From the NCBI RefSeq assembly GCF_045037415.1, contig NZ_CP173438.1: a stretch of DNA of 64,000 nt. One strand, 5' to 3'. The notes beneath the pieces were generated by a model. It made no database searches, had not been told where the DNA came from, and saw nothing but the letters and a program-made list of their open reading frames with translations. Numbering within the stretch: the first letter of the stretch is position 1; the number at the start of each line of letters is the position of its first letter. Of this stretch, positions 1 through 64,000 are shown one piece after another. Origin of the DNA: Escherichia coli. Lineage in GTDB: Bacteria > Pseudomonadota > Gammaproteobacteria > Enterobacterales > Enterobacteriaceae. The position numbers were made by a program, and so were the translations under genes.

Positions 1-419
1 ACCTGCCCCAACTGCTCTACACCGCGCAATCGTAGCTCCATAAAGAACTCAAATTCCGTCATGTTGGAGTTATTGAGTTTCGACCAGGCCAGCTCGCCGT
101 CTTCAATAATGACAACCGGCTTGCCTTCCAGAAGATCTTCCAGTTTTTCACTGTGCGCCATCAACCACATTACCAGGCGGTATAACAACGCCAGAGTAAT
201 AAAGACGATAAGTACCGGGACCATCGGCACATCATCATAAAACGCCACATCTCCCGCCGCTGAACCCAGTGTCAGAATGATTAACACTTCAAACAGCGAC
301 ATCTGCCGCACACCGCGTCTTCCGGTCATTTTGAGGAACAAAAAAACCAGTACAAAGGTATAAAGACTACGTAGTGCAACTTCGCCAAGGAAATCAAAAG
401 GCACTTTATCAAATGCCAT
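1..419 (-). CDS. ycaP: YcaP-like inner-membrane protein, N-terminal part; gene runs off the window start
   Basis: Minus-strand ATG at 419-417 gives MAFDKVPFDFLGEVALRSLYTFVLVFLFLKMTGRR..., hydrophobic; position next to ycaO matches the K-12 order as I recall it. Not in the ORF track because it is truncated. Confidence 0.6.
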   Translation of the reverse strand, partial: MAFDKVPFDFLGEVALRSLYTFVLVFLFLKMTGRRGVRQMSLFEVLIILTLGSAAGDVAFYDDVPMVPVLIVFITLALLYRLVMWLMAHSEKLEDLLEGKPVVIIEDGELAWSKLNNSNMTEFEFFMELRLRGVEQLGQ

Positions 420-572
420 ACGGTGGAGATCGAACGCCTTCATTTTTATGCTCTTATCGTGGTTTATCCGCTAAAAGCATAGCCAACAGTTCATCGGCAT
501 GGCGGCGGTGATAGCGCCTTTGAGATAAAACCCGTATTATTGCGCGCTTTCCGTACGACTAAAGTGATTTTC

Positions 573-2333
573 ATGACGCAAACATTTATCCCCGGCAAAG
601 ATGCCGCTCTGGAAGATTCCATCGCTCGCTTCCAGCAAAAACTTTCAGACCTCGGTTTTCAGATTGAAGAGGCCTCCTGGCTGAATCCCGTGCCTAATGT
701 CTGGTCTGTACATATTCGCGACAAAGAGTGCGCACTGTGTTTTACCAACGGTAAAGGCGCAACCAAAAAAGCGGCGCTGGCTTCTGCCCTCGGTGAATAT
801 TTCGAGCGTCTCTCAACCAACTACTTTTTTGCGGACTTCTGGCTGGGCGAAACCATCGCCAACGGCCCATTCGTGCATTATCCCAACGAAAAATGGTTCC
901 CACTGACCGAAAATGACGATGTACCAGAAGGGCTGCTCGATGACCGTCTGCGCGCATTTTACGATCCGGAGAATGAACTGACCGGTAGTATGCTGATTGA
1001 CCTGCAATCCGGTAACGAAGATCGTGGTATTTGCGGTCTACCGTTTACGCGCCAGTCCGACAATCAGACCATTTATATTCCGATGAATATCATTGGTAAC
1101 TTGTACGTTTCTAACGGTATGTCTGCTGGCAATACCCGTAACGAAGCACGCGTTCAGGGGTTATCCGAAGTTTTCGAACGTTACGTGAAAAACCGCATTA
1201 TTGCTGAAAGCATCAGCTTGCCGGAAATCCCGGCAGACGTGCTGGCACGTTATCCAGCAGTAGTTGAAGCGATCGAAACGCTGGAAGCGGAAGGTTTCCC
1301 GATCTTCGCTTATGACGGTTCGCTTGGCGGCCAGTATCCGGTGATTTGCGTGGTACTGTTCAATCCTGCTAACGGTACCTGCTTTGCCTCATTCGGTGCG
1401 CATCCTGATTTTGGCGTTGCACTGGAACGTACCGTGACCGAGTTGCTGCAAGGTCGTGGCCTGAAAGATCTGGATGTGTTTACTCCACCAACCTTCGATG
1501 ATGAAGAAGTCGCTGAACATACCAACCTCGAAACGCACTTTATCGATTCCAGCGGTTTAATCTCCTGGGACCTGTTCAAGCAGGATGCCGATTATCCGTT
1601 TGTTGACTGGAGCTTCTCCGGCACCACGGAAGAAGAGTTCGCCACGCTGATGGCTATCTTCAAAAAGGAAGATAAAGAAGTTTATATTGCCGATTACGAG
1701 CATCTGGGTGTCTACTCTTGCCGTATTATCGTACCTGGCATGTCCGATATTTATCCGGCTGAAGATCTGTGGTTGGCGAATAACAGTATGGGCAGCCATT
1801 TACGTGAAACGATTCTGTCACTGCCCGGTAGCGAGTGGGAAAAGGAAGATTACCTGAACCTCATCGAGCAACTGGATGAAGAAGGTTTTGATGACTTTAC
1901 CCGCGTGCGTGAACTGTTGGGCCTGGCGACCGGGTCGGATAACGGCTGGTACACTCTGCGTATCGGTGAATTAAAAGCCATGCTGGCGCTGGCTGGTGGC
2001 GATCTGGAACAGGCTCTGGTCTGGACCGAATGGACGATGGAGTTTAACTCATCAGTATTCAGCCCGGAACGCGCCAATTATTATCGCTGCCTGCAAACAT
2101 TGTTATTACTGGCGCAGGAAGAAGATCGCCAGCCGCTGCAATATCTGAATGCGTTTGTTCGCATGTACGGCGCAGATGCCGTGGAAGCCGCCAGTGCAGC
2201 AATGAGCGGCGAAGCGGCGTTTTATGGCTTGCAACCAGTAGATAGCGATCTGCACGCGTTTGCTGCACATCAGTCGTTGTTGAAGGCCTACGAAAAGCTG
2301 CAACGCGCCAAAGCAGCATTCTGGGCAAAATAA
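573..2333 (+). CDS. ycaO: YcaO, ribosomal protein S12 methylthiotransferase accessory factor
   Basis: ORF 540..2333; start moved to ATG 573 (MTQTFIPGKDAALEDSIARF...), matching the recalled 586-aa E. coli YcaO. Confidence 0.9.
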   Translation: MTQTFIPGKDAALEDSIARFQQKLSDLGFQIEEASWLNPVPNVWSVHIRDKECALCFTNGKGATKKAALASALGEYFERLSTNYFFADFWLGETIANGPFVHYPNEKWFPLTENDDVPEGLLDDRLRAFYDPENELTGSMLIDLQSGNEDRGICGLPFTRQSDNQTIYIPMNIIGNLYVSNGMSAGNTRNEARVQGLSEVFERYVKNRIIAESISLPEIPADVLARYPAVVEAIETLEAEGFPIFAYDGSLGGQYPVICVVLFNPANGTCFASFGAHPDFGVALERTVTELLQGRGLKDLDVFTPPTFDDEEVAEHTNLETHFIDSSGLISWDLFKQDADYPFVDWSFSGTTEEEFATLMAIFKKEDKEVYIADYEHLGVYSCRIIVPGMSDIYPAEDLWLANNSMGSHLRETILSLPGSEWEKEDYLNLIEQLDEEGFDDFTRVRELLGLATGSDNGWYTLRIGELKAMLALAGGDLEQALVWTEWTMEFNSSVFSPERANYYRCLQTLLLLAQEEDRQPLQYLNAFVRMYGADAVEAASAAMSGEAAFYGLQPVDSDLHAFAAHQSLLKAYEKLQRAKAAFWAK

Positions 2334-2664
2334 AATCAAATAGCCTACGCAATGTAGGCTTAATGATTCGTCTGAGTTATATTACGGGGCGTTTTTTTAA
2401 TGCCCCGCTTTACATATATTTGCATTAATAAAATAATTGTAATTATAAGGTTAAATATCGGTAATTCGTATTTAATAAATACGATCGATATTGTTACTTT
2501 ATTCGCCAGGTGCTCCCTTTTAATTAACTGTTTTAGCGGAGGATGCGGAAAAAATTCAACTCATTTGTTAATTTTTAAAATTTATTTTTATTTGGATAAT
2601 CAAATATTTACTCCGTATTTGCATAAAAACCATGCGAGTTACGGGCCTATAAGCCAGGCGAGAT

Positions 2665-2678
2665 ATGATCTATATCAA
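2665..2678. promoter_or_regulatory. FNR-type half-site pair (aTGAT-N4-ATCAA) in the focA-pflB promoter region
   Basis: Sequence atgatctatatcaa matches TTGAT-N4-ATCAA at 9 of 10 positions; a tataat hexamer lies at 2688..2693; the focA-pfl operon is known to be FNR-activated. Confidence 0.45.
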
Positions 2679-2738
2679 TTTCTCATCTATAATGCTTTGT
2701 TAGTATCTCGTCGCCGACTTAATAAAGAGAGAGTTAGT

Positions 2739-3596
2739 GTGAAAGCTGACAACCCTTTTGATCTTTTACTTCCTGCTGCAATGGCCAAAGTGGCCGAAGA
2801 GGCAGGTGTCTATAAAGCAACGAAACATCCGCTTAAGACTTTCTATCTGGCGATTACCGCCGGTGTTTTCATCTCAATCGCATTCGTCTTCTATATCACA
2901 GCAACCACTGGCACAGGTACAATGCCCTTCGGCATGGCAAAACTGATTGGCGGCATTTGCTTCTCTCTGGGGTTGATTCTTTGTGTTGTCTGCGGAGCCG
3001 ATCTCTTTACTTCCACAGTGTTGATTGTTGTTGCCAAGGCGAGTGGGCGCATCACCTGGGGTCAGTTGGCGAAAAACTGGCTAAATGTTTATTTTGGCAA
3101 CCTGGTCGGCGCACTGCTGTTTGTACTTTTAATGTGGCTTTCCGGCGAGTATATGACCGCAAATGGTCAATGGGGACTAAACGTCCTACAAACCGCCGAC
3201 CACAAAGTGCACCATACTTTTATTGAGGCCGTCTGTCTTGGTATCCTGGCAAACCTGATGGTATGTCTGGCAGTATGGATGAGTTATTCTGGCCGCAGCC
3301 TGATGGACAAAGCGTTCATTATGGTGCTGCCGGTCGCGATGTTTGTTGCCAGCGGTTTTGAGCACAGTATCGCAAACATGTTTATGATCCCGATGGGTAT
3401 TGTAATCCGCGACTTCGCATCTCCGGAATTCTGGACCGCTGTCGGTTCTGCACCGGAAAATTTTTCTCACCTGACCGTGATGAACTTCATCACTGATAAC
3501 CTGATTCCGGTTACGATCGGTAATATTATCGGCGGTGGTTTGTTGGTTGGGTTGACATACTGGGTCATTTACCTGCGTGAAAACGATCACCATTAA
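2739..3596 (+). CDS. focA: FocA formate channel
   Basis: ORF 2400..3596; in-frame GTG at 2739 gives MKADNPFDLLLPAAMAKVAEEAGVYKATKHPL..., the FocA N-terminus; polytopic membrane protein. Confidence 0.9.
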   Translation: MKADNPFDLLLPAAMAKVAEEAGVYKATKHPLKTFYLAITAGVFISIAFVFYITATTGTGTMPFGMAKLIGGICFSLGLILCVVCGADLFTSTVLIVVAKASGRITWGQLAKNWLNVYFGNLVGALLFVLLMWLSGEYMTANGQWGLNVLQTADHKVHHTFIEAVCLGILANLMVCLAVWMSYSGRSLMDKAFIMVLPVAMFVASGFEHSIANMFMIPMGIVIRDFASPEFWTAVGSAPENFSHLTVMNFITDNLIPVTIGNIIGGGLLVGLTYWVIYLRENDHH

Positions 3597-3650
3597 TGGT
3601 TGTCGAAGTACGCAGTAAATAAAAAATCCACTTAAGAAGGTAGGTGTTAC

Positions 3651-5933
3651 ATGTCCGAGCTTAATGAAAAGTTAGCCACAGCCTGGGAAGGTTTTACCAA
3701 AGGTGACTGGCAGAATGAAGTAAACGTCCGTGACTTCATTCAGAAAAACTACACTCCGTACGAGGGTGACGAGTCCTTCCTGGCTGGCGCTACTGAAGCG
3801 ACCACCACCCTGTGGGACAAAGTAATGGAAGGCGTTAAACTGGAAAACCGCACTCACGCGCCAGTTGACTTTGACACCGCTGTTGCTTCCACCATCACCT
3901 CTCACGACGCTGGTTACATCAACAAGCAGCTTGAGAAAATCGTTGGTCTGCAGACTGAAGCTCCGCTGAAACGTGCTCTTATCCCGTTCGGTGGTATCAA
4001 AATGATCGAAGGTTCCTGCAAAGCGTACAACCGCGAACTGGACCCGATGATCAAAAAAATCTTCACTGAATACCGTAAAACTCACAACCAGGGCGTGTTC
4101 GACGTTTACACTCCGGACATCCTGCGTTGCCGTAAATCCGGTGTTCTGACCGGTCTGCCAGATGCTTATGGCCGTGGTCGTATCATCGGTGACTACCGTC
4201 GCGTTGCACTGTACGGTATCGACTACCTGATGAAAGACAAACTTGCACAGTTCACCTCTCTGCAGGCTGATCTGGAAAACGGCGTAAACCTGGAACAGAC
4301 TATCCGTCTGCGCGAAGAAATCGCTGAACAGCACCGCGCTCTGGGTCAGATGAAAGAAATGGCTGCGAAATACGGCTACGACATCTCTGGTCCGGCTACT
4401 AACGCTCAGGAAGCTATCCAGTGGACTTACTTCGGCTACCTGGCTGCTGTTAAGTCTCAGAACGGTGCTGCAATGTCCTTCGGTCGTACCTCCACCTTCC
4501 TGGATGTGTACATCGAACGTGACCTGAAAGCTGGCAAGATCACCGAACAAGAAGCGCAGGAAATGGTTGACCACCTGGTCATGAAACTGCGTATGGTTCG
4601 CTTCCTGCGTACTCCGGAATACGATGAACTGTTCTCTGGCGACCCGATCTGGGCAACCGAATCTATCGGTGGTATGGGCCTCGACGGTCGTACCCTGGTT
4701 ACCAAAAACAGCTTCCGTTTCCTGAACACCCTGTACACCATGGGTCCGTCTCCGGAACCGAACATGACCATTCTGTGGTCTGAAAAACTGCCGCTGAACT
4801 TCAAGAAATTCGCCGCTAAAGTGTCCATCGACACCTCTTCTCTGCAGTATGAGAACGATGACCTGATGCGTCCGGACTTCAACAACGATGACTACGCTAT
4901 TGCTTGCTGCGTAAGCCCGATGATCGTTGGTAAACAAATGCAGTTCTTCGGTGCGCGTGCAAACCTGGCGAAAACCATGCTGTACGCAATCAACGGTGGC
5001 GTTGACGAAAAACTGAAAATGCAGGTTGGTCCGAAATCTGAGCCGATCAAAGGCGATGTCCTGAACTATGATGAAGTGATGGAGCGCATGGATCACTTCA
5101 TGGACTGGCTGGCTAAACAGTACATCACTGCACTGAACATCATCCACTACATGCACGACAAGTACAGCTACGAAGCCTCTCTGATGGCGCTGCACGACCG
5201 TGACGTTATCCGCACCATGGCGTGTGGTATCGCTGGTCTGTCCGTTGCTGCTGACTCCCTGTCTGCAATCAAATATGCGAAAGTTAAACCGATTCGTGAT
5301 GAAGACGGTCTGGCTATCGACTTCGAAATCGAAGGCGAATACCCGCAGTTTGGTAACAACGATCCGCGTGTAGATGACCTGGCTGTTGACCTGGTAGAAC
5401 GTTTCATGAAGAAAATTCAGAAACTGCACACCTACCGTGACGCTATCCCGACTCAGTCTGTTCTGACCATCACTTCTAACGTTGTGTATGGTAAGAAAAC
5501 TGGTAACACCCCAGACGGTCGTCGTGCTGGCGCGCCGTTCGGACCGGGTGCTAACCCGATGCACGGTCGTGACCAGAAAGGTGCTGTAGCGTCTCTGACT
5601 TCCGTTGCTAAACTGCCGTTTGCTTACGCTAAAGATGGTATCTCCTACACCTTCTCTATCGTTCCGAACGCACTGGGTAAAGACGACGAAGTTCGTAAGA
5701 CCAACCTGGCTGGTCTGATGGATGGTTACTTCCACCACGAAGCATCCATCGAAGGTGGTCAGCACCTGAACGTTAACGTGATGAACCGTGAAATGCTGCT
5801 CGACGCGATGGAAAACCCGGAAAAATATCCGCAGCTGACCATCCGTGTATCTGGCTACGCAGTACGTTTCAACTCGCTGACTAAAGAACAGCAGCAGGAC
5901 GTTATTACTCGTACCTTCACTCAATCTATGTAA
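3651..5933 (+). CDS. pflB: Pyruvate formate-lyase (formate C-acetyltransferase)
   Basis: 760-aa ORF; glycyl-radical region RVSGYAVRF near the C-terminus; RBS aagaaggtagg upstream. Confidence 0.95.
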
Positions 5934-5975
5934 TTAGATTTGACTGAAATCGTACAGTAAAAAGCGTACAATAAA

Positions 5976-6001
5976 GGCTCCACGAAAGTGGGGCCTTTTT
6001 T
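5976..6001 (+). terminator. Intrinsic terminator downstream of pflB
   Basis: ggctccac-gaaa-gtggggcc stem-loop followed by a T run. Confidence 0.55.
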
Positions 6002-6124
6002 AGCACGAGAGCCTTTTTTGTCAGCTATCTATACTTTAAGGTGACTGCCAAAACAGACTCGACGTAGCCTTCGAGCTGCGCACCAACACGGCCTCAGATG
6101 GGCCACATCTGGAGAAACACCGCA

Positions 6125-6865
6125 ATGTCAGTTATTGGTCGCATTCACTCCTTTGAATCCTGTGGAACCGTAGACGGCCCGGGTATTCGCTTTATCACCT
6201 TTTTCCAGGGCTGCCTGATGCGCTGCCTGTATTGTCATAACCGCGACACCTGGGATACGCATGGCGGTAAAGAAGTTACCGTTGAAGATTTGATGAAGGA
6301 AGTGGTGACCTATCGCCACTTTATGAACGCTTCCGGCGGCGGCGTTACCGCATCCGGCGGTGAGGCAATCCTACAAGCTGAGTTTGTTCGTGACTGGTTC
6401 CGCGCCTGCAAAAAAGAAGGCATTCATACCTGTCTGGACACCAACGGTTTTGTTCGTCGTTACGATCCGGTGATTGATGAACTGCTGGAGGTAACCGACC
6501 TGGTAATGCTCGATCTCAAACAGATGAACGACGAGATCCACCAAAATCTGGTTGGAGTTTCCAACCACCGCACGCTGGAGTTCGCTAAATATCTGGCGAA
6601 CAAAAATGTGAAGGTGTGGATCCGCTATGTTGTTGTCCCAGGCTGGTCTGACGATGACGATTCAGCGCATCGCCTTGGTGAATTTACCCGTGATATGGGC
6701 AACGTTGAGAAAATCGAGCTCCTCCCCTACCACGAACTGGGCAAACACAAATGGGTGGCAATGGGTGAAGAATACAAACTCGATGGTGTTAAACCACCGA
6801 AGAAAGAGACCATGGAACGCGTGAAAGGCATTCTTGAGCAGTACGGTCATAAGGTCATGTTCTAA
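6125..6865 (+). CDS. pflA: Pyruvate formate-lyase activating enzyme (radical SAM)
   Basis: ORF 6098..6865; start at ATG 6125 ([23 protein letters not shown]...); CxxxCxxC motif CLYCHNRD. Confidence 0.9.
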
Positions 6866-6877
6866 TTTCCCCGTAAA

Positions 6878-6907
6878 GCGGCAACTTTATTGAGTTGCCG
6901 CTTTTTT
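6878..6907 (+). terminator. Intrinsic terminator of pflA
   Basis: gcggcaact-ttattg-agttgccgc hairpin followed by tttttt. Confidence 0.6.
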
Positions 6908-6911
6908 GTGC

Positions 6912-6952
6912 ACAGAAAAGCAGAGTGTGAAACAGTAAGTTCACACTCTGCT
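6912..6952 (-). terminator. Hairpin terminator of ycaD, facing the pflA terminator
   Basis: 13-bp inverted repeat agcagagtgtgaa / ttcacactctgct with a T run on the minus strand. Confidence 0.5.
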
Positions 6953-6961
6953 TGAATTCAT

Positions 6962-8110
6962 TTACACGTGAGCCACGGGTTTCGGCGTATGGCCGGCGTT
7001 GCGAAGCAGCATCAGCAAATAGATAAACGATACGCTGGCGATCATGATAAACAATAAATTATCGGAGAAATTCTGCATTAGCATAGCGGTAAATGACGGG
7101 CCAAGCAGGCTTCCCACGGTATAGCTCAACAGTAAGGCCTGGTTCATCGCCACCAGTTGATGATGTTCAACTTTCTCACAAGCCCAGGCCATCGCCACCG
7201 GATATAGCGTAAAGCCAGCGGCACCGAGGATGAATAACGCTGGGGCCATCGCCGCCTGGCTAAGCATCGCAATACTGCCGAGAATGACGACAAAGACCTG
7301 AACACGCAACACCAGCAGTCGACCAAACTTATCCGCCAGACGTCCAATCGGCCATTGTCCGAGGATACCCGCACTGACCAGTACCGCCATCCAGAAACCA
7401 ATGCTGGCATTGCTCACCCCTTTGTGATTGAGGTACAGCGGCATCAGGCCATATAGAGATCCCAGCACGATTCCTGAGATAATGCAGCCATTCACGCCAA
7501 GCCGCGCCTGACGGAGTTTTAGCATTGACGTAATTGACGTCGAATCATGGTTTTCAGTCTGCTGATTCAGGACACGCGTAAACAACAGCGGTAAGATTCC
7601 TGCCAACGTCAAACCTGTAACCCACGGCAATACACTCATCAACTCGGTTGAGACTTTGCTGACCAGTAACTGGCCTAAAAACGTTCCGACGTAATAAACC
7701 ATCATATACGCAGCAAGCAACCGCCCGCGGTTACGCGACGTCCCACTGCACATCAGCGCACTCTCAACAACCACCCAAATCATGGCACAGCCGATGCCAG
7801 CGACAAAACGCCACGCCAACCAACTCCAGAATCCAATCATCAGGCCAAGGCCGGCACAGCCAGCGGCAAAAATGAAGGAGGCCAGATAATAGCTGCGGTT
7901 AAAGCCAATGCGTTTAATGACATACCCTGTCAGCAATGTACCGACAAGGTTGCCGGTAAAATAGGATGAGCTGACAACGCCTACCTGCCATGTAGACATG
8001 TGTTCCTGGGCGAGCCAAAGCGGCACGAGTGTATTTAACACCGCGATCGCCAGAGTCAACAAAAGCAGGCCAGACAGCAAAAGCATGACAGGCCGGGTAT
8101 ACGTGGACAT
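6962..8110 (-). CDS. ycaD: MFS transporter YcaD
   Basis: 382-aa polytopic membrane protein [37 protein letters not shown]..., matching recalled YcaD. Confidence 0.85.
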
Positions 8111-8423
8111 GAATTAAAACCGTGAGGAAGTTCAAATTTCATGCGCATCATGCCACCGCCAAAAACATTGTCAATGGGTGAAAATACGCGCATATCGCAG
8201 CGGCGGTATTATCGATTTATATTACTCATTCATAACGCTAATGCTGAAGAGACGATTAATCTCATCTGATTGTTTTTATTGATCTAACACAAATTTCATA
8301 CGCTTCGTTCAGTCGAAAAATTTCATGGTCACAGCAAACTCATATTTCCCGTCTATGCTTTCAGAGCAATGCATCGCGTCTGACCGATTTAGACGTACCA
8401 CTGACTCTCGAAAGGAGAAGAGG

Positions 8424-9050
8424 ATGACCAAACCGTATGTTCGTCTTGATAAAAATGATGCTGCCGTTTTGCTTGTTGATCACCAGGCTGGTTTACTTTC
8501 CCTTGTACGGGATATCGAACCCGATAAGTTTAAAAATAACGTGCTGGCGCTGGGTGACCTGGCTAAGTATTTCAACTTACCAACTATTCTTACCACCAGT
8601 TTTGAAACCGGTCCTAACGGCCCATTAGTTCCAGAACTGAAAGCACAATTCCCCGATGCACCTTACATTGCTCGCCCGGGAAATATTAACGCCTGGGATA
8701 ACGAAGATTTTGTAAAAGCTGTCAAAGCGACAGGTAAAAAACAGTTAATTATTGCCGGTGTGGTAACCGAAGTTTGCGTGGCATTCCCGGCGCTTTCAGC
8801 CATTGAAGAAGGGTTTGACGTCTTTGTCGTGACTGACGCGTCAGGGACCTTTAATGAAATTACCCGGCATTCGGCATGGGATCGCATGTCGCAAGCTGGT
8901 GCGCAATTGATGACATGGTTCGGCGTGGCGTGCGAGCTGCATCGCGACTGGCGTAATGATATTGAAGGACTGGCGACGTTGTTCTCTAACCACATTCCTG
9001 ATTATCGTAACTTGATGACCAGTTATGACACGTTAACGAAGCAGAAATAA
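8424..9050 (+). CDS. ycaC: YcaC isochorismatase-family hydrolase
   Basis: ORF 8325..9050; start at ATG 8424 with RBS aaaggagaagagg (MTKPYVRLDKNDAAVLLVDHQAGL...). Confidence 0.85.
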   Translation: MTKPYVRLDKNDAAVLLVDHQAGLLSLVRDIEPDKFKNNVLALGDLAKYFNLPTILTTSFETGPNGPLVPELKAQFPDAPYIARPGNINAWDNEDFVKAVKATGKKQLIIAGVVTEVCVAFPALSAIEEGFDVFVVTDASGTFNEITRHSAWDRMSQAGAQLMTWFGVACELHRDWRNDIEGLATLFSNHIPDYRNLMTSYDTLTKQK

Positions 9051-9085
9051 AAGCGAACCGGGGCCGAAACCCCGGTTGTTACTGA

Positions 9086-9949
9086 TTAATTTGCGACAGC
9101 CATCCCCACGGTCATATGCAAACCATAGAATACGCCACGACCGATTAATTCCCCTGCCAGAAGCAGAATGAATGATACAGAAAGTAGCGGAACCGCAGGC
9201 TGATAACCTTTTAGCTGTGGTGCAATCCACACGCACAGGGCAACGGCCAAAAGCACGATCCGCCAGGACATCAGCGCACCATAGTCCGGCACCAGCGCTG
9301 CGGCCTGCTGCACAGAGCTATGAATAGTCGCCAGCTCTGCGCCCTGCATCACTGACATCACGCCACTCACTACCAGTGCCAGAACAGAAATGGCTGGCAG
9401 CAGACGCATCGCCCAGCCATCGACGCCAGCCAGACTCAGCAACAGGTAACCCAGTAACGGGCCGCCCATAAACATCGTCAGGAAGAAGCCCATCGGTGTC
9501 CAGATGCTGTACCAGGTGGGTACTGTATCGATGCTGTTATACACACGCACCATCATCCAGACAAAGACTACGCCAAGAACCATCGTCACCACCAGCCAAA
9601 GCGTACGCAATGCCGGTGAAAGCTTTTTCAGCATTGCCAGCAACCAGCCGATGCCGCCTACAGCAAAAAAGATCGAACCGCTGGCGATTTCGTTACTGAG
9701 TGCTGAAGCCCCTACCCGATTGAGCGAGTTAAAAGCGCGCATCGGTGAACCAAGATGAAGCATAGAGGAGATAAAGCCAATGCCCATCAGCACCCATAAA
9801 CCCAACATGCAGGCGATAACACGCTGCTGGGCTTCTGCTCGCAGGTCGCCTTTGAGCAGCGCCAAAGCCAGAACGATAAAACCACCCGCGACACATTGCC
9901 CGAAGACCGTGAAGATCATCAGCGGCCATTCATGCCATCCACTTCCCAT
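9086..9949 (-). CDS. dmsC: DMSO reductase membrane anchor subunit
   Basis: ORF 9086..10012 trimmed to the MGSGWHEWPLMIFTVFGQ... start; polytopic membrane protein directly downstream of dmsB. Confidence 0.85.
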   Translation of the reverse strand: MGSGWHEWPLMIFTVFGQCVAGGFIVLALALLKGDLRAEAQQRVIACMLGLWVLMGIGFISSMLHLGSPMRAFNSLNRVGASALSNEIASGSIFFAVGGIGWLLAMLKKLSPALRTLWLVVTMVLGVVFVWMMVRVYNSIDTVPTWYSIWTPMGFFLTMFMGGPLLGYLLLSLAGVDGWAMRLLPAISVLALVVSGVMSVMQGAELATIHSSVQQAAALVPDYGALMSWRIVLLAVALCVWIAPQLKGYQPAVPLLSVSFILLLAGELIGRGVFYGLHMTVGMAVAN

Positions 9950-9950
9950 C

Positions 9951-10568
9951 TCACACCTCCTTCGGGTTTGCCAGATAGCCAGTGGTATCCCCGGTTGGGC
10001 GGCTGTTGGCATTGGGTTTGATCACAATATTCGGTTTGGTAAAGTGAGCTCGCGGCAACGGCGCAACGGCCGCCAGATCGCCATGTTTTTTACGCAGCTC
10101 GTCGATAGGGCCGAAATCCAGCGCCCGTAGCGGGCAGGACTCTACGCAGATCGGTTTTTTTCCCTCCGCAACACGGTCATAACAACCATCGCATTTGGTC
10201 ATATGGCCTTTCGTTTCGTTATATTGCGGTGCGCCATACGGGCAAGCCATATGACAGTAACGGCAGCCAATGCATACATCTTCATCGACCACAACAAAAC
10301 CATCTTCACGTTTATGCATCGCACCGCTCGGGCAGACTTTAGTACAAGCCGGATCTTCGCAGTGGTTACATGAAATCGACAGATAGTAGGCAAACACGTT
10401 CTGGTGCCAGACACCGTTATCTTCCTGCCAGTCGCCACCAGCATATTCATAAATGCGGCGGAAGCTGACTTCTGGCGTCAAATCTTTGTAGTCTTTACAA
10501 GCCAGCTCGCAGGTTTTGCAACCGGTGCAACGGCTGGAATCAATAAAAAATCCATACTGGGTTGTCAT
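9951..10568 (-). CDS. dmsB: DMSO reductase iron-sulfur subunit
   Basis: 205 aa with four ferredoxin-type Cys clusters (CTGCKTCELACK, CNHCEDPACTKVCP, CIGCRYCHMACP, CDGC...C). Confidence 0.9.
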   Translation of the reverse strand: MTTQYGFFIDSSRCTGCKTCELACKDYKDLTPEVSFRRIYEYAGGDWQEDNGVWHQNVFAYYLSISCNHCEDPACTKVCPSGAMHKREDGFVVVDEDVCIGCRYCHMACPYGAPQYNETKGHMTKCDGCYDRVAEGKKPICVESCPLRALDFGPIDELRKKHGDLAAVAPLPRAHFTKPNIVIKPNANSRPTGDTTGYLANPKEV

Positions 10569-10578
10569 CGGTTACTCC

Positions 10579-13023
10579 TTACACCTTTTCAACCTGAACA
10601 AGGTTTGTATGTGACGGATTCCCCTTAGCGAGAGGAGACGGACGTTGAGTGGTCAGTACGTTAATACAACCGCCCTTATCGACACGTTTTGTATCCGGGT
10701 CATACCAGGCACCTTCACCCAGTGCGACCACACCCGGCATCATTCGTGGCGTCACTTTCGCCTCAATATGAACCTCACCACGATCGTTAAAGATCCTGAC
10801 TTTATCGCCGTTGTTGATACCGCGTTTTTGCGCATCAAGCGGGTTGATCCACATTTCCTGACGGCAAGCTGCTTTCAGCACATCAACGTTGCCGTAAGTT
10901 GAGTGAACGCGAGATTTATAGTGGAAACCCGTAAGCTGCAGCGGATACTGTTTGTTCAGCGGATCCTGATAACTTTCAAAACCCGGCGTATAGATCGGCA
11001 GTGGATCGATCACATCACCTTCTGGCAATTCCCAGGTAGCGGCAATGTCAGCCAGCGCCTGCGAATAAATCTCAATTTTCCCCGATGGCGTGGTCAGTGG
11101 ATTTGCCTGCGGATCTTCACGGAAAGCTTTATAAGCAACGTGATGCCCTTGTGGGTCGCGCTTTTTAAAAATCCCCTGCTTACGGAACTCTTCAAACGTT
11201 GGCAGTTCAGGAATCGCTTCCCGCGACTGGGCATACAGATGCCGCATCCACTCTTCCTGGGTACGGCCCTCAGTAAACTGTTGCTCAACGCCAAGACGTT
11301 TTGCCAGTTCGCTGGTCATTTCATAGATGGTCTTACATTCAAAGCGCGGTTTAATCACCTGATCGTTGAAAATCACGTAAGACATATTCCCGCAGGATGC
11401 ATCCAGTGCAAAGTCCATCTGTTCTGAAGCGGTGCAGTCAGGCAGCAGGATGTCAGCATATTTCGCCGATGAGGTCATGTGGCAGTCGATAACCACAATC
11501 AGCTCGCACTTCTTATCATCCTGAAGGATTTCATGGGTACGGTTGATTTCAGAATGCTGGTTAATCAGGCAGTTACCGGCATAGTTCCAGATCATTTTGA
11601 TCGGCACATCCAGCTTATCTTTCCCGCGCACACCATCACGCAGCGCTGTCATTTCCGGGCCACGTTCAATGGCATCGGTCCACATAAACATCGAAATGCT
11701 GGTCTGGATCGGGTTTTCGAGGGTCGGCATACGGACAAACGGTAAGCTGTATGAACCTTCACGCGCGCCGCTGTTGCCTCCGTTAATACCAACGTTACCG
11801 GTCAGAATCGCCAGCATCGAGATAGCACGGGTTGCGATTTCACCGTTAGCGTGACGCTGCGGGCCCCATCCCTGGCTGATAAACGCCGGTTTGGTACTAC
11901 CGATTTCACGAGCCAATTTGATGATTTTGTCTGCCGGAACACCAGTGATTTGCGAGGCCCATTCCGGCGTTTTAGCCACGCCATCTGGCCCTTCACCCAG
12001 AATATAAGCTTTATAGTGACCATTTTTCGGCGCACTGGCTGGCAGTGTTTTCTCGTCGTAGCCAACGCAATATTTATCGAGGAATGCCTGATCCACCAGG
12101 TTTTCGGTGATCATGACATACGCCAGACCGTTAACCAGTGCGGCATCTGTTCCCGGACGAATAGGGATCCACTCATCTTCGCGCCCGGCACCGGTGTCGG
12201 TATAGCGCGGATCGATGATGATCATGCGAGCATTAGATTTCTGGCGCGCCTGTTCAAGATAGTAAGTCACCCCACCGCCACTCATTCGCGTTTCGCCAGG
12301 GTTATTACCAAACAGCACTACCAGTTTACTGTTTTCGATATCCGACGGGCTGTTACCATCTGCCCAGCCGCCGTAGGTATAGTTCAAACCTTCCGCAATT
12401 TGCGCGGAAGAGTAGTCACCGTAATGGTTCAGATAACCGCCGCAGCAGTTCATCAGGCGCGCGACCAGGGTATTTCCCGGCGGCCAGGAGCGGGTCATGG
12501 TGCCACCCAGCGTACCGGTGCCATAGTTCAGATAGATGGATTCGTTGCCGTACTCTTTGATCAGGCGCTGCATATTGGTCGCGATGATGTCGTAGGCTTC
12601 TTCCCAGCTAATGCGCTCGAATTTGCCTTCACCGCGCGCCCCGACTCGTTTCATCGGATATTTCAGGCGGTCGGGATTGTAAACGCGGCGACGCATGGAA
12701 CGACCACGCAGACAGGCGCGCACCTGGTGCAGGCCGTCATAGTTGTCATCGCCAGTATTATCCGTTTCAACATATTTGATTTCACCGTCCACGACGTGCA
12801 TACGTAGCGGGCAGCGACTACCACAGTTAACTGTACAGGCGCTCCAGATAACCTTTTCGTCTGATTTTGTTGGAATGGCGCTATCGACAGCGTGCGCAAT
12901 CCGACTAAAAGGTAATGTTAATGCGCTGCTGGCCATTGCCAGGCCGCCGATCGCTGTCGTTTTTACCAAACCACGGCGACTCACCTCAGCAGCCAATACC
13001 GCATCAGGGATTTTCGTTTTCAT
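10579..13023 (-). CDS. dmsA: DMSO reductase catalytic subunit (molybdopterin), Tat signal peptide
   Basis: 814 aa; N-terminal twin-arginine motif SRRGLVKT; molybdopterin oxidoreductase Cys motifs. Confidence 0.9.
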   Translation of the reverse strand: MKTKIPDAVLAAEVSRRGLVKTTAIGGLAMASSALTLPFSRIAHAVDSAIPTKSDEKVIWSACTVNCGSRCPLRMHVVDGEIKYVETDNTGDDNYDGLHQVRACLRGRSMRRRVYNPDRLKYPMKRVGARGEGKFERISWEEAYDIIATNMQRLIKEYGNESIYLNYGTGTLGGTMTRSWPPGNTLVARLMNCCGGYLNHYGDYSSAQIAEGLNYTYGGWADGNSPSDIENSKLVVLFGNNPGETRMSGGGVTYYLEQARQKSNARMIIIDPRYTDTGAGREDEWIPIRPGTDAALVNGLAYVMITENLVDQAFLDKYCVGYDEKTLPASAPKNGHYKAYILGEGPDGVAKTPEWASQITGVPADKIIKLAREIGSTKPAFISQGWGPQRHANGEIATRAISMLAILTGNVGINGGNSGAREGSYSLPFVRMPTLENPIQTSISMFMWTDAIERGPEMTALRDGVRGKDKLDVPIKMIWNYAGNCLINQHSEINRTHEILQDDKKCELIVVIDCHMTSSAKYADILLPDCTASEQMDFALDASCGNMSYVIFNDQVIKPRFECKTIYEMTSELAKRLGVEQQFTEGRTQEEWMRHLYAQSREAIPELPTFEEFRKQGIFKKRDPQGHHVAYKAFREDPQANPLTTPSGKIEIYSQALADIAATWELPEGDVIDPLPIYTPGFESYQDPLNKQYPLQLTGFHYKSRVHSTYGNVDVLKAACRQEMWINPLDAQKRGINNGDKVRIFNDRGEVHIEAKVTPRMMPGVVALGEGAWYDPDTKRVDKGGCINVLTTQRPSPLAKGNPSHTNLVQVEKV

Positions 13024-13193
13024 AATGGCTCACTCAAGCTTGCTCACGATTGATTCCAGTAACAAACCGTATTGTGTAATTATTTCTATAGCAGATCGCT
13101 ATATAGGCTTGTATACATCGAATAATTTGAAAATCAAAGAGATAGGTGGATTTTCACTCGAAAGTAGTATTACTTGTAAGTGAGGAGTAATTA

Positions 13194-13207
13194 TTGTTCG
13201 GTATCAA
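13194..13207. promoter_or_regulatory. FNR-type site (TTGtT-N4-ATCAA) upstream of dmsA
   Basis: ttgttcggtatcaa about 170 bp upstream of the dmsA start; dmsABC is a classical FNR-activated operon; the site lies 13 bp outside the prophage attL core. Confidence 0.45.
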
Positions 13208-13219
13208 AGGGAGACAAAA

Positions 13220-13239
13220 AAAGCGCCCGCAGGCGCTTT
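13220..13239. repeat. attL core (20-bp direct repeat aaagcgcccgcaggcgcttt)
   Basis: Exact copy of the sequence at 51877..51896; contains the gcgcccgcaggcgc terminator palindrome. Confidence 0.8.
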
Positions 13240-13322
13240 AACGTTTCTTGCCCCTCCTGATGATTTACTTATTTTTCAACGAATAAGCCAAAACAGGGGG
13301 AACAAATTAACACAAATTATAA

Positions 13323-14315
13323 CTAATCGATGGACAGTTTATGGACACTTTCAGCCAGCGGATTAAAGTTGATCGCGTCCAGTAAAAAGTCCGGCGAAAA
13401 ATGAGCGTACGTCATTGTTTGCTGAATCGTTGCGTGCCCCAGGATTCGTTGCAACGTAACAATATTTCCGCCATTCATCATAAAGTGTGTGGCAAATGTA
13501 TGACGCATGACATGCGTAGCCTGCCCCTTCGGCAAATCCGGTTTCACCTCCTGAAGAATCTCCCGGAACTTCAGATAATCAACCTGATACAATAACCCCG
13601 TTCGACGGGTTTTAATCAGAGGCACGACCGAATCCGCCACAGGAACCGAACGGGATTTTCCGTTTTTGGTGTTAAAGAACGTCACCCGGTTGCCAACGAT
13701 ATGCTCTCCACGTAGTTCCGATGCTTCACTCCATCGGGCACCAGTAGAAAGACACAGAATGGCAACACGACGCACATCACCCTCCAGTCGCTCAAGAAGC
13801 CGTTCAATCTCATCATCAGAAAGAAAGGCCATCTCTGTGTTCTGAACTTTCAGTTTTCGTATACCGCGTACAGGGTTCGCGTTGTGAAAGACCTCAGCTT
13901 CAATCAGCACCGTGAACATGGTAGACAGTACGCATAAGTCACGATTAATACTGGACGGCATTAATCCGGCCTGTAATTTCTCTGACCGATATTCAAGCAT
14001 AAATTTTCGCGTCATCTGACTGGCGCGAGGATCTCCCATTTCACGAACAACCTTCCCTAGCCTAACCCTGTAGCTATCCCCGTAAGCCTGATTACGCCCA
14101 TCAAGCATCCACCACGCATCAAGCAGCTCTGATAATCGCCGCTGATCAGCTGGCTTAGCCTGCCATGGCTTGTCATGAAAGTTCTGTAACACATACTTCT
14201 CAAACTCCTGAGCCTTTGATTTCAGGGCAAAGATTTTTCGAATCCGCTTTCCTTCCGCCCCCTGCGGTCTGACATCGACCTGATAACGTCCGTCTTTGAG
14301 TTGCTTAATCGACAT
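13323..14315 (-). CDS. int: P2-type tyrosine integrase
   Basis: ORF 13323..14330 trimmed to MSIKQLKDGRYQVDVRP...; closely parallels the recalled P2 Int (MAIKKLDDGRYEVDIRP...), with ILCLSTGARW, HVMRHTFATHF and LGHATIQQTMTYAHF catalytic motifs. Confidence 0.9.
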   Translation of the reverse strand: MSIKQLKDGRYQVDVRPQGAEGKRIRKIFALKSKAQEFEKYVLQNFHDKPWQAKPADQRRLSELLDAWWMLDGRNQAYGDSYRVRLGKVVREMGDPRASQMTRKFMLEYRSEKLQAGLMPSSINRDLCVLSTMFTVLIEAEVFHNANPVRGIRKLKVQNTEMAFLSDDEIERLLERLEGDVRRVAILCLSTGARWSEASELRGEHIVGNRVTFFNTKNGKSRSVPVADSVVPLIKTRRTGLLYQVDYLKFREILQEVKPDLPKGQATHVMRHTFATHFMMNGGNIVTLQRILGHATIQQTMTYAHFSPDFLLDAINFNPLAESVHKLSID

Positions 14316-14384
14316 GATTAGCCCCTCCAACGGATAAATTAACTAAACACTCCTTGCGATATGTAATTCGCTCAATGTGTAGAG

Positions 14385-14726
14385 TCAGCCAACATTGCGG
14401 CCTGATCGGGGTGATTTTTGGGTAATACCGATTGAAACCTGATCGCCCTCCGACTGAATAGATCCATCAAGAGAGAGAGCCGGAGCAATCTGCCCGGCGA
14501 CAGGTAGCGTCTTATCTTTTATTAGCCACAGCATGTATTTTTCAAAGCGATCGACTTGCAGAACCGCCTCAACGATTTTTGCTCTAGCGTTCTTTTGCCC
14601 CGATTCGTAATTCCTTATGGTTGCCAAAGACAACCCAGTAATATCCGCAAACTGCTTTTGTGTTAACCCTTCCGCCTTACGTATCTGACGTAACTTTTTT
14701 GCGTAGTCTATTGACAAGATAACCAT
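14385..14726 (-). CDS. P2 C-like immunity repressor (HTH)
   Basis: ORF 14385..14780 trimmed to MVILSIDYAKKLRQIRKAEGLTQKQFADITGLSLATIRNYESGQ...; C-terminal GQIAPALS motif resembles recalled P2 C; divergent from the early operon. Confidence 0.75.
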   Translation of the reverse strand: MVILSIDYAKKLRQIRKAEGLTQKQFADITGLSLATIRNYESGQKNARAKIVEAVLQVDRFEKYMLWLIKDKTLPVAGQIAPALSLDGSIQSEGDQVSIGITQKSPRSGRNVG

Positions 14727-14830
14727 TTGAGTATTAACCTCTCGCACAAAGATAACCTTTTGGTTATCTTTACAAGCCAAAACAAACCATCACAAGGCGC
14801 GACAAGCGCACCAACGCAAGAGGATAACAA

Positions 14831-15352
14831 ATGCGGGACTTCATTGCCGATAAAGAGTTATCTGACCACCAACCACTTCAGGAAAGTGACGCACTCAGCG
14901 GATCCATTGATGCCGCCAACGACGACGAGCACGAAGAAAACAAGAAAAAGCGTTCCTACAAAAAAGGAGCGACTTTGCGGCTGGATGGTCCGATCGCCGG
15001 GCTTTGCTCTCTGGAAAAAGGCGCGGCATATATTGGGCTAACAAAATCTGCACTGCGCGTAGCCATTCATCGCGGTCAAATGCCGGGACACAAGACGCGC
15101 ACAAACCCGGAAGATGAAAACTCAGACGGAGTATGGTGGTTTAACGCCAAAGAGTGGGACAAGTTGGCTGATGAGCTACCAGAGCACGAGCCCCCAGAAT
15201 GGCACAACTGGAAAAGTTACTGGACGTATGACCGCCAGAAAAGGAAGTTCTCTCCAGCTAATAAAGAAGACTGCCAGACCATTAACGGTAAGCGAGTTTA
15301 TACAGGCAGAAGCTCAAAACTGGACCAACTCAGAAACAACAGAGGCAACTAA
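14831..15352 (+). CDS. Early HTH protein, possible Cox/excisionase-like regulator; start uncertain
   Basis: Contains helix-turn-helix-like segment AYIGLTKSALRVAIHRGQMPG; first gene divergent from the repressor. Confidence 0.4.
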   Translation: MRDFIADKELSDHQPLQESDALSGSIDAANDDEHEENKKKRSYKKGATLRLDGPIAGLCSLEKGAAYIGLTKSALRVAIHRGQMPGHKTRTNPEDENSDGVWWFNAKEWDKLADELPEHEPPEWHNWKSYWTYDRQKRKFSPANKEDCQTINGKRVYTGRSSKLDQLRNNRGN

Positions 15353-15356
15353 TCGT

Positions 15357-15779
15357 ATGAAAACAAACACGTCAGATTTCACAATAACTATTTCAAAAAA
15401 TGACCAAGCATTAATTGATAACCTGAAATACCTTGCGGAAAAACATAATAACGGACGAATTGCAATTAATTTACGACACATCACAGGAGTAACAATTGTA
15501 ACCAGTTACTGGCATCTATATCTAATCGCTAAATCAGTACTTGAAAACAAAGATTCTGTTGTCAATGGAAGAGATATAGATACTCTTCCTGCACAAATCA
15601 AACCGATAGCCTATCAATTGCGTAATCGTTTTAAAAATGAAGGTGGGATTATATTTGACTTTCCCGCAGCTGTAGCCGTGAGCTTCTCTCGGGGGGATAT
15701 ACTTCACTCATTTCGTTTTGCTCTATCAGGTGACGAGACATTATGGCAGCTAGAAGATGCCGGGAGCAGCCCGGCATAA
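15357..15779 (+). CDS. Hypothetical protein, AT-rich cargo gene
   Basis: ATG at 15357 (MKTNTSDFTITISKNDQALIDNLKYLAEKH...), about 140 aa; visibly lower GC than neighbours; no motif recognised. Confidence 0.45.
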   Translation: MKTNTSDFTITISKNDQALIDNLKYLAEKHNNGRIAINLRHITGVTIVTSYWHLYLIAKSVLENKDSVVNGRDIDTLPAQIKPIAYQLRNRFKNEGGIIFDFPAAVAVSFSRGDILHSFRFALSGDETLWQLEDAGSSPA

Positions 15780-15785
15780 ATCAAA

Positions 15786-15977
15786 TTAAAAATCAACCAG
15801 TTGTGTGACAGGTGGGTATTTACGCTGAATTTTGTCAGTTACTAACGCCAGTAATATATGAATCTCTGTGTTTAATGCGTCTTTATCACCCGTCGTTTTT
15901 ACCCTGGGAGGGTTAATGTTATCCAGAGCAGCACTAAGTTCACTCAACAAATTAACAACTTTTTTATCTTCTGACAT
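15786..15977 (-). CDS. Hypothetical small protein (63 aa), convergent with the preceding gene
   Basis: ATG at 15977 preceded by RBS aagagg; MSEDKKVVNLLSELSAALDNINPPRVKTTGDKDAL... Confidence 0.4.
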   Translation of the reverse strand: MSEDKKVVNLLSELSAALDNINPPRVKTTGDKDALNTEIHILLALVTDKIQRKYPPVTQLVDF

Positions 15978-16114
15978 GAAAACCTCTTAACAATTTAATT
16001 AAACATAAGCCAGGACCTGAACCGGCCAGTCCAAGTCCTAGACACACAAAAAAAATACCACAAATCAATACAAGGTGACACGAGTACACCTTACCGAAGG
16101 TACAGAGTTTTAAT

Positions 16115-16465
16115 ATGAAACTACAGCGCAATTCTTCACAGCAGCGCTTCCGCAACGGTGCGGAACGCCATGCTAACCGTTTCGCTACCAGTGCATCACG
16201 TAGCAACTCTCGCTACAGCCTGAGCGAAACACACGCAACGCCGGATGGCTACCCAGTAAAACAAATTGGTGAACACACTTGGCTGATTGAAAAAGCAGGA
16301 ATCGTGGTTCACAGATGCCAGCGCAACCCATTTACCGGAAACCGCATTTTTGCACTGAGCAACGGCGACAATCAGTTCGGGCAGGATTTCACATTATACG
16401 AAGCACTTCGCACGGTTGATCGTCTGCTTCACGGGCAAAGTTTTATTAAACAGGCTGATTTATAA
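16115..16465 (+). CDS. Hypothetical phage early protein
   Basis: 116-aa ORF, first gene of a co-oriented early array running to gene A. Confidence 0.45.
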   Translation: MKLQRNSSQQRFRNGAERHANRFATSASRSNSRYSLSETHATPDGYPVKQIGEHTWLIEKAGIVVHRCQRNPFTGNRIFALSNGDNQFGQDFTLYEALRTVDRLLHGQSFIKQADL

Positions 16466-16475
16466 CAGGTGCTTT

Positions 16476-16754
16476 ATGACCAAAGAGCATGCACAAGGTG
16501 TATTTATCCGTTTTATTGATTTTCGCGGTGAACTGTTATTACGCGCATCAGCCATTGACGGAGTTGTTCCATCCGAAAAAAATGCAGCTACTTACGTTTA
16601 TCTGAACGGCACGCGCCTGACCGTAGAACTTCCGTACCAGACTGTACACGAAATCATTAGCGAAGCGGAAAAAGCACGTAAGACTAATGGCGATGAACCC
16701 TATATCGAAATTATTTGTATGGATTCAGAAGCAGAAATTCAGAAAGCAGATTAA
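16476..16754 (+). CDS. Hypothetical phage early protein
   Basis: ATG 16476 (MTKEHAQGVFIRFIDFRGELLLRASAIDGV...), 92 aa. Confidence 0.45.
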   Translation: MTKEHAQGVFIRFIDFRGELLLRASAIDGVVPSEKNAATYVYLNGTRLTVELPYQTVHEIISEAEKARKTNGDEPYIEIICMDSEAEIQKAD

Positions 16755-16765
16755 AGGGCGTTGCG

Positions 16766-17008
16766 ATGGGCAAAGAATATAAAACTCTCATTAACAAAGC
16801 ACTTGAGCGTTTTTATTTTCGCTTAAGTGCATCAGGCGCTCATGCTGAACGTGCAGCCCGTGACTCATTGACCAGGGCAATCCGGAGTCTGTATGACGTG
16901 GCTTTTTACGCTGATGATCTGGATGCACTTAACGAACTTTCCGAGCTGATCTGTGCCGCAGAATGCGGGGAACATATTGAACCGTATAAGCTGGGGAATA
17001 TCGCATGA
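16766..17008 (+). CDS. Hypothetical phage early protein
   Basis: ATG 16766 (MGKEYKTLINKALERFYFRLSASGAHAERAARD...), 80 aa. Confidence 0.4.
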   Translation: MGKEYKTLINKALERFYFRLSASGAHAERAARDSLTRAIRSLYDVAFYADDLDALNELSELICAAECGEHIEPYKLGNIA

Positions 17009-17118
17009 GTATATTTATGTCATGGATTGTTCTGATTATTTCAGTGGTCTGCGCAATTGGCATTGTGCGAATTATTCATTCAGTAAAAAAGATTGAACGT
17101 TTTTTCACTGGTGAATAA
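17005..17118 (+). CDS. Small hydrophobic peptide (37 aa, single TM)
   Basis: ATGA overlap with the preceding stop; MSIFMSWIVLIISVVCAIGIVRIIHSVKKIERFFTGE; below the ORF-track length cut-off. Confidence 0.3.
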   Translation: MSIFMSWIVLIISVVCAIGIVRIIHSVKKIERFFTGE

Positions 17119-17211
17119 CGATACAAATAAAACATCAAATTAAATAAGAAAACGTGAAAACCATCCGTATTAACGGAGGTATTCGCACACGCAAATAACG
17201 GAGATACAAAA

Positions 17212-17622
17212 ATGCACGCAAAAGAAGAAGGTATCATCAGAGCACTGAAAGAAATTTCAAAGACAGAAAACGAAGTAGCGAAAAAAGCCATAGCAAATAA
17301 TCATATGGACGTCGCAACCCACACACTGATAGTCGCAAGAGTCACGGCAGAAGCAGCCGAAATTATCGCAAAACAGGATGCTGAACTGGCGGTTCTCAGA
17401 ACACAACCAGTCACCGGACTGGATTTGTCTAACACCGGACGCCTTATTTACACAATTGGCTCGGAGCTACAGCGATACACCATTATCGCCGGGTTACAGG
17501 ATAAATACCTGATCACTCCTCACCCCATAAGGGAATCAGAAATTCTGACAAATCTCCGCCTGATAGAGCGCTCTCAAGTCGCATTCATTGATGACGCACA
17601 GTGCACCGTATTTAACGCATAG
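17212..17622 (+). CDS. Hypothetical phage early protein
   Basis: 136-aa ORF with upstream aacggaga RBS-like sequence. Confidence 0.45.
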   Translation: MHAKEEGIIRALKEISKTENEVAKKAIANNHMDVATHTLIVARVTAEAAEIIAKQDAELAVLRTQPVTGLDLSNTGRLIYTIGSELQRYTIIAGLQDKYLITPHPIRESEILTNLRLIERSQVAFIDDAQCTVFNA

Positions 17623-17645
17623 AGTTACTGGACAAAGGGGGCGCA

Positions 17646-17849
17646 ATGGCAATTAAGCATTTTCCCGTCGTTCGCTTTACCTCCAGAGGGCGCGAATACG
17701 AGGTCGACGAACGCCTGATTACCACTATCGACAAACATCGTTCGGAAAAGGATGCACACCACATCTACCTCACTGACGGCACTTACTTCTGCGCCACTAA
17801 TGTGGCGCGGGTAAACCTTATCCGACAGGTACAGGAGCCACGCAGATGA
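17646..17849 (+). CDS. Hypothetical phage early protein
   Basis: 67-aa ORF with upstream RBS aaaggggg; ATGA-coupled to the next gene. Confidence 0.4.
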   Translation: MAIKHFPVVRFTSRGREYEVDERLITTIDKHRSEKDAHHIYLTDGTYFCATNVARVNLIRQVQEPRR

Positions 17850-18112
17850 CCATTCTGGACTACATCGCTACTCATCCGGGGTGTAGCGGCGGAGAGATCG
17901 CCGCAGCACTGAATACTCCAACCACAGCCATTAATGCTGAGTTACGCCAACTTTGGCGCGGCGGCTTAGTCATCAGAACAAACCGCAGCACAGGTGGTCG
18001 CGCTCGCAAAACTGGAGGCCAGGCTTCTTACCACGTAAACCCGATGCCGTTCGGGTGTAGCAATCCACTTACTCACATGTTTAACCAGCTACTGAAGGAA
18101 GCCAGAACATGA
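17846..18112 (+). CDS. Winged-helix DNA-binding protein
   Basis: MTILDYIATHPGCSGGEIAAALNTPTTAINAELRQLWRGGLVIRTNRS... is a wHTH-like pattern; translationally coupled to its neighbours. Confidence 0.45.
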   Translation: MTILDYIATHPGCSGGEIAAALNTPTTAINAELRQLWRGGLVIRTNRSTGGRARKTGGQASYHVNPMPFGCSNPLTHMFNQLLKEART

Positions 18113-18408
18113 GCACCATCAACCACCAGAAGCTACGCGAACTGGCATTTGCCCTGCAACGAATGGCAACACCTCAAAAATTACTGGCATTTCGCGCAAT
18201 GCTCTCGCCGTCTGCTGCGCTGGCATTGCTGGATGAGCTGGAGCACGCCAGAACCACGGCTCCTGCCATTCGCCTGACGCTCCATCATGAAATCGCTGAT
18301 TTCTGCGCGACATTGGAGGTGCCAGGCGAACCGGAAACGCCGGAAGCAATACAGCAAGAGCTGCTGCAACGTATTGACAAGGTTTTTGATTTTTTTCTGA
18401 ACCAGTAA
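18109..18408 (+). CDS. Hypothetical phage early protein
   Basis: 99-aa ORF with ATGA overlap to the upstream gene. Confidence 0.4.
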   Translation: MSTINHQKLRELAFALQRMATPQKLLAFRAMLSPSAALALLDELEHARTTAPAIRLTLHHEIADFCATLEVPGEPETPEAIQQELLQRIDKVFDFFLNQ

Positions 18409-18730
18409 GAAACCAGAGCATGCACACACAAAAAAACCGCTTGCCATGCCGCAATCAGTCAGGTTACATTTCCGCTGCACCTCATAAAACGGGTGCCGGG
18501 TTTCGCAGCCTGCTGACTACACAAGCGCACAACCGCGCCAGCGGTTTTTTTGTGCGTACTGTATTGCCACGTTTTTTTCGCGTCAGAATTATGGCGGGGC
18601 GTACGGGGCCGACTTCGGTCGGGCCGGGTTCTTGTGTAGCCGGTACTGCGAACCTCGTACGTCTCGCCACCCACAGTTTCGCAGCTCTGGATGGTGAGTT
18701 TTCACAACTTACTACACAAGGGGCCACACC

Positions 18731-18961
18731 ATGGCAAACCGCAAACAGCACCGCGCTATCGCGGAGCGTCGTCACATCCAGACTGAAATCAACCGCAGAC
18801 TTTCCCGCGCATCACGCGTCGCGCAAATCATGCACATCAATATGCTGCATGAGCGCAGCCACGCACTATCAAACATTTATTCCGCCTCTGTTTTCAGCTA
18901 TCTGGCGGATGATCTGCACGAGCTTCAACAGCTCATCCAGCAGCAAAACAAACTCCATTAA
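18731..18961 (+). CDS. Hypothetical phage early protein
   Basis: 76-aa ORF after a 300-bp structured noncoding stretch. Confidence 0.35.
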   Translation: MANRKQHRAIAERRHIQTEINRRLSRASRVAQIMHINMLHERSHALSNIYSASVFSYLADDLHELQQLIQQQNKLH

Positions 18962-19033
18962 TTCCTGTTCCGGGCCTTTCCTGCACCTTGCGGCGGGAGG
19001 CCTTCGCACATCTGTAACAAGAGGATTGCCGCA

Positions 19034-19399
19034 ATGATTCTCGCCAACGACTTTCTTGAATACCTGCTCAATACAGAACGTGATCTTGCCGCTCGCGTGC
19101 GTGATCGTTATGACATGTACCTGAAATCCCTGCCTGTACCGCAGCTCGCTGACGGAAAGATTGTTATTGATGGTCGCTACATGATTGACAGCCACGAGGG
19201 AAATTACAGGCTTTACCGCATTGAAGGTGGCACCCCGTCCGTTATTGGCATTTACCAGCGCCCATCCTCTGCAATCGTCGATGTGATTGCCGACAGCATC
19301 CGCATCACACATCGCCATGCCGACACAGAAGACACCGTGCTGGAAATTCAGCGGCTGGCTACAGTCTGCCGCGACACCCTGAATGGCATGACGAAGTAA
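19034..19399 (+). CDS. Hypothetical phage early protein, immediately upstream of gene A
   Basis: 121-aa ORF; position is analogous to P2 B or the orf80-83 group. Confidence 0.4.
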   Translation: MILANDFLEYLLNTERDLAARVRDRYDMYLKSLPVPQLADGKIVIDGRYMIDSHEGNYRLYRIEGGTPSVIGIYQRPSSAIVDVIADSIRITHRHADTEDTVLEIQRLATVCRDTLNGMTK

Positions 19400-19405
19400 A
19401 TCACT

Positions 19406-22228
19406 ATGACGGCAGAGTACCTCAGGGACTGGCAACAACCGCGCCACGCAGTGGGGCGTGAAGGAACGGGGATCCCCGCTCCTGAATCCGCGCTTTCCTC
19501 CTGGCTGGATGCCTACCGGGCAGAGAACGAGCGCCGCCAGGAAATGGCTGATGCGGCGTTCTCAGCCACGCCGCTGGGCAACCTGATTAATAAAAGCCTG
19601 GACGCACAGGAAAAACAGGACAAAACCATCACACTGGCAGGAGACGCCAGAAAACAGGCACGTGGCGCGGTGGATGAAGCCATGGCCTCGCTGCGCCTGC
19701 TGCCGTCCTATCTGCGCGATCCGCTTATTCGCCACCTCTCCTTCCTGCGCAAAAAACAGGAAGCCGATCGCCGGAAAGGCAAAAAGAGCTGGCAGGCGGA
19801 ACGCTATGCACGCGGAACCCTGCGCAAAATATTCGAACGTCTGGATAGCACTGACGGACGCTGGCTGACACCGGGTTATCGCTCCCTTGCCGGACGCGAA
19901 CGCCTGGACGATTTGCTTTACCTGCCGCAGCTCAACAAACACCAGATACAGACGCTGGCCACCATGACGGCGGCGATGTTCAGCAGCACCTTCGAAAAAC
20001 TCTGCGATGGCTTTGGCGCGACCGATGGCGAGCTGACCATGGATGTAACCCTGAAGGCGTATCAGATGCTGGCCCGCATGGCGTTACACCTGCACGCCAT
20101 GCCTCCACATTATGACGCACTGACAACAGACAAAGACCGGAGGAACGAACCGGACACGGAGCTGCTGCCGGGCGCAATCCTTCGCCTGACCTGTGCGGAA
20201 TGGTGGAAACGCAAACTGTGGCTGTTACGTTGCGAGTGGAGAGAAGAACAACTCCGCGCCGCCTGTCTGGTTTCCAGAAAAACATCACCCTATCTGAGCC
20301 AGGACGCGTTAAGCGAGTTTCGCGCACAGCGCGAGAAAACACGCGATTTCCTGAAAAGTTTCATGCTGGAAAATGAAGACGGGTTCACGATTGATCTCGA
20401 GACAGTGTATTACGCGGGAGTAAGTAACCCGGTTCACCGTAAGGCAGAAATGATGGCCACCATGAAGGGACTGGAACTTCTGGCCGAAGCCCGTGGCGAC
20501 AAAGCGGTGTTTCTGACTGTCACCTGCCCGTCAAAATACCACGCCACAACGGAGAACGGTCATCCGAATCCCAAATGGAACGGGGCCACAATGCGCGACT
20601 CCAGCGATTACCTGGTTAACACGTTTTTTGCGGCGGTCCGCAAAAAACTGAACCGCGACGGCCTGCGCTGGTATGGCATCCGCACGGTGGAGCCTCATCA
20701 TGACGGCACCGTGCACTGGCATATGATGGTCTTTGCACATCCGGAAGAAATCGACACCATTGTGTCCCATACCCGCGATATTGCCATTCAGGAAGACCGC
20801 CACGAGCTGGGCAATGATATTACTCCGCGCTTTAAGGTGGAGTATGTCGACGGCTCAAAAGGCACGCCAACCAGCTACATCGCCACCTACATCGGAAAGA
20901 ACCTGGACAGCCGCGCCGTGGATGGCATCGACCCGAAAACGGGCAAGCCACGCGTGGACCACGAAACCGGAAAATCAATGGCCGAGAGCGTGGAGCGCGC
21001 CATCGGCTGGGCGCGCCTTCACCGGGTCCGTCAGTTCCAGTTCTTTGGCATCCCCTCCCGTCAGGTGTGGCGTGAACTGCGCCGCCTTGCCAGCCAGATG
21101 GCACGCAATCCGGAAGGCCCGCAACGGCTGAAAGATGATGCAATGGATGCGGTACTCGCTGCCGCCGATGCCGGGTGTTTTGCCACCTACATTGAAAAAC
21201 AGGGTGGCGTGCTTGTTCCACGCAAGGACTACCTGATTCGCACCGCCTACGACCTCGCAGATGAGCTGAACGATTACGGCGAACAGAGCGTACAGATTTA
21301 CGGGATCTGGTCACCACTCATCGGGGAATCCTCCCGTGTGTGCACGCATCCGGATAACTGGAAGCTGGTAAGACGTAAACCGGAAGCGGAAGACAGCGCC
21401 CGCGAAAATGGTTTTGACCTTCAGGGCGGCCCTGCCGCCCCTTGGACTCGTGGCAATAACTGTCCCCGTGTACAGGAAACGGACAACAACGGGACAGAAC
21501 AGCCGGAAGAACGGCCAGCACCGTGGCCGCAGCTCCCTGACGGCGTTGAAGTGAACGAATGGATGCGCTCACTGAAACGACACGAACGCCGGGCGCTGAT
21601 GCGTTCGCTTCGTGACAAACAGGCAAAAAACAGCAGCGATGAAATGCAGAGCTGGACACAGAGCCGCAAACAGCAGCGGCCTTTGCCTGATAACCACGAA
21701 TTACTCGCTAAAGAATGGCGGGAGTCTGCTGAATCTCTCGGCCTGCATATCGGTGAACAACAGATGCAGCACCTGTTACGGGGCGGCAGTCTGTACGTTG
21801 ACGGCAGCATCATTGCACCGCAGGGATTTGAAATTGTACGCAAACCGGATACCCGCCCGGACAGCCGAATCACGCAGCTCTGGCAGCGCCTGAGCCGTAA
21901 TCATGGCGTAAGCAGCACGGAGATCCGCCATAACCCGGTCGCCAGCTATCTGGCACAGCTGGGGGCATCAGACCCTGAAGCCGCCGCACGCCTGGCATCC
22001 ACACTTCAGCAGGGCCAGAACACCATGAAAACACCCGTTACCGTGCTTTCTGACATGCTGCGCGCCATCCGCGACGCAGAGCACGCACAGAGAATCAGTG
22101 AAACCACTGAACGCGCCAGCCGCAAAGCAGACCTGCTGCGGGGTGGCCTGACCAGTGGAAACAAAAAACAGACAGAAACGGGACTTACGAATCCCGTAAA
22201 TGAGCAAAAAACGCGCAGCGATATATGA
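19406..22228 (+). CDS. P2 gpA-type rolling-circle replication initiation endonuclease
   Basis: 940 aa; HxH metal motif in TVEPHHDGTVHWHMMVFAHPEE, typical of gpA/gene II Rep proteins; longer than P2 A as I recall it (about 760 aa). Confidence 0.8.
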   Translation: MTAEYLRDWQQPRHAVGREGTGIPAPESALSSWLDAYRAENERRQEMADAAFSATPLGNLINKSLDAQEKQDKTITLAGDARKQARGAVDEAMASLRLLPSYLRDPLIRHLSFLRKKQEADRRKGKKSWQAERYARGTLRKIFERLDSTDGRWLTPGYRSLAGRERLDDLLYLPQLNKHQIQTLATMTAAMFSSTFEKLCDGFGATDGELTMDVTLKAYQMLARMALHLHAMPPHYDALTTDKDRRNEPDTELLPGAILRLTCAEWWKRKLWLLRCEWREEQLRAACLVSRKTSPYLSQDALSEFRAQREKTRDFLKSFMLENEDGFTIDLETVYYAGVSNPVHRKAEMMATMKGLELLAEARGDKAVFLTVTCPSKYHATTENGHPNPKWNGATMRDSSDYLVNTFFAAVRKKLNRDGLRWYGIRTVEPHHDGTVHWHMMVFAHPEEIDTIVSHTRDIAIQEDRHELGNDITPRFKVEYVDGSKGTPTSYIATYIGKNLDSRAVDGIDPKTGKPRVDHETGKSMAESVERAIGWARLHRVRQFQFFGIPSRQVWRELRRLASQMARNPEGPQRLKDDAMDAVLAAADAGCFATYIEKQGGVLVPRKDYLIRTAYDLADELNDYGEQSVQIYGIWSPLIGESSRVCTHPDNWKLVRRKPEAEDSARENGFDLQGGPAAPWTRGNNCPRVQETDNNGTEQPEERPAPWPQLPDGVEVNEWMRSLKRHERRALMRSLRDKQAKNSSDEMQSWTQSRKQQRPLPDNHELLAKEWRESAESLGLHIGEQQMQHLLRGGSLYVDGSIIAPQGFEIVRKPDTRPDSRITQLWQRLSRNHGVSSTEIRHNPVASYLAQLGASDPEAAARLASTLQQGQNTMKTPVTVLSDMLRAIRDAEHAQRISETTERASRKADLLRGGLTSGNKKQTETGLTNPVNEQKTRSDI

Positions 22229-22270
22229 AGCGCGCACAAAACAGGCAAAAACGGGATTTCAGAATCCCGT
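22178..22270. repeat. Two 20-bp palindromic direct repeats (acgggaYttMMgaatcccgt) spanning the gene A stop, upstream of parM
   Basis: acgggacttacgaatcccgt at 22178..22197 and acgggatttcagaatcccgt at 22251..22270, each within a conserved ~27-bp context. Confidence 0.5.
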
Positions 22271-22304
22271 AAACGATTAATTAATCAACATAAGGAAAAG
22301 CGAC

Positions 22305-23264
22305 ATGAAAATTTGTATCGACGACGGCTCCACCAACATCAAGCTGGCATGGACTGAGAATGGCGAACGCCGCAACGCCATCAGCCCGAACAGCTTCAAG
22401 TCGGAATGGTCTGCGCCGTTCGGTGGCATGCAGCCCGCGAACTACATGCTTGATGGCGTGCGCTATGGTTTTGATCCGGTTAGCGATCGCTTTGTCCAGA
22501 CGACCGACACGCAATACCAGTACAGCGATGTGAATGTAATCGCCATTCATCACGCGCTGGTCAAATCAGGCATCACGCCACAGGAGGTGGATGTGGTTGT
22601 CACCCTGCCACTGAGCGAGTATTTCGACACAAACGCACAGCCGGACATGGCCAACATCAACCGCAAAAAAGCGAACGTTATGCGCCCGGTGGAATACCAG
22701 AACGGCGAAGCATTCACTATCCGTAACGTGCGGGTTATGCCTGAATCCATTCCGGCTGGCTTTAAAGCACTGGCTGACATGAGTCCGTTTGAATCCCTGC
22801 TGATTGTGGATTTAGGCGGAACCACGCTGGATGTGGCAAAGGTTCAAGGGCAACTGGCAGGTATCAGCCAGGTGTTTTGCGATCCACACGTAGGCGTTTC
22901 CCTGATGGCCGATGCCGTACTGTCGGTGATGGCCACTAACGGTATGCGCACCAGTCACCACATCGCCAATACCATTATCGAACATCGCCATGATGAAGCC
23001 TGGCTGCGCCAGCACATCCACAATGACGCGCATTACGCCAGCCTGATGGCGGTTATTCGTGAAAAGGAAGAAACACTGAAACAACGCGTGATCCGCTCGC
23101 TGGCGGTTTTTTCGGGTTACGGGCGGGTGATGGTTGTCGGTGGAGGGGCGGAGATTGTGGCACCCGCTATCCGCGAAGTCTGCGGAGTTAATGCGACTTT
23201 CATCGCGGACGGGGTGCCACAGTTTGCTCTGGTTAATGGGCTGTACGCAATGGACAAGGAGTAA
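22305..23264 (+). CDS. ParM/StbA-like actin-family partition ATPase
   Basis: MKICIDDGSTNIKLAW...ISPNSFKSEW...YSDVNVIAIHHAL...VVGGGAEI parallels recalled plasmid R1 ParM (MLVFIDDGSTNIKLQW...ISPNSFKREW...YSDVNVVAVHHAL...). Confidence 0.8.
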   Translation: MKICIDDGSTNIKLAWTENGERRNAISPNSFKSEWSAPFGGMQPANYMLDGVRYGFDPVSDRFVQTTDTQYQYSDVNVIAIHHALVKSGITPQEVDVVVTLPLSEYFDTNAQPDMANINRKKANVMRPVEYQNGEAFTIRNVRVMPESIPAGFKALADMSPFESLLIVDLGGTTLDVAKVQGQLAGISQVFCDPHVGVSLMADAVLSVMATNGMRTSHHIANTIIEHRHDEAWLRQHIHNDAHYASLMAVIREKEETLKQRVIRSLAVFSGYGRVMVVGGGAEIVAPAIREVCGVNATFIADGVPQFALVNGLYAMDKE

Positions 23265-23268
23265 ACCA

Positions 23269-23583
23269 ATGACGACACCAACCAGACGGATAAGTTTCTA
23301 TCTGAAGCCCGCCGCCGTCAAGAGTGAACAGGAGGCGTGCAATTACCTCGATAGCCTGCCAGCCTCCGAACGCAGCCGCGCGCAACGCGCGGCCTTTCTG
23401 GCTGGGCTAGCGCTCATAAAGCGCAACCCAGCATTTGCCTACTGGATGGCCGAATGGCCAGAGGACAACCTCCCCTTCAATACCGTTAGCATCAAGGAAA
23501 CATACCAGGATAATCAGCCTAGCGGAGTTGAATGCAATTTTTATAAAATAAAAAAGAATATTCAGACCTTATTCCCAGAATAA
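23269..23583 (+). CDS. ParR-like centromere-binding protein
   Basis: MTTPTRRISFYLKPAAV...LDSLPASERSRAQRAAFLAGLAL parallels recalled R1 ParR (RTIAFKLNPDV...LDSIPQGERSRLNRAALTAGLAL); directly follows the parM-like gene. Confidence 0.65.
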   Translation: MTTPTRRISFYLKPAAVKSEQEACNYLDSLPASERSRAQRAAFLAGLALIKRNPAFAYWMAEWPEDNLPFNTVSIKETYQDNQPSGVECNFYKIKKNIQTLFPE

Positions 23584-23666
23584 TCTGATAATTGTATGTG
23601 AACTAATAAAATACAGACCAACACATCATTCTGGCACCCTTGCTAACAGGGTGCCAATGTTTCAAA

Positions 23667-24509
23667 TCATGATGAAATTGCCGAAGTTTTTTTATCGTGC
23701 TGAAGTACCGCAAATGCCATTAAAACCTCAAGAGAATAGCGGCGATAATACTTAACAAAACCATAATAAAATACTCGGGATGCAGCAATACAAAACAAGA
23801 GAAGAAAACAAAAAGGTAACAGTCTGATATTTATATCTATTAAAAAGGATAGAAGGAGCAGGAACATAAGCAACCAGACTGAAGCGAGAAAAACAAATGT
23901 AATGTTTCTACAAAAACCATACAAAGCAACATAGTTTTGCATTTTCACCTGATGATTTTTAGAATGTTCATACACATAATGATAAGCAAGGCGAAAAAGA
24001 TCGCCCCTCAAGCCCTTACGTCGATATAGCGTAGATACAGAAAAAACATTTATATAACCATCTCGTATTTGCGGCCAAAAGACTTTAATAAGTATAGAAT
24101 GCAGTGTGGTTTTATGATGTTCTGCTTTATCAAAAGCTGATACAGGAAATAAAAAAACTCCACGAATAAAATTAACTATACTGAACTTAGTATTATGTCG
24201 TTTTATTTTCAGGGAGCTTCTTTTAGAAAACAGATAAATTGAAGGATACCCAAGTTTACTGTTCATGTATTTTTCAATTAAACAGGATGATAGAATAGAT
24301 ATGAAGTGACCTGAAATATATGATAGAACGATTAATACCACATATATAAATACACTTATTATTTCTTTATATTTCAGGATATGGTTAAGAATACCTTCTA
24401 TATAAACAGGGTTAATTTCAATAGAAAACAAAAAAAGGATAAACAGGAATAACCCACCTGGAATTAGATAGCCCAAAAAGTCATAAAATGAAAACGGATT
24501 CTGTGTCAC
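23667..24509 (-). CDS. Polytopic membrane protein (280 aa, at least 4 TM), unknown function; second gene of the AT-rich cargo operon
   Basis: GTG start with RBS aggggg; two N-terminal and two C-terminal hydrophobic helices around a basic ~130-aa loop; about 32 percent GC by eye. Confidence 0.6.
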   Translation of the reverse strand: MTQNPFSFYDFLGYLIPGGLFLFILFLFSIEINPVYIEGILNHILKYKEIISVFIYVVLIVLSYISGHFISILSSCLIEKYMNSKLGYPSIYLFSKRSSLKIKRHNTKFSIVNFIRGVFLFPVSAFDKAEHHKTTLHSILIKVFWPQIRDGYINVFSVSTLYRRKGLRGDLFRLAYHYVYEHSKNHQVKMQNYVALYGFCRNITFVFLASVWLLMFLLLLSFLIDINIRLLPFCFLLLFCIAASRVFYYGFVKYYRRYSLEVLMAFAVLQHDKKTSAISS

Positions 24510-24548
24510 ACTTCCCCCTGTGTTACTTGTAAATTAAAGGGTAAAACA

Positions 24549-25046
24549 TTATTTGTTTTTCCGTAAAGGATTAGCTTTCCATCTTCTTACTAACCATTCG
24601 AATTCTTGATATGTAGTATCCGAATTAATGCTTTCTCTGATTGCTTTAATTAATGGCTCGGCAATATCATATGTCTCTACAACTGTTGTGTAAGATGTTC
24701 TTTTTATCATTTTTTCATCATAAATACCTTCACGAATACTTACAGCAACTCGCTCGTAAAAATTTAAAATATATTGAAATTTTCGACGCTCGGCCATTTC
24801 TTCATCTGTTATTATGCAACCATCACAAGGAAAAACATAAGAACGAAATGATTTGCCTGAACGATGCACTTGTTTCAGGGTATGCAATGACTCTATATAT
24901 TGCATATCTTGCCGACTCTCAAAAAGAAAGTTGGCCGTTTGAGTTTTTTTTGCGGTACGCACATTGTAGATAATGGTTCCAATGGCAACCAAAACGCCAA
25001 GCAGAACAATAGCATTGCTGATGATTTGTAGTGTTATTGGGTTCAT
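24549..25046 (-). CDS. N-terminally membrane-anchored protein (165 aa), unknown function; first gene of the AT-rich cargo operon
   Basis: MNPITLQIISNAIVLLGVLVAIGTIIYNV (one TM) followed by a ~140-aa charged soluble domain; AT-rich. Confidence 0.6.
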   Translation of the reverse strand: MNPITLQIISNAIVLLGVLVAIGTIIYNVRTAKKTQTANFLFESRQDMQYIESLHTLKQVHRSGKSFRSYVFPCDGCIITDEEMAERRKFQYILNFYERVAVSIREGIYDEKMIKRTSYTTVVETYDIAEPLIKAIRESINSDTTYQEFEWLVRRWKANPLRKNK

Positions 25047-25057
25047 CCTATTTCATC

Positions 25058-25088
25058 CATAAAAAAGGCGGGGAGCAAATCCCCGCCT
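25058..25088 (-). terminator. Intrinsic terminator / candidate attenuator directly upstream of the 165-aa gene
   Basis: Minus strand reads ggcgggg-atttgct-ccccgcc then tttttt; the T run ends about 12 nt before the ATG at 25046. Confidence 0.55.
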
Positions 25089-25107
25089 CATTAGAGGTCA
25101 ACGTAGC

Positions 25108-25143
25108 TTAGAAACCATCAAATTCATCATACATTTTTTTCAT
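25108..25143 (-). CDS. Candidate leader peptide (11 aa, MKKMYDEFDGF)
   Basis: Strong SD gaggggg 5-6 nt upstream of the ATG; stop codon 18 nt before the terminator stem. Confidence 0.35.
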   Translation of the reverse strand: MKKMYDEFDGF

Positions 25144-25195
25144 ATCAACCCCCTCATAGAAATCATAACCACGTTTTGTGGTTTTTGTGACGTAT

Positions 25196-25224
25196 AAACT
25201 ACATCAAAGGCAAGCCACGGTCAA
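25196..25224 (-). promoter_or_regulatory. Candidate sigma-70 promoter for the leader and membrane-protein operon
   Basis: Minus strand: ttgacc, 17-bp spacer, tagttt; followed by the palindrome ccacaaaacgtgg before the leader RBS. Confidence 0.3.
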
Positions 25225-25769
25225 ATATATAGGCATGCTTACCTGCACAAAAGTGCACAAATTTGCACAATTTTTTTGAACGACTTTTTACCCTTCCGGC
25301 CCGCATGGCGGCTGGATCCGTCAAGGATCCGTGCGTGCACAAAAAAACGCGCTTTTTCTGCGCGCAGGTGACGGGGGAACAGCCCGCGTTTCAGGGGGTA
25401 AATAGCATTCCCTGAACGATGTCGCAGAGACACAACAGAATGGCCATATTTCTCACGCTGAGCATGAAAAAGGCGTGAGGGCTTTTGATTTGATGGGGTG
25501 AAAGGTAAGGCCGTCAAAATCGCACTGAGGCAGCGAGAACATGCAGTCAACGCGGTGGAATTGCGTAAGAGTCTGACCGTCGATGGTGGCGATAAACTGG
25601 AAGGCGTCGTGAAATTATCTGATTGATACAGGAGCTGGAGAGCCGGGGCATAAATTTTTTATGCCCCGGCGAAGCAGCAGACAAGCGAAGCGCGTCAGCG
25701 ATACGGCACCTTGCCGACCATACTTCATAAGTGCAAAATACGAGCAAAGAAATCAATGGAGGCTGTCTT

Positions 25770-26294
25770 ATGGTCATTAATTACAAGCAGTTAAGAGAAA
25801 AACGGGAGCAGGTAAAGGAGAGCTTTCGCCGCAATGAAGATCTGACCCCGCTTGTACGCCTTGCCCAGGGCATTGTTGATGCTTATGAAATCTCGCTGGA
25901 GCTGCCATCACAGACCTGGACAGATAGCGACGGTAATCGCCAGCATTACGTTTCATGCGGACTGGAAGCAGCCGAAGGATTTCGCAGAATGCCTTTATCC
26001 CAGATCCCTGCCGCTACCCCCAAAGCACGGGGCAGCAATGATGAGCGAAAACTGACTTTTAGTATTGAAACGGTGGTTGACGACACACCTGGCGAAGTCG
26101 CGTTCGTGCACACTCCTGTTTCGATCGCAATGTATAACGATGAAATACAGGTTCGCGTTAATAATAATATCGTGCCACTTAAAGAAGGTAATTCACCCTA
26201 CACCACCGTTTGTGAAGCCATTCAATATTACGTTCTCTCTGAAATTGATAATCTCAAGCCTGACGGCACCCAGAAAATGGTTCAACTCTGGTAA
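25770..26294 (+). CDS. Hypothetical protein (174 aa), convergent on the portal gene
   Basis: ATG 25770 with RBS ggagg; MVINYKQLREKREQVKESFRRNEDLTPLVRLAQGIVDAYE...; no motif recognised. Confidence 0.45.
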   Translation: MVINYKQLREKREQVKESFRRNEDLTPLVRLAQGIVDAYEISLELPSQTWTDSDGNRQHYVSCGLEAAEGFRRMPLSQIPAATPKARGSNDERKLTFSIETVVDDTPGEVAFVHTPVSIAMYNDEIQVRVNNNIVPLKEGNSPYTTVCEAIQYYVLSEIDNLKPDGTQKMVQLW

Positions 26295-26308
26295 AAAGGA
26301 CAGCCCCA

Positions 26309-27355
26309 TCACGGGGCTGTTTTTTCATCAAGAAGAGCATAAGAGTTAAAACGGATCACCTCTTCGCCAAGCCAGTCATTGATGTGCTTCATAGCCTCCA
26401 TAACGGGCATCAGCTCGTTAATTGCGTAAACCCGCGCTGCCTTCTCCACATCGCCAAACGCACTTTTTTCGCCCGGCATCGCCCCCATCAGTTGCGGCGG
26501 AACGCGGTGCGCAGCCAGCACATCATCACGGGATGCCGCCTTAACATTCATGAATTCATCTTTTGCGGTGATCTGCTGGAACGGCAAAATTTGCACCCCC
26601 TCTTTGCCCCCGTTGGGCGCATGAATGAGCACGTTTTTAAACGCACCACCACCACGTGCCCCCTGTAGCGTTTCTTTCAGGGAGTCCATGCTTTCGCGGT
26701 TTACCTGCGCTGCACCGATGTAGATGATGCACCCGGCGTGGGATCCGTTGTCGTAGTACAGTTTTCTGAACATGTCCGCCGAATGAGAAAGGCTGGCCGA
26801 GAGTAATGCGCCAAGATATTCCGGCATGCCGTAGATTTCCTGGTTAATATCCGGATTCATCAGGTGGCACACTTTGCCAGGACGAAACTGAAACGCGTCC
26901 TTGCCATCCTGCACATACCACCATGATTCAAGATCGCTTCCGCGTCGCATGTATTTCGCCAGGGCGTGCCGTAATTTAAGCGGTTCGCCGAGCATATTGC
27001 TTCGAAGCTCAAGGAATGCGTTACCGAACACAAACCAGTCCAGCGCCAGCGCCGAGAAATCCTGCCGGGAAAGCAGCGGGTGCGGGATGTAGCAACCGAG
27101 TAATACATTGCGCTTAAAGTAAAGCGCAGACTGATGCCAGGACGTTTGCCGGGCTGCTCTTGCCAGACCGTACCAGTCCACCGGGGTTTCATACCACCGC
27201 CCGTTATCAGCACAGTACATATTGTCCAGCAGGTCATGCCCGGTCAGGCGATAAGGACCATCAAATGTGAATGCACTGAGCGATGATTCTTTCCTGAGCG
27301 CATCAGCGAGATCAATGCGTGAACTCATGCGCACTTTTTTATTTTTTCTGCTCAT
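26309..27355 (-). CDS. Portal protein (P2 gpQ-like)
   Basis: 348 aa (P2 Q is about 344); ATGA-coupled downstream of the large terminase, as in the P2 QP operon. Confidence 0.85.
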   Translation of the reverse strand: MSRKNKKVRMSSRIDLADALRKESSLSAFTFDGPYRLTGHDLLDNMYCADNGRWYETPVDWYGLARAARQTSWHQSALYFKRNVLLGCYIPHPLLSRQDFSALALDWFVFGNAFLELRSNMLGEPLKLRHALAKYMRRGSDLESWWYVQDGKDAFQFRPGKVCHLMNPDINQEIYGMPEYLGALLSASLSHSADMFRKLYYDNGSHAGCIIYIGAAQVNRESMDSLKETLQGARGGGAFKNVLIHAPNGGKEGVQILPFQQITAKDEFMNVKAASRDDVLAAHRVPPQLMGAMPGEKSAFGDVEKAARVYAINELMPVMEAMKHINDWLGEEVIRFNSYALLDEKTAP

Positions 27356-29106
27356 CAGAACTCCATAACCATGAAACGCTCGTTTTCTCCTTCGCCGCCA
27401 ATTGGTTCGTTAATGACAGCAAGCATGGTTGCCCACGCAAGGTCGCCGTGGCTGATCCCCCTCGCGCGGTCCGTTTCGTAAGTGATAAAGCCGCCCGGTG
27501 TTTTCACCTTACGCACGGCGTTAAAGGCCGCGACCAGCTCGCGTTCGGCGCGATCGTATTCCCACCGCCCGGCACGCATTATTTGCAGCATTTTCAGTAC
27601 CAGCGACCGTTTTGATGACAGCGTGAAGGTGTACGGAATAGCAGCAGGGAAAAACCGCTTCACTATCTGATAAACAGCCTCCCCGTTCCCGCCCGTCACA
27701 TCAATGCCGATGTGTTCCACGTTGTAGCGACACGTGAACTCTTCAATGACTCTGGCCTGTTCTTCAAACTCCAGCCCCTGAACGCGTCGCGTCTCCACCG
27801 TTCGAAAACGGCCGCCAGGAACAGCCGGAGGAACCACCACGGACACAGCGCCGCTGTCGCCGTTGCCACTACTGCCGTTTGCGTCATACCCAATCCATAC
27901 CGGACGATTCCCCATCGGGCGGGGAGCAAAAGGTTTCCAGTCTTTCCAGTCGTCGTATCCGTCAACACCGCAGCCAATCAGGATATTCAGGTTAAATGCC
28001 GATTCCCCTTCGCGGACAAACTCACACATATAGAGATTGAGGAACTCGTCTTCGGTGTTTTCATCACGAATTTCGTCGATATCGGTGTGTTTCCAGCCGT
28101 GATTAACCACATCTTCCAGCGTGACAATTTGCCGCCACGTCCGGTCAGGGCAGATAAGCCCATTATGCAGCGTTTTCCAGTCCACAGAAAAACGCTGGCG
28201 TTTATGCGAGGCCTTTTTCTCGTTCCAGCGGTCGCCGTTCCAGTAGGCGTATGCCTCGTGCGTTTCGGTGGATGGCGTGGAGAAGTAGGTGCGCCGCAGT
28301 CCGCTGAGGGTTGCCATAGCGCCAGCCACCTTGCGCAGTTCAGCAAAGCGACTGACCCAGAAAAATTCATCAAAATAAAAATTGCCCGTATAGGACTGTG
28401 CCGACGCAGCAGAAGTGCCGAGAAAATGCAGCTCTGCGCCGTTGGAGAGGATGATTTTATCGCCCCCTTTCAGCTCCACATCAACTTCAGCCGCGGCCTT
28501 CTGAATAATGCTTTTAAACTGGAACGCCTGACGACGCGACGCAGACAAAAAAATCTGGTTACGCTGGTAAGGTTGCGCCACATCGTCACGCAGCGCCATC
28601 AGCAGTGCTTCCTGTGCAAAATACCAGGTCGCCCCAATCTGTCGGGATTTCAGGATCATCCTGTTACGTATCCCGGCTTCCCTGCAAAGGGTCAGGGAGT
28701 CAAACCAGCCCCGCTGATGCCACTCCAGCCTGCTGATGATTTTTTCCCGCAGTGCGGCAATCTGTTCCGGCGTGAAATGATTTTTGAGTTTTTTCGCCCG
28801 GCCTTTCTTTCCTGCGGCCATCACATCCGGCTGGCCATCATGCAGCTTTTTAAGCTGCCGGGTCAGCAGGTCTATTTCCTTAAAGTCACCGCCTGTTTTA
28901 TTCTGTTTTTCAGTAAGCTGGATGAGGCGCGCATCGATGGACTGCGTGACACGCTGCACGGGTGGCGTTTCATCCCACTGGTCACGTTTTTTCCACGCAT
29001 AAATCGTGTTCGGGTTTATTCCCATCAGACGTGATATTTCTGCGGGCGGATAACCCTGCCAGTAAAGTTGCCGCGCACGCTGGCGCACAAAAGCGTCCTG
29101 AATCAT
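27355..29106 (-). CDS. Terminase large (ATPase) subunit (P2 gpP-like)
   Basis: 583 aa; Walker-A-like KSRQIGATWY; divergent from the O-N-M-L operon. Confidence 0.85.
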   Translation of the reverse strand: MIQDAFVRQRARQLYWQGYPPAEISRLMGINPNTIYAWKKRDQWDETPPVQRVTQSIDARLIQLTEKQNKTGGDFKEIDLLTRQLKKLHDGQPDVMAAGKKGRAKKLKNHFTPEQIAALREKIISRLEWHQRGWFDSLTLCREAGIRNRMILKSRQIGATWYFAQEALLMALRDDVAQPYQRNQIFLSASRRQAFQFKSIIQKAAAEVDVELKGGDKIILSNGAELHFLGTSAASAQSYTGNFYFDEFFWVSRFAELRKVAGAMATLSGLRRTYFSTPSTETHEAYAYWNGDRWNEKKASHKRQRFSVDWKTLHNGLICPDRTWRQIVTLEDVVNHGWKHTDIDEIRDENTEDEFLNLYMCEFVREGESAFNLNILIGCGVDGYDDWKDWKPFAPRPMGNRPVWIGYDANGSSGNGDSGAVSVVVPPAVPGGRFRTVETRRVQGLEFEEQARVIEEFTCRYNVEHIGIDVTGGNGEAVYQIVKRFFPAAIPYTFTLSSKRSLVLKMLQIMRAGRWEYDRAERELVAAFNAVRKVKTPGGFITYETDRARGISHGDLAWATMLAVINEPIGGEGENERFMVMEF

Positions 29107-29260
29107 TGCTCCCCCTGAGTAATTACAGGAAGATTACCCGCGCGCGAAACTGTTCTCCTTAACCCTCTGTTCTGACTGTTTTCTTACAACAAAAGCCCTT
29201 TGTATCAGCCTGTTACGCTTTGCCATCATGACTGAAGAACCAGTCAGAGGGGCAAAAACT

Positions 29261-30097
29261 ATGGCTAATGAAAAAAAGACATCCCGCAAAAAGTTTCGCG
29301 TGGCTGTCTCCGGATCAACTGTTGATGGCCGTGAAATCAGTCCGGTGCATCTGCGTGAAGCCGCCGAGAACTTCAACCCGGATGTTTACGCTGCCCGCGT
29401 GAACGTTGAGCACTATCTCTCGCCATGTCCGTCAAGCGAATTTTCCGCAATGGGCGATGTCACCGCACTGAGTACGGAAGACATTACGGAAGGTCCGCTG
29501 GCCGGACGTACTGCGCTGTATGCAGAAATCGAACCGACCGAGCGCATGAAGCAGCTTGTCGCTGACGGCAAGAAAATCTATTCCAGTATCGAACTGCACC
29601 CGCAGTTCTCCGTTAACGGGCGCGCCTATCTGGTCGGGCTGGCGATGACCGACACCCCGGCAAGCCTGGGCACTGAGCGCCTGAAATTCACGGCACAGCA
29701 ACGTCAGGCGGTGATGACGTTCAACAGTATCCAGGGTGAAGCACCGCTTATCTCCGAAGCCATCGAGTCTGAAATCATCGAAATGGCAGAACAACGCCAG
29801 GAAGAAGGCACCCAGTGGTTTAACCGCGTAATGGGGATTATTGGTCGTGGCCGCAAAGCGGATGACGCCAGTTTCTCCCGAATTCAGGAAGCGGTGGAAG
29901 GCGTTGCAACGTCACAGGCCGACATTATCGACCGTTTTAATGTGCTGGAAACCCGCCATCAGCAGGACCGCCAGAAAATCACGTCACTGACCACAGAGCT
30001 GACAGCATTGAAGGAAAAACTGCGCACGCAGGACGGCGATCCGCAGAACCGCTTCACCGCAACGGGCGCAGCCTCCGACCAGCTGGCTGACTTCTGA
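29261..30097 (+). CDS. Capsid scaffolding protein (P2 gpO-like)
   Basis: ORF 29228..30097 trimmed to ATG 29261 with RBS agagggg (MANEKKTSRKKFRVAVSGSTVDGREISP...), similar to the recalled P2 gpO N-terminus. Confidence 0.8.
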   Translation: MANEKKTSRKKFRVAVSGSTVDGREISPVHLREAAENFNPDVYAARVNVEHYLSPCPSSEFSAMGDVTALSTEDITEGPLAGRTALYAEIEPTERMKQLVADGKKIYSSIELHPQFSVNGRAYLVGLAMTDTPASLGTERLKFTAQQRQAVMTFNSIQGEAPLISEAIESEIIEMAEQRQEEGTQWFNRVMGIIGRGRKADDASFSRIQEAVEGVATSQADIIDRFNVLETRHQQDRQKITSLTTELTALKEKLRTQDGDPQNRFTATGAASDQLADF

Positions 30098-30120
30098 TAA
30101 GACAAAGGAGCAAATTTTTT

Positions 30121-31173
30121 ATGAATCTGGTGATGTCAGATATTACCCGCAACAAGCTGGGTTGCTATATGGCGCAGCAGGCGTCGCTTAACAATATCCC
30201 GGTATCTGCACTGGTATCGCGATTTACCGTGGAACCCGCGGTGCAGCAGCGTTTTGAAAACGCCTCAAAGGAAAGTACCGAATTTACGAAAAGAATTAAC
30301 GTGATCGGCGTGACCGACCAGAAAGGCGAAAAAATCCTCCTGGACACCACCGGGCCAATTGCGCGCACGAATAGCAGTTATGACGGCATCAAACGCCGTA
30401 ACCCGAATAACGTGATCGATATGAAGTCTCGTCAGTACCAGTGCGAACAGGTGAACTACGATACCTTTATTTCGTACCCACAGCTTGATACCTGGGCGGC
30501 CCACAGCGATTTTCAGTCCCGTATCAGTACACAGATCGCCCGGCAGGTAGCGCTTGATCGCATCATGATTGGCTTTAACGGCACATCCCACGCCTACGAG
30601 TCTGATTTTCACACCAACAAGCTGCTTCAGGACGTTAACGTGGGCTGGCTGGAGCACATCAGAACCGATGCCAGCGAGCGCGTAATGAATGACGTGACGC
30701 TGACCTCCCGCAACATGGACAACACTGTGGCGCACGCGGGTAAGTATGCGAATGCCGATGCTCTGGTACAGGATGCGCGCTCATCCCTGCTGGATGAATG
30801 GCACAAGGAAGCTGACGACCTCGCGGTGATTATGGGGCGCAACCTGTTTAACTCGCTGCGTCTGCCCGTGCTGAACAGCATCAGCGGCCAGAATCCCAAT
30901 GCGGAATTACTTGCCGGGCAGCTCATCCTGTCATCGCGCACCATTGGCGGGCTGGGCGTGTTCCTTGCGCCGTTCTTCCCGGATGCAACGATGCTTATCA
31001 CCTCGTTCAACAACCTGTCGATTTACTGGCAGAAAGGTTCAATGCGTCGCCTGATGAAAGACGAGCCGGAATACAACCGCATCGCCACCTACCAGTCCAT
31101 CAATGACGCTTATGTCGTTGAAGACTATGGCAAGTGCGCGATGGTCACTGGCCTGAAGTTCGCCGACAGCTAA
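30121..31173 (+). CDS. Major capsid protein (P2 gpN-like)
   Basis: 350 aa with RBS aaaggag; follows the scaffold gene as in P2. Confidence 0.85.
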   Translation: MNLVMSDITRNKLGCYMAQQASLNNIPVSALVSRFTVEPAVQQRFENASKESTEFTKRINVIGVTDQKGEKILLDTTGPIARTNSSYDGIKRRNPNNVIDMKSRQYQCEQVNYDTFISYPQLDTWAAHSDFQSRISTQIARQVALDRIMIGFNGTSHAYESDFHTNKLLQDVNVGWLEHIRTDASERVMNDVTLTSRNMDNTVAHAGKYANADALVQDARSSLLDEWHKEADDLAVIMGRNLFNSLRLPVLNSISGQNPNAELLAGQLILSSRTIGGLGVFLAPFFPDATMLITSFNNLSIYWQKGSMRRLMKDEPEYNRIATYQSINDAYVVEDYGKCAMVTGLKFADS

Positions 31174-31218
31174 TCAACTCACGGCGGGCATCATGCCCGC
31201 CTGTAACGGAGAGAAAAA

Positions 31219-32019
31219 ATGATTACTCCTGCACAACAACACTGGCAGAACGTGATGGCACAGCGCGCAGGCCGGGCGAATGAAGGTGTGGACCACGCCG
31301 CGTGTACCGCGCATGAAGAGGTGCTGTATCGTCTGCGTCTGGCACAGGCCAGGCTAAAGGCCATACAGGCCAGAAGCGCGAAAGCCGCCATCAAAAAAGA
31401 GTTGTTGCCGGACTTTTCCGGCTGGATTGAGGGAACGCTGGAGGCTGACGGCGGGCAACAGGACGAAGTAATTGCCACGCTGATGGTGTGGGCGATTGAC
31501 TGCGGCGATCTTCCGCTGGCGCTGCGTATTGGTGCATATGTGGTCCGTCACAACCTCATCATGCCGGATAACTTTGGCCGTACTGCTGCCACGGTACTGA
31601 CCGAAGAAATCTGCAACCCGGTACTGACGCAGGCTGGGACGGATGCCGACGCGGATTTATCCGCCTTTATCGAACCACTGGACACACTTTGGGAAATTAT
31701 CGCCAACCAGGACATGCCGGACGAAGTGCGCGCCAAATTATGCAAGGCGTGTGCCTTTGCCCGTCGTGGCCTGACCGATGCAGACAACATGGCCTCATCA
31801 CTGAAGCTGCTGCGCGAAGCGATGCACCTGAACCCGAACGCAGGTGTGAAACGCGAGATTGCAACCCTTTCCCGCGCCCTGAAAAAAGCCGATTCCGCAG
31901 CCGAACCAGAAGACGCCAGCGCACAGCAGGCGCAGGACGAAAGCAGCAAAAGTAAAAAGACAACGCGGAAGCCTGCAACACGAAAAACCACCGCGACGCA
32001 GAAGGCAAAGCGCGGTTAA
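31219..32019 (+). CDS. Terminase small / endonuclease subunit (P2 gpM-like)
   Basis: 266 aa with a basic Lys/Thr-rich C-terminal tail; position after N. Confidence 0.8.
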   Translation: MITPAQQHWQNVMAQRAGRANEGVDHAACTAHEEVLYRLRLAQARLKAIQARSAKAAIKKELLPDFSGWIEGTLEADGGQQDEVIATLMVWAIDCGDLPLALRIGAYVVRHNLIMPDNFGRTAATVLTEEICNPVLTQAGTDADADLSAFIEPLDTLWEIIANQDMPDEVRAKLCKACAFARRGLTDADNMASSLKLLREAMHLNPNAGVKREIATLSRALKKADSAAEPEDASAQQAQDESSKSKKTTRKPATRKTTATQKAKRG

Positions 32020-32120
32020 CGACTGACCCCGTCAGCGGGCGGCGTGCGCGGTGTTCCGGTTTGACTCCGTGACCGTTTACACCGCGCACCCACCGCCCGA
32101 TTTTTTCAGGAGTGAACCCC

Positions 32121-32615
32121 ATGAGTATGGTTGCCAGAACTAACCCCGGCCCCGCAGAGGACGACATCACCGACACCGATGATGGCGATACCCGTATTTC
32201 AGCGGGTGCATTCTGGCCGGATATTGTGCTGCGCGAGCTGCGTCTGGCGGTACGACTGCCGGGCCGCGTGACCACCTCCCGCCTGCTGCATACCGCCACC
32301 GGGGCCATAGCACACGTTACCCGCGAGCTGGAAGCATGGCAGCAGGAACAACAGGCGGCTGGCTATCAGACGCTGGCCGATGTTCCGGCCCCTGTAATTA
32401 ACGGAGAAAGCGTCAATCTCTGGCACTGGCGCAATGCTGTTTATACCGCCACACGCGCCCTGATTCTGGAGCGTTACCGCGATGCGGACACAACGGACAA
32501 GGGCGACCGCCGGGCGGACGCACTGGATATACAGACATCGGATTTGTGGCGCGATGTGAGCTGGGCCATCTCTGACATTCTGGGACGACCGCGAATGTTT
32601 GCGGAGCTGTGCTGA
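32121..32615 (+). CDS. Head completion protein (P2 gpL-like)
   Basis: ORF 32112..32615; ATG 32121 with RBS caggag; position and size (about 165 aa) as for P2 L. Confidence 0.75.
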   Translation: MSMVARTNPGPAEDDITDTDDGDTRISAGAFWPDIVLRELRLAVRLPGRVTTSRLLHTATGAIAHVTRELEAWQQEQQAAGYQTLADVPAPVINGESVNLWHWRNAVYTATRALILERYRDADTTDKGDRRADALDIQTSDLWRDVSWAISDILGRPRMFAELC

Positions 32616-32815
32616 TGAAAGTGAAGGCACTGGAAGGCGACACCGTGGATTCGCTCTGTTTCCGGTACTACGGCACGACACAGGGCGTCACCGAAAAGGT
32701 GCTGGATGCCAACCCCGGACTCTGTCAGCAGGTATTTCTGGACGCCGGGCAGGAAGTGGAGATGCCGGAGCCGGAGAAGAAGAAACGAGAAATGATTCAG
32801 TTGTGGGGGGAGTAG
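32615..32815 (+). CDS. Tail protein X (P2 gpX-like)
   Basis: ATG 32615 overlapping the L stop; MKVKALEGDTVDSLCFRYYGTTQGVTEKVLDANPGL..., about 66 aa. Confidence 0.75.
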   Translation: MKVKALEGDTVDSLCFRYYGTTQGVTEKVLDANPGLCQQVFLDAGQEVEMPEPEKKKREMIQLWGE

Positions 32816-32817
32816 CA

Positions 32818-33141
32818 GTGAGCACCATTCAAACAGGGATCACAGAGCAGGTTATTGCGTGGCTCTTTGACCACCTGCCAACGGTGTATGCAGTAGGCGC
32901 GGCGGTCAGCATTTCCGCGCTGATGAGTCTTTATGACGGACGAACACTGGTTCAGACCGTAACGGGATCGCTGGCGTGCGGCGTTCTTGCCATGGCCGTG
33001 GCCGGGTCGCTGCGCTTCTTCGGGATCCCTGAGGATGCAGTGACGTTTTTTGGTGCCTCAATCGGTTTTATGGGCGCAGAGAAAGCACGCGACAAGGTTA
33101 TTGCAATATTTGATCGCAGGGTGAAGGAGAGGAACGAATGA
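32818..33141 (+). CDS. Holin
   Basis: GTG start after RBS ggggggag; about 107 aa with hydrophobic helices; directly upstream of the endolysin. Confidence 0.65.
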   Translation: MSTIQTGITEQVIAWLFDHLPTVYAVGAAVSISALMSLYDGRTLVQTVTGSLACGVLAMAVAGSLRFFGIPEDAVTFFGASIGFMGAEKARDKVIAIFDRRVKERNE

Positions 33142-33530
33142 GCAACACATTTAAATTCAGCAGCCGGAGCGAAAAGAATTTGCAGGGTGTAAATCCTGAT
33201 CTGGTGAAAGTGACCCGACGGGCGCTGGAAATCTCGGAAGTGGATTTTGGTATCACCGAAGGATTGCGCAGTCGTTATCGTCAGAAGCAGCTCGTGACCA
33301 CAGGCAAGAGCCAGACCATGAACAGTCGCCATCTCACAGGGCATGCCGTGGATGTTGTGGCTTATGTCGGCAACCAGGTGTCATGGGAATGGCCGCTGTA
33401 CGAAAAAATCGCAGCAGCATTCAGACAGGCCAGCCAGGAACTGAATATTCCGGTGGAATGGGGCGGCGACTGGAAGACCCTGAAAGACGGACCGCATTTT
33501 CAGTTACCACACGGAGCCTATCCGGCATGA
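33138..33530 (+). CDS. Endolysin, peptidase M15-type (L-alanyl-D-glutamate endopeptidase family)
   Basis: 130 aa; metal-binding pattern SRHLTGHAVDV is typical of M15 peptidases; ATGA-coupled to holin and Rz. Confidence 0.7.
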   Translation: MSNTFKFSSRSEKNLQGVNPDLVKVTRRALEISEVDFGITEGLRSRYRQKQLVTTGKSQTMNSRHLTGHAVDVVAYVGNQVSWEWPLYEKIAAAFRQASQELNIPVEWGGDWKTLKDGPHFQLPHGAYPA

Positions 33531-33922
33531 AGCTCTGGCCCACGCTTGGCGTCGCTTTCCTTCTGATTACATCCATGCGTCTGTCGTGGTCGCTGGGCCG
33601 GGAGAACGCCAGAAACGAAGCGCAGGCCAGCACCCTGAAAAGTACCGTCGACACACTGAATATCATCAGCGCCGGGGTACAGGATATGCAGCAGGTGCTG
33701 GCTCAGCTCCGCGCGGAAAATCAGCAACGCAATCAGGACGGAGAGGTAAGACGTGAACAGCTACGCAACGATATTGCAAAAGATGAATGCGCCCACGCTT
33801 TGCCTGACGCTCGTTTTACTGACAGGTTGCGCAGGCACGCAGAACGCGCCAGGGCCAGCGCCGTCAGTCCGGCTTATACCGCAGACGCTGACCATGCCGG
33901 TAACGCCTCCCCCCTTCCCTGA
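33527..33922 (+). CDS. Rz-like i-spanin (LysB-like)
   Basis: N-terminal TM (MKLWPTLGVAFLLITSMRL) followed by a coiled-coil-like region. Confidence 0.65.
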   Translation: MKLWPTLGVAFLLITSMRLSWSLGRENARNEAQASTLKSTVDTLNIISAGVQDMQQVLAQLRAENQQRNQDGEVRREQLRNDIAKDECAHALPDARFTDRLRRHAERARASAVSPAYTADADHAGNASPLP

Positions 33923-34064
33923 CCCACCCACATGGGGAAACCTCGGAATATGGGGCGACCGCCTTCTGGATGCACTGGAAACCTGTAACGCGGATAAACG
34001 GGCCATTGCTGAACTGGATAAGAGAATAGCCGAACTGACACACCAGACGGGAGTAACACAATGA
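33783..34064 (+). CDS. Rz1-like o-spanin lipoprotein (LysC-like), overlapping the Rz frame
   Basis: Lipobox LLTGC in MNAPTLCLTLVLLTGCAGT; Pro-rich mature part; begins inside Rz in another frame. Confidence 0.6.
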   Translation: MNAPTLCLTLVLLTGCAGTQNAPGPAPSVRLIPQTLTMPVTPPPFPDPPTWGNLGIWGDRLLDALETCNADKRAIAELDKRIAELTHQTGVTQ

Positions 34065-35938
34065 CCAGTAAGAACTTTGCACTGATTACAGCCATGACAC
34101 AGGCTGAACTGACTCAAAAGGTGAATGAACATCTTGCGAAAGGGTGGCATCTTCAGGGGGAGACGCGGGTTGCCTACGAACCCGGCACCCCGTGGTATCT
34201 AATGCAGGCAATGGTGGCCGATGGCACTACAGACATCTCACCTGATTCCCCCCAGCACGGCAGCGTGCCGGAGTGGTATTACGTGGTGGTACTTGCTGGT
34301 CAATCCAATGCCATGTCATATGGTGAGGGAATGCCGCTGCCGGATTCTTACGATGCGCCCCACCCACGCATTAAGCAACTGGCCCGTCGCAACACAGTGA
34401 CTCCCGGTGGTAAAGCATGCGCATTTAACGACATCATTCCGGCAGACCACTGCCTGCATGATGTTCAGGATATGAGCGCACTGAATCACCCGAATGCAGA
34501 CCTGAGCAAAGGGCAGTATGGCTGTGTCGGACAGGGCTTGCATATTGCCAAACGCCTGTTGCCTTACATTCCACAGAATGCCGGGATTTTACTGGTTCCA
34601 TGCTGTCGTGGTGGTTCGGCATTCACCCAGGGCGCGGAGGGGACATTCAGCGAGTCCACAGGAGCCAGTCAGGATTCGGCTCGCTGGGGTGTGGGTAAAC
34701 CTTTATATCAGGACCTGATTTTGCGCACGAAGGCCGCATTGCAGAAAAACCCAAAAAACATGCTGCTGGCCGTATGCTGGATGCAGGGCGAATTTGACAT
34801 GAGCGCCGCTACGTACTCACAGCAACCTCCGCTGTTTACGGCCATGCTGAAACAGTTTCGTGCGGACATTACCGAGTTTAACACGCAGTGTCATGGAGGC
34901 AGAGCGGCAAGTGTGCCATGGATTTGTGGTGACACGACGTATTACTGGAAAAACACCTACGGCACGCAGTACGACACCATTTACGGGGCGTACAAAAACA
35001 GGGAGAGCGACAACGTTTTCTTTGTGCCGTTCCTGACCGATGGTAGTGGCAACAATACCTCCACCAACGCACCAACGGAAGATCCGGATGCTGCAAGTGA
35101 GGGATATTACGGTTCGGCATCCCGAACGAACAAAAACTGGGTATCATCAAATCGCCAGACGCATTTCAGCTCATGGGCGCGTCGTGGCATTATTCCCGAT
35201 CGTATGGCAACCGCTATTCTGAACGTAGCCGGTCGCACCTTAGCCTTCATCAGTGGTAAGGCACCGGAAATCAAACCCTCGCCCGGCGGCGACACGCCAT
35301 CGGGGCCGTCTGAAGATGCATCCGTACGCACAATCTCCCTGTTGCCGACAGCCGGAGATGCTGCTGCGCAGGGCTGGAGCATTAAGAATGGCGGAATTCA
35401 GTTGTCAGAGGGTGTATTTAAGATCACCAAGCAGAGCAATAAAGCCTGGTCCCTGACGCGCCCGGTGGATGACGCAGTCTCCCTGCTGACACGGGGTGGC
35501 AGACTGAGCTGTAAGTTTCGACTGTCAGGCGCACTGACCAACAATCAGTTCGGTCTGGGAATTTATCTGTATACCGATGTAGCGTTACCTGACGTCGTGG
35601 CGATGACCGGGACTGGTAACCCGTTCCTGATGTCGTTCTTCACCCAGACCACAGACGGCAAACTGAATCTGATGCATCACAAGAAAGCAGGAAACACAAA
35701 GTTGGGCGAGTTCGGGAATTACAGTAACGACTGGCAGACGCTGGAGCTGGTGTTCACCGCCGGCAGTGCCACGGTTACTCCGAAACTGAATGGAGTGGCT
35801 GGCCCGGCATTCCAGGTCATAAAAGACAGTCTGACACTGGGGCTGAATGCGCTGACGTTAACTGATATCACTAAAAATGCCGCGTACGGCGTCGATATCG
35901 GCAGCCTGGTGCTGGAAATCAATAATCCCGCAGCATAA
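34061..35938 (+). CDS. NanS-p-like sialate O-acetylesterase (DUF1737 N-domain plus SGNH/SASA esterase domain)
   Basis: 625 aa; N-terminus MTSKNFALITAMTQAELTQKVNEHLAKGWHLQGE resembles the DUF1737 start of prophage NanS-p proteins; GQSNAMSYGEG is the esterase active-site block. Confidence 0.7.
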   Translation: MTSKNFALITAMTQAELTQKVNEHLAKGWHLQGETRVAYEPGTPWYLMQAMVADGTTDISPDSPQHGSVPEWYYVVVLAGQSNAMSYGEGMPLPDSYDAPHPRIKQLARRNTVTPGGKACAFNDIIPADHCLHDVQDMSALNHPNADLSKGQYGCVGQGLHIAKRLLPYIPQNAGILLVPCCRGGSAFTQGAEGTFSESTGASQDSARWGVGKPLYQDLILRTKAALQKNPKNMLLAVCWMQGEFDMSAATYSQQPPLFTAMLKQFRADITEFNTQCHGGRAASVPWICGDTTYYWKNTYGTQYDTIYGAYKNRESDNVFFVPFLTDGSGNNTSTNAPTEDPDAASEGYYGSASRTNKNWVSSNRQTHFSSWARRGIIPDRMATAILNVAGRTLAFISGKAPEIKPSPGGDTPSGPSEDASVRTISLLPTAGDAAAQGWSIKNGGIQLSEGVFKITKQSNKAWSLTRPVDDAVSLLTRGGRLSCKFRLSGALTNNQFGLGIYLYTDVALPDVVAMTGTGNPFLMSFFTQTTDGKLNLMHHKKAGNTKLGEFGNYSNDWQTLELVFTAGSATVTPKLNGVAGPAFQVIKDSLTLGLNALTLTDITKNAAYGVDIGSLVLEINNPAA

Positions 35939-35961
35939 GGAAGAGCAGGAGAGCAAAACAG

Positions 35962-36429
35962 ATGCTTAAGACAAACAGTCTGCGAGAGTCCATGCTTCAT
36001 GGGTGTCGGTGGTGCCAGGCTAATCCCGAGAAATTCACCATTTTCGTGGAGAGCGGCAACATTGAAACGACCGGAGAAGCGCCCTCGTTTGTTTACCGCT
36101 ATCAGATGGTGATGTTTGTCATGGATTACGCCGGAGAGCTGGACGACCTCACGCTGCCGCTGCTGGCGTGGTTATCCGAAAATCAGCCACAGTTGTTGCT
36201 CAATCCGGAGCGTAATCAGGACATCAAATTTTCTGCCGTTATCAATGACGATGACAGCGCCGATCTCCTGTTTACGCTCCCCCTGCGGGAACGCGTTCGC
36301 ATCACGCGCAACAGTCAGGGCACACCGCAGGCAGAACACCTGCCGGAGCCAAAACCCCGTCTGCCTTCTTCCGAAGGCGACTGGTCGCATGTATTCCAGG
36401 ATGTGACGTGGGGTGAAAGCGATGGATAA
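35962..36429 (+). CDS. Tail completion protein (P2 gpR-like)
   Basis: 155 aa, same as P2 R; position before S-V-W-J-I. Confidence 0.75.
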   Translation: MLKTNSLRESMLHGCRWCQANPEKFTIFVESGNIETTGEAPSFVYRYQMVMFVMDYAGELDDLTLPLLAWLSENQPQLLLNPERNQDIKFSAVINDDDSADLLFTLPLRERVRITRNSQGTPQAEHLPEPKPRLPSSEGDWSHVFQDVTWGESDG

Positions 36430-37057
36430 GGCATTCACCCGCGTGGATGAAACCTTTGAGGCTATCCGCGACAGCCTGAATCAGCAGGCCATCAATAACA
36501 TCGCCAGAAAGCTGGCACAGGATTTACGTCGCGCCCAGCAGGCACGTATCCGGTCACAAAAAGCGCCGGACGGGACCGAATGGACACCACGCAGACGCCG
36601 CGTAACCCGGATACAGGAGCGCATTCGCTTTATCTGGAATAACGAAGCACGCACGCTGAAAAACTGGCATCACGACACAGGGAAATACGGGCGAACCATT
36701 ACCGGGTGGGATGAGGATAAAAACAATATCCGCACGTTTTACCGGGATGACATCGACCGTTTTCTGGAAATACGCACCCGGCGCATCAACCAGGACAGCA
36801 CAAAGCGCGTCCCCATGTTCGTAAAACTGCGCACCGCCCGCTACCTGAAAGCCCGTGCAGATGCCTCCGGTGTGACGGTGGGTTACAGCGGCGTGGCCGC
36901 ACGTATTGCACGCGTTCATCAGTTCGGTGAGCGCGATCAGGTTGCGCCGGGCATTTTCACCGATTACCCGGTACGTGAGCTGTTGGGTATCAGCCAGGCA
37001 GATGAGCGCCTGATTTATAACACGGTGCTGGGCCGGATTGCGGAGGCTGTACGGTGA
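36413..37057 (+). CDS. Tail completion / virion morphogenesis protein (P2 gpS-like)
   Basis: 214 aa; follows R and overlaps its end. Confidence 0.7.
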   Translation: MKAMDKAFTRVDETFEAIRDSLNQQAINNIARKLAQDLRRAQQARIRSQKAPDGTEWTPRRRRVTRIQERIRFIWNNEARTLKNWHHDTGKYGRTITGWDEDKNNIRTFYRDDIDRFLEIRTRRINQDSTKRVPMFVKLRTARYLKARADASGVTVGYSGVAARIARVHQFGERDQVAPGIFTDYPVRELLGISQADERLIYNTVLGRIAEAVR

Positions 37058-37635
37058 GCGCAGAACTCATGCGACTGCTGAGCAACATCATCCGCACCGG
37101 GATCATCTCTGAAGTTGATGAGAAGTCCTGGCGCGTGCGCGTTCGCAGCGGCGAACTGGAAACAGGCTGGTTGCGCTGGAACACCACGCGCGCGGGAGCC
37201 TTCAATGTGTGGCTGCCGCCATCACCAGGCGAACAGGTGGTAATTGCCTGCATTGGCGGCAACCCGGAAACCGCCATGATAATTGGCAGCCTGTGGAGTG
37301 ATGCCAGTCCGGCCCCCGGCAAAAGCCTGAAAGAAATCGTGGTCAGCGCGCCGGATGGCGCGGTGTTCCGCTACGACGCAGACGCTGGCGCACTGAGCGC
37401 CAGCGGCATGAAAACAGCCACCCTGCAGGCATCCGTCAGCGTGACACTGGATACGCCCGTCGTGGAATGCACAAACCTTCTGAGAACGGCGACGCTTGAC
37501 GTCACAAAAGAGGGAAAGATGAGCGGCAATATCACGCACAGCGGCGGCAATTTCACCTCAAACGGCATTACCGTGCATACGCATAAGCACGGTGGCGTTA
37601 AAGGTGGCAGCGATTCGACAGGAGGCCCGCAGTGA
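37054..37635 (+). CDS. Baseplate assembly protein V (spike, P2 gpV-like)
   Basis: 193 aa; GTG start after RBS ggagg; synteny. Confidence 0.8.
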   Translation: MSAELMRLLSNIIRTGIISEVDEKSWRVRVRSGELETGWLRWNTTRAGAFNVWLPPSPGEQVVIACIGGNPETAMIIGSLWSDASPAPGKSLKEIVVSAPDGAVFRYDADAGALSASGMKTATLQASVSVTLDTPVVECTNLLRTATLDVTKEGKMSGNITHSGGNFTSNGITVHTHKHGGVKGGSDSTGGPQ

Positions 37636-37982
37636 CAACCCGCTACACAGGAATGAACCCGGACGGGACGGGAAACCTGAACGATATGGAGCACCTGAAA
37701 CAGTCAGTCAGGGACATCCTGATCACCCCGCTGGCAAGCCGGGTTATGCGACGGGAATATGGCAGCCTTGTGCCTGATTTGATTGACGAACCCATGAATA
37801 ACACCACGCGTCTGCAATGCATGAGTGCTGCCGTGATTGCGCTGACACGATGGGAACCCCGCATTGCCCTGGACGCCATCGACGTTGTCTGGAAGGCAGG
37901 AGGCCGCGCCGGGGTGACGCTGTCGGGCACTGTCATGCAGACCATGCAGAATGTTGAATTAACCATCACGCTGAGAGAGTAA
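37632..37982 (+). CDS. Baseplate protein W (gp25-like)
   Basis: 116 aa (P2 W is 115); synteny. Confidence 0.8.
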   Translation: MTTRYTGMNPDGTGNLNDMEHLKQSVRDILITPLASRVMRREYGSLVPDLIDEPMNNTTRLQCMSAAVIALTRWEPRIALDAIDVVWKAGGRAGVTLSGTVMQTMQNVELTITLRE

Positions 37983-37985
37983 ATC

Positions 37986-38882
37986 ATGCCTGCTGTTGAT
38001 CTTTCCCAGTTACCGGAACCCGCCATCATCGCGGAGCCTGATTTTGAGGCAATTCTGGCTGACACAAAGGCCATGATGATTGCGTCCTATCCTGCCGAAC
38101 AGCGTGAAGCCGTCTCCGCCGCGCTGGAGCTGGAATCAGAACCCCTGAACGTTATCGCTCAAACCATGTCGTTTCGTGAAATGCTGTTACGCCAGCGGGT
38201 TAACGAGGGCGCACGCGCCTGCATGTTAAGCCACGGTTCAGGGACAAACCTGGACAACCTCGCGGGCAATATGAACACAAAGCGCCTGGTTATCACTCCG
38301 GCAACGGATACCACCGACGCGGTGATGGAGAGCGACACCTCGCTGAGACTGCGGGCGCAGCGGGCGTATGACGGCCTGAGTGTTGCTGGCCCGTCAGGTG
38401 CATACGAGTATTTTGCACGCAGCGCCAGCGGTCTGGTGCGTGATGCGCGGGCCATCAGCCCGTCTCCGGCCTGTGTGACGGTTTCCATTCTGTCCACTGA
38501 AGGCGACGGCACAGCAACGGAGGCGTTGCTTAATACCGTTCGCGCCGTTCTGAATGCAGAGGATACCCGCCCGGTGGCCGACCGACTGACCGTACAGAGC
38601 GCCAGCATCGTGACATGGCGGCTGAATGCAAAACTGTACTTTTACCCCGGCCCGGAATCCGAACCTATTCTGGCTGCGGCTGAATCGTCGTTCAGGAAGT
38701 GGCTGGCTGAGCAGGGGCTTATTGGTCAGGACGTGGCGTTGTCAGCCATTGCTGCCGCACTTCATGTGCACGGCGTGCAACGCGTGGAGATAATCGAACC
38801 CACACAGAATATGGCCATCAGCGACATACAGGCGGCGCGCTGTGAGTCATTCACCATCAGCGAAGGTGGGCGTAATGAGTAA
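37986..38882 (+). CDS. Baseplate protein J
   Basis: 298 aa (P2 J is about 302); synteny. Confidence 0.8.
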   Translation: MPAVDLSQLPEPAIIAEPDFEAILADTKAMMIASYPAEQREAVSAALELESEPLNVIAQTMSFREMLLRQRVNEGARACMLSHGSGTNLDNLAGNMNTKRLVITPATDTTDAVMESDTSLRLRAQRAYDGLSVAGPSGAYEYFARSASGLVRDARAISPSPACVTVSILSTEGDGTATEALLNTVRAVLNAEDTRPVADRLTVQSASIVTWRLNAKLYFYPGPESEPILAAAESSFRKWLAEQGLIGQDVALSAIAAALHVHGVQRVEIIEPTQNMAISDIQAARCESFTISEGGRNE

Positions 38883-39405
38883 TTCACTGTTACCGCCATC
38901 AGCCAGCAATTTCATGCGTTGCGCCGAAGCTGTCGGAGCGCGCATTACAGACATCCCGGTAGACCTCAACACGCTGTGGTCACCGGACACCTGCCCGGTG
39001 CATCTGCTGCCTTATCTCGCCTGGGCATTTTCCGTTGACCGCTGGGATCGCAACTGGCCGGAAGAGACAAAGCGACAGGTGATTCGTGATGCATGGCTGA
39101 TACACCGACACAAAGGGACCATCAGCGCACTGCGCCGGGCCATTGAGCCGCTGGGATACCTCATTCGCGTGTCTGAGTGGTGGGAGTTCGGCGGAGAACC
39201 GGGAACATTTACCGTTGAAGTCGGCACGCTGGACAGTGGCGTGACGGAGGAAATGTATCTGGAAATGGAGCGGTTGATTGCTGATGCCCGCCCGGTCAGC
39301 CGCCACATGACAGGGCTGAATATCATTCAGGAGATTCAGGGAGATATTTTCGCGGCGGCAGCAACTTACGACGGCGAAGTCATTACCATTTATCCGGACG
39401 ATTAA
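38875..39405 (+). CDS. Baseplate / tail protein I
   Basis: ATG 38875 overlapping the J stop; 176 aa as for P2 I. Confidence 0.8.
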   Translation: MSNSLLPPSASNFMRCAEAVGARITDIPVDLNTLWSPDTCPVHLLPYLAWAFSVDRWDRNWPEETKRQVIRDAWLIHRHKGTISALRRAIEPLGYLIRVSEWWEFGGEPGTFTVEVGTLDSGVTEEMYLEMERLIADARPVSRHMTGLNIIQEIQGDIFAAAATYDGEVITIYPDD

Positions 39406-39407
39406 GC

Positions 39408-41393
39408 ATGAGTACCACAACACGTAAATTTAAAACCGTTATCACCGATACGGGTGCCAAAAAATTAGCTCAGGCAGCCGCGCCAGATGGTAAGCCTGTC
39501 CGCCTGACTCATATGGCCGTGGGCGACGGTGGCGGCACGTTGCCCACACCAGACAGTAAGCAGACCCGTCTGGTGCATGAGGTGTGGCGACATACTGTTA
39601 ATCGCGTCATCCTGGACGCAACACATCAGAACCGCATTATTGCGGAGCTGGTTATTCCTCCTGAAACGGGCGGATTCTGGATCCGGGAAATTGGTGTATT
39701 TGATGAGCACGGCGATTTAATCGCGGTGGGCAATACTGCCGAAAGTTACAAGCCAGCCGTTGCCGAAGGGTCCGGTCGTGCACAAACATTTCGCACCATT
39801 CTGACCGTATCCAGCACTGCCACCGTGGTGCTTACCGTGGATAACACCATGGTGATGGCCACAGTGGATTACGTGGATGACAAACTGAAAGAGCATGAAC
39901 AGTCACGACGTCACCCGGACGCCTCGCTGACCGCAAAAGGCTTTGTTCAACTCAGTAGCGCCACTAACAGCGTGTCTGAAACGCAGGCTGCAACGCCGAA
40001 AGCAGTAAAGGCCGCGTATGACCTTGCTAACGGTAAATATACTGCGCAGGATGCCAGCACGACGCGAAAAGGCCTTGTCCAGCTCAGTAGCGCCACCAAC
40101 AGCACGTCTGAAACGCAGGCTGCAACGCCGAAAGCAGTAAAGGCCGCGTATGACCTTGCTAACGCAAAATATACCGCTCAGGACGCCACGACGGCACAAA
40201 AAGGGATAGTCCAGCTCAGTAGTGCCACCAACAGCACGTCTGAAACACTGGCCGCGACATCGAAAGCTGTTAAGGCGGTAATGGATGAAACGAACAAGAA
40301 AGCGCCCTTAAATAGTCCTGCACTGACCGGAACGCCAACAACACCAACTGCGCGACAGGGAACGAATAATACCCAAATCGCAAGCACGGCTTTCGTTATG
40401 GCTGCGATTGCCGCCCTTGTAGATTCGTCACCTGATGCACTGAACACGCTGAACGAGCTGGCTGCGGCGCTGGGCAACGACCCGAATTTTGCGACCACCA
40501 TGACTAACGCGCTTGCGGGTAAGCAACCGAAAGATGCCACCCTGACGGCGCTGGCCGGACTTACTACTGCGGCAGGCAAGTTTCCGTATTTTACGGGGAA
40601 TGATGTCGCCAGCCTGGCAACCCTGACAAAAGTCGGGCGGGATATTCTTGCGAAATCGACCGTTGCTGCCGTTATCGAATACCTCGGTTTACGAGAACTC
40701 GGCACAAGCGGGGAGAAAATACCGTTACTCAGTACAGCGAATACCTGGACCAATCGACAAACATTCAGCGGTGGCCTTTCTGGGGAACTGTCCGGCAATG
40801 CCGCTACTGCAACAAAGCTGAAAACAGCACGAAAAATTGCTGGAGTTGGTTTTGATGGTTCTAGCGATATTTCAATTAGTGCCAAAAATGTCAATGCATT
40901 TGCACTCCGACAAACAGGTAATACTGTTAATGGTGATACATCCGTTGGATGGAATTGGGATAGTGGTGCATATAACGCCATGATTGGTGGTGCATCTGCA
41001 TTAATTCTTCACTTTAATATAAATGCTGGTAGCTGTCCTGCCGTACAATTCCGTGTGAATTATAAAAATGGTGGCATTTCCTACAGGTCGGCTCGTGATG
41101 GTTATGGGTTTGAATTAGGTTGGTCAGATTTCTATACCACGACACGAAAACCTTCAGCGGGAGATGTTGGTGCATATACGCGGACAGAATGTAACTCAAG
41201 GTTTATTACAGGTATTCGCCTTGGCGGTCTGTCATCTGTTCAGACATGGAATGGTCCCGGCTGGTCTGACAGGTCAGGTTATGTCGTTACGGGTTCAGTT
41301 AACGGAAACCGTGATGAATTAATTGATACAACACAGGCAAGGCCAATTCAGTATTGCATTAATGGGACGTGGTATAACGCGGGGAGTATTTAA
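39408..41393 (+). CDS. Tail fibre protein (P2 gpH-like); C-terminal third lies inside the invertible segment
   Basis: 661 aa; internal 44-aa tandem repeats; the gix-like crossover site at 40672..40697 lies inside the gene. Confidence 0.85.
   Translation: MSTTTRKFKTVITDTGAKKLAQAAAPDGKPVRLTHMAVGDGGGTLPTPDSKQTRLVHEVWRHTVNRVILDATHQNRIIAELVIPPETGGFWIREIGVFDEHGDLIAVGNTAESYKPAVAEGSGRAQTFRTILTVSSTATVVLTVDNTMVMATVDYVDDKLKEHEQSRRHPDASLTAKGFVQLSSATNSVSETQAATPKAVKAAYDLANGKYTAQDASTTRKGLVQLSSATNSTSETQAATPKAVKAAYDLANAKYTAQDATTAQKGIVQLSSATNSTSETLAATSKAVKAVMDETNKKAPLNSPALTGTPTTPTARQGTNNTQIASTAFVMAAIAALVDSSPDALNTLNELAAALGNDPNFATTMTNALAGKQPKDATLTALAGLTTAAGKFPYFTGNDVASLATLTKVGRDILAKSTVAAVIEYLGLRELGTSGEKIPLLSTANTWTNRQTFSGGLSGELSGNAATATKLKTARKIAGVGFDGSSDISISAKNVNAFALRQTGNTVNGDTSVGWNWDSGAYNAMIGGASALILHFNINAGSCPAVQFRVNYKNGGISYRSARDGYGFELGWSDFYTTTRKPSAGDVGAYTRTECNSRFITGIRLGGLSSVQTWNGPGWSDRSGYVVTGSVNGNRDELIDTTQARPIQYCINGTWYNAGSI
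39937..40290 (+). repeat. Three tandem 132-bp (44-codon) repeats within the tail-fibre gene
   Basis: Units begin at about 39937, 40069 and 40201, each encoding KG-VQLSSATNS-SETQAATPKAVKAAYDLAN-KYTAQDA; the third is diverged. Confidence 0.75.
40672..40697. promoter_or_regulatory. gix/cix-like invertase crossover site (left)
   Basis: ttatcgaatacctcggtttacgagaa, compared with recalled Mu gixL TTATCCAAAACCTCGGTTTACAGGAA; in inverted orientation to the site at 43420..43445. Confidence 0.7.
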
Positions 41394-41395
41394 CG

Positions 41396-41929
41396 ATGAT
41401 GCACTTAAAAAACATTACTGCTGGCAACCCTAAAACAAAAGAGCAATACCAGCTAACAAAGCAATTTAACATCAAATGGCTTTATTCAGCTGATGGAAAA
41501 AACTGGTATGAGGAACAAAAGAATTTCCAGCCAGACACTTTGAAAATGGTCTATGACCATAACGGCGTTATTATTTGTATTGAAAAGGATGTTTCAGCAA
41601 TTAATCCGGAAGGCGCAAGCGTCGTTGAATTACCTGATATTACAGCAAATCGCCGGGCTGATATTTCGGGGAAATGGATGTTCAAAGATGGCGTAGTGGT
41701 AAAGCGAACTTATACCGAGGAAGAGCAGAGGCAACAAGCGGAAAATGAAAAGCAGAGCCTGTTGCAACTTGTCAGGGATAAAACTCAGCTATGGGACTCA
41801 CAGCTACGGCTGGGCATCATTTCCGACGAGAATAAACAAAAATTAACCGAGTGGATGCTCTATGCGCAGAAAGTCGAATCCACAGACACCTCCAGCCTGC
41901 CAGTAACATTTCCCGAACAACCTGAATGA
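41396..41929 (+). CDS. Tail fibre assembly chaperone (P2 gpG-like), variant 1
   Basis: 177 aa, [40 protein letters not shown]... Confidence 0.8.
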   Translation: MMHLKNITAGNPKTKEQYQLTKQFNIKWLYSADGKNWYEEQKNFQPDTLKMVYDHNGVIICIEKDVSAINPEGASVVELPDITANRRADISGKWMFKDGVVVKRTYTEEEQRQQAENEKQSLLQLVRDKTQLWDSQLRLGIISDENKQKLTEWMLYAQKVESTDTSSLPVTFPEQPE

Positions 41930-41957
41930 GACAAGGCCCGATAACGGGCCTTAATTT

Positions 41958-42485
41958 TTATTCAGGCTTTTGTGGCCATTCAGGATTTGCCGTATCCACA
42001 CGGTTGACCAGAACACTGTAGCGTTCCCATGCTTCCAGTCGTGTGCGTTCCTCGTCTGTTGCCATATTCAGCCTGACAGCGCGTTCCAGCGGCTGGATGA
42101 CTGATTCAGCTTCGGAAAGCAATGCGGCCTTTTGTGATTCGGCCTGTTGTTGCTGTTCGTCAGCCGTATAAATCCGTTTAACCACAGCTCCGTCCTTAAA
42201 CATCCACTTACCGGAATCATCGGTCCGACGATTGGCCGTTATATCGGGAACCTCGACGACGCTAAAACCTTCGGGATTAAGCGTGGAGGCATCTCTGGTG
42301 ATGGCGACAATAATATTATTTTCATCGTAAACAATCTTTATGGTGTCTGGCTGAAAGTTTTTCACTTCCTCATACCAGTTTTTTCCGTCCTCAGAGTAAA
42401 GCCAGATAACTCCGTGTTTCTTTGTTAACTCATACTGTTCCAGTGTTTTAGCATTACCCGCTTTTATGTTCTTTAAGTGCATCAT
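41958..42485 (-). CDS. Tail fibre assembly chaperone, variant 2 (alternative cassette)
   Basis: 175 aa, [40 protein letters not shown]...; a paralogue of the + strand G gene inside the invertible segment. Confidence 0.8.
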
Positions 42486-42486
42486 A

Positions 42487-43419
42487 TTAAACGCTCGCTA
42501 CATTATACCAGGTGCCATTTATATACTTTTGAACGGGTCTGTAATAAACACCCGCTATATTATCGGCAGAGTTAGACCCTGTATCCTGAACATTAATACC
42601 AGACAATACATGACCTGAAGGGCACTGGAAATTCCATGTTCGCCAGTTGTTCACTCCATAATATTGCTGTGAACCAAGTCGAACATCTTTCACATAACGG
42701 GAATCAAAGTTACCGTAATCCGAGGGATTAACACGCCCCGTAATATTTATGGTCTTATTACTTTGAATGCTTCCGGGAACAAAGCGCATAACATGGACGT
42801 AATTAGCATAAACATCCAGATTACCATCGCCATTTTGTTTAAAGCCCGTGTCATTATCACCCAATACAATCGAATTACCGCCAAGAGCACTGGATGTTCC
42901 GATACCCAGTGCACCATTCAGTTGACCACCAGATAACGGCAGTGCACCAACATCTCCTGCTGAAGGTTTTCTGGTGGTGGTGTAAAATTCGGACCAGTCG
43001 GCTTCAAAACCATAACCATCACGGGCTGAACGATAAAAAATACCGCCATTTTTATAATTAATCCGAAACTGAGCTGCAGGACAACTTCCGTCTCCCATAT
43101 AAAAATGAATAATTAACGTTGATGCACCACCAATATTTGCGTTATAGGCTCCGCTACTCCAGTTCCATCCAACTGCTTTATCATTCGCAACGGTGCTTCC
43201 TGTTTTCCCTAAGGCAAACGCACCAACATGACTTGCTTTTAATGTGATATCGGAGGAACCATCAAAAGCCACATTGCTTATTTTCCTGGCAGTTTTTAAT
43301 TTTGCAGCTGTAGAAGCATTGCCGGATAGTTCACCAGAAAGGCCACCGCTGAATGTTTGTCGATTAGTCCAGGTATTCGCTGTACTGAGTAACGGTATTT
43401 TCTCCCCGCTTGTGCCGAG
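42487..43419 (-). other. Promoterless alternative tail-fibre C-terminal cassette
   Basis: ORF 42487..43272 is the in-frame part; the reverse complement of 43300..43420 nearly repeats H codons at about 40700..40800; expressed only after inversion. Confidence 0.65.
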
Positions 43420-43445
43420 TTCTCGTAAACCGAGGTTTTAAATAA
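43420..43445. promoter_or_regulatory. gix/cix-like invertase crossover site (right)
   Basis: ttctcgtaaaccgaggttttaaataa, compared with recalled Mu gixR TTCCTGTAAACCGAGGTTTTGGATAA. Confidence 0.7.
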
Positions 43446-43499
43446 TGGCCGTTTCTGGCCTGCATGGCATGATTTGCGCTTTTGGACGGGAGATTCAGT

Positions 43500-44099
43500 G
43501 TGCTGATTGGCTATGTAAGGGTATCAACAAATGACCAGAATACAGACCTGCAACGAAACGCTCTTGTTTGTGCAGGATGTGAACAAATATTTGAAGATAA
43601 ATTAAGCGGGACAAAGACAGACCGACCGGGATTAAAACGCGCTTTAAAGCGCCTTCAAAAAGGTGACACGCTGGTTGTCTGGAAACTGGATCGCCTCGGG
43701 CGAAGCATGAAACATCTGATTTCTCTCGTCGGGGAACTACGGGAGCGAGGGATTAATTTTCGCAGTCTGACCGACAGCATAGACACATCTTCTCCAATGG
43801 GGCGTTTTTTCTTCCACGTGATGGGTGCCCTGGCTGAAATGGAACGTGAATTAATTGTTGAACGTACACTGGCCGGGCTGGCGGCAGCGCGCGCAAGGGG
43901 GCGCACAGGCGGACGTCGACCGAAGCTGACAAAAGAACAGCATGAGCAAATAGCAAGGCTAATCAAAAACGGGCACGACAGAAAACAACTGGCAATAATT
44001 TACGGCATTGGCACATCGACGATTTATCGTTATCACCCTGTAGGCGATATACAGACTGAAGAAACAACCGGGCAGACTCAGGAAAATGAAAACCGCTAA
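43500..44099 (+). CDS. Serine DNA invertase (Gin/Pin/Cin/Hin family)
   Basis: GTG start gives MLIGYVRVSTNDQNTDLQRNALVCAGCEQIFEDKLSG..., close to recalled Gin/Pin; catalytic Ser in VRVSTNDQ. Confidence 0.85.
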   Translation: MLIGYVRVSTNDQNTDLQRNALVCAGCEQIFEDKLSGTKTDRPGLKRALKRLQKGDTLVVWKLDRLGRSMKHLISLVGELRERGINFRSLTDSIDTSSPMGRFFFHVMGALAEMERELIVERTLAGLAAARARGRTGGRRPKLTKEQHEQIARLIKNGHDRKQLAIIYGIGTSTIYRYHPVGDIQTEETTGQTQENENR

Positions 44100-44120
44100 T
44101 CTGACCATTAGCGGTTTTTG
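44090..44120. terminator. Bidirectional terminator between the invertase and gpU
   Basis: ccgctaat-ctgacc-attagcgg hairpin with an A run on one side and a T run on the other. Confidence 0.5.
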
Positions 44121-44127
44121 TGTTAAA

Positions 44128-44622
44128 TCAGAACAGCCCTTTAACTGAACTGGCCGCGCTGTTAAGAGATGATGTCACCTTATCTTTGAAGCCGGACAGC
44201 ATATCACTGAACGATGAGGATTGCAGGCGCTCCCGCAAATCCTCATCACAGCGTTCAAGAGTCAGTGAAAATTCTATCTTTTTCGCCTTACCGTAGCGAT
44301 CAAACTCGGAGCGGGTCGTATTCGTTTCAGTCAGGACATACATGCCGTAAATCTGCCCGACGCCATCAATCAAAGGCCAGGGTCGTCCTGTATACGCCTG
44401 CGTGGTCAGCAGCGACAGCGACACTTCGCCACCTGTAATTTCAGGATAAAGCACACCAGAAAGAACGATGCGATCATCACCTGCACCGATATACTGCCAG
44501 CTTGCTGAACGGTTAACGCGTTCATTTTTCACATGCCGCCAGCTTTTGTTTTGCTGTAACTGCTGATGCGGCAGCGTGCGCAGCTCAAAAACAAACATGC
44601 CGTAGATCATCATCATGGCCAT
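44128..44622 (-). CDS. Tail protein U (P2 gpU-like)
   Basis: 164 aa; ...QQLQQNKSWRHVKNERVNRSASWQYIGAGDD... parallels recalled P2 gpU. Confidence 0.8.
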   Translation of the reverse strand: MAMMMIYGMFVFELRTLPHQQLQQNKSWRHVKNERVNRSASWQYIGAGDDRIVLSGVLYPEITGGEVSLSLLTTQAYTGRPWPLIDGVGQIYGMYVLTETNTTRSEFDRYGKAKKIEFSLTLERCDEDLRERLQSSSFSDMLSGFKDKVTSSLNSAASSVKGLF

Positions 44623-44628
44623 GACTCC

Positions 44629-47472
44629 TCAATCTTTATCGTAAAAACTGCCACGCCCGGCACGGGCGCGCCGTTCCATTTCTGCCCTGACCATTTCACC
44701 GACCAGTTTCGCCAGTTCGCGGGGATTCTGCGTAACAACGTTATGCAGATGAACATGAATTTCACCACCAAATCCGGAGGCAACAGGCTCCCGGTTACGG
44801 GAAGTTACAGGAACTGATGCCACTGGAGATCGTATAGCCTCCGCCACCGGGCGGGAGCTGGCCGCAACAACAGGGACCAGCGCCGGAGGCAGCGGAGCCG
44901 GGACCACGGGTGTGATATTAATTGCGGGGGCAGGCTTACTGACCTGCGCAATCTTCCGCTCCTGCCACTCCCCACGAACAGCAAGTGCTCGGGGCAGGTT
45001 TTTAAAGACAATATCGCCGGGGCCAATGCGTTTTTTCGTCTCCTCAACCAGCTTACCTGTGTTATCAGCAATTTTGCTGAGTCTGCGCAGCGTACCGGTA
45101 TTGCTGTCTGTGAGCGGTTTATTGTCTTTGGGGTTATCACCTCCGGTGCCATTGCCATTTTCCACAGGCTTCGGCGGATTGATTTTCGCCAGGTCCCCCT
45201 GAAGCAAGGCAACCTTGTCCTGAAGAATGGCCGCACGCTGTGCGTCTTCGATTTTCTTGCGCGCCCTTTCCGCTTCATCCGGAAGCACACCAAGCTTTTC
45301 AAGTATCCACGCCAGCGTATCCAGCAACATTTTTGCAGGTGTCAGAACAAGTTGTAACGCACCGCCAAGAACGTTACCGAATATCTCGCCAGCACTGGTA
45401 CATTTATCCAGAGTTTCCTTGCTGGACTCCATCGGAGACAGCAGCGATTTAAACCAGTTAAACACCTGGCTGATCCCACTCCCGATTGCGTCAAAAACAG
45501 GACCAAACCGTTCAAAGGTTTCGCGCAACGGGGTCAGCCTTTCCATAATCCCGCTGAACACCCCGGCAAAAAATGCCCTGATGGGATCCCAGTATTTCCA
45601 GATGAGAACGGCAGCTCCGGCAAGCGCAGCCACGATAAGGCCGACCGGACTGAACAACGCCCCGATAGCGCCCCCCAGTAACGAAACGGAACCCGTCACC
45701 ATTCCCCATAGTGCTGGCAGGAGTCTGACAGCATTCATTGAACCGGTCAGGAGGGAAAAGCCAAGACGCAGTTTTGCCAGCGGGCCAGCAAGCACACCAA
45801 TAGCCAGCGACAACGAGCCAACCGTTGCAGTCATTGCCAGCAACGCACCGCCTGCTATCAGTAGCTGGCGCGTCAGTACCGGATGGGCCTGCGCCAGCGA
45901 GGTGATTTTTTCAAGCACCCGCGTGAGCCACTGCGTGACAGAACGCAGCGGACCGTCAACCAGATCACTGATGCGAATACGAAGACCTTCCCATGCGCTG
46001 TCGAGATTTTTCAGGTCCCCATCAAGATTATCGGCCATTACTTTTGCAACGCGATCGGCCTCTCCCCTTGCCCCCTGCAATTCTCTGGTCAGTTTTTGCA
46101 GCTCTCCTGAACCAGCCGCCGCAACAAGCGTCTGCAAACCAACGAACGCCTCTTCTCCGGCGATGTCCTTGAAGAAGGAAACCTGGTCCACCTGTCCGTA
46201 TTTTTGTGTCGCCTTATAGAGATCAAGCAGCACATCCTCCATCGGGCGCATTTTGCCTCTGGCGTCAGCAACTGACACCCCCAGCTCTTTCAGCGCATCA
46301 GCCGCAGCTTTTGGCGGTGATGCAAGGCGGGACAGACTTGCGCGCATGGCCGTACCAGCATCGCTTCCACGAAGACCATTATTGGCAAGCATCCCGGCCA
46401 TGGCTGCCGCTTCTTCAAGACTGATACCAAGTTTTGCGGCAACCGGACCGGTATACTTCATGGTTTCGCCCAGCGCGCGTAAATCAGTATTGGTCCGGGT
46501 GAATGCCGCTGTCAGCGTATCGCCAACCCGGTCCATTTGATCGGCTGTCAGGTTGAACTGTGTGAGGATATTGGAGCCTATATCAGCCGTCTCGCCGAGT
46601 TCGACGCCACCTGCCAGCGCCATATTAAGAACACCGGGCAATGCGGCCTGAATGGCCTGCGGAGTAAAACCAGCCATTGCCAGAAAGCTCTGCCCACTGG
46701 CGGCATCACTCGCAGTAAACTGTGTTTCAGAGCCAAGTTTTAACGCCTGCTCACGCAGCGCCTTAAACTGCGGGCTGTTTTTGTCGATTCGCGTCAGCGC
46801 CTGAACGCGGGACATCTCTTTGCCGAACCCGATCGCGGGCTGCAAAAAACGCCCGGCAGCATAGCCGCCCGCCGCTGCCGCACCAATTGCCAGCGCACCA
46901 CCTGTTTTCAGTTTTCCCGCGGTTTCCTGCGCGCGCGAATACCGCTCACGAGCCTGCGTTACACGCGCAAGCGCCTGCCGTTCGCGTTCAAGCTGGTTGT
47001 TGTATTGTTCGGTGCGTCTGATGGCCTGCTGGATGGTGTTATCGCTGCCTGTCAGGGAAATGCCGTGGCGTTTCAGTTCTCCGCCAAGCTCCCGCATTTT
47101 CTGAATTTCCCGTGTGCGCGATTCATTCAGGCGTTCAAGCCGGGTGCTTAACTGCTGCATCAGCTTTTGTTGTTTTTCGCTGAGCACTGTACCCGTGCGT
47201 TGTAACTGATTAAGGGCGTTAAGCTGGCGTCGTGCTTTCACGATACCCGCATCCGCTTTACTGACAGCGTCGCGGGCGCGCTCAAATGAACGCGCCTGAC
47301 GCTCGAGATTTTTGATCGCCCCCTGCGTTCGCTGAATGGAGTCACCAAACTGCCCCATCAGGCGGCGGGCGTTTTCGGCAGGCCGGGTCAGCCTGTCAAC
47401 GGCGCTGAAAGCGACCCGGATGTCAAGAGTCTTCATTATCTGCATTCCCGCTGCGAAGTGCCGCCCGCTCAC
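44629..47472 (-). CDS. Tail tape measure protein (P2 gpT-like)
   Basis: 947 aa, Ala/Gly-rich with coiled-coil N-terminal region and hydrophobic centre; downstream of E/E'. Confidence 0.85.
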   Translation of the reverse strand: MSGRHFAAGMQIMKTLDIRVAFSAVDRLTRPAENARRLMGQFGDSIQRTQGAIKNLERQARSFERARDAVSKADAGIVKARRQLNALNQLQRTGTVLSEKQQKLMQQLSTRLERLNESRTREIQKMRELGGELKRHGISLTGSDNTIQQAIRRTEQYNNQLERERQALARVTQARERYSRAQETAGKLKTGGALAIGAAAAGGYAAGRFLQPAIGFGKEMSRVQALTRIDKNSPQFKALREQALKLGSETQFTASDAASGQSFLAMAGFTPQAIQAALPGVLNMALAGGVELGETADIGSNILTQFNLTADQMDRVGDTLTAAFTRTNTDLRALGETMKYTGPVAAKLGISLEEAAAMAGMLANNGLRGSDAGTAMRASLSRLASPPKAAADALKELGVSVADARGKMRPMEDVLLDLYKATQKYGQVDQVSFFKDIAGEEAFVGLQTLVAAAGSGELQKLTRELQGARGEADRVAKVMADNLDGDLKNLDSAWEGLRIRISDLVDGPLRSVTQWLTRVLEKITSLAQAHPVLTRQLLIAGGALLAMTATVGSLSLAIGVLAGPLAKLRLGFSLLTGSMNAVRLLPALWGMVTGSVSLLGGAIGALFSPVGLIVAALAGAAVLIWKYWDPIRAFFAGVFSGIMERLTPLRETFERFGPVFDAIGSGISQVFNWFKSLLSPMESSKETLDKCTSAGEIFGNVLGGALQLVLTPAKMLLDTLAWILEKLGVLPDEAERARKKIEDAQRAAILQDKVALLQGDLAKINPPKPVENGNGTGGDNPKDNKPLTDSNTGTLRRLSKIADNTGKLVEETKKRIGPGDIVFKNLPRALAVRGEWQERKIAQVSKPAPAINITPVVPAPLPPALVPVVAASSRPVAEAIRSPVASVPVTSRNREPVASGFGGEIHVHLHNVVTQNPRELAKLVGEMVRAEMERRARAGRGSFYDKD

Positions 47473-47586
47473 GCCAGCTAACCACTTCGCCGGGCGTCAT
47501 CATGAAGATTTCGGCGGGCGACCAGTTGAAAATGGCGGCAATATCCGCCACCAGATCTTCGATGTGCTCAAAGCACACCAGGGTGA

Positions 47587-47961
47587 TTACGCTGCCGTCT
47601 CCTGCACGCTCTTCGCGCCAGAGTCTGGCTCGCTCATAAAATTTACAGCCACAGCGCACAACTGAATAAAATCGCGTGACGACATTTTTTTAATCATCAC
47701 TTCATCCAGTCGTGGCGAGGTCACGCGAGGCAACAGCGTGAACATGGTATCCGCTTTCAGATTCAGCACATCAGACAGCGACAGACCACGCAGGGATCCC
47801 GCCTGCTCAATAGCCCCGGTGATCTCCACATATGTGATTTTTTCGGCACCACGCTCAATTGGCCGGGAAAGTTTTACACCACGTTCGACAGCCATATCCT
47901 CACCTGACGTCACATCATCCGCTACGGTGTTATTCCGGGTTTCAGTATCGATATCTTTCAT
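47587..47961 (-). CDS. Tail assembly chaperone E (P2 gpE-like) with overlapping -1 frame E' extension (47423..47659)
   Basis: 124-aa ORF whose 3' end overlaps a -1 frame ORF running into T; A7 run at about 47685..47691 near the start of the shared window. Confidence 0.7.
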   Translation of the reverse strand: MKDIDTETRNNTVADDVTSGEDMAVERGVKLSRPIERGAEKITYVEITGAIEQAGSLRGLSLSDVLNLKADTMFTLLPRVTSPRLDEVMIKKMSSRDFIQLCAVAVNFMSEPDSGAKSVQETAA

Positions 47962-48016
47962 CAGTTGTCTCCTTTTCAGTCAGAGGCGACGCACTGCGCC
48001 GCCTGCATATTACTTA

Positions 48017-48529
48017 TCAGCCAAGCCCAAGCGCGGAACGAATGCGGTCAGGCACAATGTCCTTGCCGTCCTTCCGGTAGATGTGGTTCAACAGGTCGAT
48101 TTCCCACAGCGGGCGATCGTTAACGCTCAGCTTGTAGTAGGTGTTTTTGACAGCGTAAGTGTGTGATGTGGCTTCGCCCTGTTTGGCCTCCCCCATATCA
48201 ATTTCCGTCACACGCCCGCGCATCTCGATTTCATACAGATCGCTTTCTGCATCGGTGTAATATTCACCCGCAAAACGCAGCAGCGTGCCGTCAATCGTGC
48301 CGCCATACTTAAGGAACAGTGCACGAACAGCTCCCCCCATGACAAAGCTCGCATCAAGCGCGGAGTCGTCCAGACCGAGATCAATACTTACTGCTCCCAT
48401 CATGCCACCACCACGATAGCTGTCGGTTTTGCGCGTCAGTTTGGGCGGCGTGACGGATGTCACTTTACCCACTTCGTTTTCACCATCCACAAACAACGTA
48501 AAAAAGCGAAGATGTTTTGGTACAGCCAT
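48017..48529 (-). CDS. Tail tube protein (P2 gpFII-like)
   Basis: 170 aa (P2 FII is 172); position between sheath and E. Confidence 0.85.
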   Translation of the reverse strand: MAVPKHLRFFTLFVDGENEVGKVTSVTPPKLTRKTDSYRGGGMMGAVSIDLGLDDSALDASFVMGGAVRALFLKYGGTIDGTLLRFAGEYYTDAESDLYEIEMRGRVTEIDMGEAKQGEATSHTYAVKNTYYKLSVNDRPLWEIDLLNHIYRKDGKDIVPDRIRSALGLG

Positions 48530-49713
48530 CAGGCACCTCCCAGCACCGCAAATGCGGGACCAAAGAATTCATCAGTAAACGTCTGGTAAAGCTCCATGTC
48601 TTCCAGCGGGGGAACGGGCGTATATTTGTAGCGAATACGCACACGCCCCTGACGTAAATCCGTGGTGCCGTTATCCACCACGTCATACCAGCACTCCGCG
48701 CCAATCAGTTTCCCGGCAGTAACCAGCGAATCCAATTTTGCCCTGATGGCACTGATAACATCCTTCACGTTCGCAGGCGTCAGTGGACTGTCGATGGTTT
48801 CAAACTGCGCTTCCGCAATTGAATCAGCCAGCACCTGTGCGGTTCGGGTATACACCTCAAAGATGTAGGCGTTCGTTTCCGGTGTGCGGTTGCCCCAGAA
48901 GCGGAACCCGTTACGACGAATAATGGTCGTGATTTCTTTGTTGTTGAGGCTGTTGGCATCACTGTCTTCGGCCTGTAACGACCAGAACACATGCCTCGAC
49001 ATCCCCAGCACATTTTTAACCGGAACGTTGGACAGCGATTTGTGCCAGCCCTGCTCATGGTCAATGTACGCACGAAGGCCGCACGCATAAGCAGGCGCGG
49101 GGAACGTTTCGTTTTTGCCACTTTTCGGGTTGTAGGCGATGAAGTCAGGCCATAAGAGCATCACCTCACGTTCGTTGAATTTCTGGCGGTAGGTAATCGC
49201 CTCAGCCATCGTGTTACAACCATGACATGTGGCATACACAAACGCGCGCAGTTTACCCGCAATCACGCACAGGGATTTTGTCACCGCCTCCGTGTCCAGC
49301 TCCGGCGCGGCCAGAATACGCGGACGGTATCCGATGCTTTCATCCTGCTCTGCAACAAGCAGCGCATACATCCCCGTATAGCTGCCGTCAGATTCAGAAC
49401 CACCGATAACCAGTTGATCCTGCGTCCTACCGCCTTCTTCTTTGTGTTCAGCCACGCGAACGACGATCACTTTTGTGCTCACCTGGTCTGCGATAGCCTT
49501 AAGCGCACGATAAAGCGTCCCCGTAGTCCCGCATTTTCCCAGCACGTCATTGACGCGGGTCAGCAGTGTGGGCTTGTTCAGCGGGAACAGCTCCGCATCC
49601 GCATCATCCGCCGTTGCCACGATACCGATAACGCTGGAATCAACATCATTAATCGCTGTTACCAGGTCGGTACTTTCCGTGACACGGGCACCATGAAAAC
49701 GAGTTTCACTCAT
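48529..49713 (-). CDS. Tail sheath protein (P2 gpFI-like)
   Basis: 394 aa (P2 FI is 396); ATGA-coupled to FII. Confidence 0.85.
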   Translation of the reverse strand: MSETRFHGARVTESTDLVTAINDVDSSVIGIVATADDADAELFPLNKPTLLTRVNDVLGKCGTTGTLYRALKAIADQVSTKVIVVRVAEHKEEGGRTQDQLVIGGSESDGSYTGMYALLVAEQDESIGYRPRILAAPELDTEAVTKSLCVIAGKLRAFVYATCHGCNTMAEAITYRQKFNEREVMLLWPDFIAYNPKSGKNETFPAPAYACGLRAYIDHEQGWHKSLSNVPVKNVLGMSRHVFWSLQAEDSDANSLNNKEITTIIRRNGFRFWGNRTPETNAYIFEVYTRTAQVLADSIAEAQFETIDSPLTPANVKDVISAIRAKLDSLVTAGKLIGAECWYDVVDNGTTDLRQGRVRIRYKYTPVPPLEDMELYQTFTDEFFGPAFAVLGGA

Positions 49714-49870
49714 AGCTTCAGCCCCTTGTATCCGTTAAATGATTCGGCAACAATCATCACCCACCACGCGCGTAATCTCACCCCTGCGCCGTTCTCCCGC
49801 CACGGCGACAACAAAAAGCAGTAACCCCCTCCGCACGCACATGCGACCATGCCGCACAGGGAGGGAGCAG

Positions 49871-50980
49871 ATGACCGACACCACCATGCAATTGCTCAGT
49901 CAGGGCACAGACCCCGTGAAAATGCCGGATTTTGATATTCTCGCGGAGGGTAAAACGCTGTCAGGCGTGGCAGAGCGCCTGATGAGCCTGTCACTGACCG
50001 ACAACCGGGGATTTGAGGCGGACCAGCTCACCATCACGCTGGATGATGCGGATGGTCAGTTGCAGCTACCGCCACGGGGCGCGCGCCTGACGGTTCTCAT
50101 TGGCTGGAAAGGAGAACCGCTGACAGAAAAAGGCACTTACATTGTTGATGAAATCGCTCACGAAGGACCGCCGGACAGGCTGACTGTTTCAGCCAGAAGC
50201 GCAGATTTTCGGGATGAATTTAACGTTAAACGTGAGGTGTCCTGGCATGATGTGACCGTTGAGCGTGTGGTATCCGCCATCGCTCATCGGTATGGTCTGA
50301 AACCGCAAATCAGCGAAATGCTGATGGATATCGAAATCGACCACGCCGACCAGACCGAAGAAAGCGACATGTCCTTCCTTACGCGCATGGCGGAAATGCT
50401 GGGCGCAATCACCACGGTAAAAAGCGGTAATCTGTTATTCATCATGCCCGGCGGTGGCGTGAACGCACAGGGCCAGCCGTTGCCATCGTTTGCCATCACA
50501 CGCAGCAGCGGCGATCGCCATCAGTTCCGCATTGCTGACCGCGAAGCGTATACGGGGGTACGCGCTTACTGGCTTGATCTTAATTACGGGAAAAAGAAAA
50601 AAGTCAGCGTGAAACGCCGTAAACCGCCAAAACCCAAAAAGGAGAAAAGCAGCAGCCGCGAAGGTGATTATATGGAAGGCGCGGAAGGCAATGTGTTTGT
50701 GTTACGCAAGACTTATCAGAACGAGCAGGCAGCAAGACGCGCAGCGGCGGCAAAGTGGCAGCAACTACAACGCGGAGCCGCATCATTCTCCATCACGCTG
50801 GCGCGTGGACGTGCAGAACTCTACCCCGAAATGCATGGCACGGTAACAGGATTTAAAAGCGAGATTGATAATCAGGACTGGATCATTGCAAAAGCCGAGC
50901 ACACCATTGATAACAGCGGTTTTACCACGCAGCTTGAGCTTGAGGCAAAAATCCCGGAATGGATAGCGGAAACAGAGTGA
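49871..50980 (+). CDS. Tail protein D (P2 gpD-like, late control gene D)
   Basis: ORF 49739..50980 trimmed to ATG 49871 with RBS gggaggg; about 370 aa; assigned by size and position next to ogr. Confidence 0.7.
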   Translation: MTDTTMQLLSQGTDPVKMPDFDILAEGKTLSGVAERLMSLSLTDNRGFEADQLTITLDDADGQLQLPPRGARLTVLIGWKGEPLTEKGTYIVDEIAHEGPPDRLTVSARSADFRDEFNVKREVSWHDVTVERVVSAIAHRYGLKPQISEMLMDIEIDHADQTEESDMSFLTRMAEMLGAITTVKSGNLLFIMPGGGVNAQGQPLPSFAITRSSGDRHQFRIADREAYTGVRAYWLDLNYGKKKKVSVKRRKPPKPKKEKSSSREGDYMEGAEGNVFVLRKTYQNEQAARRAAAAKWQQLQRGAASFSITLARGRAELYPEMHGTVTGFKSEIDNQDWIIAKAEHTIDNSGFTTQLELEAKIPEWIAETE

Positions 50981-51020
50981 GCAACTTAGAATAGGCAGCA
51001 CCACGTTAAGGGAGGTCGCT

Positions 51021-51281
51021 ATGTTCCGTTGTCCGCTTTGTGGCGCATCTGCCCGTATCCGCACCAGTCGTCCGGAAAATGATTCAAACACCGTGCGGCA
51101 AAAGTATTACCAGTGTAACAATCTGGAATGCGGCGTATGCTTCTCAACACTGGAAGCTTTCCATAAATTCACATCAAAACACGCCTCCGGCGTTCACTCT
51201 TCAGAAGGTATCCCGTGGCATGATCTGCCAGCTTCACACAGGGGAAACAATCAGATGAGTTTGCCTTTATCTCAGAATTAA
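51021..51281 (+). CDS. ogr: Ogr/Delta-type zinc-finger late transcription activator
   Basis: MFRCPLCGASARIRTSR...YYQCNNLECGVCF has the CxxC...CxxxxC pattern and parallels recalled P2 Ogr. Confidence 0.8.
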   Translation: MFRCPLCGASARIRTSRPENDSNTVRQKYYQCNNLECGVCFSTLEAFHKFTSKHASGVHSSEGIPWHDLPASHRGNNQMSLPLSQN

Positions 51282-51472
51282 CAGGCAGAATTGCCGGAGT
51301 AACAAAAAAGCGATAGATTACGTGCGGGTGCCTTTCGGCTGATGGTCGGAGGGAATACCCGAAGGCCAGATGTGGAAAGGCCCCGAGTCAACTTTAACGT
51401 TAACCCGAGGCCCTAACCATCTACCCTCAGCAAGTGATAGGTTAGCGCCTCCCCGAAAAAGGAGCAAGCGCT

Positions 51473-51613
51473 ATGTCGCAAAAATCGCTTACGGCCATCA
51501 CATTCTGCGTGACGGCAATCCTCATCATCTGGATGCTGCACGGTTCGCTGTGTGAAATACGGATGAGTTTCTGGGGAGCGGAGTTTGCGGCGTTCTTACA
51601 GTGTAAGCAGTAA
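51473..51613 (+). CDS. Hok/Gef-family type I toxin (46 aa), with overlapping mok-like frame 51370..51555
   Basis: MSQKSLTAITFCVTAILIIWMLHGSLCEIRMSFWGAEFAAFLQCKQ: N-terminal TM then the SLCEIR signature and an E-AAF block as in Hok; RBS aggag. Confidence 0.6.
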   Translation: MSQKSLTAITFCVTAILIIWMLHGSLCEIRMSFWGAEFAAFLQCKQ

Positions 51614-51707
51614 GGAAACCGCGACGGGGAAGGCAACTTCCCCGTCAATCGGTTGCCAGGGTAAAGGTCGAAAAGGCACCCTATTTCCAGTTGACGTGAA
51701 CAACAAG

Positions 51708-51739
51708 CCCGCAGCGTAAAAACTGCGGGTTTTCTTTTT
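51708..51739 (+). terminator. Intrinsic terminator downstream of the hok-like gene
   Basis: cccgcag-cgtaaaaa-ctgcggg followed by ttttcttttt. Confidence 0.6.
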
Positions 51740-51772
51740 GGTTCCCTCACTCATGAGGACACCAAAAAACAA

Positions 51773-51803
51773 AGCCCACAGCATAGAAGCTGTGGGCTTT
51801 TTG
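51773..51803 (+). terminator. Second intrinsic terminator
   Basis: agcccacagc-atagaa-gctgtgggct followed by ttttt. Confidence 0.55.
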
Positions 51804-51876
51804 CATTCAAAGATGGACGTTATATGGACACTTAAAAATAAAATCCATTTATTTTCAAATGATTAAACCTCTACTT

Positions 51877-51896
51877 AAAGCGCCCGCAGGCGCTTT
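51877..51896. repeat. attR core (20-bp direct repeat), also the serS terminator
   Basis: Exact copy of 13220..13239; lies about 22 bp downstream of the serS stop. Confidence 0.8.
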
Positions 51897-51918
51897 TTAG
51901 ATTCAGAAAAATTGGGTA

Positions 51919-53232
<1,314 letters not shown>

Positions 53233-53301
53233 TTAAATGGGAGATGTGGCCACAGCCTGCGACCACAGGGATACATTAACAACATTACCGCAACGATAAC
53301 A

Positions 53302-54645
53302 TTAACGGTAGCGTTTTATGGGGCTATTTTGATCCTGTTCAGCCAGCCAGGCGAGCTTTTCGCCAATCTTGCCTTCAAGGCCCCTGTTTGTCGGGAAATA
53401 ATAGCGTGTTTGTGCTATTTCCGGCGGGAAGTAAACCTCACCGGCAGCATAAGCGTTTGCTTCATCATGAGCGTAACGATATTCCTGCCCGTAGCCCATT
53501 TCCTTCATTAATTTCGTCGGCGCATTACGCAAATGAACCGGCACGTCATAATCCGGACGTTCGCGAGCATCGGCCAGCGCGGCTTTAAACGCAGTGTAGA
53601 CAGCGTTGCTTTTTGGCGCGCAGGCCAGGTAAACAATCGCCTGAGCAATGGCGCGTTCACCTTCCGCCGGGCCAACGCGAGTAAAGCAATCCCAGGCCGC
53701 AATTGCCACCTGCATCGCCCGTGGGTCGGCATTGCCGACATCTTCGGAAGCAATTGCCAGGCAACGACGCGCAACATATAACGGATCGCCACCGGCGGTA
53801 ATAATTCGCGCATACCAGTAGAGCGCCGCATCGGGTGCGCTACCACGTACCGACTTATGCAATGCGGAAATCAGATCGTAAAAGCGATCGCCTTTGTTAT
53901 CAAAGCGGGCGCTACGTTCACCGGCGATTTCGGTCAGTAATTCAGGCTTCAGGACCCGCTTACCGCTATCATCGACTTCGGCCATATCCGCCATCATTTC
54001 CAGCGTATTTAACGCCCGGCGCGCGTCGCCATTCACCAGTTCAGCAATGGCGCGTCGTGTTTCATCTGGCAGAACAATATCCTGACCACCATAGCCACGG
54101 GTTTTGTCTTCCATCGCCTGAGTTAGTACTTGCTCAATATCCTCTGTACTCAGGGATTTCAACAGATAGACACGGGCACGGGAAAGCAGTGCCGAATTAA
54201 GCTCAAACGACGGGTTTTCAGTGGTTGCGCCAATAAAAGTGATGGTGCCGTCTTCAATATGTGGCAGAAATGCATCCTGCTGGCTTTTGTTGAAACGGTG
54301 AACTTCGTCAACAAAAAGAATAGTGCGGCGACCTGCATTGCGGTTTTGCCGAGCGCGTTCGATCGCCTCGCGAATCTCTTTCACGCCAGAGGTGACGGCA
54401 GAAATACGTTCCACATCAGCGTTCGCATAGCGGGCAATCACTTCAGCGAGGGTTGTTTTGCCGGTACCCGGCGGCCCCCAGAGGATCATAGAATGCAGAT
54501 GCCCGGCTTCGATAGCGCGCGGCAACGGCTTCCCCACAGCCAGCAAATGTTGCTGGCCGATATACTGTGCTAAATTTTCTGGCCGCATACGCGCGGCCAG
54601 GGGTTGAAAAGTATTATCCGAAAAATCGAGCGACAGATTGCTCAC
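53302..54645 (-). CDS. rarA: Replication-associated recombination protein A (AAA+ ATPase)
   Basis: 447 aa; Walker [10 protein letters not shown]. Confidence 0.9.
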
Positions 54646-54655
54646 TCAGGTGCCT

Positions 54656-55267
54656 CTACTTACGTTGATCATCTACCGTGACGCCTTGCGGCGGGGTGAA
54701 GGTAAATTTCGCTGCATCCACAGCCCCATTTTGCTGGGATTTCAGCTGATAACTGCTGCGCTGATCGTCCTGCTCCACCGCGCTAAACTGATGGATTGTG
54801 CCATCACGTCCCACGTTAATGGTGAACTGCTTCAGATTGCCATTGCTGGCTTTCGGCGTCAGAACAAAGTCATCGCCATTCTGTTTGATATTGTACTGCT
54901 GCCAGTCGCTGGACTGGTTGCGGGCAATCAGCATAAACGGCGTATTACCGGTGGCATCTTTCAGCCAGGTTGCCGTAGCTTGCTCAACGAACGGGTTATA
55001 GAACCACAGTGTTTTACCGTCAGAAACCAGAATGCTTTCATCAGGTTGAGTCATATGCCAGTTGAATAAGTTTGGACGTTTCACCCACAGATCGCCCTGA
55101 CCTTCCTGCACCGCCGCGCCGCTACCGTCAGTCACTTTTTGTGTGAAGCTGGCGTGGAAGCTGCTGACTTTATCCAGGCGGCTTTTCAGATCGCTTGCGG
55201 CATCAGCCCAAACGCTGCTTGCTACTAAGCTTGAGAGTAATGCACAGGTGATGGCAATTTTTTTCAT
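54656..55267 (-). CDS. lolA: Outer-membrane lipoprotein carrier protein LolA
   Basis: Signal peptide [21 protein letters not shown]; about 203 aa. Confidence 0.9.
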
Positions 55268-55425
55268 CATTATTCCTCAAATTACGTCACTCCCGACCGG
55301 GAGCTCCCTCTACTCTCTATTCCAGGCTAATAATCAGCTTGAGGAAAGAAGAAAATACTGAATTTTCAGTTACCAGATTGCCGGATGCGACGCTACCGCG
55401 CCTTATCCGGCCTACGATGCATTAA

Positions 55426-58400
55426 TTAGTCAAACGGCGGTGGGGCCAGCACTTCACGATTACCGTTGTGCCCCTGTTCGCTGACAATCCCCTGCGCTTC
55501 CATCTGTTCGATAATACGCGCTGCACGGTTATAACCAATGCGGAACTGACGCTGTACGCCAGAAATTGATGCTTTGCGTTTTTCAGTGACAAACTGCACC
55601 GCCTGATCGAACAACGGATCCAGCTCTTCAGCGCCATCGAAACCGCCCGCGCCACCTTCGCTTTCGCTGTCGGAGGTGATGCCATCAACATACTGTGGGC
55701 GACCACGCGCTTTCCAGTCCTGCACCACGGCATGAACTTCTTGATCGCGAACAAAAGCACCATGGACACGTACCGGCAAAGTGGAGTTCGGCCCAGAGTA
55801 GAGCATATCCCCCATACCCAGCAGTGATTCCGCACCAGCCTGATCAAGAATGGTACGTGAGTCAATCTTACTGGATACGGTAAAGGCGATACGGGTCGGA
55901 ATATTCGCTTTAATCAGACCAGTAATAACATCAACCGATGGACGCTGCGTTGCCAGTACGAGGTGGATACCCGCGGCACGAGCTTTTTGCGCCAGACGTG
56001 CTATCAGCTCTTCCACTTTTTTACCTACCGTCATCATCAGGTCGGCAAATTCGTCCACCAACACCACTATGTACGGTTCTTTTTTCAGCACCGGATGCTG
56101 CGCATCCATACTATCACCCGGCTTCCAGTACGGGTCTGGAATCGGACGCATCATGCGATCGGCTTCAGCAATTTTTTCGTTATAACCCGCCAGATTACGC
56201 ACACCCAGCGCAGACATCAGTTTATAACGACGCTCCATCTCGTTAACACACCAGCGCAGCGCGTTGGCGGCATCTTTCATATCAGTAACAACTTCCGTTA
56301 ACAGGTGCGGAATGCCTTCATAAACCGAAAGCTCCAGCATTTTCGGGTCGATCATGATGAAACGCACATCTTCTGGCTGTGCTTTATAAAGCATGCTCAG
56401 GATCATCGCGTTCACCCCGACAGACTTACCGGAACCGGTAGTCCCCGCAACCAACAAGTGCGGCATTTTCGCCAGATCGGCAACCACCGGCTCACCGGCG
56501 ATATCTTTACCCAGCACCACGGTTAATGGCGACGGATTATCGCGGAATTTGGCGTTATCCAAAACCTCGCGCAGATAAACGGTTTGTCGTTTTTTATTCG
56601 GTAACTCCAGACCTACATAGGGTTTGCCAGGAATAACTTCAACGACACGCACCGCCACCGTCGAAAGTGAACGGGCAAGGTCACGTGACAAGTTAGAAAT
56701 GCGCGCCGCTTTTACGCCCGGTGCCAGGTTCAATTCAAAGCGAGTGATAACTGGCCCCGGAGAGTAATTGACAACATCGGCTTTAATACGGAAATCAGCC
56801 AGACGCGCTTCTACCAGGCGCGCCATTTGTTCAAGCGCAAAGGTATCTACCGGCTCCACTTCGCTCGGCGGCGGTGTCAGCAAATCCAGAGAAGGCAGTG
56901 GCGTCGTCGGTTTATGCAACGGACGGCTGTCGCCATTACGCATCAACAGCGGATGAAGCAGGGTATCCTGCGGCTGTGGCGCAACTGGCTGTTGCGGCTG
57001 CTGATATTGCGGCTGTGGTACAACCGGCTGCTGCGGCTGCTGATACTGCGGCTGCTGTGTAACCGGCTGTTGTGGCTGCTGATACTGCGGCTGCTGTGCA
57101 ACCGGTTGTTGTGGCTGCTGATATTGCTGCTGCGGTGCAACCGGTTGTTGCGGCTGCTGATACTGCGGCTGCGGTGCAACCGGTTGTTGCGGCTGCTGAT
57201 ATTGCTGCTGCGGTGCTACCGGTTGTTGCGGCTGCTGTACAGGTTCAACAATTGGCGTAAACAGCGGTTCGTGTGGACCATCATCCAGCAACGCTTTCAT
57301 TGGCGAAAATTCAAAATCATCCAGCGAGAACGGATTCGCCCCAGCCGGTTGTTCGCCGGAATAACGTTGTTGTTGAGTTTGAGCAAACTGACGAGCCAGT
57401 TCTGCCTCTGCCGCAGCATCTGCATCTTCTGTGTTCACGGGCACATCATGTTGATACTGTTCGCCATAGCGTTGCTGCTGCGTCTGGGCGAACTGACGTG
57501 CCAGTTCATCCTGCTGCATCGCATCGATTTCATCATCGTTGTACTGATCGCCAGAATCGTACTGATTACGCTGGGCTTCACGGGCTTTTTCTTCTGCCGC
57601 ACGCTGTGAGGGCAGCTTAATACCGTAAGACGCCAGTTCACGACGAGTTGGCACGCGGATGCGTTTCGGTCGTGGCAACTGCGGGCCAATCCCCTCTTTG
57701 ACCTGCGGACGCGGTCCACCGCTATTTGCCAGACTGAAGACTGGCGCGGCAACGGTTGCGGCAGCCCCCGTCGCCAGTGTCGCTTTTTTCACGCCAGATG
57801 CCAGCGGAGAAACGGCGGCAGCGGCTTCCACTGGAGGTACTGCTGCAACAGAAGGTGCTTTTAGCGAAGATTTGATCGGTTCTGGTTCTTTAACAGGTTC
57901 TGGAATCGGTTGATACCAGGCCGCAAGTTGTTCGCGTTCACGGGCTCGCTTCTCTTCCACTTCTTCAAAGTAGTAAAGCGGCGGACGCGTGGGTTTTGTC
58001 TCTTCTACAACGGGTTCAGGCTCCACAACAGGCTGCTGTTCAACAGGTTGCGGCTGTTGGTACAACGGTTCCTGAGCGGCTGGCTGCTGATAAGTTTGCT
58101 CAGTCTGGTATGTAGACTGTGGAGCAAAAGTGGATTGCTGCTCTTCGGCTTGCCAGGCGTTACCTGCCACCGCTTGTTCTGGCGCAGGGGCGTAATACGG
58201 CTGTTGCGCAGGCTGTTCCGCCGCAGTTGCGTAATACGGTTGCTGAACAGGTTGTTCCGCCGCAGGAGCGTAGTAAGGTTGTTGCGCAGGTTGTTCAGCT
58301 GCAGGTGCATAATACGGCTGCTGTGGCTGTACTGGTTGTTGCAGCGGCTCATTATATTGCACTGCAGGCTGCGCATATTGTGGCTGCTGTGGGTAACCTT

Positions 58401-59532
58401 CCGGTGCAGGAGCAATAACCGGTTCTCCCGTTTGCGGCCCCGGTACAGGCTGCCAGGCTACTGTAGATTGCGCAGGTGGAACATCAACAGAGGCAACTGG
58501 CGGCGTCTGAGTCACAGGTTCAACCGGTGCAGCCCAGCTTTGTGTCGCCGTGGTAGCAGCAGCTGCTACAGCAACAGGTTCGGTAATTGGCGCACCGTTT
58601 AATAATGGATCGTACTCGTCATATTCTGGCTGCGTTGCACGATTGCCCGAAAAGAGGACGTCGTCAGGGTCGGCAGCCACACCGCGTGCAGTGTAGGTAA
58701 TCTCTTCGTCATCATCCATCCGCTTACCGGAGAACAACGCAGCGTCTGTTTGCCGCCCCATCGGATTAATGAATTTTTCCGCCAACCGTTTACGACGCGC
58801 TAGCGCGCCGCGAAGAATACGGGCACGGCGTGATTCATGCTGTTTGCCGTGATTTTCATCTTCATACTCTTCGTCGTCTTCATACTCATCTTCATCGACC
58901 CAGGTATCATCGCGACGGGTACGATTACTGGCGAAGGTAAGAATATTTAAAATCCAGCCGCCGAGTTTTTCAGCAATGGTCACCCATGACCAACCGGTGA
59001 ACAGCGTCAGGCCCGCTGCCCAAACGCAGAGCAGCGCAATAGTTCCCCCGCTACTGTGTAGCAGTGGTTGTAGCGTAGTGCTTAGTAAGCTGCCAATGAC
59101 GCCACCGGAGGCAAAATACCAGATATCGTCAGCGTTGATTGCCGCCAGACCACAGGAGGTAAGGATGAGCGCCAAAACGCCAATGATGCGTAGCGAAACG
59201 GCAAAATAATCAATGTATTCGTCGCTGGACTGATGACGCCAGGCAAACCAACAACCGCCGACAATAATGACGGGAATGGTGTAAGCCATCACGCCAAAAA
59301 TAAAGAACAGCGTATCTGCCAGCCACGCACCGGGCATCCCACCTAAATTATGGATAGGTTCATGCCAGGCCGTTTGCGACCAGCTGGGGTCCGAAGGGTT
59401 AAAGCTTAGTAAGGCAGCCATCAACCAGACGGCAAACAGGACAATAAGGATCAGCAACGCCTCCAGAAGGCGGCGGCCGCTACTTAACTTTGTCAATGTG
59501 ACTTCTTTGTCTTCAGTGTATTCCTGGCTCAA
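55426..59532 (-). CDS. ftsK: DNA translocase FtsK
   Basis: 1368 aa; N-terminal TM domain, long PQ-rich linker, C-terminal motor with Walker A GTTGSGKS. Confidence 0.9.
56986..57240. repeat. Tandem ~39-bp repeats encoding the PQ-rich FtsK linker
   Basis: Repeated ggctgctgatactgcggctgctgtgcaaccggttgttgc-type units encoding [13 protein letters not shown] iterations. Confidence 0.7.
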
Positions 59533-59666
59533 GAAAGGCTCTCCAGGTTACAGGCTTTTCCTGCCCGATGCTAAAACGGACAACAGTACCAGGTTACCCC
59601 AGTACTGTTGCTGTATGGATTAACAGGAGTGTAATCAAAATACGCCGATTTTGCACCTGTTCCGTG

Positions 59667-60161
59667 TTAGCGCGTCTTAATAACCAGACGATTACTCTGC
59701 TTGACTTCTTCCATAACAACGTATGTCCGTGTGTCATTGACGCCAGGCAGACGCAGCAGGGTTTCCCCCAGTAACTTACGGTAAGCAGACATATCCGGCA
59801 CGCGTGTTTTCAACAGGTAGTCGAAATCACCGGATACTAAATGACACTCCTGAATTTCTTCAAGTTTTTGTACAGCGGTATTGAATTGTTCAAACACATC
59901 CGGTGCGCCACGATTCAGAGTAATCTCAACGAATACCAGAAGTGATGCATCCAGATAATGGGGGTTCAGCAGCGCCGTATAGCCCTGAATAAACCCTTGT
60001 CTTTCCAGCCGACGCACACGCTCAAGGCACGGCGTTGGGGAAAGTCCCACACGTTTAGAAAGCTCGACGTTAGAAATACGCCCATCCTTTTGCAACTCAT
60101 TAAGAATGTTACGATCGATACGGTCGAGATCTTTGCCAGGGCGCTTCTTGCTATCTACCAT
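59667..60161 (-). CDS. lrp: Leucine-responsive regulatory protein
   Basis: ORF 59667..60215 trimmed to MVDSKKRPGKDLDRIDRNILNELQKDGRISNVELSKRVGLSPTPCLERVRRLE..., 164 aa. Confidence 0.9.
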   Translation of the reverse strand: MVDSKKRPGKDLDRIDRNILNELQKDGRISNVELSKRVGLSPTPCLERVRRLERQGFIQGYTALLNPHYLDASLLVFVEITLNRGAPDVFEQFNTAVQKLEEIQECHLVSGDFDYLLKTRVPDMSAYRKLLGETLLRLPGVNDTRTYVVMEEVKQSNRLVIKTR

Positions 60162-60575
60162 TATTATTGTCTCTCTGTATTCCTTCCCTACTCCTGTCTG
60201 ACCCTGAAACATCACTGTTCAGAGTCGCTACCCGTCACGATAGACCGAAATCATGAAGATTCACGGCGCGCAATGCCTGGGTCTACGGTGAGAAGACCGT
60301 TGCCTTGTGGCAGCTATCGACATCACGAATGGCGTCTGTCCACGCCATACGTAGATTTCACTAGCACGGTAAACATGGTATTTACATGCATGGTTATGCG
60401 CATATAAGAATACTGTTTTTTTTCTTCCTCGAATGTTTTCGCAAAACACCAGGGGATTGTCAAAGCAAAACATCGATTTTTAGTACAACATGCCAGATAT
60501 TCATTAACAGGGGCGTTTATTCATCATTTAATCGGCTTATAAAGCGGGAAATTTAAGTAGCAGAGGTGATAATGA

Positions 60576-61670
<1,095 letters not shown>

Positions 61671-61792
61671 TTTTACAAATCAGTAACAAAAGTAAAGAAG
61701 GCGACACCATGCGACTATGGGTCGCCTTTATTTTTTCCCCGTTGTAACATTGCTCTGCAAATAATTCTGATAACTCACCTGCTAAGCGTGCA

Positions 61793-63559
61793 ATGAATAA
61801 ATCCCGTCAAAAAGAATTAACCCGCTGGTTAAAACAGCAAAGCGTCATCTCCCAACGTTGGCTGAATATTTCTCGTCTGCTGGGCTTTGTGAGCGGCATA
61901 TTGATCATTGCCCAGGCCTGGTTCATGGCGCGAATTCTGCAACATATGATTATGGAGAATATTCCCCGTGAAGCCCTGCTGCTTCCCTTTACGTTACTGT
62001 TTCTGACCTTTGTACTGCGCGCATGGGTGGTCTGGTTACGCGAACGGGTGGGTTATCACGCCGGGCAGCATATCCGCTTTGCCATCCGCCGTCAGGTTCT
62101 CGACCGTCTGCAACAAGCAGGGCCAGCGTGGATTCAGGGTAAACCTGCGGGGAGCTGGGCGACGCTGGTACTCGAGCAAATTGACGATATGCATGATTAC
62201 TATGCACGCTACCTGCCGCAAATGGCGCTGGCAGTGTCGGTGCCGCTGCTGATTGTGGTGGCTATCTTCCCCTCTAACTGGGCCGCGGCGCTCATTCTGC
62301 TGGGCACTGCACCGCTAATTCCGTTATTTATGGCGCTGGTTGGAATGGGGGCTGCCGATGCTAACCGACGTAACTTTCTCGCTCTTGCTCGCTTAAGTGG
62401 GCATTTCCTCGATCGCCTGCGCGGCATGGAAACATTGCGTATTTTTGGTCGTGGTGAAGCTGAAATTGAAAGTATTCGTTCTGCTTCGGAAGATTTCCGC
62501 CAACGGACAATGGAAGTGCTACGGCTGGCGTTTTTATCCTCCGGCATTCTCGAATTTTTTACCTCGCTGTCGATTGCTCTGGTGGCGGTCTACTTTGGTT
62601 TTTCCTACCTCGGCGAGCTGGATTTTGGTCACTACGATACTGGCGTGACGCTGGCTGCGGGTTTTCTGGCCCTGATCCTTGCGCCAGAGTTTTTCCAGCC
62701 ATTACGCGATCTCGGTACGTTTTATCATGCTAAAGCCCAGGCTGTTGGTGCAGCTGACAGTTTGAAAACGTTTATGGAAACCCCGCTAGCCCATCCGCAG
62801 CGCGGTGAAGCGGAATTAGCATCGACCGATCCGGTGACCATTGAAGCCGAGGATCTGTTTATCACGTCGCCGGAAGGTAAAACGCTGGCCGGACCGCTGA
62901 ATTTTACTTTGCCAGCAGGCCAACGAGCAGTGTTGGTTGGTCGCAGCGGTTCAGGTAAAAGTTCACTGTTGAACGCGCTTTCTGGTTTTCTCTCATATCA
63001 GGGATCGCTACGAATCAACGGGATAGAATTACGCGATTTATCACCGGAATCATGGCGTAAACATCTCTCCTGGGTTGGGCAAAACCCACAATTACCGGCA
63101 GCAACATTACGGGATAACGTACTACTGGCGCGACCTGATGCCAGCGAACAAGAGTTACAAACAGCGCTGGATAACGCCTGGGTCAGTGAGTTTCTACCGC
63201 TCCTGCCACAAGGCGTTGATACGCCTGTTGGCGACCAGGCTGCCCGCCTTTCCGTGGGGCAGGCGCAGCGCGTGGCGGTGGCCCGTGCGTTACTAAATCC
63301 CTGTTCGCTATTACTGTTGGATGAACCCGCTGCCAGCCTTGATGCTCACAGTGAACAGCGCGTAATGGAGGCGCTGAATGCCGCCTCTCTGCGCCAGACA
63401 ACGTTAATGGTCACCCACCAGTTAGAAGATCTTGCTGACTGGGATGTCATTTGGGTAATGCAGGATGGTCAGATTATTGAGCAAGGACGTTACGCGGAAT
63501 TAAGTGTGGCTGGTGGCCCATTCGCCACATTACTGGCCCATCGTCAGGAGGAGATTTAA
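61793..63559 (+). CDS. cydD: ABC transporter CydD (cysteine/glutathione export for cytochrome bd assembly)
   Basis: 588 aa; N-terminal TM domain and C-terminal ABC domain (GRSGSGKSS, LSVGQAQRVAVARAL). Confidence 0.9.
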   Translation: MNKSRQKELTRWLKQQSVISQRWLNISRLLGFVSGILIIAQAWFMARILQHMIMENIPREALLLPFTLLFLTFVLRAWVVWLRERVGYHAGQHIRFAIRRQVLDRLQQAGPAWIQGKPAGSWATLVLEQIDDMHDYYARYLPQMALAVSVPLLIVVAIFPSNWAAALILLGTAPLIPLFMALVGMGAADANRRNFLALARLSGHFLDRLRGMETLRIFGRGEAEIESIRSASEDFRQRTMEVLRLAFLSSGILEFFTSLSIALVAVYFGFSYLGELDFGHYDTGVTLAAGFLALILAPEFFQPLRDLGTFYHAKAQAVGAADSLKTFMETPLAHPQRGEAELASTDPVTIEAEDLFITSPEGKTLAGPLNFTLPAGQRAVLVGRSGSGKSSLLNALSGFLSYQGSLRINGIELRDLSPESWRKHLSWVGQNPQLPAATLRDNVLLARPDASEQELQTALDNAWVSEFLPLLPQGVDTPVGDQAARLSVGQAQRVAVARALLNPCSLLLLDEPAASLDAHSEQRVMEALNAASLRQTTLMVTHQLEDLADWDVIWVMQDGQIIEQGRYAELSVAGGPFATLLAHRQEEI

Positions 63560-64000
63560 ATGCGCGCTTTGCTACCCTATCTGGCACTGTATAAACGTCA
63601 TAAATGGATGTTAAGTCTTGGTATCGTGCTGGCAATTGTCACGCTGCTCGCCAGTATCGGTCTGTTGACACTTTCGGGCTGGTTCCTCTCCGCCTCAGCG
63701 GTTGCGGGGGTTGCCGGACTGTACAGCTTCAACTATATGCTACCCGCTGCGGGCGTGCGTGGCGCAGCAATCACCCGTACTGCCGGGCGCTATTTTGAAC
63801 GCCTGGTAAGTCACGATGCGACTTTCCGCGTGTTGCAGCATCTGCGCATTTACACCTTCAGCAAATTACTGCCCCTCTCCCCTGCAGGACTGGCGCGCTA
63901 TCGTCAGGGCGAATTACTCAACCGCGTGGTGGCGGATGTTGATACGCTCGATCATCTTTACCTGCGCGTTATCTCGCCGCTGGTAGGCGCTTTTGTGGTG
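63560..64000 (+). CDS. cydC: ABC transporter CydC, N-terminal part; gene runs off the window end
   Basis: ATG 63560 overlapping the cydD stop; MRALLPYLALYKRHKWMLSLGIVLAIVTLLASIGLLTLSGWFL... Confidence 0.8.
   Translation, partial: MRALLPYLALYKRHKWMLSLGIVLAIVTLLASIGLLTLSGWFLSASAVAGVAGLYSFNYMLPAAGVRGAAITRTAGRYFERLVSHDATFRVLQHLRIYTFSKLLPLSPAGLARYRQGELLNRVVADVDTLDHLYLRVISPLVGAFVV

Follow-up and report, generated by a model that had tools for sequence, protein, structure and literature searches.

IS200 is a 707-bp insertion sequence whose left end carries a terminator hairpin at nt 12-34 (PMC4513863), and a strong excess of terminator-like sequences has been reported immediately upstream of IS200/IS605-family elements (bioRxiv 10.1101/2025.07.22.666184). 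The locus described here shares with this family and with IS-adjacent deletions a terminal IS fragment that abuts a deletion of neighbouring genes, at a site 3' of an intrinsic terminator. In the annotation of Escherichia coli K-12 MG1655, the genes concerned follow one another as dmsC, ycaC, ycaD (b0898), ycaM (b0899), ycaN (b0900), ycaK (b0901) and pflA (b0902), and the preliminary description of the locus, which gave the same order from ycaD to pflA, was right in this respect. According to Pfam searches with the K-12 proteins, YcaM is an APC-family amino-acid permease, YcaN a LysR-type regulator and YcaK a Flavodoxin_2 protein, an NAD(P)H oxidoreductase of the flavodoxin-like fold. The window, by which we mean the whole 64,000-nt stretch of E. 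coli DNA that was analysed, is without all three genes.

Both neighbours of the missing segment are intact in the window (Table 1). PflA is 100% identical to WP_000111043.1 of SK1144, O157:H7, Nissle and others, and in an identical genome the coding sequence is annotated at 6125-6865; the mechanically called pflA reading frame opens at an ATG at 6098, 27 nt upstream of the start at 6125 that RefSeq and K-12 both give. Between the pflA stop codon, whose last base is 6865, and the ycaD stop codon, which starts at 6962, the reading frames and the annotation agree on the distance of 96 bp that had been stated beforehand. Within this spacer lie two perfect inverted repeats. As G+C-rich hairpins that run directly into a U-tract shortly past a stop codon, they have the form expected if pflA and ycaD each end in an intrinsic terminator, the two being convergent. 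The first begins 10 nt past the pflA stop codon and folds on the plus strand at -20.3 kcal/mol (z -5.2), followed by UUUUUU, and the second begins 8 nt past the ycaD stop codon and folds on the minus strand at -22.1 kcal/mol (z -4.6), followed by UUUUCU; in neither case was any of 200 shuffled sequences as stable. Folding was used in place of a promoter/terminator consensus scan, which flagged one hairpin only, in an unhelpful orientation, and whose stem extension, being greedy, takes in some of the T-tract bases. Promoter-like sites were not detected in the spacer by that scan, and Rfam gave no match near thresholds across 6600-7200.

Table 1. Features of the pflA/ycaD region, with positions in the 64-kb window.
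Feature	Position	Strand	Description
pflA (pyruvate formate-lyase activating enzyme)	6125..6865	+	Intact, 246 aa
pflA/ycaD spacer	6866..6961		96 bp
pflA intrinsic terminator (predicted)	6875..6907	+	12-13 bp stem, perfect 12-bp arms 6875-6886/6893-6904; T6 run 6902-6907
Assigned IS200C left-end remnant	6908..6919	+	GTGCACAGAAAA, first 12 nt of the element, left terminus up to the left-end hairpin
ycaD intrinsic terminator (predicted)	6914..6953	-	14-bp stem, perfect arms 6918-6931/6940-6953; then TTTTCT on the minus strand
ycaD (MFS transporter)	6962..8110	-	Intact, 382 aa; Pfam MFS_1, E 1.4e-40

The spacer had been described as two face-to-face hairpins only. The hairpins stand, but they are separated by 12 nt that match the terminus of IS200C. 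The sequence of the pflA terminator is the same in the K-12, O157-type and window-type alleles and its T-tract is unchanged in the window, whereas the ycaD T-tract is shorter in the window allele (TTTTCT, against TTTTTTGTTT in K-12). At 6900-6921 the pflA T-run and the A-run on the ycaD side are complementary around the palindrome GTGCAC (GCTTTTTTGTG/CACAGAAAAGC, 10/11 positions), which produces a small third hairpin when the whole spacer is folded.

Alignment of window positions 5900-8400 with the K-12 locus yields two collinear BLAST blocks, one of 98.7% and one of 97.4% identity. MG1655 (b0898-b0902) and the window agree, in collinear order and with 97-99% identity, in pflA with its terminator and in ycaD with its hairpin, and pflA and ycaD are not adjacent in K-12. 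The blocks break between window positions 6907 and 6912, and opposite 6908-6911 K-12 has 3,228 bp (NC_000913.3 947070-950297). The proposal that the strain is without a segment of roughly 3 kb is therefore borne out by the alignment, with about 3.2 kb absent, and neither BLAST nor alignment found homologous DNA of the K-12 ycaK-ycaN-ycaM segment between window 6907 and 6920. No direct repeats or target-site duplications were found at the ends of the 3,228-bp segment, which leaves an excision of the integrase or transposon type unsupported. Measured from the end of the pflA T-run to the first base of the ycaD hairpin, the distance is 3,236 nt in K-12, where it holds ycaK, ycaN and ycaM, 2,476 nt in TB06052, 1,765 nt in O157:H7, 1,764 nt in E. 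albertii and 12 nt in the window. Both terminator hairpins are kept in all five.

A census of 5,426 complete E. coli genomes reveals three alleles of the locus, where the preliminary description had framed two states; the loss relative to K-12 holds, the dichotomy does not. DNA of the K-12 segment is present in 4,377 genomes, in 3,316 of them as the full ycaK-ycaN-ycaM segment and in 1,061 as the ycaM half only. One specific junction, found in 1,024 genomes, including O157:H7, O145 and others, joins ycaM to a 111-bp piece of the 3' end of ycaN that carries a pseudogene annotation, and this partial allele is also seen in E. albertii. It shares with the window the left boundary past the pflA T-run and the ycaD terminator but, unlike the window, keeps ycaM and the ycaN fragment within its 1,765 nt between T-run and hairpin; the window ycaD is 99.0% identical to that of this type, compared with 98.1% to that of K-12-like genomes. 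In the third allele, that of the window, pflA and ycaD are contiguous (1,048 genomes; 1,029 match the 48-nt junction itself). This form makes up about a fifth of the complete genomes, and together with the 4,377 it accounts for 5,425 of the 5,426.

Window-type strains that can be recognised by name are EC958 and other O25b:H4-ST131 strains, Nissle 1917, LF82, O127:H6 E2348/69 and ExPEC XM, all of which belong to phylogroup B2; the link to B2 thus rests on strain names and not on phylotyping of the 1,029-1,048 genomes. The 48-nt junction is 100% identical in EC958, O25b:H4-ST131 and SK1144 and differs by one substitution, within the pflA hairpin, in Nissle 1917, LF82 and E2348/69. Nissle 1917 and E2348/69 likewise agree with the window over the 115 nt surrounding the junction, except for one substitution each within that hairpin. 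Since ST131-type strains, Nissle and E2348/69 share both scar and junction, the comparison points to one deletion event in B2, ancestral to these deep lineages. An assembly or sequencing artefact that collapsed the region is ruled out as the source of the junction, which recurs in 1,029-1,048 independently finished genomes, reference strains included. In our judgement the window allele is very likely a deletion specific to the B2 lineage and as such ordinary accessory gene-content variation.

The remainder of the window offers several further observations. Relative to SK1144, it carries a 38.6-kb insertion at 13240-51876, between dmsA and serS. A 20-bp direct repeat, AAAGCGCCCGCAGGCGCTTT, stands at either end of it (13220-13239 and 51877-51896) and is in its own right a terminator-like hairpin. 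The insertion is a P2-family (P88-like) prophage; over its first 22.3 kb it shows 100% identity with a phage recorded from E. coli O25b:H4-ST131, 'Escherichia phage Entero_P88_NC_026014(23)'. Taken with the pflA/ycaD junction, which is 100% identical to that of ST131, this prophage indicates that the window probably derives from ST131 or a close relative. In the lolA-ftsK intergenic region, at about 55394-55397 of the window, SK1144 has the IS3-family element IS1397 (about 1.4 kb), which the window is without; apart from this element, the two differ by one mismatch over 25 kb of shared sequence.

The direction of the change was assessed in outgroups obtained from a PflA scan with one genome per species and typed by tblastn with the K-12 proteins; the 80 loci, which are those among the matches listed, form a sample without Salmonella, E. 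fergusonii and the cryptic Escherichia clades. In 44 of the 80 loci listed, from Yersinia, Serratia, Erwinia, Pantoea, Rahnella, Kosakonia and many Enterobacter among others, pflA and ycaD are convergent direct neighbours with 32-231 bp between them. In nine, ycaM lies between them (E. albertii with 97% amino-acid identity, several Citrobacter with 93-94%, Kluyvera and a Pluralibacter MAG), 20 have other cargo of 0.7-5.6 kb by pflA, and seven have no ycaD within reach of pflA. Conversely, ycaN or ycaK was found at the pflA/ycaD site by tblastn in none of the 80 loci listed.

The prevalence of direct adjacency, together with the G+C content of the K-12 segment (45.4%, compared with about 50-52% in its flanks), is what would be seen if B2 had simply kept the ancestral arrangement, never having had ycaM, ycaN or ycaK, and other E. 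coli lineages had gained them. However, ycaM occupies the same place in all E. coli that are not of the B2 type and, with 89-97% amino-acid identity, in E. albertii, several Citrobacter and Kluyvera, so that a primary absence would require either that B2 lies outside E. albertii or that the gene was gained repeatedly at the same position. It is further opposed by the window flanks, which match other E. coli at 98-99% identity as far as the two hairpins, and by the foreign IS200C bases at the junction, which are evidence of rearrangement; we consider it highly improbable. Because ycaM is found at the same site in the other E. coli, E. albertii, Citrobacter and Kluyvera, and because of the IS200C scar, these sequence comparisons favour a loss in the lineage of the window over a gain in K-12. 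The preliminary description had left both options standing, and the second would hold only on a much deeper timescale, that of the 44 adjacent loci. As direct adjacency is the commonest state in other Enterobacterales, B2 would have returned secondarily to the old order rather than retained it.

The partial allele supplies a relative date for the other two genes. The architecture of E. albertii is of the O157 type, with homology to K-12 resuming in the 3' end of ycaN (position 3732 of the K-12 reverse complement; 3729 in O157), and the final 36 residues of YcaN can still be read from a translation of the O157 fragment. Since a fragment of a gene cannot be older than the gene itself, complete ycaN, along with ycaK, must predate the remnant in O157 and E. 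albertii. The most parsimonious history would begin with an ancestral adjacency of pflA and ycaD, followed by the gain of ycaM in the Escherichia/Citrobacter neighbourhood and of ycaN-ycaK in Escherichia; a 1.5-kb deletion would then have given rise to the ycaN-remnant allele, and a separate, complete loss would have taken place in B2.

The ycaK/ycaN deletion allele common to O157:H7-type E. coli (L003:2947-3113) and E. albertii NBRC 107761 (L004:8782-8950) consists of the 111-bp ycaN remnant and about 40 nt of unmatched filler. On its sequence, such sharing would imply either an old polymorphism or recombination at the locus between species or lineages. Unrelated cargo, 0.7-5.8 kb in length, occupies the pflA/ycaD spacer in 23 of the 80 species listed, 20 of them without ycaM and three with ycaM as well; loci with cargo downstream of pflA include L005, L008, L009, L014, L019, L026, L041, L050 and L051. 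This distribution suggests that the convergent spacer is a recurrent insertion hotspot across Enterobacterales.

The manner of the loss in B2 appears to be recorded at the junction, which reads ...GCCGCTTTTTT / GTGCACAGAAAA / GCAGAGTGTGAA..., with nt 1-12 of IS200C joined straight to the ycaD hairpin. In all other alleles, this hairpin is preceded by ACAAAAAA. The last four A of the scar are common to the A-run before the hairpin in those alleles, which would place the deletion crossover within 6916-6919; eight of the 12 bases are unambiguously those of IS200C, and the AAAA could equally be native. TB06052, which was hit by the ycaN-remnant probe as well as by the first 32 nt of the B2 junction probe, has a 711-bp IS200C exactly past the pflA T-run (...GCCGCTTTTTT / GTGCACAGAAAACCCCCAGCTAGGCTGGGGG...GGATATTTATT / ATTCCGCGCT...), and PCN033 carries the same insertion behind the pflA terminator. 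The allele of these two genomes is the same as that of the window from pflA through TTTTTT / GTGCACAGAAAA; unlike the window, which has IS nt 1-12 only, it continues with the full 711-bp IS200C, the ycaN remnant and ycaM. A BLAST search with the 711-bp element found no match in the window, where the left-end hairpin (CCCCCAGCTAGGCTGGGGG), tnpA and the right-end hairpin are absent, and no IS200 copy in the window or the other loci compared. By its sequence, therefore, 6908-6919 is a scar of IS200C and not an element. A scar of IS200C at this site was not met in the limited literature searched, and no claim is made that it is unpublished.

Three more IS200C copies, one behind lom in an EC958 prophage and the others in the galU-hns and rph-pyrE intervals, begin with GTGCACAGAAAA followed by the left-end hairpin, each directly past a terminator hairpin and T-run. 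Four independent copies thus begin as T-run / GTGCACAGAAAA / CCCCCAGCTAGGCTGGGGG. With regard to target choice, all four contexts, those of pflA, lom, galU and rph, place the element directly past a Rho-independent terminator hairpin and its T-run (L086:1772-2482; L087, L088, L090), and many further copies align from the terminator stem or T-run (query positions 14-26), upstream of the IS terminus (position 31). This fits both the published structure of IS200 and the excess of terminators described for its family. About half of the complete E. coli genomes carry IS200C, at a median of two and up to 35 places per genome.

The scar was also read on the minus strand, as an IS behind the ycaD terminator, and this reading was rejected on its 11/12 matches and the broken T-run TTTTCT; the plus-strand reading has 12/12 matches and lies at the same site as the intact IS200C copies. 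Short filler sequences occur at deletion junctions, and GTGCACAG(AAAA) might in principle be chance filler left by illegitimate recombination, with no IS involved, in a spacer where the palindrome GTGCAC and the complementary T-run and A-run of the two terminators would suit such an event. Such an origin is very hard to reconcile, however, with the agreement of 12/12 bases (8/8 of the unambiguous ones) with the IS200C terminus, as the 12-mer GTGCACAGAAAA occurs once in the 64-kb window and 0.03 times would be expected by chance. Moreover, the match begins at the exact nucleotide that opens the intact IS200C of two genomes, and it does so in the terminator-proximal setting that other copies share. 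We hold chance filler to be most improbable.

The best explanation, and one we think very probable, is that IS200C was inserted in the B2 ancestor and that the rest of the element was subsequently deleted along with the genes. The pflA/ycaD spacer of the Escherichia ancestor would have held ycaM and, for some time, ycaN-ycaK too. In the B2 ancestor, IS200C would have been inserted immediately 3' of the pflA terminator T-run, the kind of target that it prefers, and a deletion would then have joined nt 12 of the element to the A-run that borders the ycaD hairpin. From the microhomology at the ends of the deletion, which comprises AAAA and 7/8 positions over ACAGAAAA/ACAAAAAA, with each copy adjoining the base of a hairpin, we infer that slippage during replication or illegitimate recombination across the 4-nt AAAA was the most likely route. 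Along with the remainder of the IS, the deletion would have taken out ycaM and whichever of the ycaN remnant and ycaN-ycaK was present, amounting to 2,464 nt from a precursor like TB06052/PCN033 or 3,935 nt from K-12 plus the IS. What remained would be two intact convergent intrinsic terminators 12 nt apart, with pflA and ycaD undamaged and three genes gone.

Canonical excision of IS200/IS605 elements by TnpA reseals the flanks precisely. The 12 IS nucleotides retained here differ from such an outcome, and the deletion was therefore probably mediated by the host through microhomology rather than by the transposase. The scar in itself indicates that IS200C was present and was mostly removed, and is silent on how much flanking DNA was lost with it; two or more events, in which the ycaM region was lost earlier and independently and a later IS200C insertion suffered an internal deletion that left 12 nt, would produce the same junction. 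This requires at least one additional event, and nothing is left of the 1,765-3,236 nt by which T-run and ycaD hairpin are separated in other alleles, while the right breakpoint falls exactly on the A-run that adjoins the hairpin. As a single deletion starting within the IS explains both, the order of insertion and single deletion is the one we infer, and we regard a multi-event course as unlikely. Among the genomes searched, none showed an intermediate form, for instance a partial IS200C behind the pflA terminator, and the insertions in TB06052 and PCN033 may have arisen recently and independently instead of surviving from the precursor.

Because IS200C lands directly behind intrinsic terminators, the process could be more general. 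Tentatively, and with rather more doubt than confidence, microhomology deletions starting from the A-rich 12-nt left linker of IS200C might repeatedly prune cargo from convergent spacers, the B2 junction being a fossil of one such event. If so, solo scars of T-run plus GTGCACAGAAAA would be present elsewhere in Enterobacteriaceae genomes. At the locus itself, termination towards pflA could be less efficient owing to the shorter T-tract of ycaD (TTTTCT).

The absence of ycaK-ycaN-ycaM from B2 is already visible in every annotated B2 genome, and what is added here is modest: the direction of the change as a loss in B2, a scar that records the manner of this loss, and a spacer that recurrently takes up cargo. 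Deletion of ycaN in K-12 has been reported to change the expression of ycaC, ycaD and focA and to cause a formate-utilisation phenotype (PMC9068703); its passages on ycaM, ycaN and ycaK deal with YcaN function, without mention of the deletion in B2. B2 strains such as ST131, ST73, ST95 and similar ones are without the YcaN regulator, and regulatory maps of this neighbourhood established in K-12 therefore need not hold in B2.

Follow-up and report, generated by a model that had tools for sequence, protein, structure and literature searches.

What lies between serS and dmsA in this Escherichia coli chromosome, and how did it come to be there? The window, that is, the whole 64,000-nucleotide stretch analysed, contains the sequence AAAGCGCCCGCAGGCGCTTT exactly twice on the + strand, at 13220–13239 and 51877–51896, where exact search is expected to give 0 matches by chance. 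Comparison of the flanks of the two copies shows that the identity ends at 20 bp. Both copies, which were also grouped as repeat family D12 (the 20-bp core AAAGCGCCCGCAGGCGCTTT), are exact, as the first-pass annotation had described them, and they delimit the following elements.

10579–13023, − strand, dmsA, host (ORF), with its ATG at 13023
13220–13239, attL core copy, dmsA side (exact repeat, flank comparison, Rfam, terminator scan)
13240–51876, prophage-specific DNA (38,637 bp; 38,657 bp with one core)
51877–51896, attR core copy, serS side (exact repeat, terminator scan)
51919–53211, − strand, serS, host (ORF)

The hairpin at attR begins 22 bp (51897–51918) past the serS stop, the end of the serS ORF being at 51919, in agreement with the earlier description of the second copy as the serS terminator hairpin some 22 bp beyond the gene. 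With one repeat included, the host spacer amounts to 196 + 20 + 22 = 238 bp, close to the value of about 240 bp in the first-pass annotation. Deletion in silico of 13240–51896 (38,657 bp) restores this 238-bp serS–dmsA spacer, and over 1,204 nt the site so rebuilt shows no difference from that of the prophage-free E. coli SK1144 and FXCREC028 (100% identity). This is the alignment that had been proposed as a check on the repeat as crossover region. A match in one stretch, covering at least 80% of the length of the rebuilt site, is found in 5,076 of 5,426 complete E. coli genomes. The dmsA–int junction seen here recurs in 344 genomes and the hok–serS junction in 289; after these carriers are counted, at most about six interrupted sites are left unexplained. 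Where genomes lack the attR junction, the match starts precisely at the first base of the core, which is identical in attL and attR and present as a single copy in the empty sites. Because removal of the insert together with one repeat gives a 100% match to prophage-free genomes, we conclude that the crossover took place within the 20-bp repeat, its position being located to the 20 bp as a whole.

The sequence of the insert is that of a complete prophage of the P2 family, P88-like (Xuanwuvirus, Peduoviridae). The first-pass annotation had called it a P2-like prophage between serS and dmsA, which stands for the family and is refined here to P88-like, not P2 proper. It is EC958 Phi1, an already known element of E. 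coli ST131; EC958 is an O25b:H4-ST131 strain, and Phi1 was described in Forde 2014 (PMC4134206). The P2-type late genes Q P O N M L X, the lysis genes, R S V W J I H G, FI FII E T U D and ogr are all present and intact (RefSeq, PHROG), and a gpA endonuclease and a C/Cox switch adjoin int. The integrase had been placed next to the left repeat and ogr/hok next to the right; int indeed lies 83 bp from the left repeat, with ogr and hok at the other end, as set out below.

13323–14315, − strand, int, P2-type tyrosine integrase, 330 aa (PHROG, RefSeq)
14385–14726, − strand, C-type immunity repressor, helix-turn-helix, divergent from cox
14831–15352, + strand, Cox-family DNA-binding protein, 173 aa (PHROG, RefSeq)
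18477–18674, + strand, isrK (18477–18551) and C4 antisense RNA (18587–18674), early operon (Rfam)
19406–22228, + strand, gpA-type rolling-circle replication endonuclease (RefSeq)
22305–23583, + strand, ParM (22305–23264) and ParR-like partition protein (23269–23583) (PHROG, RefSeq)
23667–25046, − strand, variable cargo: 280-aa multi-pass membrane protein and 165-aa DUF4760 protein
26309–32615, head and packaging: portal Q and terminase P (−); scaffold O, capsid N, small terminase M and head completion L (+)
32615–34064, + strand, tail protein X, holin, M15 endolysin, DUF2570 protein and LysC lysis genes
34061–35938, + strand, 625-aa DUF6645 protein, PHROG 143 (function unknown)
35962–41929, + strand, tail completion and baseplate R S V W J I, tail fibre H, assembly G
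40668–43449, invertible tail-fibre segment with 170-nt inverted repeats (89% complementary)
43500–44099, + strand, serine DNA invertase
44128–49713, − strand, tail U, T (tape measure), E/E′, FII (tube) and FI (sheath), opposite to V–G and D
49871–50980, + strand, gpD, VgrG/Pvc8 family (ORF intact)
51021–51281, + strand, ogr/Delta-like zinc-finger late activator
51326–51613, + strand, hok-type locus: hok (51473–51613), overlapping mok-like ORF (51370–51555) and sok-like match (51326–51486)

The Cox-family protein presumably serves as excision directionality factor and switch regulator. The invertible segment holds alternative H C-terminus and G alleles (Forde et al. 2014, Table 3). For gpD, RefSeq has the last 266 codons only (window 50180–50980) plus a partial pseudogene. 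At the hok-type locus, the NCBIfam HokA match (34 bits against a cutoff of 89) and the Rfam sok match (42.8 bits against a gathering score of 59) are both sub-threshold; the RefSeq name at the hok position in EC958 is Hok/Gef family, and in phage records the homologous region is called 'MokW-like host killing protein'.

The integrase matches the PHROG 1 integrase family (9e-70) and shares 49% identity with P2-type Int over 98% of its length, and NCBIfam returns sub-threshold Xer and integron matches only. Its N-terminus, DGRYQVDVR, holds Y/D/R residues, which have been proposed as marks of P2-type arm recognition, for which the arm consensus is tgTGGaCa (PMC3448106). Candidate sites for such recognition are present on both sides of the core.

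13329–13347, + strand, P′ arm: tandem direct repeats GATGGACA and TATGGACA at 11-bp spacing, candidate Int arm-type sites, overlapping the 3′ end of int
51812–51830, + strand, P arm: tandem direct repeats GATGGACG and TATGGACA at 11-bp spacing, candidate Int arm-type sites, kept in the EC571 variant
51853–51865, + strand, IHF-like site TTTCAAATGATTA, 12/13 to WATCAANNNNTTR, located after the P-arm repeats and before the core

The arm sites and the IHF site were identified solely by consensus matching. The pattern ATGGAC-N5-6-ATGGACAC has two occurrences in 13000–52000, one per att arm, and fits tgTGGaCa, and each side of the core carries at least two direct arm repeats of this kind. In the P2 system, Int links arm sites to core sites, bending of the DNA falls to IHF, and Cox steers the reaction towards excision.

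It is very probable, in our view, that a 38.66-kb P88-like temperate phage integrated here by means of its own P2-type integrase into a 20-bp hairpin attB. The phage tyrosine integrase would target attB AAAGCGCCCGCAGGCGCTTT, a stem-loop just upstream of the dmsA promoter that would act as bidirectional intrinsic terminator between the convergent serS and putative STnc130 transcripts. On the phage side, the reconstructed attP has two tandem TGGAC-type repeats per side and the IHF-like site, in the manner of P2 Int architecture. Strand exchange would take place inside the 20 bp common to attP and attB, which would leave the hairpin duplicated as attL and attR. Int, IHF and Cox would play their P2 roles in this scheme, and the prophage may still be able to excise today.

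The core is a 20-bp near-palindrome, the stem-loop of the bidirectional terminator between serS and dmsA, and its two copies have different surroundings. At attL, the − strand reads as the hairpin followed by TTTTTTT, a complete intrinsic terminator in the terminator scan that is now downstream of int, and the + strand forms the 3′ hairpin of an Rfam match to STnc130. At attR, the − strand carries TTTAAGTAGAGG after the hairpin, and the same scan does not score it as terminator-like. Because attP and attB are identical over the hairpin only, the T-tracts beside it remained single: the serS T7 tract is at attL behind int, and the serS-side copy is without it. The tract at attL would now terminate the phage C–int transcript, insulating dmsA, and transcription of serS, left with a hairpin that has no T-tract, probably runs on to a phage hairpin 77 bp farther on and ends there. 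The elements concerned are these.

13114–13248, + strand, STnc130 (Rfam RF02084), putative enterobacterial sRNA, its last 9 nt being phage DNA
13194–13207, − strand, dmsA P1 FNR site TTGATACCGAACAA (TTGTTCGGTATCAA on the + strand), intact in the host DNA beside attL
51771–51800, − strand, 12-bp hairpin in phage DNA with GTTTTTTGG behind it, in the lysogen the nearest terminator-like site past the end of serS

The STnc130 match scores 137.4 bits with the Rfam covariance model, against a gathering score of 55, spans model positions 1–135 of 135, and overlaps the dmsA promoter region and the FNR site. The promoter scan revealed no promoter-like site upstream of STnc130, which is absent from the RefSeq annotation and for which PMC3632133 has no more than the description 'putative sRNA', adjoining dmsA. 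The FNR site is centred at −41.5 relative to dmsA P1 (PMC3688515), which puts the start of the phage DNA at about −81; the dmsA core promoter and the FNR site are untouched by the insertion. The FNR-like site of the first-pass annotation is thereby borne out, and its distance from the insertion, given as 13 bp, needs correction to 12 intervening bases. The other structural statements of that annotation all hold, and the insertion may, as it suggested, affect dmsABC expression or serS termination. New with respect to it are the bidirectional nature of the terminator, the uneven fate of the T-tracts, and the P2-type arm repeats and IHF-like site of the reconstructed attP.

A 21-nt exact match to the core plus flank also occurs in a Vibrio genome. 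Together with the frequency of GC-rich terminator hairpins, this might be taken to mean that the repeat is a chance pair of similar hairpins and that the real boundaries lie elsewhere. We reject this reading, to which we give practically no credence: a repeat of this kind has 0 expected chance matches, deletion of one copy reproduces thousands of uninterrupted genomes with no gap or mismatch, and the boundaries are identical in UTI89, EC571 and E. albertii. It is also unlikely that STnc130 is what the phage functionally targets, at the 3′ end of this sRNA gene, with the link to serS incidental, after the fashion of phages that target tRNA, tmRNA and sRNA genes. The full-length STnc130 match does terminate in the core hairpin, and tRNA genes or ssrA are known sites of P2-family phages whose integrases are of the 186 type; however, since the DNA is the same, this is a relabelling and not another mechanism. 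Moreover, integration leaves the sRNA without its native 3′ tail, which changes from UUUUUAGAUUC to UUUAACGUUUCUU in the lysogen, and STnc130 itself is a putative sRNA, with an Rfam model that is almost unstructured except for this terminator.

Integration by the phage's own integrase would hold equally for a prophage that has since become fixed and non-excising in ST131, a lineage marker or domesticated cargo carrier whose repeats are a scar, which is possible but which we doubt. Identical junctions are found in hundreds of genomes, and as ST131 or O25b:H4 appears in the names of most carriers listed for the dmsA–int junction, vertical inheritance largely accounts for the sharing. Searches of INPHARED phage records, IMG/VR and JGI metagenome contigs gave no contiguous attP junction, and the three public 'phage' records that have this integrase turn out to be prophage predictions with wrong ends, taking in dmsABC and pflB. 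The attP result is nevertheless weak because this phage is almost absent from the collections searched. Against fixation, all the expected ORFs are intact, including int, cox, A, terminase and gpD, and the Phi1 invertase is active in EC958, with ~50% of PacBio reads inverted (Forde et al. 2014; PMC4134206). Related, non-identical prophages occupy the same core in EC571, UTI89, an IMG/VR isolate contig and E. albertii (where the host flank has diverged), a pig E. coli strain being among the hosts of relatives at this site; such variants, with other cargo and SNPs at one site in unrelated hosts and E. albertii, argue that the type is mobile. A bolder proposal, which we think improbable, is that splitting of the bidirectional terminator has altered the control of serS, STnc130 and dmsABC and has rewired host regulation in the ST131 and UTI89 lineages. 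The serS transcript would then be without its U-tract and carry an ~100-nt phage-derived 3′ extension antisense to the attP P arm, STnc130, as a putative Hfq-type RNA, would exchange its U-rich tail for UUUAACGUUUCUU, and the host T7 terminator would have been captured by the phage C–int transcript. If serS mRNA 3′ ends, STnc130 stability or anaerobic dmsABC control were changed in this way, the prophage would be rewiring regulation in a pandemic lineage.

Overall, this is an ordinary, already described prophage, and the mechanism is textbook P2-type site-specific integration. Its main value is as a lineage marker, with little as discovery. The analysis supplies exact att boundaries (13220–13239 and 51877–51896) for a common ST131 prophage, flags the three public 'phage' records for wrong boundaries, and provides a clean case of a P2-type integrase targeting a terminator hairpin, which recurs in E. 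albertii.

Comparison with EC958 Phi1 reveals attL and attR junction queries that are 100% identical in ST131 genomes, EC958 being listed for attL, a gpD region that is 100% identical, equal gene order, and an invertible tail-fibre segment with 26-bp crossover sites common to both; no differences were detected in the parts compared. Totsika 2011 is cited for EC958 Phi1 alongside Forde 2014. The papers on Phi1 that were consulted, PMC4134206 included, make no mention of serS, dmsA or the 20-bp core. PhiECO5 of UTI89, a P2-like prophage with published ends at 911187–948481 (Nilsson et al. 2011; PMC3448106), has the same serS–dmsA site and an identical 20-bp core, and those ends fall inside the two core copies of UTI89. 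The int, C, Cox, A and ParMR backbone and the tail module are common to both prophages, and PhiECO5 has a P2-type regulatory region of immunity class IX. It is without the 625-aa DUF6645 gene, and XF1762 family, ClpX zinc-finger and SPFH proteins replace the DUF4760 and membrane proteins as cargo. In serS–dmsA insertion, core and int–C–cox module, the prophage belongs to the PhiECO5/EC958 Phi1 type.

Phage P88 and Xuanwuvirus are collinear with the prophage at 92–96% nucleotide identity over 62–68% of its length, sharing the replication, ParM, head, tail, invertase, ogr and hok regions; for P88, PhiR44_2, Shae_phiSM and P884B11, identities of 92–96% extend over 41–68% and 62–82% of two query halves. 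P88 has no match to the int/C/cox module (window about 13240–16100), so integration specificity and immunity differ. The FI–U genes run opposite to V–G in P88-like phages, as here, whereas on the P2 map the FI–U tail operon has the other orientation. Phage P2 resembles the prophage in that int adjoins attP, C and cox are divergent, two direct arm repeats lie on each side of the core, and the target is intergenic and non-tRNA, as is typical of P2-type integrases; its core sequence and chromosomal site are different, and its Cox is shorter than the 173-aa homologue. Phages 186 (tRNA-Ile), Fels-2 and SopEPhi (ssrA) likewise target a conserved RNA 3′ hairpin and duplicate the core. They carry enough of the gene to restore it, whereas the prophage duplicates the hairpin only, with the T-tracts of both convergent transcripts split from one copy.

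As the first-pass annotation had reported, AAAGCGCCCGCAGGCGCTTT is present at 13220–13239 on the dmsA side (attL) and at 51877–51896 on the serS side (attR). These are the only two exact copies of the 20-mer on the plus strand, and none is expected in shuffled sequence. The two additional matches on the minus strand, each with two mismatches, arise because this core is a near-palindrome, with an 8-bp stem and the loop CGCA. When attL and attR were aligned with 40 bp of flank on each side, the identity went no further than the 20 bp. The core lies 22 bp past the serS stop codon, the open reading frame ending at 51919, and the dmsA start is at 13023; the host spacer outside the insert is therefore 196 + 20 + 22 = 238 bp. 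Both the distance from serS and the host spacer of about 240 bp claimed earlier are borne out.

Joining 12640–13239 to 51897–52500, so that one repeat and everything between the copies were removed, gave a 1,204-nt empty-site query, which was searched against all complete E. coli genomes (5,426). It aligns as one ungapped piece with 100% identity in strains SK1144 and FXCREC028, the comparison with a prophage-free serS–dmsA region that had been proposed as a check. In 5,076 of the 5,426 genomes a single alignment covers 80% or more of the query, and the annotations there are always serS and dmsA. The dmsA–int junction of the window is present in 344 genomes, which cover almost all of the 350 without an uninterrupted site. 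In genomes without the attR junction, the right-junction match starts at query base 778, equivalent to window position 51877, the first base of the core. Taken together, the empty-site match, the junction counts and the start of this match at the core lead us to conclude from sequence comparison that the insertion is 13240–51896 (38,657 bp) and that the crossover lies within the 20-bp repeat. The core is identical in every attB, attL and attR examined, and the crossover point cannot be narrowed within it. The hok–serS junction was found in 289 genomes compared with 344 for dmsA–int; judged from these counts, some 55 carriers must have a right end that is different or rearranged.

Megablast against phage genomes gave collinear matches of 92–96% identity over 62–68% of the element to P88, PhiR44_2, Citrobacter phage Shae_phiSM and Xuanwuvirus P884B11. 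The earlier description of a P2-like prophage is thus upheld, and the element can be placed more closely as a P88-like member of the P2 family (Peduoviridae).

Features of the element and its boundaries (gene content taken from PHROGs and NCBIfam, and from how RefSeq annotates the identical region of EC958)
13194–13207, plus-strand reading: dmsA FNR site, TTGTTCGGTATCAA
13323–14315, minus: int
13329–13347: candidate P'-arm repeats, GATGGACA and TATGGACA, by consensus match
14385–14726, minus: helix-turn-helix repressor (C)
14831–15352, plus: Cox-family protein
19406–22228: gpA replication endonuclease
22305–23583, plus: ParM and ParR-like partition protein
23667–25046, minus: variable cargo flanked by parR and the portal gene, comprising a multi-pass membrane protein (280 aa) and a DUF4760 protein (165 aa)
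26309–32615: portal, terminase, scaffold, capsid, small terminase, head completion
32615–34064: tail protein X and lysis cassette
34061–35938, plus: 625-aa DUF6645 protein (PHROG 143), between the lysis cassette and tail gene R
35962–41929: R, S, V, W, J, I, H, G
40668–43449: invertible tail-fibre segment
43500–44099: serine invertase
44128–49713, minus: U, T, E, FII, FI
49871–50980: gpD
51021–51281: ogr
51473–51613: hok
51800–51771, minus: phage-borne 12-bp hairpin with GTTTTTTGG, from the terminator scan
51812–51830: candidate P-arm repeats, GATGGACG and TATGGACA, by consensus match
51853–51865: IHF-like site between the P-arm repeats and the core, 12/13 consensus match

One integrase, one structural gene set and the lack of any IS element mark a single element, neither tandem nor composite, and the expected open reading frames are all intact. 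In RefSeq, gpD appears as a CDS cut to 266 aa and a partial pseudogene (window 49739–50980; 3288–4141 of the EC958 locus). The truncation is an artefact of annotation: the DNA does not differ from that of EC958, and the frame at 49871–50980 is open over 369 codons with a good Shine–Dalgarno sequence. In tail gene H, a 132-nt unit is tandemly duplicated with 88% identity (39935–40198, plus strand). The FI–FII–E–T–U operon runs opposite to V-W-J-I-H-G and D/ogr, an orientation that differs from the P2 map but is collinear in P88-like phages. ParM and the ParR-like protein are encoded here by a chromosomally integrating phage, as they are in P88. Within a 626-bp stretch of the early operon lacking a convincing open reading frame, Rfam matches to isrK (65 bits) and, directly after it, the C4 antisense RNA (83 bits) occupy 18477–18674 (plus strand), upstream of frames of 76 aa (18731–18961) and 121 aa (19034–19399); this looks like a P1/P7-style c4-type antisense control module in a P2-family phage. 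The cargo is possibly made up of defence genes. PADLOC scans of these frames matched no known defence system, giving just a weak Csx27 match (1e-5) to the 280-aa membrane protein. In a related prophage of UTI89, XF1762-family and ClpX zinc-finger proteins take the place of this cargo and the DUF6645 protein is missing, but that prophage is otherwise collinear with the element.

The duplicated hairpin may have consequences for transcription on both sides. A full-length Rfam match to STnc130 (137 bits against a gathering score of 55) covers 13114–13248 on the plus strand, spanning the dmsA FNR site and promoter, and has the core hairpin as its sole substantial structure. Since the match ends in this hairpin, we infer that the core is a bidirectional terminator, serving serS on the minus strand and the putative sRNA STnc130 on the plus strand. 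For Salmonella, STnc130 is listed next to dmsA with no firmer description than 'putative sRNA'; RefSeq leaves it unannotated here, and a sequence scan revealed no promoter-like site upstream. We use the name as a label and do not regard STnc130 as an established gene. The T-tracts lie outside the duplicated core. On the minus strand, the terminator scan calls the attL copy terminator-like, with TTTTTTTGTC behind it, but not the attR copy beside serS, which has TTTAAGTAGAGG there. The full serS terminator, now behind int, should end the C–int transcript and shield dmsA, and serS transcripts probably run on to the phage-borne hairpin at 51800–51771. On the plus strand, the last 9 nt of the STnc130 match in the lysogen are phage DNA, and its tail changes from TTTTTAGATTC to TTTAACGTTTCTT. 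At attL (13205–13260, minus strand), base pairing is possible between the phage P' arm, GGGGCAAGAAA, and the host T7 tract with the bases following it, UUUUUUUGUCUCC. The core hairpin would then reach about 20 bp, with a minimum free energy of −25.7 kcal/mol (z = −3.4). The pairing may be fortuitous, or it may be left over from a related terminator in attP.

As to dmsA, the first-pass annotation rightly placed the core beside the FNR site, although 12 bases separate site and repeat and not 13. Our promoter geometry rests on the published centring of this site at −41.5 (PMC3688515); the dmsA P1 start then falls near 13159, the core covers about −61 to −80 and phage DNA runs from about −81. The core promoter is intact, and a large effect on dmsABC therefore appears unlikely.

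The integrase is a tyrosine recombinase (PHROG 1, 9e-70). It shares 49% identity with P2-type Int, and among genuine phage records no integrase exceeds 56%. At the N-terminus, DGRYQVDVR, the spacing of Y, D and R agrees with the signature that Nilsson et al. proposed for P2-type arm-site recognition (PMC3448106). We reconstructed attP as the left flank of attR, the core and the right flank of attL, with the junction sequence TTAAAGCGCCCGCAGGCGCTTTAACG; that of the repaired attB is AAAAAAGCGCCCGCAGGCGCTTTTTAGATTC. The composite ATGGAC-N5-6-ATGGACAC occurs once per arm and nowhere else within 13000–52000. The four arm repeats share one orientation, with an 11-bp spacing within each arm, and fit the P2-type consensus tgTGGaCa (PMC3448106); the P-arm pair is conserved in the pig E. 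coli strain EC571. By analogy, we consider the layout of attP to be the anatomy of the P2 system, in which Int would bind arm and core sites, IHF would bend the attP DNA and Cox would direct excision.

Traces of excised phage were sought in public sequence. The reconstructed 798-nt attP has no contiguous match in INPHARED, a set nearly lacking this phage; the matches to the three records that carry this integrase start exactly at the core, preceded by host dmsA. Exact 34- and 26-nt attP patterns returned nothing from IMG/VR or the JGI metagenomes, where the phage is nearly absent: a control pattern of core plus P' arm found one IMG/VR contig only, and that an attL. Because of this control, the missing attP is uninformative. 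A search for the P2 cos sequence gave no match at up to three mismatches. In EC958, about half of the reads show the tail-fibre segment flipped by the invertase (Forde et al. 2014).

In other hosts, the same core is occupied by relatives that are not identical. EC571 has a TIR-domain gene between D and ogr, and its P arm shows three SNPs no more than 17 bp away from a core that is itself unchanged; an IMG/VR isolate contig has SNPs on both sides of attL, and Escherichia albertii NBRC 107761 has the same attL junction in a host flank that differs from that of E. coli. This pattern of sequence variation argues for repeated site-specific targeting by the integrase type rather than a single ancient event. 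A 391-bp contig of the 'Chryseobacterium sp. 18061' assembly (CACSKA010000082.1), compared by eye, matches the E. coli attL junction and is almost certainly E. coli contamination.

P88 has no match to the first 2.9 kb of the element (int, C, cox). In the phage genome search, this module matched only three 'phage' records, ON470623.1, ON470599.1 and PV468777.1, which are partial prophage predictions spanning 11.6 kb of host genes (ycaO, focA, pflB, pflA, ycaD, ycaC, dmsCBA) and ending inside the DUF6645 gene. Many genomes whose names give ST131 or O25b:H4 match the junction queries at 100% identity, and the dmsA–int carriers include EC958, JJ1886 and JJ1887. The gpD region is 100% identical to EC958 over a 1.4-kb alignment; identity of the whole prophage rests on the junction searches, this alignment and the agreement of the gene maps. 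The element occupies about 949.9–988.5 kb of EC958, a range in which Forde et al. (2014) list both the 'Phi1 phage tail region' and a pair of 26-bp crossover sites for the invertase; these sites map onto 170-nt inverted repeats at 40668–40837 and 43280–43449. From the junctions, the gpD alignment and these positions, we identify the element as EC958 Phi1. The ST131 'tailocin' prophage s2-ST131 was considered and rejected, PMC9205054 equating its two regions with prophages 2 and 5 and not with Phi1.

Mildly new here are the splitting of a bidirectional terminator, the map of arm sites and the recurrence in E. albertii; interest is otherwise low. The first-pass annotation was correct in both observation and interpretation: this is a known prophage type at a known site, with a well-understood mechanism. 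Nilsson et al. (2011) reported PhiECO5 as a P2-like prophage of UTI89 (911187–948481); they assigned its regulatory region to the P2 type, placed it in a new immunity class (IX) and noted an integration site of its own (PMC3448106). In the UTI89 annotation it lies between serS and dmsA with the same backbone as the element, and its published ends fall in the middle of the core copies at 911178–911197 and 948472–948491, so that the site has been in the literature since 2011.

Follow-up and report, generated by a model that had tools for sequence, protein, structure and literature searches.

Two repeat dimers flank a P2-like (P88-like) prophage of 38.7 kb inserted in the serS terminator, and homology, geometry, and conservation together indicate that they are very probably the P-arm and P'-arm binding sites of the prophage's own P2-family integrase (Int). 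At the sequence level, these predicted sites have every feature that defines arm sites of the P2 type. The whole stretch of DNA that was analysed, 64 kb in length, is referred to here as the window, and all coordinates are positions within it.

The prophage lies between dmsA (10579-13023, - strand) and serS (51919-53211, - strand), and its att ends are a perfect 20-bp duplication, AAAGCGCCCGCAGGCGCTTT, at 13220-13239 and 51877-51896. When the right end was used as a query, prophage-free E. coli genomes matched from 51877 onward only. The features on which the argument draws are as follows.

13220..13239, no strand: attL core copy, the identical 20-bp core; the rebuilt empty junction is intact in 5,075 genomes.
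13240..13329, + strand: core-to-P' spacer, candidate Cox side, assigned by position only through analogy with the Cox region of P2.
13323..14315, - strand: int, P2-family tyrosine integrase of 330 aa, with Pfam Int_N and Phage_integrase matches.
13330..13347, + strand: predicted P'-arm Int arm-type dimer, ATGGACA at 13330-13336 and ATGGACA at 13341-13347, in the last int codons.
14121..14315, - strand: coding region of the Int N-terminal domain (aa 1-65), predicted to be arm-binding, with three beta strands followed by a helix.
14831..15352, + strand: cox-like gene, 173 aa, partial match to Pfam Phage_Cox (E = 1.9e-7), named cox in identical phage records.
51771..51800, + strand: terminator-like hairpin, AAAGCCCACAGC-N6-GCTGTGGGCTTT with a T run behind it, just upstream of the P arm.
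51813..51830, + strand: predicted P-arm Int arm-type dimer, ATGGACG at 51813-51819 and ATGGACA at 51824-51830, in attR.
51834..51866, + strand: A/T-rich, IHF-like site in the interval from P arm to core, aligning with the annotated IHF site of P2.
51877..51896, no strand: attR core copy, AAAGCGCC-CGCA-GGCGCTTT, the palindromic serS terminator; predicted Int core-type site and crossover region.

Read directly from the window, the left dimer stretch (13330-13350) is atggacagtttatggacactt and the right one (51813-51833) is atggacgttatatggacactt, exactly the two strings that the sequence-only reading had quoted. That reading described two direct ATGGACA repeats about 11 bp apart at each end. Two direct units do stand at each end, all four on the + strand, and their start-to-start distance is exactly 11 bp at both ends, but the first unit at the right end is ATGGACG, such that ATGGACA accounts for three of the four units and the sequence common to all four is ATGGAC, with the core TGGAC. 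The left repeats had also been said to overlap the 3' coding end of int, and the left dimer indeed sits in the final int codons, upstream of the stop codon at 13323-13325 in the sense of the gene, where it encodes the S-V-H-K-L-S-I of the Int tail ...E-S-V-H-K-L-S-I-D-stop. The start of the left dimer lies 91 bp inward of the left core, and 46 bp separate the end of the right dimer from the right core.

Only the dimer, and not the single ATGGACA heptamer, is informative. The lone heptamer is not enriched in the 64-kb window (nine occurrences observed versus eight expected), whereas ATGGAC-N5-ATGGACA, with at most one mismatch, occurs twice in the 64 kb against an expectation of 0.09, both times next to an att site. 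The broader pattern that characterizes the family, TGGAC-N6-TGGAC, likewise matches in the window at the two att-proximal sites only. A motif-free test, in which any 6-mer dimer shared between the two 180-bp stretches that flank the core was counted, returned ATGGAC as the sole 6-mer dimer common to both arms (same strand, 10-12 bp spacing); a shared 6-mer dimer arose in 0 of 20,000 trials with randomly paired segments of the window, and in 1 of 20,000 when the arms were shuffled. Chance is thus excluded as the source of the dimers.

Rejoining the ends of the prophage yields the attP of the circular phage, about 270 bp long, in which the order is terminator, P dimer, IHF element, core, a 90-bp spacer, and the P' dimer on the 3' end of int. 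The annotated order in the P2 record (NC_001895) is ogr terminator, Int P arm, IHF, attP core, Cox, and Int P' arm, and the window's attP has the same order and the same orientation, including the overlap of the P' arm with the 3' end of int, which is found in P2 as well. The hairpin at 51771-51800 is the positional counterpart of the ogr/F-operon terminator that precedes the P2 P arm. Within the IHF-like site, the element TTTCAAATGATTA at 51853-51865 has one mismatch to the consensus WATCAANNNNTTR, the same mismatch that is present in P2, and the element occupies the same alignment columns in P2, P24E6b, P884B11, and L110, of which P884B11 and L110 match the consensus perfectly. In an alignment from the P arm to the core across five different att modules, most of the columns that never vary belong to the IHF element or to one of the two TGG(A/T)C units.

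The P2 sequence carries TGTGGTCA/TGTGGACG in its P arm and TGTGGACA twice in its P' arm, each pair 11 bp apart and in one orientation, and the window's P-arm units align column for column with the annotated P2 units, the comparison that the sequence-only reading had suggested making. Its likening of the repeats to the TGTGGACA arm sites of P2 is borne out by the Int family, the layout, the spacing, and the conservation. A published survey (PMC3448106) reports direct repeats with the consensus tgTGGaCa in its P2-type phages and prophages, and gives such repeats on each arm, as in the window and P2, as the rule. Compared with this consensus, the window units GATGGACG, TATGGACA, GATGGACA, and TATGGACA match the upper-case TGG and C in four of four cases; position 2, which is lower case and less conserved in the consensus, is A and not g, and the units conform to the consensus all the same. 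The P arm of P2 itself (TGTGGTCA, TGTGGACG) departs from tgTGGaCa as much as the window units do. Written as (G/T)ATGGAC(A/G), the window unit differs from TGTGGACA of P2 in having A in place of G at consensus position 2, with the TGGAC core the same.

The geometry of the two arms is also shared. An 11-bp step between units recurs in each arm of the window, P2, P24E6b, P884B11, and L071. Measured from the P unit nearest the core to the first P' unit, the two arms lie exactly 163 bp apart in the window, P2, P22H4, P24E6b, and vB_YpM_46. P22H4 has the attP sequence of P2, and the set with 163 bp comprises three cores and Cox-side spacers that are unrelated to one another, one in the window, one in P2, and one in the Wphi-type pair P24E6b and vB_YpM_46. 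The arms are farther apart in P884B11 (265 bp) and L071 (185 bp), and 163 bp is accordingly common, not universal.

The integrase belongs to the P2 Int family. The int open reading frame as listed runs over 13323-14330 with a TTG at 14330; the ATG at 14315 agrees with the homologues and is the likely start. Int is 56% identical to P2 Int over 321 aa, its best match among solved structures is the P2 integrase (PDB 5c6k, E = 1.9e-93), and it is identical to the Int of phages vB_EcoM-569R5 and 705R2 and of one ST131 prophage record. Residues 1-60 lie outside the Pfam matches and outside the P2 crystal structure. A model of residues 1-65, based on an alignment of 39 relatives, has a mean pLDDT of 82 and places strands at 3-5, 11-15, and 25-29 and a helix at 32-45, and the nearest folds are AP2/ERF domains and the N-terminal DNA-binding domain of Tn916 Int. 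By this model, Int has an N-terminal domain of the arm-binding type. In P2, the N-terminal domain of Int recognises the arm sites, as stated in the same survey (PMC3448106).

On the preferred reading, the Int N-terminal domain, with its three beta strands and helix, would bind the TGGAC-core units, and the 11-bp spacing, which places both units of a dimer on one face of the helix, would seat two adjacent Int protomers on each arm. These protomers would also bind the inverted repeat of the core, by means of their core-binding and catalytic domains. IHF would bend the P arm, which would allow arm-bound Int to reach the core, and the resulting complex would recombine attP with the serS terminator as attB. 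After integration, the arms would be split, with P', the Cox side, and int at the 13220 end and P and the IHF site at the 51877 end, and excision would require Int, IHF, and the Cox-like protein. We infer Int binding, its stoichiometry, and the roles of IHF and Cox by homology to P2.

The Cox side bears on an alternative in which the dimers bind another phage protein, for instance the Cox-like directionality factor or the immunity repressor. The cox-like product is presumed to be the directionality factor for excision, acting on the attL side. It is atypical, with 173 aa and a partial Phage_Cox match, and binding sites of directionality factors are typically direct repeats about 10-11 bp apart (PMC7498355); both points count in favour of such an assignment. 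The Cox and Apl sites of P2 and 186, however, lie on one side of the core only, plus the early-promoter switch, whereas the TGGAC dimer flanks the core on both sides and does not occur in the switch region of the window (14741-14860). The motif furthermore follows the Int family across phages whose Cox-side spacers in attP are unrelated, and what the attP and the switch do share is a different motif, AAGCCAAAACA. This motif occurs exactly twice in the window, at 13285-13295 in the attP spacer and at 14774-14784 in the repressor/cox switch, and ACAAATTA occurs twice 10 bp apart, at 13302-13309 and 13312-13319, in a spacer of 90 bp that compares with 87 bp in P2. Both motifs are candidate directionality-factor sites and may serve as leads only. 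We consider it very unlikely that the dimers themselves belong to a protein other than Int.

The distribution of the prophage bears on a second alternative, that the dimers are non-functional relics of arm sites in a fixed, defective prophage. The whole attR was found in 347 of 5,426 complete E. coli genomes and the rebuilt empty serS-dmsA junction in 5,075 of the 5,426, some at 100% identity, which together indicate recent mobility. Deletion remnants are present at the serS site as well, one with int fused to dmsA (L011) and one with a premature stop in int (L035). These remnants count in favour of the relic reading. In the window, the int open reading frame is intact, as are the two arms, the IHF site, and the two copies of the core, and the identical Int is carried by the phage records vB_EcoM-569R5 and 705R2. 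Together with the evidence of recent mobility, this makes it highly improbable that the dimers are relics.

A blastn search of the rebuilt attP against phage records returned three identical records only, matching in the attL half only, and no diverged relatives. No paper in the literature searched names a prophage with both serS and dmsA, and the att module, with its serS-terminator core, ATGGAC-type arms on both sides, and P88-like late genes, is not described in that literature. Its location near 0.92 Mb in E. coli HS made phiECO1 of Nilsson et al. a candidate for the same prophage, but it is a 186-type (CI) phage and was rejected on that ground.

Relatives were gathered through the Int protein or through Ogr, which is unbiased with regard to the motif, as the motif was not used. 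The sequence-only reading held that the idea would fail if the repeats were absent from related phages with the same int; relatives found through Int keep the dimer. In the sense of int, GTCCA-N6-GTCCA (equal to TGGAC in the + sense) is located at the int stop codon or shortly beyond it in loci whose Ints are about 49-100% identical to that of the window. Relatives with Ints 62-100% identical keep the dimer, and more distant ones, down to 39%, keep a dimer of the TGGAC type. In L020 and L034 the variant unit GTGGAT is present at the same spacing, as judged by eye. A pattern scan of viral contigs was used to find further Int contexts; it is ascertained by the motif, is therefore circular with respect to conservation, and contains many chance matches.

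The P arm, which is non-coding, carries the motif too. Its dimer is unchanged in L144, L231, and L201 despite diverged flanks, and L144, which has the window's module, carries three substitutions between the IHF site and the core with the arm units unchanged. Among relatives with Ogr at least 97% identical, P88-like phages part at a mosaic junction after the terminator at 51705-51732. Past this junction, a dimer of the TGGAC type is accompanied by an IHF site and a terminator-like core in two modules, that of the window and that of the L110 type; in the L110 module these read ATGTGGACAcatAGTGGAAC, then AATCAATCGGTTA, then AAAAAAGGCCGCAGAGCGGCCTTTTT. Most of the 80 Ogr loci have no TGGAC-type dimer within 1.5 kb downstream of ogr.

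The genes L007-9 encode an Int 88% identical to that of the window in which the N-terminal 45 aa are diverged and the C-terminal tail is different, and the TGGAC dimer is absent from these loci. They were weighed as a case against the arm-site reading and set aside, as the gene is internal to a P4-like satellite with no adjoining att site; for the same reason, an interpretation of L007-9 as a natural swap to 186-type arms was dropped. In E. coli NCTC9082, the gene lies in a P4-like satellite island between gcd and hpt that has its own terminal integrase, and the satellite's Int homologue follows directly after a toprim/primase gene and is itself followed by GGTTACA iterons.

The position of the P' dimer relative to the stop codon varies among the relatives. 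The dimer is inside the int coding tail in the window, L010 (Int 70% identical), L012 (62%), L013, L025, L021-23, and P2, and after the stop codon in L014, L017, L032, L045, L068, and L071. Retention of the dimer in either position points to a constraint on the DNA and not on the C-terminal peptide of Int. The weakest alternative, that the dimers are a by-product of coding for a conserved peptide (SVHKLSI) plus a coincidental copy on the right, can appeal to the placement of the left dimer within int codons, to the similar SVH..S tail of P2 (ESVHTVSTVE) and relatives, and to the lack of enrichment of the single heptamer, but it is essentially refuted by the six relatives that keep the dimer past the stop codon, and with a right dimer that lies in non-coding DNA and lines up with the P arm annotated in P2, and dimer statistics that rule out coincidence, we give it almost no credence.

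Across the data, the variant of the unit in the P' arm, with A or with G, goes along with Int residue 20. Among Ints with GTGGAC-type P' arms, residues 19-22 are G-R-(N/D/K)-G in 10 of 10 distinct N-termini, and among those with ATGGAC-type P' arms, about 20 distinct N-termini have A, S, T, or V at residue 20, including a clade only 40% identical to the window Int, in an association that is drawn in part from the motif-ascertained set and is confounded by phylogeny. The change of unit might tentatively be regarded as a co-evolved shift in arm-binding specificity, read by residue 20 in the beta2-beta3 loop, although we think this doubtful. A strict switch, by which ATGGAC arms would occur only with non-Arg20 Ints, was rejected; in P24E6b and vB_YpM_46 the P arm is of the GTGGAC type and the P' arm of the ATGGAC type, and the P arm of L071 starts with an ATGGTC unit. 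Because the Wphi-type Ints (G-A-D-G) occur with a GTGGAC-type P arm, non-Arg Ints evidently tolerate G, and the association would reflect a shift in preference at most, not a strict switch. If the proposal were true, Arg20 would contact the G on the 5' side of TGGAC, and a code of one residue to one base would make the arm specificity of P2-family integrases predictable or re-engineerable.

As the P' arm is written in the C-terminal codons of Int (SVH.(L/V)S), the tail of the protein and the site that the protein binds would be locked together, and the placement of the arm within the int tail could also couple Int binding to int expression.

The analysis fixes the complete attP anatomy for a P2-like prophage found in about 6% of complete E. 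coli genomes, with uses in the annotation of prophage ends, in the design of excision and integration assays, and in the employment of the Int/att pair as an integration tool. The conceptual addition is small. With regard to constraints on the recombination complex, the results are modestly informative in the persistence of the 163-bp inter-arm distance across unrelated cores, in the retention of the dimer whether coding or not, and in the association between Arg20 and G.

Repeats of the arm type have been on record for P2-like phages since the 1990s, with a survey in 2011, and the present case belongs to an ordinary, well-studied system. Relative to P2, the window differs in having Ala20 in Int in place of Arg20, a serS terminator palindrome as its core in place of locI, a Cox-side spacer of unrelated sequence, a Cox-like protein of 173 aa in place of the product of a 276-bp cox CDS (about 91 aa), and a P88-like (Xuanwuvirus-like) late region. 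The attP of Peduovirus of the Wphi/L-413C type (P24E6b, vB_YpM_46) resembles the window in its ATGGAC-type P' arm, TATGGACGCATTATGGACA, its units 11 bp apart, its inter-arm distance of 163 bp, and an Int without Arg20 (G-A-D-G), and differs in having another core and a P arm and IHF half nearly identical to those of P2 (TGTGGTCA/TGTGGACG); one Wphi-type Int apparently serves both GTGGAC and ATGGAC units.

Phage 186 shares the predicted architecture of the window: arm dimers whose units are 11 bp apart flank the core, and IHF and Apl (Cox-like) sites lie in between. In contrast to the window, its unit is YAYCGCCAYTY (CGCCA), it has 3 + 2 sites, its core lies in a tRNA gene, and an open reading frame separates the arm sites from int. 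The 186-type pattern YAYCGCCAYTY, with up to two mismatches, had no match in 13201-13420 or 51701-51900 of the window, in a scan that recovered five of five 186 sites as a control.

The arm sites of lambda are P1, P2, and P'1-3. The unit sequences, site number, and arrangement of the lambda and Tn916 systems are unlike those of the window, and the sequence similarity of the N-terminal domains of lambda Int and Tn916 Int to that of the window Int is undetectable. In the lambda and Tn916 systems, whose integrases are heterobivalent tyrosine recombinases, a small N-terminal domain with a three-stranded sheet reads arms far from the core, and the complex takes its shape from IHF and Xis-type factors, an organization that the window is predicted to share, and the modelled N-terminal domain of the window Int matches that of Tn916 Int.

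The flavour of the arm unit, the TGGAC-core repeat predicted to form the arm sites of the P2-type integrase (Int), was tracked by Int residue 20 in the window and its relatives (residues 19-22 are encoded at window 14255-14266). Arginine occupied this position in all of the Ints seen here that adjoin P' arms of the GTGGAC type, and alanine, serine, threonine or valine in all of those adjoining P' arms of the ATGGAC type, down to 40% Int identity, an association that is confounded by phylogeny and drawn from a set gathered in part with the arm motif itself. Wphi-type phages contain both unit flavours, split between the P and P' arms. A variant unit was found at the int 3' ends of two relative loci (L020 and L034), reading ATCCAC-N5-ATCCAC in the int sense and thus corresponding to GTGGAT units 11 bp apart; the Ints with these variant units carry RRVQR at residues 23-27 instead of KRIR(R/K).

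Two further short sequences lie near the P' arm (13330-13347), one of which, the 11-mer AAGCCAAAACA, has exactly two copies within the window:

13285-13295, AAGCCAAAACA, in the spacer between the core and the P' arm
14774-14784, AAGCCAAAACA, in the repressor/cox switch region
13302-13319, ACAAATTA repeat, two copies 10 bp apart, immediately ahead of the P' arm

Both AAGCCAAAACA and ACAAATTA are candidates for the boxes bound by the Cox-like protein, an atypical one of 173 aa. On the plus strand at window 13342-13369, a sequence resembling a promoter (TGGACA, 16 nt, TAAAGT; consensus match only) was also observed, directed antisense into int, and its -35-like hexamer coincides with the second P' unit.

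The insertion site also bears decayed copies of this prophage in some loci. In one of these (L011, IMGVR_UViG_2778261463_000013), int is 89% identical over aa 1-261 and then continues directly into dmsA sequence, which argues that this copy is a deletion remnant; in the other (L035), int has a premature stop and the P' dimer is nonetheless retained. Two deposited phage records with identical Int, ON470599.1 and PV468777.1, include host dmsA sequence past attL and match the reconstructed attP over its attL half only, and their boundaries are therefore not true prophage ends.

A related Int was found within an island of the P4-like satellite type that is flanked by gcd and hpt (loci L007-L009) and carries a second, internal integrase gene besides its own terminal integrase:

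L169 (E. coli NCTC9082) 10201-11202, internal integrase gene of the P4-like satellite, directly 3' of the toprim/primase gene

The internal integrase shares >90% identity with the window Int over aa 46-321, whereas the two proteins differ in the C-terminal tail and in the N-terminal domain, where the internal integrase has W11. GGTTACA iterons come after the gene.

At the opposite end of the prophage, a hok/sok-like type I toxin-antitoxin cassette (window 51326-51613) is situated after ogr (51021-51281) and ahead of the P arm (51813-51830), and two different hok alleles occupy its position among relatives:

51326-51486, sok-like sequence upstream of the HOK_GEF ORF (Rfam sok, E = 4.5e-8; 42.8 bits, under the gathering score of 59)
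51473-51613, HOK_GEF ORF of 46 aa (Pfam HOK_GEF match, E = 4e-7)

A mosaic junction was located at window 51705-51760 by comparison with P88-like relatives (loci L084-L163) in which Ogr is at least 97% identical and the hok cassette is present. The sequence common to these relatives runs as far as the terminator CTGCGGGTTTTCTTTTTGG, beyond which several distinct modules follow, being other att modules in some relatives and a methylase-like gene block in others.

In the reconstructed attP, the core-proximal TGGAC of the P arm and the first TGGAC of the P' arm are separated by exactly 163 bp (51825 to 13331). Exceptions to this inter-arm distance were the relative locus L071, at 185 bp (163 + 22), and phage P884B11, at 265 bp. 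The same 163 bp, measured TGGAC to TGGAC, recurs in P2, P22H4, P24E6b and vB_YpM_46, even though P2, the window and the Wphi-type phages P24E6b and vB_YpM_46 (taken as one type) have cores and Cox-side spacers unrelated to one another.

Follow-up and report, generated by a model that had tools for sequence, protein, structure and literature searches.

A conserved two-gene accessory cassette with convergent orientation located directly downstream of cox in P2-like prophages of Escherichia coli and Salmonella

The DNA analysed in this work, a stretch of 64,000 nucleotides referred to below as the window, contains a P2-like prophage (Peduoviridae, P88/Xuanwuvirus-related) of approximately 38 kb, inserted in the E. 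coli chromosome so that it adjoins dmsA and has its other end near ogr/hok/serS. The first gene of the early operon encodes a long protein of the Cox family. Between cox, which forms the left flank, and the DUF4761 gene, which forms the right flank and is the next early gene, two small genes are located, designated here A and B and annotated in RefSeq as hypothetical proteins (Table 1). The run of early genes on the + strand after this pair comprises the DUF4761 gene, a DUF4754 gene, a MarR-like gene and further genes as far as gpA, the replication gene. The preliminary description of the locus reported convergent ORFs of 140 and 63 aa with a 6-bp gap between them inside an otherwise co-directional early operon, and the coordinates bore this out: all neighbouring genes from cox (14831) to gpA are encoded by the + strand and B is the only minus-strand gene within the operon. 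The start codon of A lies 4 nt past the cox stop codon, the gap between A and B is too small for a terminator, and the strong ribosome binding site ascribed to B is indeed present.

Table 1. Coordinates of the genes and of the observed or predicted signals at the locus (positions in the window)
Feature	Position	Strand	Remarks
int	13323-14330	-	
C-type helix-turn-helix repressor gene	14385-14780	-	
cox	14831-15352	+	long Cox-family gene, 173 aa; PHROG 23196, E 1e-116; RefSeq 'Cox family DNA-binding protein'
Variable AT-rich cassette	15353 to ~16095		~743 bp; limits from sibling-prophage alignment
Gene A	15357 (ATG) to 15779 (TAA)	+	140 aa; WP_000856387.1
Gap between A and B	15780-15785		6 bp
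Gene B	15977 (ATG) to 15786 (stop)	-	63 aa; WP_001287828.1
Shine-Dalgarno sequence of B	15983-15988	-	AAGAGG, strong; 5 nt before ATG
Hairpin in the B leader	16010-16041	-	14 bp; at the predicted transcript 5' end or close to it
Predicted extended -10 element of B	16052-16062	-	TGTGGTATTTT; -10 hexamer TATTTT at 16057-16052
Weak -35-like hexamer	16076-16081	-	GTGTCA, 4/6; spacer 18 nt; by eye
DUF4761 gene	16115-16465	+	
gpA	19406-22228	+	replication gene

The pair had also been described as AT-rich relative to its neighbours and as inserted in the operon, and both statements hold. With a GC content of 0.39 (A) and 0.37 (B) the two genes are poorer in GC than the window (0.52), and in a 300-nt profile the values fall to 0.36-0.42 over positions 15250-16150, with approximately 0.5 on either side. 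Sibling prophages are homologous to the window up to the cox stop codon and again from approximately 20 nt before the start of the DUF4761 gene, and the segment between these points is replaced or absent in close relatives. In EC361, with the same int, C and cox genes at the same dmsA site, the slot is filled with approximately 330 bp carrying an ORF for a 68-aa membrane protein, and the same ORF occupies the slot in NIID080884. In P88 the slot is empty and cox is followed directly by the DUF4761 gene, while strain PRO_A-1504-6M-A has positions 15350-16037 deleted with cox fused to the remnant. The DUF4761 gene itself is kept in approximately 1350 E. coli genomes, whether the cassette is present or not. 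Judged by these comparisons the cassette is an exchangeable element and not needed for a strain to carry the prophage.

An 821-bp region of the locus was present in 271 of 5426 complete E. coli genomes (~5 %), in 254 of them at an identity of at least 99 %. The carriers belong mainly to ST131 and also include UTI89, an ETEC strain and an O121 strain, so that a pandemic lineage and UTI89 are both among the hosts of the cassette. The region was found in three phage records as well, and the cassette also occurs in several Salmonella serovars. The C/cox type of the window is present in approximately 300 E. coli genomes, 269 of which have the cassette, a count inflated by the clonal sampling of ST131. 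The alleles in E. coli differ by only 1-4 substitutions per gene, which makes dN/dS uninformative.

Both gene products are predicted to be soluble, non-membrane proteins (GRAVY -0.17 to -0.63). The A protein has a pI of 6.9; members of its family comprise 131-149 aa, with pI values of 5.2-6.9 in 10 of 11 members, and retain an N-terminal ..ED.ALL..L..L motif, T.Y and F(S/N)..(D/E)(L/I)L..(Y/F)R. The B protein is acidic (pI 5.6; 4.5-5.7 in the family), and its homologues have 59-70 aa as called. They share the N-terminal motif M-N/S-E-D-x-K..LL....AL (MNEDEKII.LL....AL) and K-Y-P near the C-terminus. The A sequence matched itself in BLASTP, and alignment of its N-terminal half with its C-terminal half in hhalign gave P 8e-4 over 46 columns; this is suggestive only, and A could possibly have arisen by internal duplication of a helix-strand-strand-helix unit. 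The AlphaFold2 single-sequence model of A was unusable (pLDDT 42), whereas that of B showed a two-helix hairpin (pLDDT 68).

The profile and structure searches put forward earlier as a check on the pair were carried out, and neither protein matched a known family. Pfam, NCBIfam, PHROGs and PADLOC gave no match for A or B of the window or for nine to ten of their relatives; in PADLOC-DB 2.0 there were zero matches at E <= 1 for 11 proteins. The roles named in the preliminary description (toxin-antitoxin pair, anti-repressor, defence cargo) gained no support from these searches. No DNA-binding domain was matched in Pfam or NCBIfam, the sequence profiles of the PDB gave nothing meaningful for either protein, and the predicted structure of B had no match in PDB and BFVD when searched with Foldseek. 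Weak matches to DUF1408 (E 0.07), IL4 and DAP3 were rejected as inconsistent between family members. It had been considered that the two ORFs might lack homologues or turn out to be standard early regulators of P2- or 186-type phages. Neither is the case: divergent homologues exist (see below), and when the profiles of A and B were run with hmmsearch --max against every ORF in the early regions of P2 and 186, among them Cox/Apl, CII, Fil, Dhr, Orf78, B and Tum, no match reached an E value lower than 1. In the literature the two accessions are not mentioned, and a paper on ST131 prophages and tailocins gives no data on A or B. By these searches A and B represent two protein families without described relatives, in a position and an architecture unusual for a prophage accessory cassette.

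A word-indexed search of 5.8 billion proteins gave nothing beyond near-identical copies. An exhaustive phmmer search of 1.84 billion cluster representatives retrieved one distant relative of A, P0014 (138 aa, 33 % identity), located behind int, repressor and cox in a P2-like prophage of Salmonella and followed by a convergent ORF of 62 aa that is 40 % identical to B. The set of loci was extended by profile searches and scans of IMG/VR. A/B homologues are carried by 10 further divergent loci in P2-like prophages of E. coli and Salmonella and by one duplicate contig (L035, 99-100 % identical to L019 in both proteins); with the window, 11 independent loci were thus compared. Identity to the window copies is 20-39 %, and the pairwise minimum is 20 % for A and 26 % for B. 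The family consists of only 16 clusters, all labelled hypothetical, with members from E. coli and Salmonella enterica alone. No relative came up in two scans of the species-representative genomes of GTDB, and the occurrence of the family is sporadic at the strain level. One further hit, P0015 (1073 aa, E 7e-5), was discarded as spurious, being a repeat protein with a short local match.

That the two ORFs are functionless chance frames in AT-rich filler DNA would agree with the lack of a database family and with the number of E. coli substitutions, too low for selection to be measured. This explanation is effectively refuted by the comparative data and hardly deserves credence: the proteins are conserved over four deeply diverged subtypes, the reading frames are intact in all loci examined, and the start codon, the Shine-Dalgarno sequence (for B, AAGGAA in the relatives) and the promoter elements are conserved. 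The pseudogene flag is absent for both genes in every E. coli record examined. By the criterion of conservation, A and B are real genes.

The two genes also keep together. The convergent orientation was found in 11 of 11 loci, and neither the profile searches nor the IMG/VR scans revealed a locus with A alone or B alone. A stop-codon overlap of 4 nt is the rule among the relatives; the overlap extends to 22-31 nt in two loci, and a 4-bp gap is present in L037 and L042. The identity matrices of A and B are congruent (Mantel r 0.93, p 1e-4), and the A subtype and the B subtype always correspond. Co-divergence of this kind is expected of any tightly linked gene pair and is no proof of interaction. 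The flanks vary from locus to locus in integrases, attachment sites, repressors and cox types; 0-4 small ORFs lie between the repressor gene and A, and the gene downstream of the pair encodes a DUF4761 protein, a protein of 259-292 aa or an ORF of 80, 152 or 223 aa. One locus, L040, combines A and B of the L006 type with a promoter and leader of the L019 type, and the recombination breakpoints therefore lie outside the A/B pair.

These data bear on the possibility that A and B are two independent passengers, A being an early host-takeover or anti-defence gene and B an unrelated lysogenic-conversion gene that travels along with it. The second place in the early operon, held by A, is a typical spot for anti-defence and takeover genes, and B has a predicted promoter of its own. 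Such independence is nevertheless quite unlikely given that both genes and their end-to-end geometry have been kept in all 11 loci while the surroundings were shuffled, with perfect correspondence of the subtypes and no single-gene locus. Since A and B always occur together and diverge in step, they are considered a functional unit. On the comparative evidence the pair constitutes a real, conserved and self-contained two-gene accessory cassette of P2-like prophages, placed directly downstream of cox.

The promoter of B was predicted from the alignment of the 105 nt upstream of B from the 11 loci. The sequence TGTGnTAnnTT is invariant in all 11, at approximately 62-68 nt upstream of the B start codon, and the window sequence around it is otherwise unalignable with the other loci. 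In the 64-kb window the motif occurs only three times with both strands counted (128 kb). Promoters with an extended -10 element need no -35 motif, and the element is typical of activator-independent promoters. The leader hairpin opens a few nt past the predicted transcription start of B. It contains G-U pairs in the window and folds only as minus-strand RNA: the fold energy is -21.8 kcal/mol (z -2.4) for the minus strand versus -7.8 kcal/mol (z -0.5) for the plus strand. In the 720632 allele one of the G-U pairs is changed to A-U. A hairpin is present at the same position in all relatives with a different sequence, and that of the window is not alignable with theirs column by column. Leaders of the L006 and L032 types form stable hairpins (z -3.4 and -4.7), while in the leaders of types L019 and L038 the stem is shorter (CCCGT/ACGGG), and their whole-leader fold is not more stable than that of shuffled sequences (z +0.25 and -0.47). 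A U-rich stretch follows the hairpin, which was flagged as terminator-like. The hairpin could stabilize the B mRNA or act as a partial attenuator, and many B transcripts may stop at it ahead of the ORF. No RNA family of Rfam was found in positions 14300-17000.

Regulation of B by the phage repressor or by LexA was also considered. The C/cox switch region contains an inverted repeat (14748-14771) that is the putative C operator. No copy of this repeat was found in the B promoter region, no LexA box (CTG-N10-CAG) was seen there by eye, and both possibilities were dropped.

The preliminary description stated that the minus-strand gene interrupts the early transcript, which proved too strong. No intrinsic terminator was found inside or between A and B on either strand, nor was any terminator found from A to the next + strand gene. 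The antisense-B sequence together with the leader constitutes an untranslated gap of 296-348 nt, which the early transcript has to cross in every locus. In loci of the L019 type the next + strand gene starts approximately 12 nt from the -35 region of B, and a separate + strand promoter has no room there because this gene is so close. The early transcript must probably read through antisense-B, as judged from the layout of these loci. A Rho-dependent polarity site in the untranslated gap was dropped as a candidate since the C/G bias was inconsistent across loci (0.96-1.31).

The proposal that the pair is an independently regulated moron is supported for B, which has a conserved promoter-like element and lies in a variable slot. 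For A no promoter of its own was found within the window. Among the usual marks of a moron, absence or replacement in close relatives and a base composition unlike that of the surrounding phage genes were both observed, and the predicted conserved extended -10 element of B would represent the promoter; no terminator was found. The morons or lysogenic-conversion genes of P2 (tin, old and Z/fun) are similar in being AT-rich accessory DNA, patchy in close relatives, with a promoter of their own, and tin and old are, as is B, located on the minus strand in convergent orientation with the early operon. In contrast to them, the A/B cassette lies within the early operon after cox, outside the hotspots between gpA and the portal gene and among the tail genes, and it combines a gene of the lytic transcript with an antisense gene without a flanking terminator. 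It shows no homology to tin, old, fun or any PADLOC family. The position of the cassette outside the two classical P2 hotspots mined for defence systems means that hotspot-based screens would miss it.

The arrangement of the transcription units suggests how the two genes might be expressed. Since A starts directly after cox and lacks a promoter of its own, its expression would depend on Pe, the early lytic promoter, and this promoter would be shut off by the C repressor in the lysogen; repression of Pe in P2 lysogens is established. B would be transcribed leftward from its own predicted constitutive promoter, and having this promoter it is expected to be a lysogen-expressed gene. As the two units are transcribed head-on into one another, either one should reduce the expression of the other by polymerase collision and antisense pairing, in the same manner as pR/pL of phage 186 and OOP/cII of lambda; the convergent promoters of the P2 switch already have this effect. 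In the lysogenic state B would thus be on and A off, and in the lytic state A would be on and B overridden. The pair would in this way illustrate, in compact form, how two partner proteins could be confined to mutually exclusive states of one prophage.

The strict pairing, the co-divergence and the lack of a recognizable DNA-binding domain suggest, as the most likely possibility, that A and B either target each other or have one target in common. In the likeliest form of this model B would be an effector or inhibitor in the lysogen and A an early counter-partner that neutralizes it during the lytic growth of the phage itself. The full explanation, i.e. a cassette with B made in the lysogen, A made early in lytic growth, mutual interference and joint action of the two proteins, is judged to have even chances of being correct. 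The putative role of the cassette is probably in phage-phage conflict or host control. A narrower version, in which B is made only in the lysogen and provides exclusion of or defence against incoming phages or satellites, or locks a host or phage function, with A as its dedicated neutralizer and the convergent transcription as the toggle between them, is put forward tentatively and is more doubtful. If this toggle exists, the P2-type genetic switch would have a module for state sensing, or for defence combined with self-immunity, connected directly to it.

The timing assumed here is in line with general observations. For defence genes the tendency is towards expression in lysogeny, for anti-defence genes towards expression early in infection, and 8 % of the defence systems of P2-like prophages lie between int and gpA, a minor hotspot; a lysogen-expressed B with an early-expressed A fits both the usual timing of defence and counter-function and this location. 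A comparable logic is known from BstA/aba, where a factor expressed in the lysogen is combined with a phage-encoded element through which the lytic cycle of the phage itself is left unharmed. The parallel is confined to the logic and does not extend to sequence or structure. The SieB/Esc system of P22 represents the same concept of self-immunity. Should the cassette prove to act in defence with self-immunity or as a lysogeny lock, the prophage accessory systems would be enlarged by a new architecture; otherwise the cassette would still show clearly how a moron can lie within an essential operon and apparently be read through by the early transcript.

A different use of the same layout would place the activity in the RNA. 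The leftward B transcript could continue as antisense RNA across A and cox in the direction of C and int and damp the early expression or boost the repressor, in the manner of OOP/PRE of lambda or pE of 186, with A as a CII-like protein that controls it. The lambda OOP RNA acts antisense against cII. Phage 186 has convergent pR/pL promoters and, close by, the leftward pE inside its early region, and P2-type switches already use convergent promoters. The A/B cassette resembles 186 pR/pL and pE and lambda OOP/cII in having a leftward promoter downstream of an early gene, a 3' overlap and no terminator in between, and no minus-strand terminator was found before cox, Pe or C. It differs from them in that the leftward transcript encodes a protein conserved as such, with its motifs kept at 26-40 % identity, and in that no CII-like activator is present: both proteins have an acidic or neutral character, neither gave a match to a helix-turn-helix or another DNA-binding domain, and the A profile does not match CII, Apl, Fil, Dhr and Tum of 186 or Orf78 and B of P2. 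No operator common to the immunity switch was found, and siblings with the same C/cox switch manage without the cassette. The recombinant L040, in which only the promoter type has been swapped, argues against a sequence-specific relationship between A and the promoter. For these reasons an add-on to the lysis-lysogeny decision centred on RNA, including an establishment module of the 186 CII/pE or lambda PRE kind, is regarded as quite unlikely.

The combination of a small acidic protein and a larger one, with strict co-occurrence and co-divergence, would also fit a cognate toxin-antitoxin or abortive-infection pair, with A as the toxic partner and B as the acidic antitoxin, stabilizing the prophage or killing cells that other phages have infected. 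The promoter of B, independent of the lytic operon, would permit continuous production of B, and the cassette lies within a prophage region known for defence systems. Against such a function stands the convergent arrangement in all 11 loci, which is not the co-transcribed operon that defines types II, IV, V and VI, as well as the pI of A (5.2-6.9 in the family members given above), which is not basic, and the lack of homology to any toxin, antitoxin or defence profile in Pfam, NCBIfam and PADLOC for the window pair and nine relatives. Moreover, with Pe repressed in the lysogen A would be silent, leaving nothing for B to neutralize. The layout does resemble type I systems with a convergent 3' overlap such as TxpA/RatA, yet neither A nor B is a small hydrophobic peptide, and B is a conserved protein and not an RNA antitoxin. 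A toxin-antitoxin function is therefore thought unlikely. A strain deleted for both A and B is viable, an observation that is neutral with regard to this function.

In E. coli PRO_A-1504-6M-A (L048, position 2440-2600) a clean 688-bp deletion, corresponding to window 15350-16037, has removed the cox stop codon, the convergent 140-aa and 63-aa ORFs A and B, and the leader hairpin of B. The remnant of the predicted B promoter was retained and Cox was lengthened to 185 aa. In prophages without A and B the slot after cox is filled by a 68-aa predicted membrane ORF (WP_000203251/WP_000203261), one carrier of which shares int, the repressor gene C and cox, as well as the dmsA site, with the window prophage; in P88 (L004) this slot is empty. 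A hydrophobic mini-ORF of 37-39 aa (MYDLKNLCIDILAIIAIACLSTVLMAATIKFIITYLF) lies directly 5' of A in several Salmonella loci and is absent from the window. Just its final ~50 nt are left in L032 and L031, and this remnant marks a recombination boundary.

The perfect 10-bp inverted repeat AAAGATAACC-TTTT-GGTTATCTTT is placed immediately upstream of the intergenic switch region between C and cox and is a candidate operator for C or Cox; no copy of it was found near the B promoter. The distance between the B promoter and the leader hairpin is altered among E. coli alleles by the variable length of the A run separating the −10 element from the hairpin: A8 in the window (16048-16055), A7 in 720632 and A6 in UTI89 and ETEC1701.

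Features of the window prophage and of the compared loci
Feature	Location	Strand	Remark
Inverted repeat	window 14748-14771		start of C gene
76-aa ORF, WP_000013455.1	window 18731-18961	+	
gpA-to-portal hotspot genes	window about 22305-26300		
DNA-invertase-like recombinase	window 43482-44099		beside tail-fibre cassettes
Tail sheath-to-gpU block	window 44128-49713	-	
gpD-like ORF	window 49739-50980	+	
ogr/delta zinc-finger and Hok/Gef family toxin genes	window about 51021-51613		
Hydrophobic mini-ORF	L006 5877-5990		equivalent position in L019, L035, L038, L041
68-aa predicted membrane ORF	L003 3033-3239; L005 2193-2399		slot after cox

At the position matching WP_000013455.1 the sibling prophage L047 is annotated with a 'derepression protein', which an 'ash family' pseudogene adjoins; these are P4-like anti-repressor-type functions within a P2-like early region. 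The classical gpA-to-portal hotspot contains a ParM-like segregation protein, a partition/stability protein, a 280-aa hypothetical protein and a DUF4760 protein, and its cargo resembles a partition module of the plasmid type rather than any recognised defence system.

Compared with the canonical P2 gene order, the tail sheath-to-gpU block is reversed and it also runs opposite to the gpD-like ORF. Since gpD is truncated and one tail-fibre gene is partial in the RefSeq annotation, this lineage may carry a rearranged or defective form of the window prophage. A 2024 preprint describes the combination of an invertase with inversion of the neighbouring genes as common at this P2 hotspot. At its right end, beside serS, the prophage carries the ogr/delta zinc-finger gene and, after it, the Hok/Gef family toxin gene.

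Follow-up and report, generated by a model that had tools for sequence, protein, structure and literature searches.

A short open reading frame (ORF) in the early region of a prophage, whose start codon overlaps the stop codon of its upstream neighbour, raises the question of whether so small a frame is a gene at all and, if it is, what its product might do for the phage. We considered one such ORF in a 64,000-nucleotide stretch of Escherichia coli DNA (GCF_045037415.1, NZ_CP173438.1), which we refer to as the window. The ORF lies on the plus strand at positions 17005–17118 and consists of 37 codons, starting with ATG, followed by a TAA stop; its DNA reads ATGAGT...GGTGAATAA and its translation is MSIFMSWIVLIISVVCAIGIVRIIHSVKKIERFFTGE. 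The gene immediately upstream (16766–17008, plus strand) encodes an 80-residue protein that matches the Pfam family PF15946 over its full length (E = 2.8e-54), belongs to phrog_2549 and is named a DUF4754 family protein in RefSeq. The preliminary description had claimed a 37-codon ORF translationally coupled to this gene, and both the sequence and the coupling are as it described them: the ATG of the peptide ORF (17005–17007) overlaps the TGA of the DUF4754 gene (17006–17008) to give ATGA, within the junction …GCATGAGT…. A purine stretch resembling a Shine–Dalgarno (SD) sequence, GGGGAA, can be read on the plus strand at 16993–16998, that is 7–12 nucleotides before the ATG and within the last codons of DUF4754, and is weak in the allele found in the window. 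The surrounding 6-kb stretch is overlapped by 91 ORFs of at least 25 residues, and a 37-codon ORF is by itself within chance expectation, so the case for a gene must rest on comparative evidence.

Relatives for this comparison were taken from the contigs of DUF4754 proteins down to 76% identity, together with relatives of the peptide from a HMMER scan of 1.84 billion proteins. In every relative locus examined the peptide ORF follows DUF4754 directly and with the same ATGA overlap. The alleles MSVFLSWVILIISVLMAIGIMRIIEALKNIESLFTGEERRK, MNILISWLILILAIICAVGTMRIINGIKTIESLFTGDKRHK and MSIFMSWVVLVLAIIFAIGIVKIITVIKAIEALFTGDKHHK, among the deepest, are 49–65% identical to the window peptide, whereas the DUF4754 proteins encoded beside them are only 26–40% identical to that of the window. 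Over the deep alleles as a whole the peptide, at 44–65% identity, is the better conserved of the two neighbours. The SD-like stretch is kept or strengthened in the diverged alleles, which carry GAGGAG, AAGGGG, GAGGTGG or AGGAGGA at 7–13 nucleotides before the ATG despite the changed codons at the end of DUF4754.

Substitutions among the alleles fall as expected of a coding sequence read in the proposed frame. For 34 in-frame DNA alleles, which encode 27 protein alleles, pN/pS is 0.31 in the frame of the ORF, compared to 1.15 and 1.45 in the other two sense frames and 1.01, 0.44 and 1.30 in the three antisense frames; a set of 11 diverged alleles gives 0.36 in the ORF frame. Variable columns in the 34 alleles are distributed as 23, 10 and 32 over the first, second and third codon positions (chi-square p = 0.0035). 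Codons of the tail motif change synonymously (ATT/ATC, GAA/GAG, GGT/GGC), and substitutions in the transmembrane (TM) segment are conservative, exchanging I, L, V, M and A. The low value of one antisense frame could be thought to reflect a gene on the opposite strand, where two ORFs share that frame (16929–17063 and 17076–17291, minus strand), and we rejected this candidate as an echo of the sense frame: the value of 0.44 arises because the wobble positions of the two frames coincide, the antisense frame is interrupted by a stop, and most alleles lack the ATG at 17063, reading GGGATT and not GGCATT.

Conserved coupling with its SD-like stretch, the coding pattern of substitution and retention in diverged relatives together lift the ORF above chance. 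We conclude, from these comparisons of sequence, that it is very probably a protein-coding gene under purifying selection, and with the same degree of confidence we infer that it is translated. Absence of conservation in relatives had been named beforehand as one finding that would speak against a gene; the ORF is instead conserved under purifying selection and is kept in every diverged relative examined.

The family to which the peptide belongs is narrow but populous. A profile search over 5.8 billion clusters gave about 150 clusters, from Escherichia (E. coli, E. albertii and E. fergusonii) with a few records from Salmonella, Shigella and Citrobacter, and the HMMER scan of 1.84 billion proteins, together with a family alignment led by a 41-residue member, returned the same Escherichia family and nothing else. 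When contigs were scanned with the DUF4754 alignment, only two loci were found, one in E. albertii and the other on a contig of an E. coli phage that had been wrongly binned into a Collinsella metagenome-assembled genome, so either the module of DUF4754 and peptide is restricted to the genus or the patterns applied for the peptide were not broad enough. The peptide occurs in two main lengths, 37 or 41 residues, which are fixed in most clusters. The longer form has a basic end such as KRRK or KRHK, and the shorter form, which includes the window allele, has TAA at the position where the longer has AAA, GAA, GAG or AAG. The diverged set shows no variation at M1, S6, W7, L10, G19, I23, I24, K28, I30, E31 or F34.

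Not all copies are intact. Among 80 loci from IMG/VR, 71 are intact, eight have a frameshifted tail that extends the peptide to 45 residues and one has an early frameshift. Two homopolymer runs, both on the plus strand and both prone to slippage, make the gene mutationally fragile. The first is a run of six A (17085–17090), which has contracted to five in one locus (L083) to give a 45-residue allele with ...KRLNAFSL...; the second is a run of six T (17100–17105), where a one-base contraction gives the 45-residue ...ERFSL(V/A)NN... found in phage PhiR44_2 and in three further loci (L044, L048 and L039). Some of the frameshift variants may be sequencing errors. Isolated phages are among those affected: in phage Chuche (sample source "mud near tree") the peptide is cut to 30 residues, and PhiR44_2 (host E. 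coli C) has the 45-residue form. In phage 503458 both DUF4754 and the peptide are disrupted. The altered C-termini of Chuche and PhiR44_2 imply that at least the tail of the peptide is dispensable for phage viability, and with roughly 10% of alleles frameshifted there, the selection that conserves the tail motif is incomplete.

These lesions raise the possibility that there is no functional protein at all, and that the frame is kept open for another reason, such as a spacer along which ribosomes reach a downstream hairpin (described below), or is a decaying remnant, its hydrophobicity being incidental. The slip-prone runs, the damaged tenth of the loci with its one early frameshift and the viable phages with truncated or altered tails would all fit. 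Decay or spacing alone sits poorly, however, with a pN/pS of 0.31, with synonymous change in the tail motif and conservative change in the TM segment, with a peptide that outlasts DUF4754 in identity (44–65% as against 26–40%) and with an SD-like stretch kept through the turnover of the sequence around it. Intact alleles are moreover found on thousands of contigs, compared to tens for damaged ones. We regard the absence of a functional protein as highly improbable.

Contrary to the preliminary description, which had considered the ORF unannotated and below the thresholds typical of ORF calling, it is well represented in public records. Identical DNA is annotated in E. coli genomes by RefSeq (PGAP) as WP_000021715.1, a hypothetical protein, and the identical ORF also appears as URC09552.1, a "putative membrane protein". 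In phage P88 the peptide is covered by gp07 (YP_009113050.1, "membrane protein"), and its UniRef name is "Prophage membrane protein". At least 1000 contigs carry the exact peptide sequence, and the same holds for several sister alleles. In large assembly collections the peptide is routinely called by their gene callers; PGAP, Prodigal-type callers and several phage submitters all call it, and the contigs on which it is recorded number in the thousands. Some phage records, among them Shae_phiSM and NC_049344, lack it. Literature searches found no mention of the peptide gene, of DUF4754 or of the accessions. In practical terms the gene call is sound, gene callers treat the ORF unevenly, and it is an ordinary small membrane ORF of a phage.

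That the product is a single-pass peptide of the inner membrane is supported, as first proposed for a membrane peptide, by a predicted hydrophobic stretch and charge asymmetry. Codons 3–21 (17011–17067, plus strand) encode a predicted TM helix, IFMSWIVLIISVVCAIGIV, and this segment is the best 19-mer in all six diverged alleles considered, with a mean Kyte–Doolittle hydropathy of 2.7–2.9 and a summed Hessa dG of −2.9 to −4.1 kcal/mol. Within it S6, W7, L10 and G19 are invariant. The N-terminal flank in these six alleles consists of two uncharged residues, with no K or R, and the C-terminal flank has four to six. Codons 22–37 (17068–17115, plus strand) encode a basic, amphipathic juxtamembrane tail, RIIHSVKKIERFFTGE, which is predicted to be cytoplasmic; its hydrophobic moment is 1.0–1.6, compared to 0.2–0.5 for the TM segment, and no change is seen at I23, I24, K28, I30, E31 or F34 in alleles as low as 51% identity. 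By the positive-inside rule the basic flank of a TM helix faces the cytoplasm, and given the charge asymmetry the topology is thus probably N-out/C-in, and the basic, amphipathic helix of the tail would lie at the cytoplasmic face. We consider the product most probably a membrane protein.

The setting of the gene gives further indications of when it would act. The prophage, which adjoins dmsA, is a P2-like one of E. coli and resembles P88 (Xuanwuvirus, Peduoviridae); the region is its early operon. Over the 1.3 kb around the ORF, identity is 100% with vB_EcoM-569R5 and vB_EcoM-705R2, two Escherichia phages, as well as with many chromosomes of E. coli, including ST131, and 85–95% with phage P88, P88_4B11, 520873 and the Citrobacter phage Shae_phiSM; the matching phages are all Peduoviridae and mostly Xuanwuvirus. 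The same stretch is matched in 1365 of 5426 complete E. coli genomes. By public annotation the layout begins with dmsA, int (minus strand) and the C repressor gene (minus strand), followed by cox on the plus strand. After cox come two moron-like genes, DUF4761, a phrog_3800 protein, DUF4754 and the 37-residue ORF, then small genes that vary (wHTH/MarR-like, Ead/Ea22-like and one named "derepression"), and next gpA (19406–22228), which encodes the replication endonuclease. This layout agrees with the earlier placement of the ORF in an early operon, which would be driven by Pe and repressed by C. Morons abound in this mosaic neighbourhood. Similarity to P88 stops at about 17192, just past the conserved hairpin, after which the window has a cassette with a 136-residue phrog_9338 gene and P88 has a 67-residue phrog_3459 gene directly.

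The hairpin in question (17164–17177, plus strand) lies 46 nucleotides past the stop codon of the peptide and has a stem of five base pairs, TCCGT-ATTA-ACGGA, followed by GGTATTC. It is kept in all 14 aligned relatives and, by pattern, in 93 of 106 loci. Its stem occurs in just two forms, TCCGC/GCGGA and TCCGT/ACGGA, which differ by a compensatory double change (with a U·G variant in two loci), as against nine variants of the loop, and the local fold has an energy of −15.8 kcal/mol (z = −4.1). Similar elements are annotated in the better known relatives. In phage 186 the terminator tR1 follows fil and dhr and is one among several regional terminators that are anti-terminated in early lytic growth, and P2 has a putative rho-independent terminator after gene B; those of both phages have a short GC stem and then GGGC(A)TTCTTTT. 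The P88-type sequences GCGGA-GGGCTTCAC and GCGGA-GGTATTCGC resemble them, differing in that the U-tract is poor. By this analogy the hairpin is probably the P88-type counterpart of the intra-operon terminator of P2 and 186 (tR1-like), or a pause site, a reading that would make the peptide gene the last of the promoter-proximal block.

We found no promoter belonging to the peptide gene itself above the expectation from shuffled sequence, and a position within a C-repressed early operon without such a promoter argues for a role in lytic growth and not in the lysogen. This bears on the possibility that the peptide is a superinfection-exclusion or anti-phage membrane protein, one that hinders competing phages by blocking the entry of their DNA or a receptor or transport component on which they depend. 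Other small phage membrane proteins do so, for instance T4 Imm and Sp and HK97 gp15, and a mosaic, moron-rich neighbourhood is a place where one could be looked for. Such a protein would be wanted in the lysogen, however, where expression from this operon is not expected; defence-system models (PADLOC) gave no family for the peptide, and the gene belongs to the conserved core of its block and is not cargo of a variable hotspot. We think an exclusion function very unlikely.

A second possibility is a membrane-damaging toxin, similar to type I toxins or to holins, that oligomerises and dissipates the proton-motive force, either in early host shutdown or in the timing of lysis. A short TM helix with a charged C-terminal tail in 37 residues is the architecture of the Fst and Ldr type, and the small, conserved or nearly conserved residues S13, A17 and G19 could mediate packing of helices. 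Known toxins were nonetheless absent from the matches. Comparison of the peptide to Pfam, PHROG, NCBIfam and PADLOC placed it in no family; the best Pfam match was PET117 (E = 0.025), below the cut-off for that family, and there was no Pfam match to Hok, Ldr, TisB, Ibs, ShoB or Fst. A sequence search of the PDB likewise gave no match. On the RNA side, Rfam had nothing within 17000–17250 at E up to 1, and thus no antisense RNA family, and promoter-like sites on the minus strand are no commoner than in shuffles; the minus-strand candidate at 17260–17233 falls in a cassette that is absent from P88. We therefore rejected a type I toxin–antitoxin system, for which there is neither an antisense RNA or promoter signal nor a toxin family, and whose supposed toxin would be internal to an operon and coupled through ATGA in every relative, with no stand-alone locus. 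A holin or pinholin would be looked for in a lysis cassette, beside endolysin or spanin genes, and the gene lies outside one, between cox and gpA. Early depolarisation would besides hurt the replication of the phage itself. Direct membrane damage is in our view an improbable function.

Both possibilities are to be set against what we take to be the best overall explanation, namely that the peptide is a non-essential accessory host-takeover factor, a single-pass protein of the inner membrane encoded in the early operon, to which we assign a probability of about 0.6. Under this explanation the gene would be transcribed from the early lytic promoter Pe and be silent in the lysogen for as long as the C repressor is bound. 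Ribosomes finishing DUF4754 would re-initiate at the ATG of the peptide by means of the ATGA overlap and the SD-like stretch. Residues 3–21 would insert as a TM helix, sending the two-residue N-terminus to the periplasm, and the basic amphipathic tail (R22...K28-x-I-E-x-x-F-T-G) would rest against the membrane from the cytoplasmic side. Early in lytic growth, the conserved face of the TM helix and the juxtamembrane motif would then bind a host inner-membrane protein through helix–helix contacts, and the most likely consequence would be a block of division or of envelope growth. The conservation of S6, W7, S13/A13, A17 and G19 together with the juxtamembrane motif suggests a specific helix–helix partner rather than bulk damage to the membrane. 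By this account the family would occur only among P2-type prophages of the P88 kind (Xuanwuvirus), in Escherichia and its close relatives.

The invariable company of DUF4754 allows a different division of labour, in which the peptide is a membrane anchor or subunit of a soluble, helical DUF4754, coupling sets a fixed ratio of the two, and the activity resides in DUF4754 or in the complex. ATGA coupling and adjacency persist in every locus even where DUF4754 has fallen to 26–40% identity, both genes are damaged together in phage 503458, and the conserved cytoplasmic tail motif could be a docking site. We modelled a fusion of DUF4754 to the peptide through a (GGGGS)5 linker with AF2, using a paired alignment of 13 rows, and took from it the fold of each part: DUF4754 is predicted to be all-helical (pLDDT about 90) and residues 1–34 of the peptide to form one continuous helix (pLDDT about 75). 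The matches from a Foldseek search of the PDB were generic helical bundles and designed proteins, with E above 0.001 in every case. Against an anchor, the two genes reassort. One locus (L023) pairs a DUF4754 that is 83% identical to that of the window with the peptide allele of another (L022), whose own DUF4754 is 40% identical, and at least 18 different peptide alleles accompany one and the same DUF4754 sequence. This reassortment argues against tight co-evolution of DUF4754 and the peptide, and an anchoring role seems to us unlikely.

The preferred explanation, an accessory factor in host takeover, can be made more specific at the cost of certainty, and the target is its least secure part. 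We tentatively propose that the peptide founds a genus-restricted family of early phage membrane proteins that target a host inner-membrane machine (divisome, transporter or protease), alone or with DUF4754, by way of S6, W7, L10, A17, G19 and the motif K-x-I-E-x-x-F-T-G, and that it is a functional counterpart of Fil and Dhr of phage 186. Takeover of division or of the envelope specifically would, by analogy, be the single likeliest outcome, though a doubtful one when taken alone; the suggestion in the preliminary description of a toxin or division inhibitor is plausible by the positional analogy with fil and dhr. If a host machine is indeed targeted, the deep allelic divergence within E. coli (44–65% identity) would reflect co-evolution with that target. 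A defined host target would add a small-protein tool for probing the inner-membrane machinery, from a prophage that is very common, and would give a first handle on the DUF4761–DUF4754 block of P88-type phages. As it stands, the peptide is an uncharacterised, genus-restricted small phage membrane peptide that is very common in E. coli.

Known systems offer several points of comparison. The closest by position are Fil and Dhr of phage 186, annotated respectively as a 75-residue protein whose "overexpression blocks cell division" and a 66-residue protein that "inhibits host DNA replication". Theirs are small non-essential genes of a P2-like phage, in the promoter-proximal early block just before tR1, a position comparable to that of the peptide gene before its tR1-like hairpin. 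They differ from the peptide in having no N-terminal TM helix and no homology to it: BLASTP gave a match of only six residues, at the C-terminus of Fil (IVRIIH/IIRIVH, E = 0.089), which we rejected as evidence of relationship. The neighbours also differ, being apl and cII in 186 and cox, DUF4761 and DUF4754 around the peptide. The positional analogy is thus weak, the two blocks not being homologous gene for gene.

Inhibition of host cytokinesis by small proteins made early by phages is well recognised, with lambda Kil and T7 Gp0.4 as examples, neither of them needed for phage growth (PMC11323111). These two are soluble, have no TM helix and target FtsZ in the cytoplasm, and neither has sequence similarity to the peptide. 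What the peptide gene would have in common with such division inhibitors is being a small gene of an early operon that the phage can do without, non-essentiality being inferred here from the phages with altered tails and from the early frameshift. The type I toxins (Fst, Ldr and Hok) resemble the peptide in size and in combining a TM helix with a charged tail, whereas the peptide is without an antisense RNA partner, is coupled within an operon and matches none of their families.

Parallels in architecture are SPO1 gp56, Caulobacter SidA and E. coli Blr, single-pass proteins of about 30–80 residues whose TM helices make contacts with late division proteins. A patch of Blr, GWIVLVVSV, recalls SWIVLIISV in the peptide; we rejected homology, since hhalign gave a probability of 30% over 12 TM columns and Blr was absent from the HMMER matches among 1.84 billion proteins, and the resemblance is one of composition. 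All three share with the peptide a small size and a single membrane pass, which for the peptide is predicted, and one of them, SPO1 gp56, is like the proposed function of the peptide an early phage gene for host takeover.

The peptide gene (37 codons, single transmembrane segment; 17005-17118, +) of this P88-like prophage is followed in the intergenic region by a conserved hairpin pattern with a 5-bp stem (17164-17177; context 17150-17195), of consensus TCCG(C/T)-N4-(G/A)CGGA and then GG(G/T)(C/A)TTC, which is present in 93 of the 106 loci compared. The stem occurs in two compensatory forms and the loop in nine variants; on the minus strand the hairpin is followed by TGGTTTTCAC. A mosaic junction coincides exactly with this element, and it is there that differing downstream gene cassettes attach. 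For instance, the 136-aa phrog_9338 gene (17212-17622, +), which is of unknown function in PHROG and has weak, sub-threshold similarity to the DGR protein Avd, is found in the window and in the related phage Shae_phiSM; P88 lacks it, and in that phage the hairpin is immediately succeeded by the phrog_3459 gene of 67 aa (17646-17849 in the window). The presence or absence of phrog_9338 is a cassette swap at this conserved junction.

Within the last third of the peptide ORF lie an A6 run (17085-17090) and a T6 run (17100-17105), which give rise to recurrent +1-frame alleles encoding a 45-aa peptide, seen in several genetic backgrounds and in roughly 10% of the IMG/VR loci. These alleles may be real slippage variants, or else assembly or sequencing errors. 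The module of DUF4754, the gene directly 5′ of the peptide gene, also appears at 99% identity in a 4-kb contig labelled "MAG: Collinsella sp." (L106; JAIJJM010000267.1), almost certainly an E. coli prophage fragment mis-binned into a Collinsella assembly.

Further upstream, a moron-like insertion (15357-16110) separates cox from DUF4761; it is missing from P88, and other genes take its place in relatives. It holds a 140-aa ORF (15357-15779, +; coordinates from public annotation) and a 63-aa ORF on the minus strand (15786-15977), with a 14-bp-stem hairpin (16010-16041) in the upstream region of the latter. Downstream, Rfam matches to C4 antisense RNA (18587-18674, +; 83 bits), isrK (18477-18551, +; 65 bits) and, weakly, the c4-a1b1 target (18464-18516, +) form a P1/P7-type antirepressor-immunity RNA module (18464-18674) within a P2-like early operon, just upstream of a 76-aa "derepression protein" ORF (18731-18961). 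All three matches are overlapped by a 205-aa ORF (18420-19037), a hypothetical protein or transcriptional regulator in some records, which may be a spurious call.

Among known systems, the hairpin at the cassette junction resembles annotated intra-operon terminators, namely that of P2 after gene B and tR1 of phage 186, though unlike these its U-tract is poor.
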